DNA of 31,096 bases from a candidate division WOR-3 bacterium (lineage in GTDB: Bacteria > Hydrothermota > Hydrothermia > LBFQ01 > DSFT01), in assembly GCA_965649115.1 (NCBI GenBank), contig CBFGJN010000017.1, positions 1 to 31,096 on the forward strand. Direction: 5' to 3'. Position 1 is the stretch's first letter, and every line of letters begins with the position of its first letter. Made by a program: the position numbers and the translations under genes. Below the pieces are notes generated by a model. The model worked only from the letters and a program-made list of their open reading frames with translations. It made no database searches and had not been told where the DNA came from. Below are positions 1 to 31,096 of this stretch, piece after piece.

Positions 1-1930
1 TTTTTGCATCGTAAAAGATTATTTTTTCATTTTTGACTGCTTTTACAAATTCATCTATCCTATCAATTTTACTAAACAAGTTATTACTCTCTTTTAATGA
101 TCTTTTTTCAGCAAATACTAACACTGTCCTCTGCTGGGCATGAGGAGCAAAAGCATGTTCTGGCAAACCTACAACAGCTATCACTCTAAAATAACATAAG
201 AATAGTAATCTTGGTCTTAAATATTCTTCACTATCAAAAAGTGAAAAAGGAAGAACAGCTCCCAATCGTCCTTTTGGATTTAAAAGTTGATACCATCTTT
301 CTACGAAAAGACATTCTGAAGCGTAAGTAACACCTTTTTTAAAATTTAAAAATTCTTTAATCTTAAAGTGATTATACTGGTCTTGTCGTATTTCAAGACT
401 GAAAGGAGGATTAGTTATAATAAAATCGACACCGTGGCCCTCTTTTATACTTTCTAAAGTGCAACCGTGATTTCTCAAAATATAGGGTTCTTTTATAAAT
501 GGTAAAGGTAGATTATCTAATGGCAATAGAACATTTCTTGTGTATACATTTGCTGAACCATCACCATGGATTACCATATTTACTTTACATAAAGCCACTG
601 CTCTTGGCTCATTATCTATACCAAAAAGAATTTTTAAAGCGTTTTCTTTTATATCTTCAATTGGATAATCTTTAAAAATTAGTCTTAGTGCTTCTATTAA
701 GAATGTCCCAGAACCGCAAGAAGGATCAAGAATATATTTATAATTTTTCTTTTTTAAATCCTCAGCTACTTTTTGAATATTCAATGCTTTACATACAAAT
801 CTACAAATATTAGGATGAGTGAAAAATAACCCTCTGCTTTGTCTAAAAATTGAATGCATAAAGTCTAAAAACACATCACCAACAGAATCTTCTCCTAGAA
901 ATCTTAAACTTCTAAGCTTTATTCTTTGAAGATAAGGAACCAGATCTAATAAAATCTTTTCTTTGTCTTTGTGTTGTAAAATTTCTTTATTTCTGGCTTC
1001 TTTTGGATCTTCACCTAAAAGTTGAATTAAAGCATTTTCAAGTAAGGTTTTAATTCTATTATAAAAAGCTGTTTTGTCTAGATAGTCTTCTGGTTTTACT
1101 TGAAAATCTGGTTCTTTGTTTTCTTTTTTTAAAAGCTGAATTTCATCATAAGTTTTAGCAAGAAGTAAGTTAATAATAGTTTCAAAAGCCTTCTCTTCTA
1201 CAATGCCATAATTTCTTAACCCTTGATGTAATTTTTCCTTTAGTAAATTTTTAAGTTCATTTGGATTTTTCACCTCTATTAAGTCATCTTTTGTCAAGGG
1301 TTTTTTATAAAAATATACTTTGTTACCTGATACCTGGGGAGAAGTATCATAAGCAAAAGAAGAATTTCTATTAATTATTTCATCTAAAGAAATTTGTCCA
1401 GTCTCTATCGCTTTATCTATCTCAGGATAAAAGAACCATCTATAAAAAATATTAATTTCATTATTATTAAATGATATCTCATAAGCGATTAAAACTAATG
1501 GATAGGGTTGTTTTATGTCTTTGGCATAGGAGTGAGCAATATTATAAAGTTGCCTCTTAAAATAATTACTAAATTCTGAATCACTTATTTTATGCACAGA
1601 AGTTTTACATTCTACCAAAGCTATGCAACTTCTATCATTATGTACATCTGCTAGTTCTATTTTTATATCTATCCTTTTGGAAGGTGCTCCAACAATGGAT
1701 TTTTCCTCTAAGTAAATAGTTTCAGGCGGGATTTTATGTATTGAAATTAAATCAAGAATTGCTAAACCTCTACCTAATTCCCCCAAAGTATTTTGATTAT
1801 AAGAAGAAATATTTCGAGAGTATTTTTTTCTAAGATTATAAAATAACTGGTTATTTTCTATTTTAACATATTGATTATGGGAAGAAAGAATTTCACTTTT
1901 CAATTTATCTATAAACTTATTTAATATCAT
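1..1930 (-). CDS. Fused restriction endonuclease / N6-adenine methyltransferase (Type IIG or type I-like), 3' end runs off the window
   Basis: Not in the ORF track. Segments translated by hand from ATG 1930 give MILNKFIDKLKSE..., a PD-(D/E)xK-like KRIDIKI...ALVECKT, RGLFFTHPN, motif I YILDPSCGSGTFL (~700-735) and motif IV DFIITNPPF (~400-430). Confidence 0.88.
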   Translation of the reverse strand, partial: MILNKFIDKLKSEILSSHNQYVKIENNQLFYNLRKKYSRNISSYNQNTLGELGRGLAILDLISIHKIPPETIYLEEKSIVGAPSKRIDIKIELADVHNDRSCIALVECKTSVHKISDSEFSNYFKRQLYNIAHSYAKDIKQPYPLVLIAYEISFNNNEINIFYRWFFYPEIDKAIETGQISLDEIINRNSSFAYDTSPQVSGNKVYFYKKPLTKDDLIEVKNPNELKNLLKEKLHQGLRNYGIVEEKAFETIINLLLAKTYDEIQLLKKENKEPDFQVKPEDYLDKTAFYNRIKTLLENALIQLLGEDPKEARNKEILQHKDKEKILLDLVPYLQRIKLRSLRFLGEDSVGDVFLDFMHSIFRQSRGLFFTHPNICRFVCKALNIQKVAEDLKKKNYKYILDPSCGSGTFLIEALRLIFKDYPIEDIKENALKILFGIDNEPRAVALCKVNMVIHGDGSANVYTRNVLLPLDNLPLPFIKEPYILRNHGCTLESIKEGHGVDFIITNPPFSLEIRQDQYNHFKIKEFLNFKKGVTYASECLFVERWYQLLNPKGRLGAVLPFSLFDSEEYLRPRLLFLCYFRVIAVVGLPEHAFAPHAQQRTVLVFAEKRSLKESNNLFSKIDRIDEFVKAVKNEKIIFYDAK

Positions 1931-1948
1931 ATGAAATTAAATAATTTT

Positions 1949-2197
1949 CTAAATCCCCCTCTCAATAATATACTCTACTAAATCAACAACCCTCTTTGCA
2001 TATCCCCATTCATTTTCAACAACTGCTATTGATTCACCTTTTTGATATTTTTGATTTAATTTAGGAAGTTCAACATAAACAATATCACCAAGCTGACTTT
2101 GAGCATAATCAGTAATTCCTATAATTGCTATATCATTTTCAATTTTTATCCATTCATGCTCCTTCGTATATTTTAAATTTTTAGGAACATTAGCCAT
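1949..2197 (-). pseudogene. gcvH: Chimera: glycine cleavage H protein N-terminal half fused in frame to the last 21 aa of GAPDH
   Basis: YTKEHEW...IGITDYAQSQLGDIVYVELP...AVVE is GcvH and stops before the lipoyl-Lys. NEWGYAKRVVDLVEYI is the GAPDH C-terminal signature. Junction at 2015/2014; likely start ATG 2197. Confidence 0.85.
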
Positions 2198-2215
2198 ATT
2201 TGAAATTTTAAAGGT

Positions 2216-2367
2216 TGTTTTGTCCAAAATGCTTCGTTCAAAAAATTAGGTGAGCGGGAAAAATTGTTAAGTTATTTAATAAATCACTTGATTTTTTGAT
2301 GTTAATTGAAATTATTGATTTTACGGGGTATTTAATGGGGGCAAAATCCCCTGATGGTATAAGAATG
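2216..2367 (+). mobile_element. Degenerate, truncated MITE remnant (A0)
   Basis: Starts TGTTTTGTCCAAAAT (TIR-like) and contains attgttaag...ggggtatttaatgggggcaaaatcccc, matching the left and middle part of the family. Confidence 0.55.
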
Positions 2368-2573
2368 TGCTTTGTCCAATAATTATTTCCAAGTAATTGA
2401 TAACCAATGACTTATGAAAATTTCAAATAAACCTTTGACTTAATGGGGGGGTTGATTGGGGGGCAAAGCCCCCTATAGCCTAAAAATGGGGATTTACAAG
2501 CCGAAGGCTTAATATCAGGGTGGGTGGGAAAAATATAGAAAAATAAATAATTTCAGAATTATTAGACACACCA
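2368..2573 (+). mobile_element. Full-length MITE copy A1 (206 bp)
   Basis: Left TIR TGCTTTGTCCAATAATT, right TIR AATTATTAGACACACCA, two internal GC hairpins and GGGTGGGTGGG. No matching TSD on the left. Confidence 0.85.
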
Positions 2574-2592
2574 AACACCAATTAAAATTATC

Positions 2593-2604
2593 CTTTAAAA
2601 TTTT
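2593..2604 (+). promoter_or_regulatory. CTTTAAAATTTT -10-like promoter motif, 7 nt before ATG 2609 (representative of about 12 copies)
   Basis: TAAAAT at 2596-2601 with no Shine-Dalgarno. The same motif precedes the first gene of almost every transcription unit in the window. Confidence 0.7.
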
Positions 2605-2608
2605 CATT

Positions 2609-2914
2609 ATGTTCAAAATTATTGCCATATACAAGAAGCCTGACGATGTTGAAAGTTTTGAGAAGTACTATAAAGAGGTTCATACACCACTTGTAAAAAA
2701 AATTCCTGGTCTTAAAGAACTTAGAATTACAAGAATAAAGGGTGCTCCTTTTGGACAAACTGATATTTACTTAATAGCAGAAATGATATTTGAAACCAAG
2801 GAAGATTATAAAAAAGCATTATCATCAAAAGAAGCAATAGAAGCAGGACAAGATGCTTTAAAATTTTCAAATAATAAAGTTGAAATAATTTTAGGTGAAG
2901 AAAACATTATATGA
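2609..2914 (+). CDS. EthD family protein (dimeric alpha/beta barrel)
   Basis: FEKYYKEVHTPLVKKIPGL...LIAEMIFE pattern, 101 aa. Confidence 0.85.
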   Translation: MFKIIAIYKKPDDVESFEKYYKEVHTPLVKKIPGLKELRITRIKGAPFGQTDIYLIAEMIFETKEDYKKALSSKEAIEAGQDALKFSNNKVEIILGEENII

Positions 2915-3348
2915 ATTTGGAGGAGTTTAAAAAGAAAGAGGAATTATTTAGAGAAGAATTAAAACAATTAAAAAAGGGAAAGGAAATTATAAAAAAAGAT
3001 ATTTTACTTGCTGTTGATTATGAATATAAAGGAAGAGATATTGTTATTGAAATTGTTCAACCTGAATTTACAAGTTTATGTCCATTAACAGGTTTGCCAG
3101 ATTTTGCTCAAATTAAAATAAACTACATTCCTGACCAAAAAATTATAGAATTAAAATCTTTAAAGTACTACTTAGTTCAATATAGAAATGTCGGGATATT
3201 TTATGAGAGTTTAGTTAATAAAATTTTAGAAGATTTAGTGTCAATTTTAGAACCAAAATATATGGAAGTTATATGTGAATTTACACCGAGAGGTGGAATA
3301 AGAACAACAGTTAAAGCGACTTATAAAAAGGAGGTTAAAAATGCTTGA
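2911..3348 (+). CDS. queF: NADPH-dependent 7-cyano-7-deazaguanine reductase (preQ1 synthase, short type)
   Basis: PEFTSLCPLTGLPDFA, ELKSLKYYL and FTPRGGI motifs. Confidence 0.93.
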   Translation: MNLEEFKKKEELFREELKQLKKGKEIIKKDILLAVDYEYKGRDIVIEIVQPEFTSLCPLTGLPDFAQIKINYIPDQKIIELKSLKYYLVQYRNVGIFYESLVNKILEDLVSILEPKYMEVICEFTPRGGIRTTVKATYKKEVKNA

Positions 3349-3793
3349 AAAACTTCTTTCAGAAGAAAGAGTAAAGATAGGGATGAAAGCAAGAAATAAA
3401 GATGAGGCTCTTGAAGAACTTGTTGATCTTCTTAAACTTCCTCAAAACAGCAAAAATATCATACTTGAAGCCCTCAAAAAGAGAGAAGTTATCGGCTCTA
3501 CGGGTATAGGAAGAGGCATTGCTATTCCCCATACAAGAAGTACAATTGTAAATGATGTTTATTTAGCAATTGGTGTTAGCAAAGAGGGCATAGATTTTCA
3601 ATCAGTTGATAACCAACCTGTTCATTTATTCTTTTTACTTGTAGCTCCTCCAAACGATCCCGGAACAACCTACTTAATAGTCCTTGGTAAAATAGCACAA
3701 ATCGCAAAAAAAATAGCAAAAGAAAATATAGACTATCTAAGTATTGAAGATCCAAAAGAACTAATAAAGCTTATATTATCTTTGGAAGGTTAA
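3341..3793 (+). CDS. PTS EIIA (Ntr/fructose-type) domain protein
   Basis: REVIGSTGIGRGIAIPH with the phospho-His; SD AGGAGG upstream. Confidence 0.9.
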   Translation: MLEKLLSEERVKIGMKARNKDEALEELVDLLKLPQNSKNIILEALKKREVIGSTGIGRGIAIPHTRSTIVNDVYLAIGVSKEGIDFQSVDNQPVHLFFLLVAPPNDPGTTYLIVLGKIAQIAKKIAKENIDYLSIEDPKELIKLILSLEG

Positions 3794-3796
3794 AAT

Positions 3797-4132
3797 ATGA
3801 AAAGTTTAACTGAAAAGCTATTAGTTCTTCAGGATATTGAAATAAAACTAAAAGAAATAAGAAGTGAAGACTACAAAAAGGCAGGATTTATAATAGATGA
3901 AGAAAAATTATCAGAAATTGAAAGCTATAAACAGAAACTTGAAAGTGAAATTCCTCCAAATTATTTAAGAAAATTTAAGGCATTATTTAATAAGTATTCA
4001 AGAGCAGTAGCAAGTGTATATGAAAATACCTGTACAAACTGCTTTTCAAAATTACCAACAGGTATTAAAAAGCCTTCTGATAATGAAATTATATTTTGTA
4101 ACGTTTGTGGAATGATATTATACTTTCCATGA
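3797..4132 (+). CDS. C4 zinc-ribbon domain protein (short DUF164-like)
   Basis: CTNC...CNVCGMILY after a short coiled region. Confidence 0.75.
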   Translation: MKSLTEKLLVLQDIEIKLKEIRSEDYKKAGFIIDEEKLSEIESYKQKLESEIPPNYLRKFKALFNKYSRAVASVYENTCTNCFSKLPTGIKKPSDNEIIFCNVCGMILYFP

Positions 4133-5316
4133 ACTTAGATAGCGTTTTAGAAATTATTAAGAAAAATGTTTCTCACTTTTTCCCCGAAGAAGAATTTATT
4201 AAAAAATATAAAGATTTTTTAGATAAAAAAAGAGGACCTCTTAGAGTGAAGTACGGGGCAGATCCTTCAAGACCAGACTTACATCTTGGACATTATGTCA
4301 GTTTGAAAAAATTAAAAGATTTACAAGATTTAGGATTTGAAATTATTGTTGTAATTGGTGATTTTACTGCCTTTATAGGAGATCCAACAGGAAGATCAAA
4401 AACTCGTCCAAAATTAAGTAAGGAAGAAGTTCAAGAAAATGCTAAAACTTATTTAAATCAAATTTCAAAAGTTTTAGATATTCAAAAAATTAAAATAGAA
4501 TTCAATTCAAGTTGGCTTTCAAAATTAACACCTTATGATATTGTAGAACTAACTTCAAAATACACAATATCAAGAATGCTTGAAAGAGAAGACTTTAAAA
4601 ATAGATTTAACGAGAATGAGAGTATTTACATTCATGAAATTTTATACCCTCTTTTCCAAGCTTATGATTCAGTTTTCCTAAAAGCAGATATTGAAATAGG
4701 TGGAGAAGATCAATTATTTAATTTTACTTTAACAAGAGAAATACAAAAAGCTTATGGACAAGAACCTCAGGTTATCATTACAATGCCTCTTTTAATCGGA
4801 ACTGATGGAAAATTAAAAATGTCAAAATCTTATGATAATTACATAGCATTCAACGATGAACCATTTGATATGTTTGGAAAAGTTATGTCAATAAAAGATG
4901 AGCTTATAGAAAGCTATTATAAACTTGTTTTATATCAAGAAATAAATGAAGAATTAAAAACATTTATAAATGAAAATCCAAGGATGGCAAAGGAAAACCT
5001 TGCTTATGAAATTGTAAAATTATTTTATAATGAAGAAATTGCCAAAAAGGTTAGAGAAGAATTTAATAATGTTTTTAAATATAAAGAATTTCCAGAAGAT
5101 GCAATAACTTACGAATTAAGAGAACCTCAGACAATCTGTGATATTTTGCTTAAAGTAAATTTTGTAAGTTCAAAAAACGAATTTAGAAGATTATTAAGTC
5201 AAAGAGCAATAAAGGTAAATAATGAAGTGATAAATGAAAATATCCTAATAAATCAAACCGCTTTCGTTAAAGTTGGAAAACATAAATTTTTGAAAATTTT
5301 AAAACATGACAATTAG
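4129..5316 (+). CDS. tyrS: Tyrosine--tRNA ligase
   Basis: GADPSRPDLHLGH, KMSKS and C-terminal S4 domain. Start moved to ATG 4129, which overlaps the upstream stop (ATGA). Confidence 0.96.
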   Translation: MNLDSVLEIIKKNVSHFFPEEEFIKKYKDFLDKKRGPLRVKYGADPSRPDLHLGHYVSLKKLKDLQDLGFEIIVVIGDFTAFIGDPTGRSKTRPKLSKEEVQENAKTYLNQISKVLDIQKIKIEFNSSWLSKLTPYDIVELTSKYTISRMLEREDFKNRFNENESIYIHEILYPLFQAYDSVFLKADIEIGGEDQLFNFTLTREIQKAYGQEPQVIITMPLLIGTDGKLKMSKSYDNYIAFNDEPFDMFGKVMSIKDELIESYYKLVLYQEINEELKTFINENPRMAKENLAYEIVKLFYNEEIAKKVREEFNNVFKYKEFPEDAITYELREPQTICDILLKVNFVSSKNEFRRLLSQRAIKVNNEVINENILINQTAFVKVGKHKFLKILKHDN

Positions 5317-5611
5317 GGAATTTCAGGAAATTATTAAGAAAACTTATTATGATAGAGATAAAGAAAAAGGAATAAAAAGTGTGTTTATTTGGACAGTAGA
5401 AGAAATTGGTGAGCTTGCAAAAGCTATAAATAGAAAAAGTTTAGAAGATATAGAACTTGAATTATCAGATGTTATTGCTTGGATTTTTAGTATTGCTAAT
5501 TTATTAAATATAGATGTTGAAAAAATTCTTAAAAGATATGAGAGAGGATGTCCAAAATGTTTAAATATTCCTTGCTCTTGTAAAAAGGAGGTTAATTTTG
5601 AAGGAGCTTAA
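5306..5611 (+). CDS. MazG-like nucleotide pyrophosphohydrolase
   Basis: EEIGELAKA...ELSDV motif and C-terminal CPKC...PCSC. Confidence 0.85.
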   Translation: MTIREFQEIIKKTYYDRDKEKGIKSVFIWTVEEIGELAKAINRKSLEDIELELSDVIAWIFSIANLLNIDVEKILKRYERGCPKCLNIPCSCKKEVNFEGA

Positions 5612-6113
5612 TTATAGAGTGAATGAAAATATAAGGTCAAAGGAAGTTCAAGTAATAGGTCCTGATGGAAAGAATCTTGGTGTTATGAGAACATACGATG
5701 CCATACAACTTGCTAAAAGCATGGGTCTTGATTTAGTAGAAGTTTCTCCCAATAGCAATCCACCTGTCGCAAAAATTATGGATTATGGTAAATTTATTTA
5801 TGAACAAAAGAAGAAATTGAAAGAAATGAAAAAACATCAAAAAGCAATAGAAGTCAAAGAATTACAATTATCTCCAACAATTGACAAGCATGATTTACAA
5901 GTGAAAATAAAAAAAGCAAAAGAATTTTTAGAAGATGGAAATAAAGTAAAATTCAGATTGATATTTAAGGGAAGGCAAATTGTTCATCCTGAGATTGCAA
6001 AAAATGTTTTACAATCAATCATAGATGAACTTAATGAAATAGCAGAAGTTGAACAAGCACCCAAAGATGAAGGCAGATTTATGATTATGGTTTTAAGACC
6101 AAAGAAGAAATGA
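5598..6113 (+). CDS. infC: Translation initiation factor IF-3
   Basis: RVNENIR, LDLVEVSPNSNPPVAKIMDYGK and FKGRQ. TTG start after AAGGAGG, with an in-frame ATT at 5595. Confidence 0.97.
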   Translation: MKELNYRVNENIRSKEVQVIGPDGKNLGVMRTYDAIQLAKSMGLDLVEVSPNSNPPVAKIMDYGKFIYEQKKKLKEMKKHQKAIEVKELQLSPTIDKHDLQVKIKKAKEFLEDGNKVKFRLIFKGRQIVHPEIAKNVLQSIIDELNEIAEVEQAPKDEGRFMIMVLRPKKK

Positions 6114-6760
6114 AAAAAGCTCTTGTCCTTTTAAGTGGAGGTATAGATTCTATTACACTTGCTTATTATGTGAAAAAAATTCTTAATAGAGAATTATTTA
6201 CTATTAGTTTTATTTATGGCCAAAGACATAAAAAGGAATTAGAATTTGCAAAATATCATGCAAATTTATTAAATGTTATAGAACATAAAATTGTTGATAT
6301 TTCATTTTTAAAAGAATTAAAAAGCTCTGCTTTAATAAATAAAAATTTAGATATTCCTAAATGGGAAGAAGCTCAAAAGGAAATGCCAATAACTTATGTT
6401 CCATTTAGAAACTTGATTTTTCTTTCAATAGCTCTTTCATATGCGGAAGATAATAGTCTTGATGAAGTTTATTATGCTGCACAAAGACAAGATTATATTG
6501 GTTATTGGGATTGTAGAGAAGACTTTGTTAATGCTTTAAACAAAATAACTGAATTAAATCCTAAAACAAAAATTAAAGTTTTAGCACCATTTATTAATTT
6601 AAGAAAAAGTGAAATTATAAAAATTGGATTAGAGCTTGGTGTTGACTATAATAAGACTTGGAGTTGCTATAAAGGGGAGGAAGAACCTTGTGGAATTTGT
6701 CCAAGTTGTGTTGATAGAAAAAGAGCTTTTGAGGAGATAGGAATATATGATATTAAATGA
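6110..6760 (+). CDS. queC: 7-cyano-7-deazaguanine synthase
   Basis: SGGIDS, YGQRH, TYVPFRN, DCR and TWSCY...CGICPSC. Confidence 0.96.
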   Translation: MKKALVLLSGGIDSITLAYYVKKILNRELFTISFIYGQRHKKELEFAKYHANLLNVIEHKIVDISFLKELKSSALINKNLDIPKWEEAQKEMPITYVPFRNLIFLSIALSYAEDNSLDEVYYAAQRQDYIGYWDCREDFVNALNKITELNPKTKIKVLAPFINLRKSEIIKIGLELGVDYNKTWSCYKGEEEPCGICPSCVDRKRAFEEIGIYDIK

Positions 6761-7721
6761 AATTCAAAAAGCTATAATAAGTTCATCTTCATTGAGAATA
6801 AAAACGGAAATTGGATTTATTGAAATTTATAAGGGAGAAATTCTAAATGCTGAAAAAATTAATGTGGAATATGGATTAAACGCATTAATTGATATTATTA
6901 AAAATTCAATTAATTTTCAGATTGAGATATTAGAAGAACCGCCAATAACTACAATTACAGAGGGTTGGATGGAGATAAAAAAACTATTATTTGAAAATGA
7001 ATTTATGCTCTTTAAAAATTTGAAATTAAATGAAAATGAAATTATGAAATTTAGGGAATGGTTAAAATTTTTTCAATTTAATGGATTTGTGATAAATAAA
7101 GAATTACTTGATGTTTTCCTAAATGGTAATTTAGGTTATTCAAAAGGGCTATTGAAAGAAAATGTCCCATTTAATGTTTATGAAATTAATGAGAAAATTA
7201 TAAGAATTTTTTTAAAGTCCATTGGAAATTTAATTGAAGAAGAAATGTCAAAAATTTCAGAAGTCAGAAAGCAATTTGCTATTGAAGGAAAAAGTGGAAT
7301 TATATTAAGTAATGAAAGAATTGAAGTTTTTGAAAATGGTATTAGAGTTTTAAACTTAAATGAAAATTTATATATAAATAAAATTTTATTTGGGTTTGAA
7401 AGTGAAGAAATGAAAATTAGCGAAACACCATTTTTAACTGACAAGGATTTAAAAGTTTTAAGTTATATTCTTGAAAACAGCTTAAAATTATTGTCTCAAA
7501 AAGCGGGAAATGAATTTGTCCAAAAAGCAATTGAAAAACATAAACCTGATGTTAATAATCCCCAAAGTATTATAAACTGTATAAAAGAAGTTATGGAAAA
7601 AGCAAAATTAGTTGGAGGAACAGGCTGGCTTAAAAAGAATATGGATAAAATTAGTGATGGTGTTAAGGAAATTCAAAATGAAGAATTAAAAAAACTCCTA
7701 AATGACCTTTTTAAGGTATGA
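6747..7721 (+). CDS. Hypothetical protein
   Basis: 324-aa ORF overlapping both neighbours; no recognised motif. Confidence 0.7.
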   Translation: MILNEIQKAIISSSSLRIKTEIGFIEIYKGEILNAEKINVEYGLNALIDIIKNSINFQIEILEEPPITTITEGWMEIKKLLFENEFMLFKNLKLNENEIMKFREWLKFFQFNGFVINKELLDVFLNGNLGYSKGLLKENVPFNVYEINEKIIRIFLKSIGNLIEEEMSKISEVRKQFAIEGKSGIILSNERIEVFENGIRVLNLNENLYINKILFGFESEEMKISETPFLTDKDLKVLSYILENSLKLLSQKAGNEFVQKAIEKHKPDVNNPQSIINCIKEVMEKAKLVGGTGWLKKNMDKISDGVKEIQNEELKKLLNDLFKV

Positions 7722-8542
7722 ATAGAGTTGCTAAAATAACATTTTTAAATGATAATAAATTTTGGTTTAAAGAACTTGAATTTAAAAGCTTCTTTGAAAT
7801 TGATAGTGAAAAATTATTTATTCCTTTCTTTTATTATAATAAATCTCAAATCATTTCATCAGTTTTAAGTTTTGCCTTGAAAAACTATAAAAAGCATCAA
7901 ATAGCATTTTTTGATTTTCAAAAATTTGAAATTGTTTTAAATTTTGAGTATTTATTAAAATTTTTCAAGGAAAGAATTTGTAATGGAGATGAAAGTTTTA
8001 TTATTATAATATCTCCTGAATTTTTTGATAAATATGATGCTAACTTAAAAATTTATAGATTTTTAAATAGTGGAAAGTTGAAAATTTTTCCAATTGATAA
8101 TTTTAAGTCGTTTTACGAAACTAAAATTAAATTCAACTTAAATAAATTCATTTTAAGCTTAATGCTACTTTACGAGATAAGAGAAAAAATATCATTTTTT
8201 AATACAATTTCTTATATTCTTGAAAATGTCTCAAAACCTTTCAATTTCAGACAAGCAGTTATTGATTTAAATATCAGATTTGAAACATTAAAAAATTTTA
8301 TTGATTATCTTGAAAAGGCATTCTTAATAAAAGTTCTAGAAGAAGAAGATAGTCCAAGAGCAACAAGAACAATAATTTTTAATGATTGGAGAGTTTATAG
8401 TTATTTATTGAATTATTCAAGAAGAGAGTTAATTCTAAATGATATTCATAAAGCAGCAATTTTAAGTTATGAATTTTTAAAAGCTACTTTGGAAAATAAA
8501 ACTATAAAAATTGATAATAATTTAAATCCCATTTTAGTTTAA
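7718..8542 (+). CDS. Degenerate AAA_14/DUF4143-like protein with winged helix
   Basis: ENVSKPFNF...ETLKNFIDYLEKAFLI...RTIIFND resembles that family; no Walker A visible. Confidence 0.55.
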   Translation: MNRVAKITFLNDNKFWFKELEFKSFFEIDSEKLFIPFFYYNKSQIISSVLSFALKNYKKHQIAFFDFQKFEIVLNFEYLLKFFKERICNGDESFIIIISPEFFDKYDANLKIYRFLNSGKLKIFPIDNFKSFYETKIKFNLNKFILSLMLLYEIREKISFFNTISYILENVSKPFNFRQAVIDLNIRFETLKNFIDYLEKAFLIKVLEEEDSPRATRTIIFNDWRVYSYLLNYSRRELILNDIHKAAILSYEFLKATLENKTIKIDNNLNPILV

Positions 8543-8556
8543 ATAAGTCATTGATA

Positions 8557-8834
8557 TTGTTTATCCAATAGATGGCGTTAAGCCCTTGATAATCAAAGAC
8601 TTATTAAAAATTTATTAGAATGTTTTAAATAATGAAGGAACTCAAAGGGGGGAGTAGAGCTCCAAAGGCAAAAGAACGCTTTTGGGATTATTAAACACAC
8701 TTTTATTAGGGGGTTTAATTGGGGGACAGAACCTCCCAAAGCAAAAAACGGGAATTTATAAGCCAAAGGCTTATTTTGAGGGTGGGTGGGAAAAGATAGA
8801 AAAATAAATAGTTTTAAAACTATTAGACACACCA
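8557..8834 (+). mobile_element. Two decayed MITE copies (B1 ~8557-8700, B2 ~8701-8834)
   Basis: TIR-like TTGTTTATCCAATA at 8557, remnant right end gattattaaacacac, then hairpin taagccaaaggctta, GGGTGGGTGGG and right end TATTAGACACACCA. Confidence 0.7.
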
Positions 8835-8843
8835 ATTTTAAAA

Positions 8844-9049
8844 TGCTTTGCCCAATAGTTATTGTTAAGTCTTTGAATATCAAGGAGTTATAAAATTTTT
8901 ATGGAAATTATTTATTTTGTGGGAGAATTTAATGGGGGAATATGCCCCTCAATGCCGAAATATGGGTATTTTAAAGGCTAAGCTTTATATTTAGGGTGGG
9001 TGGGAAAAGTATAGAAATAATTATATTTTTAGAATTACTAGACACAGCA
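8844..9049 (+). mobile_element. Full-length MITE copy B3 (206 bp)
   Basis: TGCTTTGCCCAATAGTT...AATTACTAGACACAGCA, flanked by ATTTTAAAA and ATTTAGAAT (6/9 match). Confidence 0.85.
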
Positions 9050-10147
9050 ATTTAGAATAATTTCTATAAATTTTTTTCTTATAATATCAGGGTGAAAATT
9101 TTCAATAGCAAATTTCCTTGCATTTTCAGAAATTTTTTCTCTTAAACTTTTATCTAAAAGGAGAAGTTTAATATAATAATATAGCATTTCTTTATCACCA
9201 GGATTTATTAAAATTCCATTTTCTAAGTGATTAATTATATCCTTATTTGCTCCAACAGGTGTTGTTATAACTGCTAAACCACTAACCATAGCTTCCAAAA
9301 CTGCCATAGAAAAACCTTCTGAATAACTTGGAAGAACAAAAATATCACAAGTTTCATAAATTTTCAATTTATCATAACCGAATGCTCTTTGAATGTACTT
9401 TACTCTTGGATGATTTATTTGAAAAAATGGTTCTATATTTAATTTTTCGCCTGTTATTTGGTTATAGAATATATTCGTTTCTTTTTCCATTCTTTCACCA
9501 AGAAATATAAATTCAACTTCCTTAAATTCATTTAAAATTTTTACAGCAACATTCAATAAATCATTATAACCTTTTGCATATGTTAATAAACCCACAAATA
9601 AAATTTTATTACCTTCCCTCCTTGGATTTATATTTAGAAACATTTCTTCAAAAGCATTAGGCAAAACCTCTAATTTATTATCATAATTTTTAAACTGCTC
9701 CTTTAAACTTTCACTTTGAACAATAATTTTACAACTTCTATTTAAGCAAAATTTTATTAATCTCTTAAAAATTTTAGAATTTAATTTTTCATAGAAAATT
9801 TTAAAATGACCTCCACGCATATGAACTATAATTTTTTTATTTAAAAGAATAGCGGGAAATAAAATTAAAAAATCCCTAATCCATCCAAACTTTGTAGCAG
9901 TTATACAATGATAAACAAAATGAGGATTGAAAAAAATTAGCTGAAAAATATATTTAAGATAAATTAATAAAAATTTAATAAATGCTGAAATTGAAAATCT
10001 CCCTCTTTTTAACTTATTTTTTCTAACACTAACATTAATTATTTTTACTTTTAGATTATCAAATGGTTTAGAAAATAAAATTTTGCTTGAAATTTCTGGT
10101 CCAGAATAAGGTGGAGGAAGTGGAACAAGAGCTAATAACTTCTTCAA
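9038..10147 (-). CDS. GT4 family glycosyltransferase
   Basis: ILFVGLL...KG and DIFVLPSYSEGFSMAVLEAM. The last 3 codons and the stop come from the MITE TIR. Confidence 0.92.
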   Translation of the reverse strand: MKKLLALVPLPPPYSGPEISSKILFSKPFDNLKVKIINVSVRKNKLKRGRFSISAFIKFLLIYLKYIFQLIFFNPHFVYHCITATKFGWIRDFLILFPAILLNKKIIVHMRGGHFKIFYEKLNSKIFKRLIKFCLNRSCKIIVQSESLKEQFKNYDNKLEVLPNAFEEMFLNINPRREGNKILFVGLLTYAKGYNDLLNVAVKILNEFKEVEFIFLGERMEKETNIFYNQITGEKLNIEPFFQINHPRVKYIQRAFGYDKLKIYETCDIFVLPSYSEGFSMAVLEAMVSGLAVITTPVGANKDIINHLENGILINPGDKEMLYYYIKLLLLDKSLREKISENARKFAIENFHPDIIRKKFIEIILNCCV

Positions 10148-11022
10148 ATTAAATTTATAACTTTTGATATATAAGATTGAGGTTCAATTTCAAGAACACT
10201 AAATGCTAATAAAACTTTTTTAATATCCACATTAACAATTGCTCCTAGTCTTTTTAACATATATACTAAATCTTCTGTTGCTATATTACCTCTTGCTCCT
10301 GGCGCAAATGGACAACCACCAAGCCCACCAGCGGAACTATCAAATTTGTAAATTGAAAAGTTTTTATAAGCAACATAAACATTAGCCATTGCCATTGAAT
10401 AGGTGGTATGAAAATGAAGAACAATTTTATCCTTAGAAATATCTTTTAAAATTATTTCAAGTAATTCTGAAACTTCATTAGGACTAGCTTTACCTATGGT
10501 ATCACCGATAGAAATTTCATCTACTCCAAATTCTAGTAATTTTATAGCTATTTCCTTTACTTTGTAGGGATTTATTTTGCCTTCATATGGACACCAAAAT
10601 GCAGTTGAAATATAAGCTCTTGTTAATTTTTTACTTTCTTTTGAAATTTTTATTATATTCTTAAATTTATTCAATGAATCTTCAATTGTTGAATTTATGT
10701 TTTTTAAGTTAAATGTTTCACTTGCTGAAGTAAATACAGAGATTTTATCAACATTAACACTCAATGCTCTTTCAAGACCTTTTTCATTAGGAACTAATGC
10801 TGAATATATTACATTATCCTTTCTTTTTATATTTTTAAAGACTTCCTCTGCATCTGAAAGTTGAGGAATAGCCTTTGGCGATACAAACGAAGAAACTTCA
10901 ATTTCATCTACACCAGTTTCAGACAATTTATTTATAAATTCAATTTTCTTTTCAGTTTTTATTATTTGATTTATATTTTGTAATCCATCTCTTGGACCAA
11001 CTTCTGTTATATATATTTTCAA
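10144..11022 (-). CDS. Hydroxymethylglutaryl-CoA lyase
   Basis: EVGPRDGLQN, HFH and GLGGCPFAPGARGNIATED. Start set to TTG 11022 because the longer ORF runs through the tRNA. Confidence 0.92.
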   Translation of the reverse strand: MKIYITEVGPRDGLQNINQIIKTEKKIEFINKLSETGVDEIEVSSFVSPKAIPQLSDAEEVFKNIKRKDNVIYSALVPNEKGLERALSVNVDKISVFTSASETFNLKNINSTIEDSLNKFKNIIKISKESKKLTRAYISTAFWCPYEGKINPYKVKEIAIKLLEFGVDEISIGDTIGKASPNEVSELLEIILKDISKDKIVLHFHTTYSMAMANVYVAYKNFSIYKFDSSAGGLGGCPFAPGARGNIATEDLVYMLKRLGAIVNVDIKKVLLAFSVLEIEPQSYISKVINLI

Positions 11023-11025
11023 TAG

Positions 11026-11097
11026 AGGCGACTCCCGGAATCGAACCGGGGTAAAGCGGTTTTGCAAACCGCCGCCTAGCCACTCGGCCAAGTCGCC
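11026..11097 (-). tRNA. tRNA-Cys(GCA), CCA not encoded
   Basis: GGCGACT/AGTCGCC acceptor stem, GCGGT-TTGCAAA-ACCGC anticodon arm, CCCGG-TTCGATT-CCGGG T arm, U discriminator. Confidence 0.96.
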
Positions 11098-11125
11098 AAG
11101 TTATAAATTTTAAAGGATAAAGTAA

Positions 11126-11345
11126 GGAAATATAGAAAAATAGATATTTTTAATTACTAGACAAAACATCACTTTTTTGCTTTGTCCAGTAAATAATGTT
11201 AAGTAATTTGATTTATCGGGGGTTTTAAAGGGGGGCAAAGCCCCCCGAAGCCGAAATATGGGTATTTTAAAGCCAAAGGCTTAAATATAGGGTGGGTGGG
11301 GAAAATATAGAAATAATCATATTTTTAGAATTACTAGACAAAACA
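11126..11345 (+). mobile_element. MITE array C: right-end remnant (11126-11168) plus internally deleted copy (11178-11345)
   Basis: Both copies end ACTAGACAAAACA, followed by TCACTTTTT (11169-11177) and TCATTTTTT (11346-11354). Confidence 0.85.
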
Positions 11346-11372
11346 TCATTTTTTTGCTTTAAACTTTTAAGT

Positions 11373-12158
11373 ATGAAAGATAAAGAATATTTAATAAAAG
11401 AATTTGAAGATTTGTTAAATTTATTAAGAGAAAGACCTGATTACCTTGAAAAATTAAGGATTTTAATTTTAACAAATGAATTATTAGAATTACCAATAAA
11501 ATTTGAAGAGTTTAGAAATGAAGTAAATAAAAGATTTGATGTATTAGAAAAGGGGCAAGAAGAAATAAAATTAAGACAGCAGAGAATAGAAGAAAGACAG
11601 CAGAGAATGGAAGAAATACAACAGAGAATAGAAGAAAGACAGGAGAGAATGGAAGAAAGACAACAGAGAATGGAAGAAAGACAGCAGAGAATGGAAGAAA
11701 GACAACAGAGAATGGAAGAAAGACAAGACAACATGGAGATTAGATTAAACAATGTTTCTGGGTGGCAATTAGAGCATAAAGTAAGGATAAATATATGTGC
11801 TTATGTTGGGAAGTACATAAAGAAGTGTAAGATAAAAGATAAAGGGAAAATGGCTGATGAATTAGATGAATATGTTGAAAGTAATATAATAAGTGAGAGT
11901 GAGAGGGATGATGTTTTACTACTAGATATATTAGTTAGTGGAATATCAAAGAGGACGAAAGAGGAGGTTTATATAGCTATTGAAGTTTCGTATAAAATCG
12001 GAGAGTATGATATTGAGAGAGTTATCAAGAGGAAGGAAATTTTGGAGAGGGTATATAAAAAGGAGGTTATTCCACTTTTAATTGGAAAGGAAATTTCAGA
12101 TGAAATGAGGAACAAACTGAAAAATTTAAATATTGATTTTATTTTAGTTAATGATTAG
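11373..12158 (+). CDS. Heptad-repeat coiled-coil protein with C-terminal PD-(D/E)xK-like domain (DUF3782/DUF1626-like)
   Basis: Start ATG 11373 (the track start lies inside the MITE). RQQRMEE repeats and LDILVSG...YIAIEVSYKIGEYDIERV. Confidence 0.75.
   Translation: MKDKEYLIKEFEDLLNLLRERPDYLEKLRILILTNELLELPIKFEEFRNEVNKRFDVLEKGQEEIKLRQQRIEERQQRMEEIQQRIEERQERMEERQQRMEERQQRMEERQQRMEERQDNMEIRLNNVSGWQLEHKVRINICAYVGKYIKKCKIKDKGKMADELDEYVESNIISESERDDVLLLDILVSGISKRTKEEVYIAIEVSYKIGEYDIERVIKRKEILERVYKKEVIPLLIGKEISDEMRNKLKNLNIDFILVND
11574..11741 (+). repeat. 21-bp coding tandem repeat, 7 copies plus 1 degenerate
   Basis: AGACARCAGAGAATRGAAGAA units read directly from the sequence. Confidence 0.95.
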
Positions 12159-12187
12159 ATAAAGCTTAAAACTTTAAAATTTTAACT

Positions 12188-13144
12188 TTGAAAATATCAT
12201 TTATTATTCCTGTAAGAAACGAAGAAGAAAATATTGAAAATTGTATAAATAGCATAAAAAAATCAATTTCAGAAAATTATGAAATTATTGTTGTTAATGA
12301 TAATTCAGAAGATAGAACTTATGAGATTATTTCAAAAATGAATGATATAAAAGTAATAAATGTAGAGAATAAACCAAGTTTTGCTGTTGGTAAGAATTAT
12401 GCATTATATTTAGGTTATCTAAATAGTAATGGACAAATTTTAATTTTCTTAGATGCTGATGTTAGGATTACACAAGATATAATAATAGAAACACTAAAAC
12501 TGTTAAATAGTTATGATGTAGTATCATTTAGTCCAAAACAAATAACAAAAACAATATGGGAATTTTCTATCCAACCAATAATTTTCAAATTTCTTGAATA
12601 TCTTTATCCATATCCAAAATCTATCGCTCTAAACGGACAGTTTATTGCTATTAGAAGAGAAGTTTATGAAGATATAGGAACACATAAAGTTTTATTAAGT
12701 GAAATTCTTGAGGATGTCAAATTAGCAAAATTATTACATCAAAAGGGTTATAAAATTTATTTTAACAAAAGTGATAAAATTTATTGTAGAATGTACAAAA
12801 CATTAAAAGATATTATAAATGGATGGTCTAAAAACTTGTTTTTATTAGCTGATATGAATGTTTTAAACTTACTCAGACCAATTTTAAGAATATTCTTAAT
12901 TTTGATTGTTTGGCTCTTTCTTATCTCCTTATCAATTTTAAAATCAAAATATATAATTGCTTTTGTACTTTTCATTTTTTCAAATGCTGAATTTTATTTT
13001 TATTTTAGAGAACACAAAGGTTATAATTTATTTTCTGCAATAATTGGATTATTTTTATTTTTTGTTATAGCATTAAGGTCAATCTATTGGTTCAAATTTA
13101 AGAAGTCTATAATTTGGAGGGGGCGAGAATACCCCCTAAATTGA
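12188..13144 (+). CDS. GT2 family glycosyltransferase with C-terminal membrane segments
   Basis: IIPVRNEE, VVNDNSED, FLDAD, ILED, CRMY and GWSKN. Confidence 0.9.
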   Translation: MKISFIIPVRNEEENIENCINSIKKSISENYEIIVVNDNSEDRTYEIISKMNDIKVINVENKPSFAVGKNYALYLGYLNSNGQILIFLDADVRITQDIIIETLKLLNSYDVVSFSPKQITKTIWEFSIQPIIFKFLEYLYPYPKSIALNGQFIAIRREVYEDIGTHKVLLSEILEDVKLAKLLHQKGYKIYFNKSDKIYCRMYKTLKDIINGWSKNLFLLADMNVLNLLRPILRIFLILIVWLFLISLSILKSKYIIAFVLFIFSNAEFYFYFREHKGYNLFSAIIGLFLFFVIALRSIYWFKFKKSIIWRGREYPLN

Positions 13145-14920
13145 AATTTTAATTGAATAATTTCTATATGGAATTTGTGTTCTAAATGGATTTGTTGGTT
13201 CAATAAAACTTTCATTAAATAAATTTTCAATTGAAAATTGAATTTTAATTAATTTTAAGGAATAATTTAGGGAAATTGAAAAAATTGAGAAAATTTTTTG
13301 ATTAAAAATTAATCTATGATTTAAATTTAAATTTTTAAAATTTAAAGTTGTTTTTATTTGAGGTTTTGTATAAAATGGTATATCAATGGAAGGTCTTGAA
13401 TACATTAATGAACTACTTAAAACAAAATCTTTTGAAATAATAAGTGAAAATTCTGAATTTAAATTAACAAAATAAGCATCATTATTTTCCCAAGTGTAAG
13501 CAGGTAAATTTTCAATTAATGTGTCAAGTTGTTTAAGAAGAATAAAATTTTTAACATAATCAAAAGATGGATTTATTGAAATTGTTATGAAGTTAAATGG
13601 AAGTTTATATTCAATTGAAAAATTAAATGAGTATTCATCGTTGAGATTTTCATTTGCAATTTCATATCTATTAGCACTTTCATGAATACCTGTAAATGTT
13701 AATTGTTGAAGTGAAGGATAACGAATTGATTGCGAAAATAAAAAGCTAAAATTCTTTAAATCTTTTGAAAGTAAAAATGTCCAACCAATTTTTAACTTTT
13801 TATTAAAATCTGAATAATTTGGAATTATTGAAAATGAATAATTTAAAAAGTTTTTAATTTTATTTGAATAAATAAAAGATAATAAGAACCTTGAATAATT
13901 TATCTCTTCTTCACCAAATGAACTAAAATTGTTATAAGTCAAATTCAAATAAAAATTATCTGAATTATAAATTGATTGAAATGTTTTCAAATTTAATTCT
14001 GTTTCCAAATTATTATTAGCATATTCTCTTTGAATTGAATTTTGAAAATCTAAAATTAAATTTTTATATGAAATTCTTGGATTTATAAATAAATTCTTTG
14101 CTCTACTATCAACCATAGGTATTCCATAATTAATGTAGCTTAAATAATTGCCAAATGAAAAATTTCTTAATTTCACTGAAAAAATTGTCCAAATTGAGCT
14201 ATCAGAAGTGTTTTCAACTATTGGATTTTTAAAATCCTTACTTATAGAACCTTTAAAGCCAAATTTATATGAAAATTTATCATAATTTTTATTATTTTTA
14301 AAAACTAATGACAATCTATCATTTTCAGAGGAATATTCAAATTTACTATTAAGTGAGTTATTTTGTTGAATTTCAAATAGTTTTAAGTCTATACCTCCTG
14401 ATATTGAATTTAATCCAAAAATAGCATTATTTTTTGAGGAAGCTATAAACATCTTATCAACCAAGTCATAATCTATTACGATTGGATGGTCTAAATAATC
14501 ACTCTGGTCATTCAAAAATGCTCCATCAACTAATACATTATATTTATCCCTACTAAATCCACTAACAATAGGTTTATTTAAAATACTTCCTGAAATTGAA
14601 TTCTCAATATCATTTTTAATATCCTTTACTTCTTTAACTTTAATAGCTTTTGAAATAACATTTATCGTTTTTAAACTAATTCCTTCATTTTCCAAATAAA
14701 TTTTATCTGAAATTTTACCTTTTAAAATAACCATTTTATACCCTATTCTATAAACAATTAAACTATCATTTTCCTTAATTTTTACATTTGCACAACCATT
14801 ATTATCAGTAAATGTAAATGTTAAAGATGTCCAAACTTGTGCATCTGAAATTGGCTCATTTGTTTTTTTATCATATACACATATTTTAAAACTCTCTAAA
14901 CTTATAATTAAACCTATCAT
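13136..14920 (-). CDS. TonB-dependent receptor-like outer-membrane protein
   Basis: N-terminal carboxypeptidase-regulatory-like domain, plug-like AIFGLNSISGGI, C-terminal IENLFNE...RNYSIKISI; strong SD AGGAGG. Confidence 0.78.
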   Translation of the reverse strand: MIGLIISLESFKICVYDKKTNEPISDAQVWTSLTFTFTDNNGCANVKIKENDSLIVYRIGYKMVILKGKISDKIYLENEGISLKTINVISKAIKVKEVKDIKNDIENSISGSILNKPIVSGFSRDKYNVLVDGAFLNDQSDYLDHPIVIDYDLVDKMFIASSKNNAIFGLNSISGGIDLKLFEIQQNNSLNSKFEYSSENDRLSLVFKNNKNYDKFSYKFGFKGSISKDFKNPIVENTSDSSIWTIFSVKLRNFSFGNYLSYINYGIPMVDSRAKNLFINPRISYKNLILDFQNSIQREYANNNLETELNLKTFQSIYNSDNFYLNLTYNNFSSFGEEEINYSRFLLSFIYSNKIKNFLNYSFSIIPNYSDFNKKLKIGWTFLLSKDLKNFSFLFSQSIRYPSLQQLTFTGIHESANRYEIANENLNDEYSFNFSIEYKLPFNFITISINPSFDYVKNFILLKQLDTLIENLPAYTWENNDAYFVNLNSEFSLIISKDFVLSSSLMYSRPSIDIPFYTKPQIKTTLNFKNLNLNHRLIFNQKIFSIFSISLNYSLKLIKIQFSIENLFNESFIEPTNPFRTQIPYRNYSIKISI

Positions 14921-14984
14921 TTTTAGCCTCCTTTTTTAAGGGTTTTAATTAACTTTTAAATTTTTTTAATTTAAAAAATTATAT

Positions 14985-15260
14985 TTATATTAAAGTAATT
15001 ATTGGAGGAGAGCGGGCATTTGGATAGATTGGAATAATTTGAGATTTATAGTTTTGTTTGAAATTAAAGGATAATTGAAATAAAATTTTTGGTTTTTCAA
15101 ATTCAATTTTAAATTCTTTTATTTCAATATTGCTGTTGTTTTGATAATTTAAAATTAAACAATTTTCAAATTTTGATTTGTGTATGTGATTGTGAAAGCT
15201 TGAAATTATTAAAGCATTTAGATTTAAAATAATTAGAAAAATTAATAAAATTCTTTTCAA
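14985..15260 (-). CDS. Signal-peptide, His-rich small protein ending in RSPP (DUF2946/CruR-like leader)
   Basis: Hydrophobic N-terminus, HNHIH..C and C-terminal NARSPP, directly upstream of the TonB receptor. Confidence 0.7.
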   Translation of the reverse strand: MKRILLIFLIILNLNALIISSFHNHIHKSKFENCLILNYQNNSNIEIKEFKIEFEKPKILFQLSFNFKQNYKSQIIPIYPNARSPPIITLI

Positions 15261-15284
15261 GATTTAAAATTTTAAAGCATCGTT

Positions 15285-15890
15285 ATGGTTTTCTTTTATG
15301 AATTTTCTTCTTTAAGTCATTATAATAGCCCTATTTCAAGTCTCTATGCACCTCAATTTTTAAATGAAAATTTCAAAATTGAAAGTTTTATTAGAAGAGA
15401 TTTTAATTTAATAAATAGGTATGGATTTGGAATAAGCTATAAGTATATCGGTTTCTTTTGGTATAGTCTAAATGTTGAAGAAGAATTTATAAACACAATT
15501 TCATTTGGTATGAACATTTTTAATATAGGCTCAAATGTTATTTATCAATATCCAAATAAAGCAAATTTTGGAATTGGTTTCAATAGAGTATTTTTAAATT
15601 TCAATATATGCGCTTATACATTAATAGGAAAATTTTCTTATGTTTGTTCTTTTTTTGAATATAAAAATGTCTTTTTAGGATTTGATATTTATCTTGAAAA
15701 AAATTTTCCAATTGATTATAGGTTTTTTATTTCTTATAAAATAAGCGAAAATTCCTCAATTCAAATAAGTTCCTCAACAAACATAAATAGTTTCTCTATT
15801 GGATATAAATATAAGTTCTTTATATTAAATTATTTTTATCATAGTTATCTTGGAGATAGCTTTGGATTTAGGTTAATCTATGAAAAATAG
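15285..15890 (+). CDS. Hypothetical protein, possibly outer-membrane beta-barrel
   Basis: Alternating aromatic/Gly beta-strand pattern; ends HSYLGDSFGFRLIY. Confidence 0.55.
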   Translation: MVFFYEFSSLSHYNSPISSLYAPQFLNENFKIESFIRRDFNLINRYGFGISYKYIGFFWYSLNVEEEFINTISFGMNIFNIGSNVIYQYPNKANFGIGFNRVFLNFNICAYTLIGKFSYVCSFFEYKNVFLGFDIYLEKNFPIDYRFFISYKISENSSIQISSSTNINSFSIGYKYKFFILNYFYHSYLGDSFGFRLIYEK

Positions 15891-16647
15891 AATTGGAATA
15901 ATTGGATATGGCAATGTAGGAGGCTCAATAGCACTTTATTTTGAAAAAAAAAGAAGAAAAGTTTTTGTTTTAACCTCAAAACTTTTGAAAAATAAAAAAT
16001 TTATAAATTTCTTTAACTATAATCAAATTCAGGAATTCATAGATTCAGTTGATATTATTTTAATATGTGTAAGAGATGATAAAATTGAAAGCATAATAGA
16101 AATTCTTAAAAAATTTTCAATTAAAAATAAAATTATTTATCATACAAGCGGTTCATTAACAAGTGATATTCTAAAAACACTAAAAAATAATTATGTCGGA
16201 AGTTTTCATCCTATTCAGACATTTCCAAAACCAAACCCAAAACTACTAGAAAATATCTACTTTTCTTTTGAAGGTGAGAAATATAAAATCGCTAAAAGTT
16301 TAGCTAATTTTTTTAAGAGCAAAATTATAAAAATTAAAAAAGAAAATAAACTATTATATCATGTTGCTTGTATATTTGCAAGCAATTTTCCAAATTTTCT
16401 TTTAACTATTGCTGATGAATTAATTAAAATATCTACTAATAAAAATTACAAAATTCTAATTCCTCTTATACAAACAAGCTTAAAAAATGCTATTGTTTAT
16501 GGTCCAAAAAATGCCTTAACAGGTCCCGCTAAAAGAAAAGATATAAAATTAATAAAAAATCATTTAAAATTCTTAAAAACATTCAACCCTGATATTTACA
16601 AACTATATAAAATTATTTCAGAAATGATTTTAAAAGATAAATTCTAA
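15880..16647 (+). CDS. Rossmann-like plus DUF2520 oxidoreductase
   Basis: GIIGYGNVG, HTSGS, SFHPIQTF, LYHVAC.FASN and ALTGPAKR. Confidence 0.9.
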   Translation: MKNRIGIIGYGNVGGSIALYFEKKRRKVFVLTSKLLKNKKFINFFNYNQIQEFIDSVDIILICVRDDKIESIIEILKKFSIKNKIIYHTSGSLTSDILKTLKNNYVGSFHPIQTFPKPNPKLLENIYFSFEGEKYKIAKSLANFFKSKIIKIKKENKLLYHVACIFASNFPNFLLTIADELIKISTNKNYKILIPLIQTSLKNAIVYGPKNALTGPAKRKDIKLIKNHLKFLKTFNPDIYKLYKIISEMILKDKF

Positions 16648-17167
16648 ATTAAGTTACTGAAATTCTTGATTTTTCGCGGAGAATTATTGGAGGCGAAGCC
16701 CCCGAGGCATAAAAATGGGGTATTTATAAGGCTCCGCCTTATTTTCAGGGTGGGTGGGCAAGACATAAAAAAATAAATAGTTTCAGAATTACTGGACACA
16801 GCAACCCACCACTGCTTTGTCTAGTAAATAGTGTTAAGTAATTGATTATCAACGATTTATAAAAATTTTAAGAAAATTATTAATTTTACGGGGGTTTTAA
16901 GGAGGACAGAGCTTTAAAAGCGAAGCCTTGAATACAGGGTTAGTGGGCAAAATATAGAAAAATAAATGATTTTAGAATTACTAGACACAGCAACGCACTA
17001 CTGCTTTGTCCAATAATTATTGTTAAGCGATTGATAATCAATAATTTATAAAATTTTTAAGGAAATTGTTGATTTATTGGGGGGATTATTAGGGGGGCTC
17101 TGCCTTAAAGCCGAAGGCTTTTGAAAAATAAATAATTCCAGAATTATTGGACAAGGCAACGCACTAC
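16648..17167 (+). mobile_element. MITE array D: three tandem copies (~16648-16803, 16813-16992, 17002-17158), each followed by a 9-bp duplication
   Basis: Spacers ACCCACCAC (16804-16812), ACGCACTAC (16993-17001) and ACGCACTAC (17159-17167). Confidence 0.92.
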
Positions 17168-17193
17168 TAAATTTCAGCTTTAAAATTTTAATT

Positions 17194-17661
17194 ATGAAAC
17201 TTGATATTGAACTTTTAGTTGAATTGATAAAAAAAGGAAAAAACCAATATATTATAAATAAAGAAACGGGACAAGTTTTTGAAATAAGTAATAAAATTTT
17301 AGATGCAGTTGAAGATGACTATTATGAACATTTAACTAATGAAGAAATGGAATCTGCTAATGTTTTAAAAGAAATGTGGGAAGGTTCAAGTAAGTACGAG
17401 TTTATTCCAAAAATTTCAGAAGGTGATTTAATAAATATCGTAATGGAAATTGTTGAAAGCCTAGATAAAGAAGACAATTTAAGGGAAATTTTGATGGAGA
17501 TTGTATCATCAGGTGGCATTTATAAAAAAATAAATTATCTAATAGTCAATTACAAAGGATTTTATGAAATTTACGATAAGTTTCTTACTGATTATTTAAG
17601 AAGAAAACTTAAAAGTTGGGCTTTATCAGTGGGTTTTGAAATTATTGAACCAGAGGAATAA
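17194..17661 (+). CDS. UPF0158-like protein
   Basis: YIINKETGQV...YEFIPKI...KSWA pattern, acidic. Confidence 0.6.
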   Translation: MKLDIELLVELIKKGKNQYIINKETGQVFEISNKILDAVEDDYYEHLTNEEMESANVLKEMWEGSSKYEFIPKISEGDLINIVMEIVESLDKEDNLREILMEIVSSGGIYKKINYLIVNYKGFYEIYDKFLTDYLRRKLKSWALSVGFEIIEPEE

Positions 17662-18318
17662 TCCTTTTAGTGAAATATAAGGGTCATAAATATAATCATT
17701 AAAATGCTTTAAAAAAAACTTAGCATTTCCACCAGTTATAAATTTATGTTTTACATTAAATTCACTTTCTATTTTTGAAACTAAAAATTTATAACTATTT
17801 ACTAAACCAAGAATAATAGCCTCTTGTGTTGAATTTCCAATTAGTTTATTAACCTTAAATTCTTCAATATATTCTAAATTTGGAAGCTTAGATGTGCTTT
17901 GAGATAAACATTTTAAGTACGTTTTATAGCCAATTAAAATTAATCCTCCTAAAAATTTTGAATCTACAACATCTATAACAGTCGCAGTTCCAAAATCCAA
18001 AATAATTGAGATTTCTTTTATTTTTAAAGCAATATAATGAGCTTTTGCTATTCTATCACTTCCAAGTGTTTCAGTATAATTTAATTCTATAAGACTATTT
18101 TGATAATTTAGTTCATATAATTCCTTATCCTTTAAAACTTTTCCTAAATTTATACCTTCAACGACACTACAATAAGCAATTTCATTTATTCCCTCAAAAA
18201 AATTTTTCATTTTTTCAATACTATCAAAATCAAATTTTTCAAAAGATAATATACTTTCATTTTCAATTATGGCACATTTTATTAAGCTATTACCAATATC
18301 AACAACCCCGATTTTCAT
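17626..18318 (-). CDS. coaX: Type III pantothenate kinase
   Basis: VDIGNS, LGSDR, LDFGTATVID, GGLI and TGG. Confidence 0.92.
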   Translation of the reverse strand: MKIGVVDIGNSLIKCAIIENESILSFEKFDFDSIEKMKNFFEGINEIAYCSVVEGINLGKVLKDKELYELNYQNSLIELNYTETLGSDRIAKAHYIALKIKEISIILDFGTATVIDVVDSKFLGGLILIGYKTYLKCLSQSTSKLPNLEYIEEFKVNKLIGNSTQEAIILGLVNSYKFLVSKIESEFNVKHKFITGGNAKFFLKHFNDYIYDPYISLKGLFLWFNNFKTH

Positions 18319-18704
18319 TCTAAAAACTTCAATTTTACCAATAATTTACCTTGACCCACAACCTCATTTTCTTTAACATAAACTTTTTCAACAATAGCGT
18401 TTTTAGGACTTGTTATTATCATCTCCATTTTCATAGATTCAATAGTTAAAATAACATCACCCTTATTTATATTTTCTCCTTCTCTAACTTTAATGCTATT
18501 TATTTTTCCTGTAATTGGAGAAAAAATTTCATCTTTATGCTCTTCTTCTTTTTCTAAAACATTTTCTAACTTTTCAATAATGTAAATCCTTGAATTATAG
18601 AATAAAATTAATTTATTCAAGACCTTTTTGTATATTAAATTTAACTTTAAATTAGGATTAGGTTTTACTTCATAAACATTACCATAATTATCTTTTAGTT
18701 TAAT
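18315..18704 (-). CDS. Biotin carboxyl carrier (biotinyl domain) protein, probable ATT start
   Basis: SPITGKI...IESMKME. The frame is open 28 codons upstream of the track's TTG (18620) to an ATT at 18704, 7 nt after AGGAGG. Confidence 0.85.
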   Translation of the reverse strand: MKLKDNYGNVYEVKPNPNLKLNLIYKKVLNKLILFYNSRIYIIEKLENVLEKEEEHKDEIFSPITGKINSIKVREGENINKGDVILTIESMKMEMIITSPKNAIVEKVYVKENEVVGQGKLLVKLKFLE

Positions 18705-19167
18705 GTTTTCCCCTCCTTTTTATGAAGCTATCAATTATAAGTAAAAAAATAGCTATTGTTATAACACTATCTGCTAAATTGAAAACAAACCATCTTAAAT
18801 TTTCATTTATACCAATATCTATAAAGTCAACAACAAATCCTCTAAAAATCCTATCAAACAAATTTCCAAATGCTCCTCCTATAATTAAACAGTAAGCAAA
18901 AAAACTTAAATAACTTATTTCTTTAATTGCAAGATATATAACAAATATCGTTATTAAAACTGCTAATAAAGTATAAGGAAAATTTTCACCAAAATTCAAA
19001 CCAAACGCAATACCTGGATTATAAACAAATGTAATTCTTAAATAATTACCCAATATCTCAACAGGCTTGTGAATTGGAAAGTTTTTTTCCACAAAAAATT
19101 TTGTAATTTGGTCTAAAATTAAAATAATTGTAGGAATAAAAATCAAATAAAAGACTTTATTTTTCAT
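18700..19167 (-). CDS. lspA: Lipoprotein signal peptidase II
   Basis: DQITK, NPGIAFG, GGAFGNLFDR, VVDFI and FNLAD. ATG 19167 overlaps the upstream stop. Confidence 0.96.
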   Translation of the reverse strand: MKNKVFYLIFIPTIILILDQITKFFVEKNFPIHKPVEILGNYLRITFVYNPGIAFGLNFGENFPYTLLAVLITIFVIYLAIKEISYLSFFAYCLIIGGAFGNLFDRIFRGFVVDFIDIGINENLRWFVFNLADSVITIAIFLLIIDSFIKRRGKH

Positions 19168-19859
19168 TTTAAAAGATTTAACCAATCACTTAAAAGAAAA
19201 TAAAATCTACTTATTAAAAGAGAGAACCTTGCCATTATTGTATAACCAAAACTTGCTCCAAATGTTATCATCATTATTAAGATACCAATTTTAGCAATTC
19301 CAAGAAGAATACCTCTTTGCTCAGTTGAAAAGTAAAAATAAACAAGAGCTGTTATTACACCTAATAAAATTACAAATGGTCCTATTACTGACAATAGACT
19401 ATTTAAGAAATTTAATGGACTTGAAAAATCAATAGTATAATTTGGAGAAAGAACTGGTAAAAATGTTGCAGAAACTTGCGGAAATATAAAACCTTGAATA
19501 CTTGCAACAATTGTAATTCCAGAACCAATTCCAACAACGAATGCTATTGGAACTCTTGAAAGCCAAACAAGTGAAGGAAAGATATAGGAAAAAATTTCAA
19601 GTCTTATTAAAGTAAGAATTCCAAGAAGAATAGCAATAATAGTCATAAATTTTATAAAGAAATGTTGGCTCGGCATAAGTCCCATTTGAATTGATGGCCA
19701 TATTGCTTGATTGAGAGCCAAAATAACACCATATCCTGCAGAAATACCTACAAATATATGTTCAGCTAATTTGTAAATTGGATTATCACCAAATATGAAA
19801 GATAAAATCGCAAGTGTCAAGAAAGCAGCTACCCAGATACCTAAAATATCCCAAATCAT
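19164..19859 (-). CDS. Uncharacterised polytopic membrane protein
   Basis: About 6 hydrophobic segments; DNPIYKLAEHIFVG and FGASFGYTIMAR. Confidence 0.8.
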   Translation of the reverse strand: MIWDILGIWVAAFLTLAILSFIFGDNPIYKLAEHIFVGISAGYGVILALNQAIWPSIQMGLMPSQHFFIKFMTIIAILLGILTLIRLEIFSYIFPSLVWLSRVPIAFVVGIGSGITIVASIQGFIFPQVSATFLPVLSPNYTIDFSSPLNFLNSLLSVIGPFVILLGVITALVYFYFSTEQRGILLGIAKIGILIMMITFGASFGYTIMARFSLLISRFYFLLSDWLNLLK

Positions 19860-20698
19860 TTAATTATCCTCCTTATTATAAAACCTATATTACCAAGAAG
19901 TATAAACAAAAGAATAATTGTATGAGCTGGAATTTGCGAAACCATAATCAATGAAGCAAGACCTTTCTTCTTTGCTAAGCTTTCATAATCAAAAGCACCT
20001 TTAAGTCCCCCAACAACGCCAACAACTTGTTTTGCTTGATAATACGGAAAATACCCAGGAGCCATAACTGCTGTCACAGAAAAAGCCATTTTAACACCAT
20101 ATCTTGCTTGAACAATCTGAACCCAAAAATCACCAGTTGCACCAGCTTCAAATCCAAACAATAAATCAATATCTTTATAATTCAAAACACCATCATCTCC
20201 TGAAATTTGTTTATAAATAGGATAGCTATCAATTGGTTTTCCATAATAATCATTAGGAAAAACATTTCTAAAATCCTCACTTAAACCAACCATAACACCT
20301 GCAACACCTGGCTTAAATCCAAGAATTAAATAATCTTCACCATATTTTTTATTAAATTTTTTTGCGACTTTTTCAATACCATTTACACCTACTATTAAAC
20401 CTTGAAATTGCCAGTGCGTCATTAAAAGAACTTTTATATTCTTTCTGAATGCTTGTTCAAGAACAACCTCATAGACAGGTTGAAGTTCTGGATAAGCTGA
20501 TGGTCCATAATCTGTTGATATTAGAAGGACATCACCTTCTTTTAAAGATTCTACTGCATTATAGGCATCTATTACCTCTTGTGTAGGTCTTGTAGGAAGG
20601 GAAGGTTTTAGAAAAAGTGGCACAATAATTGAAAAAATAAGAATAGAATATATTATTCTTCTATCTATAAGTGTTAAAAAGTCTAAAATTGCTTTCAT
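19856..20698 (-). CDS. Uncharacterised membrane-anchored protein
   Basis: Terminal TM helices around a soluble alpha/beta domain (DYGPSAYPEL, YGEDY, GLKGAFDYE). Confidence 0.8.
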   Translation of the reverse strand: MKAILDFLTLIDRRIIYSILIFSIIVPLFLKPSLPTRPTQEVIDAYNAVESLKEGDVLLISTDYGPSAYPELQPVYEVVLEQAFRKNIKVLLMTHWQFQGLIVGVNGIEKVAKKFNKKYGEDYLILGFKPGVAGVMVGLSEDFRNVFPNDYYGKPIDSYPIYKQISGDDGVLNYKDIDLLFGFEAGATGDFWVQIVQARYGVKMAFSVTAVMAPGYFPYYQAKQVVGVVGGLKGAFDYESLAKKKGLASLIMVSQIPAHTIILLFILLGNIGFIIRRIIK

Positions 20699-21489
20699 CT
20701 TATATACCCCCTCTCTATACCAAATATAATTCTAAGCGAAAAGGCAATACTTCCAAGTGTTAATCCAAGATTTATAGCCCTCTGTCCAGCATTATTTGGA
20801 TATTGCATAATCCAATCCGAAAACGAAGGGATAAATTGAGAAATAATTTTTGAGAATTCTGGAAAAAATAATGAAATTCCTAAAAACAAAAATAACAAAC
20901 CAACAAAAAGTCTTAAAATTGAACTTAAACCAGTGTACCTTGTCGAAATATATAGGAAGTAAATACCTGTTAGAATTGAAAATGCGAAGAAAAATGGAAT
21001 AAATATAATTCCTCCAAATGGAACTCTACCCATCATTACAATTGCTGCTGATAATAAAAGAAGTGTAGATTCTAAATTTCTTGCCCTAAATGCTCTATAA
21101 GCAGCAGAAGCTATAAAGAATGCAAGAAGTGAAAACATTGTAGCATCAAGTGGTAAATATATATTTTGAAATAACCATAAATAGGTTGAATTCTGAACAA
21201 AAGGACCGCCGTACTTGTACCAAGCCCAAATTCCCCAAATTAAGGCAACAAAAAAAGAAATAATTAAAATTAAACTATAAATTCTATCTTTATCACCTCT
21301 CCTAATTTTTCTCCAATGATATAAAATTAAACTATCTATACCAAGTAAAAGAGCAAAACCAGAAATAATAATGTACCATCTTGTAGTGAGCTGTTCAATT
21401 TGCGTAAAAGGTTCTCTTGGAATAAAGAATAAAGCCATAATTAAAATGCCACTTATAAATGTTACAATAACAGGAATTTGAGTTTGCAT
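20695..21489 (-). CDS. Uncharacterised polytopic membrane protein
   Basis: TMFSLLAFFIASAAYRAFRAR, QRAI and LRIIFGIER. Confidence 0.8.
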   Translation of the reverse strand: MQTQIPVIVTFISGILIMALFFIPREPFTQIEQLTTRWYIIISGFALLLGIDSLILYHWRKIRRGDKDRIYSLILIISFFVALIWGIWAWYKYGGPFVQNSTYLWLFQNIYLPLDATMFSLLAFFIASAAYRAFRARNLESTLLLLSAAIVMMGRVPFGGIIFIPFFFAFSILTGIYFLYISTRYTGLSSILRLFVGLLFLFLGISLFFPEFSKIISQFIPSFSDWIMQYPNNAGQRAINLGLTLGSIAFSLRIIFGIERGYIR

Positions 21490-21491
21490 AA

Positions 21492-22607
21492 CTAACCTCC
21501 AACTTTAAACATATTTACATATAACTCTGCTACATTTTTAAGAATTCCAAACTCAGAAAGCGTTAGTAGTAAAGAACCTATCAAAATAATAACAATAATT
21601 ACAATTTTAGCAATATCTTCCGCTTTTATTGTTCCTATTTCCGATGGATTTTTGCTTAAATAAGCAGAAGCTGCATACAATTCTTCGCCAATTAATGTAT
21701 AATCACAAGAAACAACAAAGAACGGTAGTTGAGTGACAGCAGTAGTTCCTGCTATGTTTATAGCACCTACATTATAAGAAGTCTCTGCCATTAGCAAACT
21801 TTCAGCATAAAAATATCCTTGATAAAATGCTGCACCTGGTTTTTCTCTTATTACAATTCCGTTAAATCCTGCTGTAAAACCAAATTGTTCAGTTGTTAAA
21901 AACATTATATTTTCTTCTCTATATAAATCAGGTCTTCCAGCTTCTGTAAAGCCTTCTTTAACTGCTTCCCTTGAAGCAAGCATTATTAATGGGTCATTAT
22001 TTGGAACAATCAAATCTATACCATATCCAGCAACCTTTTTAGCAACATATTTTAAAATAGCTATACCAGCTATAATTGAAGGGTCACTTAATGTTCCAAT
22101 TCCAGTTGTGTAAATTATTGGCCTACCCATTTCCGTTGCTCTACCAACTGCATCATCAATAGCTTCAAGACCAGCAATTTTTCTAATGTAAGGAACTTTA
22201 CCCATTCTTGAAGAGTAATAATAATAAAAGAATAATGCTGAAAAAATAACTAAGAATATAAGAACTGGCAATTTCTTAGTATCAAACCAAGGCTTATCAT
22301 TTTTATCTTCAATAGAAATTTTAATCGGTTTTGACCAATCCGTATCAGTATAACTTGTATCATCAACATATGTTCTTACCAAATAACTATAATTAATATT
22401 TGGTTTTACAAGTGTATCTAAAAATTTTGTTTCCTTAGTTTCACCAATAAGTAAAGGATTCTCTTTATTATGCTTTTCATCTGTTCTATAAATTTGATAT
22501 TTTTTGATTTCAATTTGGGGAGCTTTCCAAGTTAGAATAACTTTATTTCCTTCAATTTGAACATTTAGACTTTCTGCTGGAAGAGGTAATAAGAAAAATA
22601 CAATCAT
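21492..22607 (-). CDS. Fibronectin-III plus DUF6754-like membrane protein
   Basis: N-terminal FN3 (LTWKAP...YSYLV), then IRKIAGLEAIDDAVGRATEMGRP and DYTLIGEELYAASAYLS. Confidence 0.8.
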   Translation of the reverse strand: MIVFFLLPLPAESLNVQIEGNKVILTWKAPQIEIKKYQIYRTDEKHNKENPLLIGETKETKFLDTLVKPNINYSYLVRTYVDDTSYTDTDWSKPIKISIEDKNDKPWFDTKKLPVLIFLVIFSALFFYYYYSSRMGKVPYIRKIAGLEAIDDAVGRATEMGRPIIYTTGIGTLSDPSIIAGIAILKYVAKKVAGYGIDLIVPNNDPLIMLASREAVKEGFTEAGRPDLYREENIMFLTTEQFGFTAGFNGIVIREKPGAAFYQGYFYAESLLMAETSYNVGAINIAGTTAVTQLPFFVVSCDYTLIGEELYAASAYLSKNPSEIGTIKAEDIAKIVIIVIILIGSLLLTLSEFGILKNVAELYVNMFKVGG

Positions 22608-22613
22608 CAGCTC

Positions 22614-23327
22614 CTACAAGTTTAAAGTATAGATAACTTTACCTTCAAGTTCCAAGACATTTAATTCATTTTCATCAAGAATACCATAAGTATAGTGTTC
22701 TAACCAGTCACCAATACAAGCAATTTTCTTATTATTTTTAATTGAATAAGTTGGAGAATGTAAATGACCAATAATTAAAACATCACCTTCAATTCTATCA
22801 AAATAATTCCATAACCAATTTGGAATCTCTTTTACATAATTATTATGGGCTTTTCTACTAACTTTTGAAATGAATTTCGCGATTTTTATACCAATATCAG
22901 GATGAATTAATTTAAATACATTTACAAGAAAGCCATTTTTTAAAATATCTCTCGTTTTAATTCTAAATTTTAAATCATCTCCATGGGCAAAAATAATTTT
23001 TCTATTATTTAACTCAATTTCATATTTTCCAATAATTTTTCTAATGTTTAAATTCTCTATGAAATTACCAATCCAAAGGTCATGATTTCCGGCTATGTAA
23101 ATTGTTTCAATATCTTTTGAGATATTATAAATTTCAAAAAGAACCTTAAAATAATGTGAAAAAATTACACTATTATATTCAAACCAAAAATCAAATAAAT
23201 CACCAATTATTATAAATTTGTCAGCATTTTTTCTAACCTCTTCTAATAGTTTTTTAAAATTCCTAAATTTAATTTCTTCATCATCAGAAAAACCAAAGTG
23301 TGCATCAGAAAAAAGGTAAATTTTCAA
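22614..23327 (-). CDS. lpxH: UDP-2,3-diacylglucosamine diphosphatase-like metallophosphoesterase
   Basis: SDAHFG, GDLFDFW, GNHD, HGD, GHLH and GDW. Confidence 0.82.
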   Translation of the reverse strand: MKIYLFSDAHFGFSDDEEIKFRNFKKLLEEVRKNADKFIIIGDLFDFWFEYNSVIFSHYFKVLFEIYNISKDIETIYIAGNHDLWIGNFIENLNIRKIIGKYEIELNNRKIIFAHGDDLKFRIKTRDILKNGFLVNVFKLIHPDIGIKIAKFISKVSRKAHNNYVKEIPNWLWNYFDRIEGDVLIIGHLHSPTYSIKNNKKIACIGDWLEHYTYGILDENELNVLELEGKVIYTLNL

Positions 23328-23368
23328 AAGATTTAAATTTTAAAGTTATGCTTTAAAATTTTAAAACT

Positions 23369-24259
23369 ATGGCAGTAGAAACAAAACTTAAACCAACCGA
23401 CTTTGATAGCCACTTTCCAACATGGTGTCCAGGATGTGGAGACTTTTCAGTTCTTCTTGGCCTTAAAAAAGCACTTGCTGAACTTGGAAAAAGACCTCAT
23501 GAAGTTGTAGTTGTATCAGGAATTGGTTGTTCTGGGAAGCTTTCAGATTATATTAAAGCCTATGGATTTCATGGCATTCACGGAAGAGTTATGCCAGTAG
23601 CACAGGCAATTAAACTTGTAAATCCAAAACTAACTGTAATTGGTGTTGGAGGAGATGGAGATGGTTTTGCAATAGGAGGAAATCACTTTATACATGCTTG
23701 TAGAAGAAACATAGATATTACTTATATTGTTATGGATAATCAAATATATGGACTTACAAAAGGTCAAGCTTCACCTACAAGTCTAGTAGGACATATTACA
23801 GTATCAACACCTTATGGTGTTAAAGACAGCCCTATTGACCCAATAATGATAGCACTTGCTAATGGTGCGACATTTGTAGCAAGAACATTCTCAGGTGATG
23901 GTGCCATTTTACCTAAAATTTTCATGGAAGGTATAAAACATAAGGGTTTTTCATTTATTGACGATATATCACCTTGTGTTACATTTAATAAATTTAATAC
24001 TTATGAGTGGTATAGAGAGCATATTGAATATGTTGATGAATCAAAAGGAGGAAAAAGGGACTATAATGTTCATGATAGACTTGAAGCAATAGATAAAGTT
24101 AAGGAAGTTAAAAGTAGAGGTAAAATTCCTGTTGGTATTATATTTATAGATAATGAAACGGAAAGTGGAGAAAATCATTATTTGAAAAATGGAGCACCAA
24201 TAGAATCAGATTTAACAATTAGGGAGGATTATCTTGAATTATTGAAGGAATTTGAATGA
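23369..24259 (+). CDS. 2-oxoacid:ferredoxin oxidoreductase beta subunit
   Basis: WCPGCG, SGIGCS, HGR, GGDGD, DNQIYGLTKGQ and SPCVTFN. Confidence 0.95.
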   Translation: MAVETKLKPTDFDSHFPTWCPGCGDFSVLLGLKKALAELGKRPHEVVVVSGIGCSGKLSDYIKAYGFHGIHGRVMPVAQAIKLVNPKLTVIGVGGDGDGFAIGGNHFIHACRRNIDITYIVMDNQIYGLTKGQASPTSLVGHITVSTPYGVKDSPIDPIMIALANGATFVARTFSGDGAILPKIFMEGIKHKGFSFIDDISPCVTFNKFNTYEWYREHIEYVDESKGGKRDYNVHDRLEAIDKVKEVKSRGKIPVGIIFIDNETESGENHYLKNGAPIESDLTIREDYLELLKEFE

Positions 24260-25653
24260 AACAAATTTTAATAGCAGATAAAATTTTAATTGGGAAAGAA
24301 TTAGTTGAAAATAAAGCAGTTATAATAGATGAAAACAAAATTATTGATGTAATTGATGCCTTTGAAAGCGAAATAACTCATATTCCCGTTAAAACATTTC
24401 CAAAAAATTCAATTTTGATGCCTGCATTTATTGATACACATACTCATTTAGCAAGTTATGGTTTAAGCCTAACAAAACCAAATTTAAATAATTTCAAAAC
24501 TAAAAAAGATGTTATTGACTATTCAAGAGAATATATAAGAAATTTTGATAAGGATATTTATATATTTTTAGGATATGACGAAAGCAAATGGATTGATGAA
24601 AATGAATTAACAAAAGAAGATTTGGATAAAATATCAAAGGAGAAACCAATTATTTTTAGAAGGATTTGTGGTCATAAAGCAGTTTTAAATACAAAAGCAT
24701 TAGAAATAGTGAAAGATATTGAAGGAATTGATTTTAAAACTGGTATTGCTCTTGAATACCTACCTTTAAATATATATGAAATTTTTAAACCTACTATTGA
24801 AGAAATTAAAGAAGGAATTTTAAAAGCACAAGAAATTGCAATTAATTTAGGAATTAAAGGTATTGTTGATATTACAAATGTTGAAAGTTTTAAAGCATAT
24901 CAAGAATTAAAAAGAGAAGGAAAATTAAAATTAAGGGTTGGAATTGTTTTATATGAAAGATATTTTGAACTAATTAAGAAGTTAAATCTTGAATATAATT
25001 TTGGAGATGACAATTTGAAATTTTTAGGAATTAAGATATTTCTTGATGGTTCGGTTGGTGCTGGAACTGCTGACAAACTATTAAAAACAAATGAAGAATT
25101 AGAAGTTATACTGAAAGATTGTCAAAAGCATAATGTTCAATTATTAGCTCATGCAATTGGTCAAAACGCTATAAATCAATTTATAAATGTTTTTGAAAAA
25201 GTCGTAAATAATAATTATTTAAGACATAGAATTGAACACTTTGAATTTCCTTATTATGAAGACATTAAGAGAGTTTCAAAATTAAATATATATTTATCAA
25301 TGCAACCAAATTTTGTAGCACTGTGGGGAGGTTTTGATAATATGTACGCCAAAAAACTTCCACTTGAAGTTTTAAAGAGATGTAATCCTTATAAAACAAT
25401 TTTTAATGAAGGTATTAATTTGGCATTTGGAAGTGATTGTATGCCTCTTGATCCATTTTTAGGAATTAAAGGAGCAGTAAATCATTTTCTTGAAAATGAA
25501 AGAATTGATTTAAATTTAGCTTTATATTTATATTCAACAGCAGGAGCGCAGTTCCTTTTTATGGAAGATAAAATTGGAAAGATTGAAAGAGGATATTATT
25601 CTGACTTAATTGTCATTGATGAAAAAAATTTAAATTTAATTGAAACTTTTTAA
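24256..25653 (+). CDS. Amidohydrolase_3 (YtcJ-like) metal-dependent hydrolase
   Basis: PAFIDTHTH, KIFLDGS, HAIG, RHRIEH and FGSD. Confidence 0.9.
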   Translation: MKQILIADKILIGKELVENKAVIIDENKIIDVIDAFESEITHIPVKTFPKNSILMPAFIDTHTHLASYGLSLTKPNLNNFKTKKDVIDYSREYIRNFDKDIYIFLGYDESKWIDENELTKEDLDKISKEKPIIFRRICGHKAVLNTKALEIVKDIEGIDFKTGIALEYLPLNIYEIFKPTIEEIKEGILKAQEIAINLGIKGIVDITNVESFKAYQELKREGKLKLRVGIVLYERYFELIKKLNLEYNFGDDNLKFLGIKIFLDGSVGAGTADKLLKTNEELEVILKDCQKHNVQLLAHAIGQNAINQFINVFEKVVNNNYLRHRIEHFEFPYYEDIKRVSKLNIYLSMQPNFVALWGGFDNMYAKKLPLEVLKRCNPYKTIFNEGINLAFGSDCMPLDPFLGIKGAVNHFLENERIDLNLALYLYSTAGAQFLFMEDKIGKIERGYYSDLIVIDEKNLNLIETF

Positions 25654-25984
25654 AGTAATGTTAAATTACTTATTTAATTTGCTTTGATTTAAAGCTCCCC
25701 CAGGCAAAAAATGGGGTATTTATAAGGCTCCACCTTATTTTCAGAATTATTGGACAAGGCACTTTTAATATGCTTTGTCTAATAATTATTGTTAACTTAT
25801 TGATTGTCAATAACTTATAAAAATTTTAAGAAAATTATAGTTTTTATGGGGGGTTTTTAATGGGGGCTTCGCCCCCCATGGCCGAAAAATGGGTATTTAT
25901 AAGGCGAAGCCTTATTCATAGGGTGGGTGGGGAAAATATAGAAAATATATATTTTTAGAATTACTAGACAAAACACTTTTAATA
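25654..25984 (+). mobile_element. MITE array E: decayed copy (~25654-25761) plus full copy (25771-25975) with perfect 9-bp TSD
   Basis: CTTTTAATA at 25762-25770 and 25976-25984; TIRs TGCTTTGTCTAATAATT and AATTACTAGACAAAACA. Confidence 0.92.
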
Positions 25985-26010
25985 AAACTTTTTACTTTAA
26001 AATTTTCATT

Positions 26011-27192
26011 ATGCGTTCTGCGGTAATCGTAAGTGCTAAAAGAACAGCAGTAGGAAAAGCTCCAAGAGGAACATTGAAGGACACAAGACCAGAATATTTA
26101 TTAGCAGAAGTTATAAAAGCAATTTTAAATGAAACGAATTTAGATCCTAACTTAATAGAAGATTTAACAGTGGGGTGTGCTTTTCCCGAAGCCTACCAAG
26201 GTATGAATATGGCAAGAACAGTTGTTTATAGAGCAGGGCTTCCCACTTCCATTCCAGCAGTTACAGTTAATAGATATTGTGCTTCTTCAATTCAATCAAT
26301 AGCTCAAACAGCTCATAGAATTATGGTTGGAGAAATTGATGTGGCAATAGCAGGTGGAGCTGAAAGCATGAGTTTAGTTCCTATGCCGGGATATGTTTTT
26401 AGACCAGAACCTTATATTGCTCAAAATTTCCCTGATTATTATTTAAATATGGGTCTTACAGCAGAAAATTTAGTTCCATTATATAACATAAAAAGAGAAG
26501 AAGTAGATCAATATGCTTATTTATCTCATAAAAGAGGAGCAGAAGCAGTTTTAAGTGGAAAATTTAAAGAGCAAATAGTTCCTATTAAAGTAAAAGTTAG
26601 ATTAGAAGATGAAGATAGTAATAGTCAATTGGTTGAGAAAATTTTTGATCAAGATGAATGTATTAGACCTGATACAACACTTGAAGGACTATTAAATTTA
26701 AAACCCTACTTTAAAGTAGATGGAACAGTTACCGCTGGAAATGCTTCACAAAGAAGTGATGGAGCGGGAGCAGTTCTTATTATGAGTGAAGAAAAGGCAA
26801 AAGAACTTGGACTTAAACCATTAGCAAGATTTATAACCTATCAAGTTTCAGCAGTTCCAGCAGAAATTATGGGAATAGCACCAGCTTACGCAATTCCAAA
26901 ATCACTTAAAAAAGCTAACTTAACATTAGAAGACATCAAACTTATTGAACTAAACGAAGCATTTGCTACACAAATAGTAGCTGTTCTAAGAGAATTAGAA
27001 ATACCATTGGATAAATTAAATGTAAATGGAGGTGCCATTTCACTTGGTCATCCACTTGGAGCAACTGGTTCCATTTTAACAGTTAAACTTATTTACGAAT
27101 TAAGAAAAAGAGGTGGAGGTTATGGAATTGTAAGTGCTTGTGTTGGAGGAGGAATGGGAGCAAGTATGATTTTGGAGGTATATGGAAGTTAA
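26011..27192 (+). CDS. Acetyl-CoA C-acyltransferase (thiolase)
   Basis: NRYCASS, NEAFA, GHPLGATG and CVGGGMG. Confidence 0.96.
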   Translation: MRSAVIVSAKRTAVGKAPRGTLKDTRPEYLLAEVIKAILNETNLDPNLIEDLTVGCAFPEAYQGMNMARTVVYRAGLPTSIPAVTVNRYCASSIQSIAQTAHRIMVGEIDVAIAGGAESMSLVPMPGYVFRPEPYIAQNFPDYYLNMGLTAENLVPLYNIKREEVDQYAYLSHKRGAEAVLSGKFKEQIVPIKVKVRLEDEDSNSQLVEKIFDQDECIRPDTTLEGLLNLKPYFKVDGTVTAGNASQRSDGAGAVLIMSEEKAKELGLKPLARFITYQVSAVPAEIMGIAPAYAIPKSLKKANLTLEDIKLIELNEAFATQIVAVLRELEIPLDKLNVNGGAISLGHPLGATGSILTVKLIYELRKRGGGYGIVSACVGGGMGASMILEVYGS

Positions 27193-28012
27193 TAGATCGG
27201 ATTATATAAAAGTAGGAATTTTTATTTCTTTCGTTTTGATTTTATCTTTTATTGGTTATAATTGGATTAGTTCTCAAAAACGACAAAAACATTTATATAC
27301 ATATTATATAAAAATGCCAAGAGCAACATTAGTGTCAAATGGTACAAAAGTTTTAGTTAGAGGTGTTACAAATGGAAATGTAATTGATGTTAAAATATAT
27401 AAAGATGGTGTTATCTTAAAAATAGGTTTAAAAGATATAAAACTTAAAGAAAATGCGTATGCACAAGTTATAACACCATCAGCACTTGGAACAAGAATGA
27501 TAGATTTGGAAGTTGGAGATGGAAATTTTTTAAGTATCAACGATACAATAATCGGATATGATAGTCCAACATTTGACCAAATTTTAACAATTGTTATAAG
27601 ACTTTCAGATAAAATTGATAGTATTCTTACAAATACCAATAACACAATAAAAACAACTAATTACAAAATTTTTGAAATTTCAAATGAAATTAAAAAGTCT
27701 TTAAATGAAATTCAAATTTTAACATTAAGTTTAAGAAACATTTTAGAACATCAAAATTCTAATTTAGATAGCATTTCAAATAATATAAATTTCACTTTAA
27801 AATCAACACAAAGAACAATTGGTTATATTGATTCACTTATAAATTCATTAAAAACTGAAATTGATAGCTTAAAATATAGAGGAACAATTGGAAAGCTAAC
27901 AAAAGACGATTCATTATATTTTGAATTAAAGAAAACAGTTATTATGTTTCAAGAAATTTTAGATGATATAAAGAAAAATCCAAGTAAATATATAAACGTT
28001 AAGGTTTTTTAA
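27182..28012 (+). CDS. MlaD/MCE family protein
   Basis: N-terminal TM, GTKVLVRGV..G.V, coiled tail, GTIGKLTKDDSLY and DIKKNPSKY. Confidence 0.88.
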   Translation: MEVNRSDYIKVGIFISFVLILSFIGYNWISSQKRQKHLYTYYIKMPRATLVSNGTKVLVRGVTNGNVIDVKIYKDGVILKIGLKDIKLKENAYAQVITPSALGTRMIDLEVGDGNFLSINDTIIGYDSPTFDQILTIVIRLSDKIDSILTNTNNTIKTTNYKIFEISNEIKKSLNEIQILTLSLRNILEHQNSNLDSISNNINFTLKSTQRTIGYIDSLINSLKTEIDSLKYRGTIGKLTKDDSLYFELKKTVIMFQEILDDIKKNPSKYINVKVF

Positions 28013-29127
28013 TGCTTTGGGGAAGTGCAATTAGCTCATATCAAGCAGAAGGTGATAATTTTAATAGTGATTGGTGGGAGTTTGATAAAGGAAAAAGTTC
28101 AAAGGCGAGTTATTTTTGGTATAAATGGAGAGAAGATATAAAATTATTAAAGGAACTTGGACAAAATGCTTTTAGATTTTCAATTGAATGGAGTAGAATT
28201 TTTAAAAGTGAAAATGAAATTGATTTTAAATCACTTGATGTTTATAAAAGCATTGTTGATGAGTTATTCAAGAATAATATAGAACCCATTTTAACAATTT
28301 GGCATTTTACAAATCCAATTTGGTTTTCAAAAAAAGGAGGATGGTTAAATAAAGAAAATATAAATTACTTTTTAGATTATGTTAATATAATTAAAAAGAA
28401 CTTTGAAAATGTCAAGTACTTTATTGTTTTAAACGAACCTAATGTTTATAGTTTTAAAAGTTATCTTGAAGGCACTTGGCCACCACAAGAAAAAAATTTA
28501 ATTAAAGCATTTAAGGTTTTGAAAAATTTAAAAAAAGCCTATATTGAAACCTATAAAATTCTAAAAAACGAAAATAATTTAATAAGCTTTTCACAAAATA
28601 TAATCATTTTTAAACCTTATAGAATTTACAATCCTTTAAGTTTAATCTCAACAATTTTAGATGAAAAATTTTTTAATTTTTGGTTTATTGAAAATGTTAA
28701 AAACTACTTGGATTTTATAGGGATAAATTACTATACAAGAGTTTTTGTCAAATTTTTAGCAAAATTTACTTATAAGGAAAATAGTCAAAAAAATTGTCTT
28801 GGCTGGGAAGTTTATCCAAAGGGTATTTACGAAATTTGTAAAAAAATCTACAAAAAATATAAAAAACCAATTATGATTACAGAAAATGGTATTTGTACAA
28901 ATAATGACTTTCAAAGAATTGAATTTATAAAAGAACATATTTTTTACCTTAAAAAAGCTATTAATGAAGGCATTAAAATTTTAGGATATATGTATTGGTC
29001 CTTTCTTGACAATTACGAATGGGCAGAAGGCTTTGAACCAAAATTTGGACTTATTGAAGTTGACTATAAAACAGGAGAAAGAAAAATAAGAAAAAGTGCT
29101 TATTTTTATAAGGAGGTAATAACATGA
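28012..29127 (+). CDS. Glycoside hydrolase family 1
   Basis: LWGSAISSYQAEG, RFSIEWSRI, NEP, ITENG and DNYEWAEG. Confidence 0.95.
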   Translation: MLWGSAISSYQAEGDNFNSDWWEFDKGKSSKASYFWYKWREDIKLLKELGQNAFRFSIEWSRIFKSENEIDFKSLDVYKSIVDELFKNNIEPILTIWHFTNPIWFSKKGGWLNKENINYFLDYVNIIKKNFENVKYFIVLNEPNVYSFKSYLEGTWPPQEKNLIKAFKVLKNLKKAYIETYKILKNENNLISFSQNIIIFKPYRIYNPLSLISTILDEKFFNFWFIENVKNYLDFIGINYYTRVFVKFLAKFTYKENSQKNCLGWEVYPKGIYEICKKIYKKYKKPIMITENGICTNNDFQRIEFIKEHIFYLKKAINEGIKILGYMYWSFLDNYEWAEGFEPKFGLIEVDYKTGERKIRKSAYFYKEVIT

Positions 29128-29531
29128 AACGTAGAAGAAAACAAAATGGAATATCAATAAGAAGAGCAACAAGTATAGCTAAAAAAATGCTAAAAATATA
29201 CAAAAATAACGATAAAATACTTGATGAAGTAGCAAGGTGGAGAAATGAAATAATGACGAAGTTTAGCCATCTTCCAGAATCAAAAAAAGCTCTTGCTGAA
29301 CTTGAAAAAATTGAAAGTGAAGTTATGAAAATGAGAGAAATGATGGAACAAGACAAAGAAGGATTATCTGTTCTTTTCGATGTTGTACATTTTATATTTA
29401 CCAAAAGAAAGATAAAAGAATATAGAGGAAAAGATGTTTATATATGGATTGAAAATGATGAAAATGTCCATTTTGAATTCAAAGATGGAACAGTTGTAGT
29501 TAGTAAAAATGGTGATCTTATAATTTTGTGA
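29124..29531 (+). CDS. Hypothetical protein
   Basis: 135-aa ORF with SD AAGGAGG, overlapping both neighbours. Confidence 0.75.
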   Translation: MKRRRKQNGISIRRATSIAKKMLKIYKNNDKILDEVARWRNEIMTKFSHLPESKKALAELEKIESEVMKMREMMEQDKEGLSVLFDVVHFIFTKRKIKEYRGKDVYIWIENDENVHFEFKDGTVVVSKNGDLIIL

Positions 29532-30415
29532 AGATACCAGTAATTACAGGACAAACTGCAAGTGGAAAAACTGAAATAGCTCAAAAGTTAATTGAGAAAG
29601 ATGAAAATTTAATTGTAATAGCAATTGATTCAAGAAAAATCTACAAATATATGGATATTGGAACAGCAAAACCAAAATATCCTTACAGAAACAATTATAA
29701 GATGATAGATTTAATAGAACCAAATGAGCGCTATAATGTTGGTTTATTTTTTAGAAATGCTCAAAATGAAATCAAGAAGGCAATTGAAGGTGGAAAAAAG
29801 GTTATATTAGAAGGTGGAACTATTTTATATTTAAAATGTTTAATTGAGGGTTTAAGCATATTTCCAGAACCGAACAAAGAACTATTAGATTACATAAAGT
29901 CAAAAAAAACACATGAATTATATAACGAGCTTTTAAAAATTGACAAAAAAAGAGCATTACAAATTCATCCAAATGATAGATTTAGAATTGAAAGAAGTTT
30001 AATTGTTATTTTAACTACAAATATGAGCTATGAAAAAGCTTGTAAGGAATTTTACAAAGAACCTGAATTTGAATATGAAGTTTATATTTTGGAAATTGAA
30101 AAAGATAAACTTTATAGAAACATTGAAAACAGAATTTATAATATGTTAGAAGAAGGACTTTTAAATGAAATTGATTTTTTGATAAAAAAATATGGTAAGG
30201 ATGCTATTGGAATAAGAAAAACAATTGATTATTTTGAATTCATAGATTATTTTGAAGGCTTAAAAACACTTGAAGATGCAATTAAGGAAACAATTTCAGA
30301 TACAAAAGAATTTGCAAGAAGACAAAAACGATTTTTAAAACAAATAAAAGGGAAAAAAATGAGTTATGAAGAAATTATTTCTCATCTAAGTAAAACCACC
30401 AATTATCCTTACTAA
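29528..30415 (+). CDS. miaA: tRNA dimethylallyltransferase
   Basis: GQTASGKT, DSRKIYKYMDIGTAKP, GGTILY, IHPND and FARRQ. Confidence 0.95.
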   Translation: MKIPVITGQTASGKTEIAQKLIEKDENLIVIAIDSRKIYKYMDIGTAKPKYPYRNNYKMIDLIEPNERYNVGLFFRNAQNEIKKAIEGGKKVILEGGTILYLKCLIEGLSIFPEPNKELLDYIKSKKTHELYNELLKIDKKRALQIHPNDRFRIERSLIVILTTNMSYEKACKEFYKEPEFEYEVYILEIEKDKLYRNIENRIYNMLEEGLLNEIDFLIKKYGKDAIGIRKTIDYFEFIDYFEGLKTLEDAIKETISDTKEFARRQKRFLKQIKGKKMSYEEIISHLSKTTNYPY

Positions 30416-30920
30416 TTTTTAATTTTTTTGCTATTTGTGAAACCTTATAACATTTAAAATAATTTTTATGTTCTTCTAAAAACTTTAAAAGTGGCTCTAC
30501 AATTTCAAATAAATCCAAACTTATTGATTTCTTAATAATTTTATCAACTCGCATTAAATGTTCAAAACATTCATAATCATCAACAAATTTATGATTTTCA
30601 TAAATTACACTTTGCCAAAACTTTAACTCGTCATTCACTTCATTAACCAAATTTTCAATCTTCAAATTAATATCCTTATTTTTCATTATATAACTTATAA
30701 GCTCAGCAACAAAAACGATATTATAAAATATCATTGCAACAAAGCCAAGACCTATATTTCTTGTAATTAGAAAAATACCCAAAATTATAAAAAAATGGAC
30801 AAAAACAATTAAAGAAACAGGAAGAATAATTTTATTCTTTATTCTCATTTCATAAATTGAATAAATACCCATAATTGAACCAATTAAAATAAATATAATT
30901 CCAAGAATGAAATTTGGCAC
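30375..30920 (-). CDS. Hypothetical membrane protein
   Basis: Three N-terminal hydrophobic helices; GTG start. Confidence 0.7.
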   Translation of the reverse strand: MPNFILGIIFILIGSIMGIYSIYEMRIKNKIILPVSLIVFVHFFIILGIFLITRNIGLGFVAMIFYNIVFVAELISYIMKNKDINLKIENLVNEVNDELKFWQSVIYENHKFVDDYECFEHLMRVDKIIKKSISLDLFEIVEPLLKFLEEHKNYFKCYKVSQIAKKLKISKDNWWFYLDEK

Positions 30921-30937
30921 TTTAAAATTTTAAAGTG
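30918..30937. promoter_or_regulatory. Perfect 20-bp palindrome CACTTTAAAATTTTAAAGTG, a candidate bidirectional -10 containing both divergent GTG starts
   Basis: TAAAAT on each strand lies 6 nt before a GTG (30920 minus, 30935 plus). Confidence 0.65.
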
Positions 30938-30970
30938 ATTAAATTTTTAACTGCTGGTGTTCCAATTAGC
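30935..30970 (+). pseudogene. First 12 codons of an endonuclease IV / AP-endonuclease TIM-barrel gene, interrupted by an IS end
   Basis: MIKFLTAGVPIS resembles the (R/K)FG(T/P)AG(I/V)P.S start of archaeal-type EndoIV. The TIR begins at 30971. Confidence 0.55.
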
Positions 30971-31096
30971 TGCCTTGTCCAATAATTCCCCCTCTACCTT
31001 CCCTATGGATACCCCCACTATATTTTAACTCATCCCCTCCCATATCAACCCCTCAATCAGCCAAATTACTATAACTATAAAAACTATTCATTATCA
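30971..31096 (-). mobile_element. Right end of a probable autonomous IS (IS5 family, IS903-like), cut by the window edge
   Basis: Reverse complement ends GAATTATTGGACAAGGCA, identical to MITE ends at 17141-17158 and 25744-25761, but the interior is unrelated. One minus frame is open to the edge (...IMNSFYSYSNLAD*, stop 31053-31055). Confidence 0.7.

Follow-up and report, generated by a model that had tools for sequence, protein, structure and literature searches.

Promoter homing is known for the TnGBS ICEs, ISLre2 and ISKra4, which use prokaryotic Mutator-like DDE transposases (Guerillot et al. 2014, PMC3942029). According to the excerpted passages of this source, these elements insert in one orientation, a short and constant distance upstream of promoters (15-17 bp upstream of the -35 box), the genes are spared, one specific inverted repeat faces the promoter, and this orientation is attributed to a dissymmetry between the two ends (PMC3942029). 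The elements described here resemble them in position, orientation and sparing of genes. A safe-harbour strategy of this kind, which the sequence-only reading of the locus had described as unfamiliar for IS5/IS903-type elements, is already represented by elements with an unrelated transposase. The present family differs from them in its IS5/IS903-like transposase, in its reference point (an 11-bp element with only a -10 box, located 19 nt from the element end) and in its huge amplification as MITEs (762 hits; 162 of 394 strict promoters filled). The families listed for the transposase P0121, 8 in all, include no Mutator-type (p-MULT) model, and the best is IS5.

With IS903 the family shares a length of ~1.05 kb, a single DDE_Tnp_1 transposase of ~300 aa and a 9-bp target duplication. 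Its ends are of the GCTTTGT...AATAA type, which we take to be that of the IS903 ends, and a 1998 article by Hu & Derbyshire reportedly names an orientation preference of IS903 in its title. The preferred target of IS903 is given, in Table 1 of PMC2577343, as the symmetric sequence WTTYA-N9-TRAAW abutting the duplication. In contrast, the target determinant observed here is one-sided and located 10-21 nt beyond the duplication: the signal occupies offsets 20-30, whereas the positions abutting the duplication display 0.1-0.4 bit (~0.1 bit at offsets 10-14), without the symmetric preference. The Correia elements of Neisseria are also short non-coding MITEs with inverted ends and target duplications, intergenic, present in high copy number and often near promoters. 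However, they target the dinucleotide TA and bring parts of their own promoters, whereas here the distance to a host promoter outside the element is set to the exact base. Safe-harbour insertion at a fixed distance upstream of Pol III genes is found for Ty3 in yeast and TRE in Dictyostelium. These are eukaryotic retroelements using contacts between integrase and TFIIIB/C, unlike the bacterial DDE cut-and-paste type element considered here.

The MITE family and its parent insertion sequence

The window, which is the whole stretch of DNA analysed (31,096 nucleotides), is one complete contig of the 1.85-Mb genome bin G000 (27.6% GC) of a hot-spring bacterium, which is nearest to a 'Candidatus Hydrothermia' bin. 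The copy at 2368..2573 was used as reference for nhmmer, which gave 535 hits, and the family profile gave 762 hits in G000, representing 5.3% of the genome. The copies (~205 bp; consensus 205 nt) are short, non-coding and bounded by terminal inverted repeats of 17 bp with 9-bp target duplications, as MITEs are. The only table-11 ORFs of at least 80 aa overlapping MITE copies of the window are TTG/GTG frames, one at 8593-8883 (-), which overlaps part of array B, and one at 11292-12158 (+), which leaves array C and enters the gene with ATG 11373; neither looks like an element gene. The target duplications are perfect (9/9) in 80 of 185 full copies and match at 8/9 in 12 others, and shuffled partners give 1.25 perfect pairs. 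The repeats are a real transposon with a 9-bp target duplication.

Repeats at contig ends encode an N-terminus of 58 aa with 92% identity to P0121. On the reverse complement, the frame of the end at 30971 finishes with ...IMNSFYSYSNLAD*, which corresponds to the C-terminus of P0121 (last 13 residues identical). P0121 comes from other public metagenome contigs and is tied to G000 only by these 58 N-terminal and 13 C-terminal residues. This protein of 300 aa contains PF01609 and PF13737 and scores 245 bits on the IS5 model NF033579 (cut-off 140), in agreement with the IS5/IS903 assignment first made from the DNA letters. PF01609 was not found in G000, and the IS interior is unassembled in the G000 contigs. 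From the two ends and P0121, the IS would measure 1052 bp (67 + 903 + 82 nt). Over ~21-26 nt, the left end of the MITE shows a 92-100% match to the 5' end of the IS, and the MITE right end has TGCCTTGTCCAATAATTC in common with the IS 3' end, so that the MITE and the autonomous element of G000 share their ends. The DDE_Tnp_1-type transposase, the 9-bp duplication and the length of ~1.05 kb are those of the IS5 family, and sequence comparison thus assigns the MITE an IS5-family parent. The repeats are very probably non-autonomous deletion derivatives (MITEs) of this ~1.05-kb IS903-like IS5-family IS, a confidence that applies to the whole explanation, promoter targeting included.

The host promoter motif

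The reference point of the insertions is the motif CTTTAAAATTT, an 11-bp element containing the -10 box TAAAAT. Exact 11-mers number 573, against ~19 expected from base composition. Outside the MITEs, 438 of 553 precede an ORF start with a gap peaking at 4-8 nt, and 32 of the 45 tRNA genes have the motif 5-18 nt upstream. The 12-mer CTTTAAAATTTT occurs 9 times in the window (0.51 expected; 0 of 100 shuffles reached 9), where the motifs at 12172..12183 (+), 15266-15277 (-) and 23351-23362 (+) are empty promoters, without a MITE. A TAAAAT motif that precedes start codons and tRNA 5' ends by a short, constant distance characterizes a promoter of the sigma-70 -10 type, which would here drive leaderless or near-leaderless transcripts. 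The motif is the host's own promoter signal: the MITE-free congeners G001 and G004 contain 225 and 320 motif+ATG sites, versus 7 and 16 for the reversed control. It works without a -35 box, and the empty promoters (232 of 394 strict promoters, the other 162 being filled by an element) show no -35 conservation, with at most 0.2 bit from -45 to -2 upstream of the motif. Since nothing is conserved upstream of the motif, an insertion removes nothing conserved, which bears out the earlier proposal that the -10 box and gene are left intact.

It is extremely improbable that the MITE brings or generates the motif as an outward promoter of its own. Two observations are in keeping with such a reading: the transposase gene of the IS is driven by ATTTAAAATTT, located 4 nt before the ATG, and in some MITE copies the reverse strand has, near the left end, a motif with one mismatch. 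The reading is nevertheless already contradicted by the position of the motif outside the duplicated 9-mer, past 10 unconserved nt, by its equal frequency in the MITE-free G001 and G004, and by the 232 strict promoters without any element.

Spacing, orientation and serial re-insertion

In array A, a full-length copy whose ends were read directly (2368..2573, +) is followed by the target 9-mer AACACCAAT (2574..2582, +) and by CTTTAAAATTTT at offset 20 (2593..2604, +), upstream of the ATG (2609) of an EthD-domain gene. On the left of the element AACACCAAT is missing, since an older truncated MITE copy (~2309-2367) abuts that side. Array D (16659..17158, +) comprises three copies, at 16659-16803 (partial), 16813-16992 and 17002-17158, separated by the spacers ACCCACCAC and ACGCACTAC; its flank (17159..17189, +) consists of the duplication ACGCACTAC, 10 nt and CTTTAAAATTTT at 17178-17189 (offset 20), before ATG 17194. 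Array E (25680..25975, +) comprises an internally deleted copy (25680-25761), the spacer CTTTTAATA and a full copy (25771-25975), and its flank (25976..26006, +) consists of CTTTTAATA, 10 nt and CTTTAAAATTTT at 25995-26006 (offset 20), before the ATG (26011) of a thiolase gene. The 9-mers ACGCACTAC and CTTTTAATA flank their elements on both sides. The common spacing first noticed at these three loci (ends 2573, 17158 and 25975) is therefore exact. Array B (8702..9049, +), composed of MITE copies of the families D2-D5 between two convergent genes, had been singled out as not fitting, and its right end at 9049 indeed has no promoter motif in register.

Genome-wide, 461 right ends were usable. 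Of these, 129 adjoin a further copy, 106 of them through a 9-nt spacer, and the other 332 are terminal. The motif, with at most one mismatch, starts 18-21 nt past the element in 189 of the 332 terminal ends (offset 20 in 135, 19 in 47, 21 in 5 and 18 in 2). The others have it at offsets 10-14 (63 ends) or elsewhere within 45 nt (4 ends), or lack it (76 ends, array B included, where similarity to the motif is near random). Left ends have the motif within 70 nt in 29 of 310 cases, without a peak, and only 5 fall at offsets 19-21 versus 187 right ends. The end-to-motif distances, whose genome-wide collection had been suggested as a check, thus form a sharp peak at offsets 19-20 and are neither broad nor randomly oriented. 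The 19 nt between element and motif are unconserved (0.0-0.6 bit). That the target is chosen by a motif or a bound protein outside the duplication was upheld as to location, the promoter element beginning 10 nt past the 9-bp duplication.

The second class, at offsets 10-14, includes array C (11127..11345, +), formed by a right-end fragment, the spacer TCACTTTTT and a copy ending at 11345. Its flank (11346..11367, +) contains the duplication TCATTTTTT followed by TGCTTTAAACTTT, that is, a TG and then the motif variant CTTTAAACTTT at offset 12, upstream of ATG 11373. A microhomology deletion joining the inverted repeat to the promoter had been invoked for this short spacing. In the offset 11-13 class, 41% of the motifs are preceded by TG, versus 13-19% elsewhere (Fisher p 0.0009), as expected from such a deletion, but the members without TG are left unexplained and the deletion accounts only partly for this class.

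The end at 30971 (30971..31096, +) had been read as an intragenic, inverted element end in the same register. It is in register, with GTTAAAAATTT at offset 20 (2 mismatches to the motif), but it belongs to a full IS903-like IS, of which it is the transposase-3' (IRR) end running into the contig end, and the intragenic position is unsupported. This end is located upstream of the promoter (30924-35) that serves the minus-strand ORF 30375-30920, where a palindromic motif CTTTAAAATTTTAAAG (30920..30935) is followed, on the minus strand, by the GTG of this ORF.

Identical (100%) IS ends were found in 16 cases, all at contig ends, three of which abut other copies. In 11 of the other 13 young copies the motif lies at offset 19-20, matched exactly in 8 and with a single mismatch in 3; the remaining two copies are off target. 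Between neighbouring copies, the 9-nt spacer is the same as the next 9-mer in 38 of 76 cases, versus 0.9 expected. In the promoter-anchored arrays of at least two copies (n=99), the copy closest to the promoter is full-length in 80, compared with 26 for the second copy, and the bits per nt are higher for the promoter-proximal copy in 82. The element is thus inserted at a set spacing, in a set orientation and serially. Random insertion, with survivors only at the right position and orientation, is very unlikely to produce this pattern alone. Gene-disrupting insertions would be purged, and in 104 of the 232 empty promoters the site that would be hit falls within an open frame of at least 80 codons. 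However, any neutral upstream site would be tolerable, yet 182 of the 332 terminal right ends fall at two adjacent offsets; the young copies already follow the rule, and the same 9-mer is re-used. Moreover, the would-be target is non-coding in 128 of the 232 empty promoters, which are nonetheless unfilled, so filling is not merely what is tolerated.

The sister species G002 displays the pattern of element end and motif at 51 sites, versus 0 for the control, with end and motif separated by 19 nt at 21 sites, 18 nt at 4, 20 nt at 3 and 11-12 nt at 15. A comparison with empty alleles had also been suggested earlier. The EthD promoter contains an element in G000 and G002 and none in G001, G003 and G004; among the congeners only G000 has an element at the thiolase promoter, which is empty in both G002 and the public bin L001. 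Upstream of the thiolase motif, the 19 nt of G000 could not be aligned with those of the empty allele of G002, and no clean pre-insertion site was recovered in this comparison.

Target choice and TnpB-related relatives

The best explanation, which we hold with good confidence, is a promoter-targeted IS903-like element and its MITE, whose cut site is set relative to a host motif. The DDE transposase of the element would make 9-bp staggered cuts at a site picked relative to the host 11-bp promoter element, the 9-bp target ending 10 nt upstream of the motif and the end beside the transposase 3' end (IRR type, TGCCTTGTCCAATAATTC) always lying toward the promoter. The spacing would be set by the transposase, and the orientation by differences between the two ends. 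If transcripts start ~7 nt after TAAAAT, the duplicated target would occupy ~-34 to -26, the presumed -35 region, and since these promoters have no -35 element, promoter and gene would survive the insertion.

We lean only slightly towards a transposase that reads the DNA motif itself rather than a motif-bound protein. Docking on the RNA polymerase holoenzyme, a sigma factor or another promoter-bound protein is a plausible though less probable alternative, and such tethering is the view proposed, in the excerpts of PMC3942029, for TnGBS and ISLre2. This alternative is favoured by the nature of the target, a promoter element that functions at both protein and tRNA genes, by the precedent of elements inserting 15-17 bp upstream of sigma-A promoters (PMC3942029, same excerpts), and by P0121, which has no extra DNA-binding domain because its 300 aa match 287 of the 289 positions of the IS5 model. 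Against it, a cut site at ~-34 to -26 would be under the bound polymerase, and the IS copy at 30971, a single case, is in register with a look-alike that has no gene start directly after it.

Another reading has a TnpB/Cas12f-like protein aiming or moving the element, perhaps by measuring the distance from a TAM-like motif. It is suggested by a 1533-bp element of G002 with the same 17-bp ends, a perfect 9-bp duplication and offset 20 from the promoter motif, whose sole ORF is TnpB-related. Fold matches to Cas12f reach a best E of 3.7e-8, and D189, E252 and D319 are invariant in 29 sequences. The ends persist in distant relatives, as do the 9-bp duplications (perfect in 18 of 46), with a one-sided TTTAT adjoining the target in 30 of 44 unique junctions. 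We nevertheless give this reading very little weight: G000 has the clearest rule and a DDE-type IS, and no TnpB-like protein match was found in it; two of the three independent Hydrothermia-type TnpB-like elements (L118 and L050) are away from the promoter motif; and a DDE enzyme produces just such staggered 9-bp duplications with IS903-like ends. The TnpB-bearing IS200/IS605 elements are described, in the excerpts of PMC7290912 and PMC3119063, as having neither inverted ends nor target duplication, whereas the TnpB-like ORF is here flanked by 17-bp inverted ends and perfect 9-bp duplications, which sets it apart from that family.

Under the preferred explanation of a transposase cutting relative to the host motif, each new insertion would re-use the promoter-proximal copy of the same 9-mer, and this serial re-use would build head-to-tail stacks with the newest copy closest to the promoter. 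Purifying selection would then clear the harmful insertions and settle which promoters remain occupied; lethal insertions are never seen, and selection therefore contributes. For the family, what is new is the existence, both in the sister species and among hot-spring metagenomes, of elements bounded by the same type of ends whose only gene is TnpB/Cas12f-like. For the host, insertion in the same orientation 19 bases upstream of the promoter signal means that about four in ten promoters are filled while the genes are unbroken.

The host promoter element

The bin under study (99 contigs, 1,848,020 bp, 27.6% GC, 94.5% complete) includes the window as the whole of contig C17. Its taxon is based on a single thiolase locus, whose nearest public relative is a 'Candidatus Hydrothermia' (WOR-3) bin (97% protein identity); no 16S rRNA was found in the bin. 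The genes of the window are ordinary bacterial ones (EthD, QueF, PTS EIIA, TyrRS, thiolase, MiaA and others). The sequence-only reading had placed three copies of a MITE, a non-coding repeat of ~205 bp with 17-bp inverted ends, at one distance from a -10 motif. When these sites were re-read, its coordinates were exact to the base: the elements end at 2573, 17158 and 25975, and each end is followed by a 9-mer, 10 variable nt, CTTTAAAATTTT, 4 nt and the ATG. The 12-mer version of the motif is present nine times in the window (0.51 expected). As the motif is also found directly before the repeat-free gene starts at 12172, 15266 (minus strand) and 23351, it is not a part of the element. A perfect 20-nt palindrome (CACTTTAAAATTTTAAAGTG, window 30916-30939) displays the promoter motif on both strands, and divergent motifs placed back to back are frequent in the congener G001 too. 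The window also contains seven tandem 21-nt units (11509-11737), within an ORF starting at 11373, which encode a 7-residue protein repeat.

The 11-bp motif, CTTTAAAATTT, has 573 exact copies in the bin versus ~19 expected from base composition. Of the 553 located outside the MITEs, 438 precede an ORF start (ORFs of 50 amino acids or more), and the gap between the end of the motif and the start codon peaks at 4-8 nt. At 32 of the 45 tRNA genes the motif also ends 5-18 nt upstream of the mature 5' end, which indicates a transcription signal and not a translation signal. The tRNA-Cys gene (window 11025-11097, minus strand) is among these 32, and the tRNA gaps of the whole genome cluster at 6-8 and at 12-14 nt. 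Across 232 empty promoters, conservation between -45 and -2 nowhere exceeds 0.2 bit, and the two-hexamer sigma-70 matches are at chance level (98 versus 100.3); the promoter is therefore a -10-only element. We infer that transcription starts ~7 nt after TAAAAT, in which case the messages of most first genes would have no leader or almost none; the end of the 11-bp -10-only element, 4-8 nt upstream of the start codons, likewise implies mostly leaderless messages.

Sites where the motif precedes an ATG number 225 in G001 and 320 in a second congener, G004 (7 and 16 for the reversed control), and neither genome gave a match with the MITE query or with the end-plus-motif pattern. A sister genus has 29 such sites, and the counts in more distant relatives do not rise above background. 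The promoter motif thus belongs to the host. Concerning the thiolase gene, it is a first gene in the bin (window 26011) and in the sister species G002, and operon-internal in the congeners G003 and G004, where it is preceded (L147 and L146, respectively) by a Shine-Dalgarno-like aagaggagg or agaggggg and no promoter motif.

Spacing, orientation and site choice of the MITEs

A profile built from 90 full MITE copies recovered 762 matches in the bin, covering 98,603 bp (5.3% of the genome). Among the 185 full copies with readable flanks, the 9-bp duplication is perfect in 80 and matches at 8/9 in 12, for 1.25 perfect duplications with shuffled partners; registers of 7, 8, 10 and 11 bp fit far more poorly than 9 bp. 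The MITE is a true transposon. The heavy filling by repeats accounts for the fact that about half of the contig ends break in this repeat, an inverted end being present within 200 nt at 97 of 198 contig ends.

With at most three mismatches to the end consensus, 468 right ends (461 usable) were mapped; the usable left ends number 310. The next copy adjoins 129 right ends, with a spacer of 9 nt in 106 of them. The motif, with one mismatch tolerated, was located relative to each of the 332 terminal right ends: it starts at offset 20 from the element end in 135 cases, at offset 19 in 47, at offset 21 in five, at offset 18 in two, at offsets 10-14 in 63 and elsewhere within 45 nt in four. The 76 right ends without motif are followed by sequences that resemble the motif about as much as random genomic positions do. 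For the left ends, a motif is found within 70 nt in 29 of 310, with no peak and only five at offsets 19-21. The fixed distance and orientation proposed from the window thus hold genome-wide, as a peak at offsets 19-20 of the right ends and not of the left ends. The 19 nt that separate the element from the motif display 0.0-0.6 bit per position.

Array C of the window, a MITE cluster with short spacing, belongs to the class of offsets 10-14. The sequence-only reading had proposed for it a microhomology deletion, here between TGCTTT of the left end and CTTT of the motif. The frequency of TG before the motif fits this explanation: it is present in 13 of 32 promoters at offsets 11-13 (41%), against 13% of empty promoters and 19% of those at offsets 19-21 (Fisher p 0.0009), and in 12 of 19 at the exact offset 12. 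For the members devoid of TG a different cause is required, for instance a second register.

Two processes could place the MITEs at this distance, namely the targeting of the site or the survival of harmless insertions. A spacing exact to one or two bases is not predicted by selection for harmlessness and counts for targeting. Of the 99 promoter-anchored arrays of at least two copies, 80 have a full-length proximal copy and 26 a full-length second copy, whereas a third copy is full-length in 4 of 26; the score per nucleotide is higher for the proximal copy in 82 of the 99. Since the proximal copies are the most intact, new copies enter beside the promoter. The 9-nt spacer between neighbouring copies exactly repeats the 9-mer that follows the next copy in 38 of 76 cases (0.9 expected). 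The window end at 30971 belongs to a repeat of 16 copies, 100% identical and all located at contig ends; three adjoin other copies and 11 of the remaining 13 have the motif at offset 19-20. The end-plus-motif pattern detects 51 sites in G002 (control 0) with the same two spacing classes, the end and the motif being separated by 19 nt in 21 sites, 18 in four, 20 in three and 11-12 in 15.

Among the congeners, the thiolase promoter is filled in the studied bin only, and the 19 nt upstream of its motif differ between the bin and the empty G002 allele. The EthD promoter is filled in the bin and in G002 and is empty in G001, G003 and G004; for orf17194, the G002 contig ends 38 nt upstream of the ATG. 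In the contigs of four public runs over window 16400-26400 no clean empty allele was found, where uncovered parts carry no meaning and the joints are dominated by other repeat copies. On the side of selection, 162 of 394 strict promoters are filled, and 104 of the 232 empty ones would have their target inside an open frame of at least 80 codons. Site choice is targeting rather than survival alone, and selection still acts on which promoters are filled.

Several other features of the copies were observed. Spacers of the type X-copy-Y-copy-X (C5:23310-23646 and C1:59266-59693) suggest that a two-copy unit moved as one piece via its outer ends. Some copies contain, at consensus positions ~45-60 on the reverse strand, CCTTAAAATTT, one mismatch from the motif and pointing out of the left end, which may be an outward promoter for the upstream gene. 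A role of the MITE hairpins as terminators or insulators was rejected, the consensus scan of window 2200-17300 giving no terminator-like site. Self-targeting was also rejected, as the truncation points inside copies show no pile-up.

The parent IS element and known systems

The only large pair of inverted ends with a perfect duplication in the bin is a 1426-bp composite (C11:31359-32784) with MITE-derived ends, the 9-bp duplication TATATCTTT and one end at offset 20 from a promoter motif. It was rejected as the autonomous element, its enclosed 246-aa ORF being unrelated and no transposase. Two further identical repeats end many contigs. One of them (10 copies) displays a left-type end, then ATTTAAAATTT 4 nt before an ATG, from which an ORF can be read for 58 residues on contig C93. 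This region (C93:111-236, minus strand) corresponds to the 5' end of an IS in which the host-type motif drives the transposase gene. The IS uses the same promoter code as it targets.

A protein search with the 58 residues gave one match, P0121 (300 aa, 92% identical, PF01609 and PF13737), a transposase from other public metagenome contigs that scores 245 bits on the NCBIfam IS5-family model with 287 of 289 positions covered. Window 30971-31096, read as its reverse complement, encodes the 13 C-terminal residues of P0121 at 82 nt from the end. Both termini of the protein being thus matched, the autonomous parent is IS903-like and ~1052 bp long. The transposase gene of this IS points toward the host promoter, with the 3' (IRR-type) end promoter-proximal, and the right end of the MITE is of the IRR type. 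The IS interior is unassembled in the bin, where P0121 recovered N-terminal fragments only. A PF01609 search of the bin and of G001-G004 gave no match, which is no evidence of absence since MAGs lose the interiors of multi-copy IS; when metagenome contigs were scanned for exact matches to the IS end, there were none either.

IS903 prefers a symmetric WTTYA-N9-TRAAW target adjoining the duplication (PMC2577343, Table 1), a preference that the present element does not share. According to PMC3942029, TnGBS, ISLre2 and ISKra4 are established cases of insertion in one orientation at 15-17 bp upstream of sigma-A promoters, the orientation being attributed there to the dissymmetry of the ends. The safe-harbour strategy that the sequence-only reading did not know for IS5/IS903-type elements therefore has a known counterpart, but with Mutator-like transposases, unrelated to the IS5-family transposase found here. 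In our literature search, homing of this kind was not reported for IS5-family elements, MITEs or WOR-3, and a WOR-3 genome paper (PMC12542636) contains no word beginning with 'transpos' and no mention of MITE, promoter or leaderless.

TnpB/Cas12f-like elements and implications

The same 17-bp ends delimit a 1533-bp element in G002 (L037:1354-2886, contig C87), which is flanked by the perfect duplication AGCCTTAAA, has a promoter motif at offset 20 from one of its ends and contains a sole ORF related to TnpB (TIGR01766, 58 bits). The best Foldseek matches of its structural model (mean pLDDT 68.7) are Cas12f (E 3.7e-8). The RuvC triad D189, E252 and D319 is invariant in 29 sequences, which have no zinc ribbon. 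This element was dropped as the autonomous parent for the studied bin, since the contig-end repeats gave both ends of a DDE transposase gene.

Hot-spring metagenomes contain 59 loci with relatives, most of them 45-53% identical; both ends are of the type TGCCTTGTCGCAATC in 46, and 18 of these 46 have perfect 9-bp duplications. Elements of this kind (L037, L044-L047, L052-L123) measure 1.5-1.7 kb and have IS903-type inverted ends, 9-bp duplications and the TnpB/Cas12f-like gene as sole ORF. At 30 of 44 unique junctions.TTAT[AT] directly precedes the duplication on the ORF-5' side, and the other side has no motif; in distant copies a one-sided TTTAT is immediately before the duplicated target. 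Two of three Hydrothermia-type copies are away from promoters. We read these elements as putative nuclease-carrying passengers moved by IS903-type transposases; alternatively, they may move themselves. Canonical TnpB elements are described as having neither inverted ends nor duplications (PMC7290912, PMC3119063), and our literature search found no prokaryotic TnpB element with both.

A more novel history, improbable as a whole, can also be drawn. The one-sided reading of the target from the IRR side may be old in the whole IS903-type clade, and in this genus it may have been retuned to the 11-bp promoter element, at a distance of two helical turns from the cut. Sister lineages may have swapped the DDE gene for that of a TnpB/Cas12f-like nuclease keeping the RuvC triad, possibly a prokaryotic counterpart of the Fanzor genes carried by DDE transposons. 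On the ORF-5' side, the TTTAT adjoining the target may be a TAM, an outward guide across the far end (duplicated 9-mer and flank) may match the empty site, and the nuclease could then re-cut vacated sites.

The promoter homing of the MITEs and their IS represents a second origin of this behaviour, with a bacterial DDE transposase of standard IS5-family size and no extra domain, and the way in which it gauges a distance of 19 nt to a motif is a tractable question. A small transposase that inserts base-precisely, in one orientation and as directed by a motif could be of use as a tool in thermophiles. In this uncultured hot-spring lineage, a mobile element occupies 162 of the 394 strict promoters and makes up 5.3% of a 1.85-Mb genome while doing little damage to genes, and its copies mark the promoters, so that promoters and operon starts can be annotated almost for free.

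Follow-up and report, generated by a model that had tools for sequence, protein, structure and literature searches.

The window analysed here is the entire 31,096-base contig C17 of a draft genome (G000; 1.85 Mb, 99 contigs, 27.6% G+C). Positions 16648-17193 form the spacer between gene 15880-16647, whose product belongs to the DUF2520 family, and gene 17194-17661, for which no family was found. This spacer contains array D, which consists of three head-to-tail MITE copies (D1, D2 and D3) at 16653-17167 on the plus strand, and direct reading gave ACCCACCAC, ACGCACTAC and ACGCACTAC as the 9-mers that follow the three copies. D1 (16653..16803, located with nhmmer) is the oldest of the stack. It starts 5 nt past the stop codon of gene 15880-16647, is truncated at its 5' side (model positions 54-205) and retains an intact right inverted repeat; its identity is 0.845 to the nearest copy elsewhere and 0.71 to its array-mates. 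The junction 9-mer that follows, ACCCACCAC (16804..16812), differs by two changes from both other 9-mers of the array. The middle copy, D2 (16813..16992), possesses both inverted repeats and an internal deletion, and its nearest copy elsewhere is identical to the extent of 0.87. The youngest, promoter-proximal copy is D3 (17002..17158), with ACGCACTAC as its left (16993..17001) and right (17159..17167) target duplication. The shortness of D3 reflects neither decay nor age but its membership of a short subfamily that lacks the GGGTGGGTGGG module, and four copies at other places, at least three of them at contig ends, are 100% identical to it over the shared aligned columns. The remaining segment, 17168..17193, comprises a 10-nt TAAATTTCAG, the box CTTTAAAAT at 17178-17186 and 7 nt leading to the ATG at 17194; given its position, this box is probably the -10 promoter element of a leaderless gene.

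Intact copies start with TGCTTTGTCYARTAA and end with TTAYTRGACAMAGCA, which are mutually inverted repeats. A scan of 16500-17300 for two-hexamer promoters and terminators returned nothing inside array D, and the Rfam scan of the window matched only a tRNA, so that the MITE repeat contains no known RNA family. The hairpin at the junction (-8.7 and -5.3 kcal/mol) was considered and set aside as a meaningful feature, since it is expected from the inverted repeats anyway and adds nothing.

The other arrays of the window are likewise on the plus strand. Array A (2259..2582) comprises a decayed A1 (2259-2363), a full A2 (2368-2573) and the 9-mer AACACCAAT (2574-2582), with a box at 2593-2601 and an ATG at 2609. 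Array B (8560..9058) contains B1 (8560-8675), B2 (8700-8834), ATTTTAAAA, B3 (8844-9049) and ATTTAGAAT; it lies between convergent genes and its right side has no box. Array C (11127..11354) contains a 3' fragment, C1 (to 11168), then TCACTTTTT, C2 (11178-11345), which has a 100% identical copy at C50:3148, and TCATTTTTT, immediately followed by TGCTTTAAAC in what we refer to below as the second register, with an ATG at 11373. Finally, array E (25680..25984) comprises an internally deleted E1 (25680-25761) and a full E2 (25771-25975), each followed by CTTTTAATA, and downstream of it a box at 25995-26003 and an ATG at 26011. The identity to the nearest copy anywhere increases along array B (0.78, 0.86, 0.94) as it does along array D (0.845, 0.87, 1.00), and all copies of the window have nearer relatives on other contigs than within their own array.

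The five arrays of alternating elements and target duplications proposed in the initial annotation all exist, and for array D this alternation can be read directly. In array A, by contrast, the 9 nt to the left of A2 (ATAAGAATG) are part of the interior of the decayed A1 and do not represent a target duplication, and array B has no box to its right. The leftmost copy is indeed truncated or decayed in five of the five arrays, and the strings quoted as common to D1 and E1 and to B3, C2 and E2 are present.

With regard to the remaining content of the window, a tRNA gene (11026-11097, minus strand) is accompanied by a CCTTTAAAAT box of its own, situated immediately to its right on the minus strand, and array C occupies the space between this box and that of gene 11373, that is, between two putative diverging promoters. 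Within the frame 11373-12158, a 21-nt unit is repeated 7.3 times at 11573-11725 (90% matches) and hence encodes a heptapeptide repeat; the protein has six matches in G002, the closest congener, which points to membership of a small paralogous family. The open-ended 643-aa frame at 2-1930 (minus strand) carries N6_Mtase, Eco57I and MmeI-type methyltransferase domains and probably represents a restriction-modification enzyme of type IIG/IIL that is cut off where the contig ends. Public sequencing runs labelled as hot-springs metagenome contain the stretch that forms the window.

Two rounds of nhmmer over the genome yielded 750 MITE copies or fragments (372 plus, 378 minus), amounting to 101,396 bases or 5.5% of the genome, of which 230 are full length. 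Of the 451 loci over which they are distributed, 191 have more than one hit; stacks of one, two, three and four hits number 260, 112, 58 and 17, respectively, and 4 are larger. The consensus is 206 nt long (copies are approximately 205 nt) and possesses 15-nt terminal inverted repeats, which were present at both ends of 197 two-ended copies. Among the 186 two-ended copies with enough flank, the left and right 9 nt were the same in 82 and differed by one mismatch in 10, compared with 19 of 3720 (0.5%) when partners were shuffled. Intact head-to-tail junctions (n=103) measured exactly 9 nt in 87 cases and 8 nt in 7. The element is small and has no transposase gene, but its termini match both types of parent end found at 26 contig ends of the same genome; what it shares with the parent is limited to approximately 24 nt of the left end and 18 nt of the right end. 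Taken with the empty sites in relatives described below, the terminal repeats and the 9-bp duplication identify the repeat as a non-autonomous MITE with a 9-bp target duplication. Contig ends frequently fall within young MITE copies or approximately 125 nt inside the parent element; this family accounts for most of the breaks in the draft, and all copy counts are lower bounds.

The matches to the terminal repeats outside the MITE hits correspond to two recurrent sequences that are located exclusively at contig ends. The parent right end was found at 16 contig ends, which carry its first 28 nt, and the 14 ends that BLAST retrieved were 100% identical; the left end was found at 10 contig ends in at least two variants. 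The left end carries its own TTTAAAATTTT box, followed by an ATG that opens the reading MGK(I/V)NWQ.YNKELVRRGEIW, and the protein fragment encoded there matches NCBIfam NF033579 (IS5 family) with E = 1e-5, the fragments of this genome alone giving 23-25 bits. One right end lies in the window (30971..31096, minus strand), cut by the contig end, and encodes the last 13 residues and stop codon of the transposase. It is situated upstream of a minus-strand gene (frame end at about 30920), approximately 35 nt from a CACTTTAAAAT box and outside the usual register. A word search of a protein collection with the 56-residue fragment from the left end returned a single protein, P0001, which has 300 aa, is 92% identical to the fragment and ends with the C-terminus IMNSFYSYSNLAD encoded at 30971-31096; P0001 comes from that collection and is linked to the parent element by its two ends alone. 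It contains the domains PF13737 and PF01609, scores 245.5 bits on NF033579 (cut-off 140) and exhibits 26% identity to IS903B transposases (residues 4-290 of 300) and 30% to ISVa1 (1-290). Target duplications of IS903B are 9 bp (PMC13618097); those of the parent could be seen as 9-mers between MITE ends and parent ends only. Judged by these sequence features, the parent is assigned to the IS5 family as an IS903-like element with a predicted DDE transposase. Its length of about 1.05 kb had to be inferred from the 300 aa and the end sequences, because the interior of the element is absent from the assembly.

Several searches for a complete parent gave no match. In this genome, the PF01609 and PF00872 profiles detected nothing, and neither did a search for long pairs of terminal repeats with matching 9-mers. 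A search for the parent right end gave no match in 60 relatives, save for one weak one in G002, and an NF033579 search of four congeners returned no complete copy. A metagenome scan for the transposase retrieved only distant relatives (N-terminus 37-45% identical), and a comparison of P0001 with solved structures yielded no relative at E <= 0.1.

The positions at which the elements reside are far from arbitrary. Among 324 terminal copies, the box CTTTAAAAT (at most one mismatch) was found in fixed registers after the right end in 227. It begins 19 nt after the right end in 127 copies, 18 nt in 41 and 20 nt in 4, giving a total of 172 for the 18-20-nt register; a distance of 10-13 nt was observed in 55 and of 21-66 nt in 8, and in 78 copies no box is present within 80 nt. 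Left ends that face non-element DNA have a box outward in the same registers in only 10 of 141 cases. The parent behaves similarly: of its 16 right ends, 12 conform to the 18/19-nt register, and several of its left ends follow a MITE right end plus 9-mer. Since the 14 parent right ends compared are 100% identical, they are recent, so that the youngest insertions of the genome follow the register.

The box itself is abundant: CTTTAAAAT(TTT) has 882 exact copies in the genome, as opposed to 149 expected, and in 372 of them an ATG lies 6-11 nt downstream. It also precedes tRNA 5' ends and Shine-Dalgarno (AGGAGG) leaders. In 626 element-free box sites, no conservation upstream of the box and no conserved -35 region was detected. 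On account of its position and conservation, we read the box as a probable -10 promoter element, many genes being apparently leaderless; an abundant box without a -35 region suggests -10-only promoters and widespread leaderless mRNAs. The element or its MITE occupies 256 of the 882 boxes (approximately 29%). Of 115 box-adjacent copies, 70 have a clean stack behind them, as against 5 of 27 box-less copies, array B being one of the latter five, which represents a threefold difference.

In the second register, the order is 9-mer, 2 nt and box. This arrangement may be a true alternative site, as matching duplications were found in 14 of 27 copies. It may also be the footprint of a proximal copy that was lost through the GCTTT common to the left repeat and the box, as 11 of the 27 start with TG.

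Stacks of this kind could in principle arise from a resident copy that was doubled, either by local tandem duplication or by dimers made by an IS30- or IS21-type transposase, with the 9-mer as the joint. In favour of this explanation, the junction spacer has the same length as the target duplication, and bacteria are known to form tandem dimers whose joint contains a duplication (PMC5932611). The copies of a stack should then be each other's nearest relatives, and they are not. Identities were taken from a model-column alignment of all hits, in which 282 copies had a comparable array-mate. The array-mate was the nearest relative in 0 of these 282, its best rank had a median of 194 out of approximately 531, and the median identity was 0.77 to the best array-mate versus 0.89 to the best copy elsewhere, the family-wide pairwise median being 0.75. 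Array-mates are therefore no nearer to each other than random family members. A FastTree phylogeny was built from the copies that have 150 or more aligned columns (n=283), and on it the array label changed 93 times, compared with 91-98 changes (mean 95.5) in 200 shuffles and 48 for perfect clustering. The remark of the initial annotation that copies are closer to those of other loci than to their neighbours was thereby borne out, and the clustering by locus that it named as a refutation did not appear. These results support the stack copies being independent insertions; local tandem duplication as the main route is already refuted, and dimer formation from a single resident is equally at odds with the 0/282 result, leaving this explanation as a whole extremely improbable.

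The stacks are also polar. Away from contig ends there are 129 arrays with all copies on one strand; the right copy scores higher than the one to its left in 104 of them and exceeds it in length in 97. As a measure of age we used the identity to the nearest copy anywhere, which reflects the time since the last transposition of a lineage. Identity to the family consensus, computed on the right part alone, gave no polarity (36:35), a result that counts against polar stacking; consensus identity is a poor measure of age, and nearest-copy identity was used in its place. By rank from the downstream gene (0-3), nearest-copy identity falls from 0.952 to 0.876, 0.838 and 0.810. Among 114 pairs, the younger member is the right (proximal) copy in 95 (p = 6.5e-14), with the order reversed in the other 19, and the same holds for 59 of 69 pairs with a clean junction and for 19 of 24 pairs in which both copies are full length. 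The 70 stacked copies that are at least 97% identical to another copy are distributed as 57 proximal, 11 second and 2 third. Moreover, the left end is intact in 71% of proximal, 52% of internal and 17% of distal copies. The data thus support growth of the stacks at the promoter-proximal (right) end. This was the direction anticipated in the initial annotation.

Relatives provide a view of the same sites in other states. Many copies of the MITE occur in G002, where the flanking proteins are 90-97% identical, and few in G003; in G001, G004 and 36 more distant genomes the MITE gave weak matches at most. Upstream of the orthologues of gene 17194, the box is kept in G001-G004, and in G001, G003 and G004 there is no copy but GCTTTAAAATTTTAA before the ATG. 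The orthologues of genes 2609 and 26011 likewise have empty sites in these three genomes. At locus A, G002 has a truncated copy, AAAGTAAAT, a full copy and AAAGTCAAT in the same register as in G000, and the terminal 9-mers of the two genomes agree at 6 of 9 positions. At locus E, only a decayed remnant was found in G002, whereas G000 has the remnant and, proximal to it, a young full copy, a difference that fits polar growth. Locus D counts against the explanation favoured below: the G002 contig ends in an element end, which is followed by a different 9-mer, TTTAAAGAG, and a near-identical spacer. In G001, the region upstream of the gene 2609 orthologue (locus L043) contains two diverging boxes back to back, cacttttaaattttaaag and ctttaaaattttgact; in G000, 380 nt of element copies lie between the same two boxes.

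The transposon anatomy, the independence of the copies, the age gradient, the fixed register and orientation, and the family of the parent are established by the comparisons above. The explanation that we favour, and hold with considerable confidence, is that the MITE and its parent repeatedly enter one site upstream of the box, giving polar, chronological stacks. The MITE would be moved in trans by the DDE transposase of the IS5-family, IS903-like parent of the same genome. A staggered cut would be made at a fixed distance upstream of the CTTTAAAAT box, such that 10 nt, or in fewer cases 2 nt, separate the end of the 9-mer from the box. The element's right end would come to face the box, which often lies 6-11 nt before a leaderless ATG. 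The box and the right-hand 9-mer would survive the insertion, with the 9-bp target regenerated beside the box. As these survive, the site would be offered again, and the next copy would enter on the promoter side of the resident one. Older copies would be pushed outward, lose their left parts and decay, resulting in a polar stack. A site that is offered again would account at once for the polarity, the head-to-tail order and the 9-mer that the copies have in common.

The origin of the register itself can be seen in three ways. We infer that it probably stems from targeting, that is, from a transposase or a box-bound protein that reads the box, and not from selection. It could otherwise result from random insertion followed by selection for the register and orientation that spare or help the promoter. 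The genome is compact, and the duplication keeps 9 nt beside the spacer and leaves the promoter downstream of about -35 untouched, both of which are consistent with selection. Selection would nevertheless be expected to leave a plateau upstream of the promoter, whereas 172 copies lie at 18-20 nt and 8 at 21-66 nt. This single-base peak with almost nothing beyond it favours targeting, and 12 of the 16 recent parent right ends are already in register, which makes selection an unlikely source. A further possibility is that elements target themselves, the attractant being the right end of the resident copy and not the box. In its favour, the 5 of 27 box-less copies that are stacked include array B, and, as an impression from the counts, the stack sizes look over-spread for one uniform rate. 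Against this stand 38 box-adjacent copies in the 18-20-nt register that retain the left end intact without a further copy behind, the box register of 12 of 16 parent right ends, and stacking that is three times commoner at box sites (70/115 versus 5/27). We consider self-targeting quite improbable.

Ectopic recombination, gene conversion or composite transposition of two copies may also have contributed to the arrays. The flanking 9-mers are unrelated (at least three mismatches) in 92 of the 186 two-ended copies and in 39 of 76 array-proximal ones, which counts against repeated simple insertion; with about half of the flanks unrelated, recombination or composite moves probably also shape the arrays. 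Three arrays (12, 171 and 231) read T0-copy-X-copy-T0, which looks like a joint move of two copies, and the number of G/C-containing junction 9-mers found again at unrelated loci exceeds the approximately 7 coincidences that chance would give overall. In addition, ACCCACCAC and about 65 near-identical nt are common to 16780-16845 of the window and G000:C21:27327-27646, and the two copies that share this patch, on C17 and C21, are only approximately 75% alike elsewhere. On the other hand, two arrays with ACTAACTCT as their common X are only about 77% alike in their bodies, and such processes leave unexplained the fixed register, the age gradient and the matching duplications of 37 of the 76 proximal copies. 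Ectopic recombination, short gene-conversion tracts and composite moves are therefore probably side routes; that they built most of the arrays is very unlikely.

Within the reading of repeated entry upstream of the box, a more specific proposal is that the IS5-family transposase reads the housekeeping promoter, either as the -10 box or as the bound RNA polymerase holoenzyme, and integrates exactly one helical turn upstream in one orientation. We regard the chances for and against this proposal as evenly balanced.

Several known systems come close to the present one. Elements of the IS903 group of the IS5 family share with the present one a DDE transposase of approximately 300 aa (PF13737 and PF01609), a 9-bp duplication and short terminal inverted repeats. 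They differ in that the identity to IS903B and ISVa1 is only 26-30%, in the approximately 750 copies in 1.85 Mb, and in being inserted at a set distance from, and in one orientation to, a promoter-like box. The common view of simple insertion sequences is that they select their targets weakly. Hu and Derbyshire reportedly studied the targets of IS903. In a limited full-text literature search, no report of a promoter-anchored register was found for an IS5-family element or a MITE.

The word "tandem" is absent from the main text of a census of prokaryotic MITEs (PMC11602168). Eukaryotic transposons can insert twice at one target and retain the target duplication at the joint, as described for P element dimers and for R1 in rDNA (PMC5932611). 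According to the same source, dimers form at the sites of strongest preference, and those of the P element near transcription starts (PMC5932611). The present case differs in concerning a bacterial MITE and in showing a clear polarity and age order over approximately 190 loci.

The resemblance to attTn7, which had been drawn in the initial annotation, is a good analogy as far as the logic is concerned, as in both cases a distant sequence sets the site and stays intact after insertion. In arrays of Tn7-like elements, as here, the newest element is nearest to the anchor and the orientation is fixed. Such elements have a 5-bp duplication and a multi-gene transposition module, whereas the duplication here is 9 bp and the mobile unit is a 205-nt MITE or an element with one small transposase gene. 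Furthermore, there are hundreds of anchors instead of one, and with four or more copies stacked, there is no sign of target immunity. The likeness to CRISPR leader-end growth, which had also been proposed, holds in that units are added at one end and their order records time, and is otherwise loose: cas genes and a constant repeat are both lacking, the units are transposon copies that are approximately 75% alike, and the "spacer" between them is the same 9-mer within a stack. Ty3 and the Dictyostelium TRE are eukaryotic retrotransposons that insert at a fixed distance from Pol III genes. What they may have in common with the present element is a safe-haven site set by the transcription machinery or its DNA signal, contact between transposase and RNA polymerase being hypothetical here.

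To the initial annotation, this analysis adds a likely concrete cause, namely a site fixed relative to a promoter-like box that is used by an IS903-like element and its MITE. It also defines, at the level of sequence, a candidate promoter box and what appear to be wide leaderless starts in an uncultured lineage. If the register does result from targeting, it would let the element multiply to 5.5% of the genome, a very high copy number, and leave genes unbroken, and would provide a tractable system for the reading of a distant asymmetric signal by a DDE transposase. The ordered stacks would then record bursts of subfamilies in sequence. A transposase that reads promoters, if this proves to be true, would leave stacks that could serve to date and type strains, and would be a bacterial DDE counterpart of the safe-haven targeting of Ty3 and Tn7, operating at hundreds of promoters.
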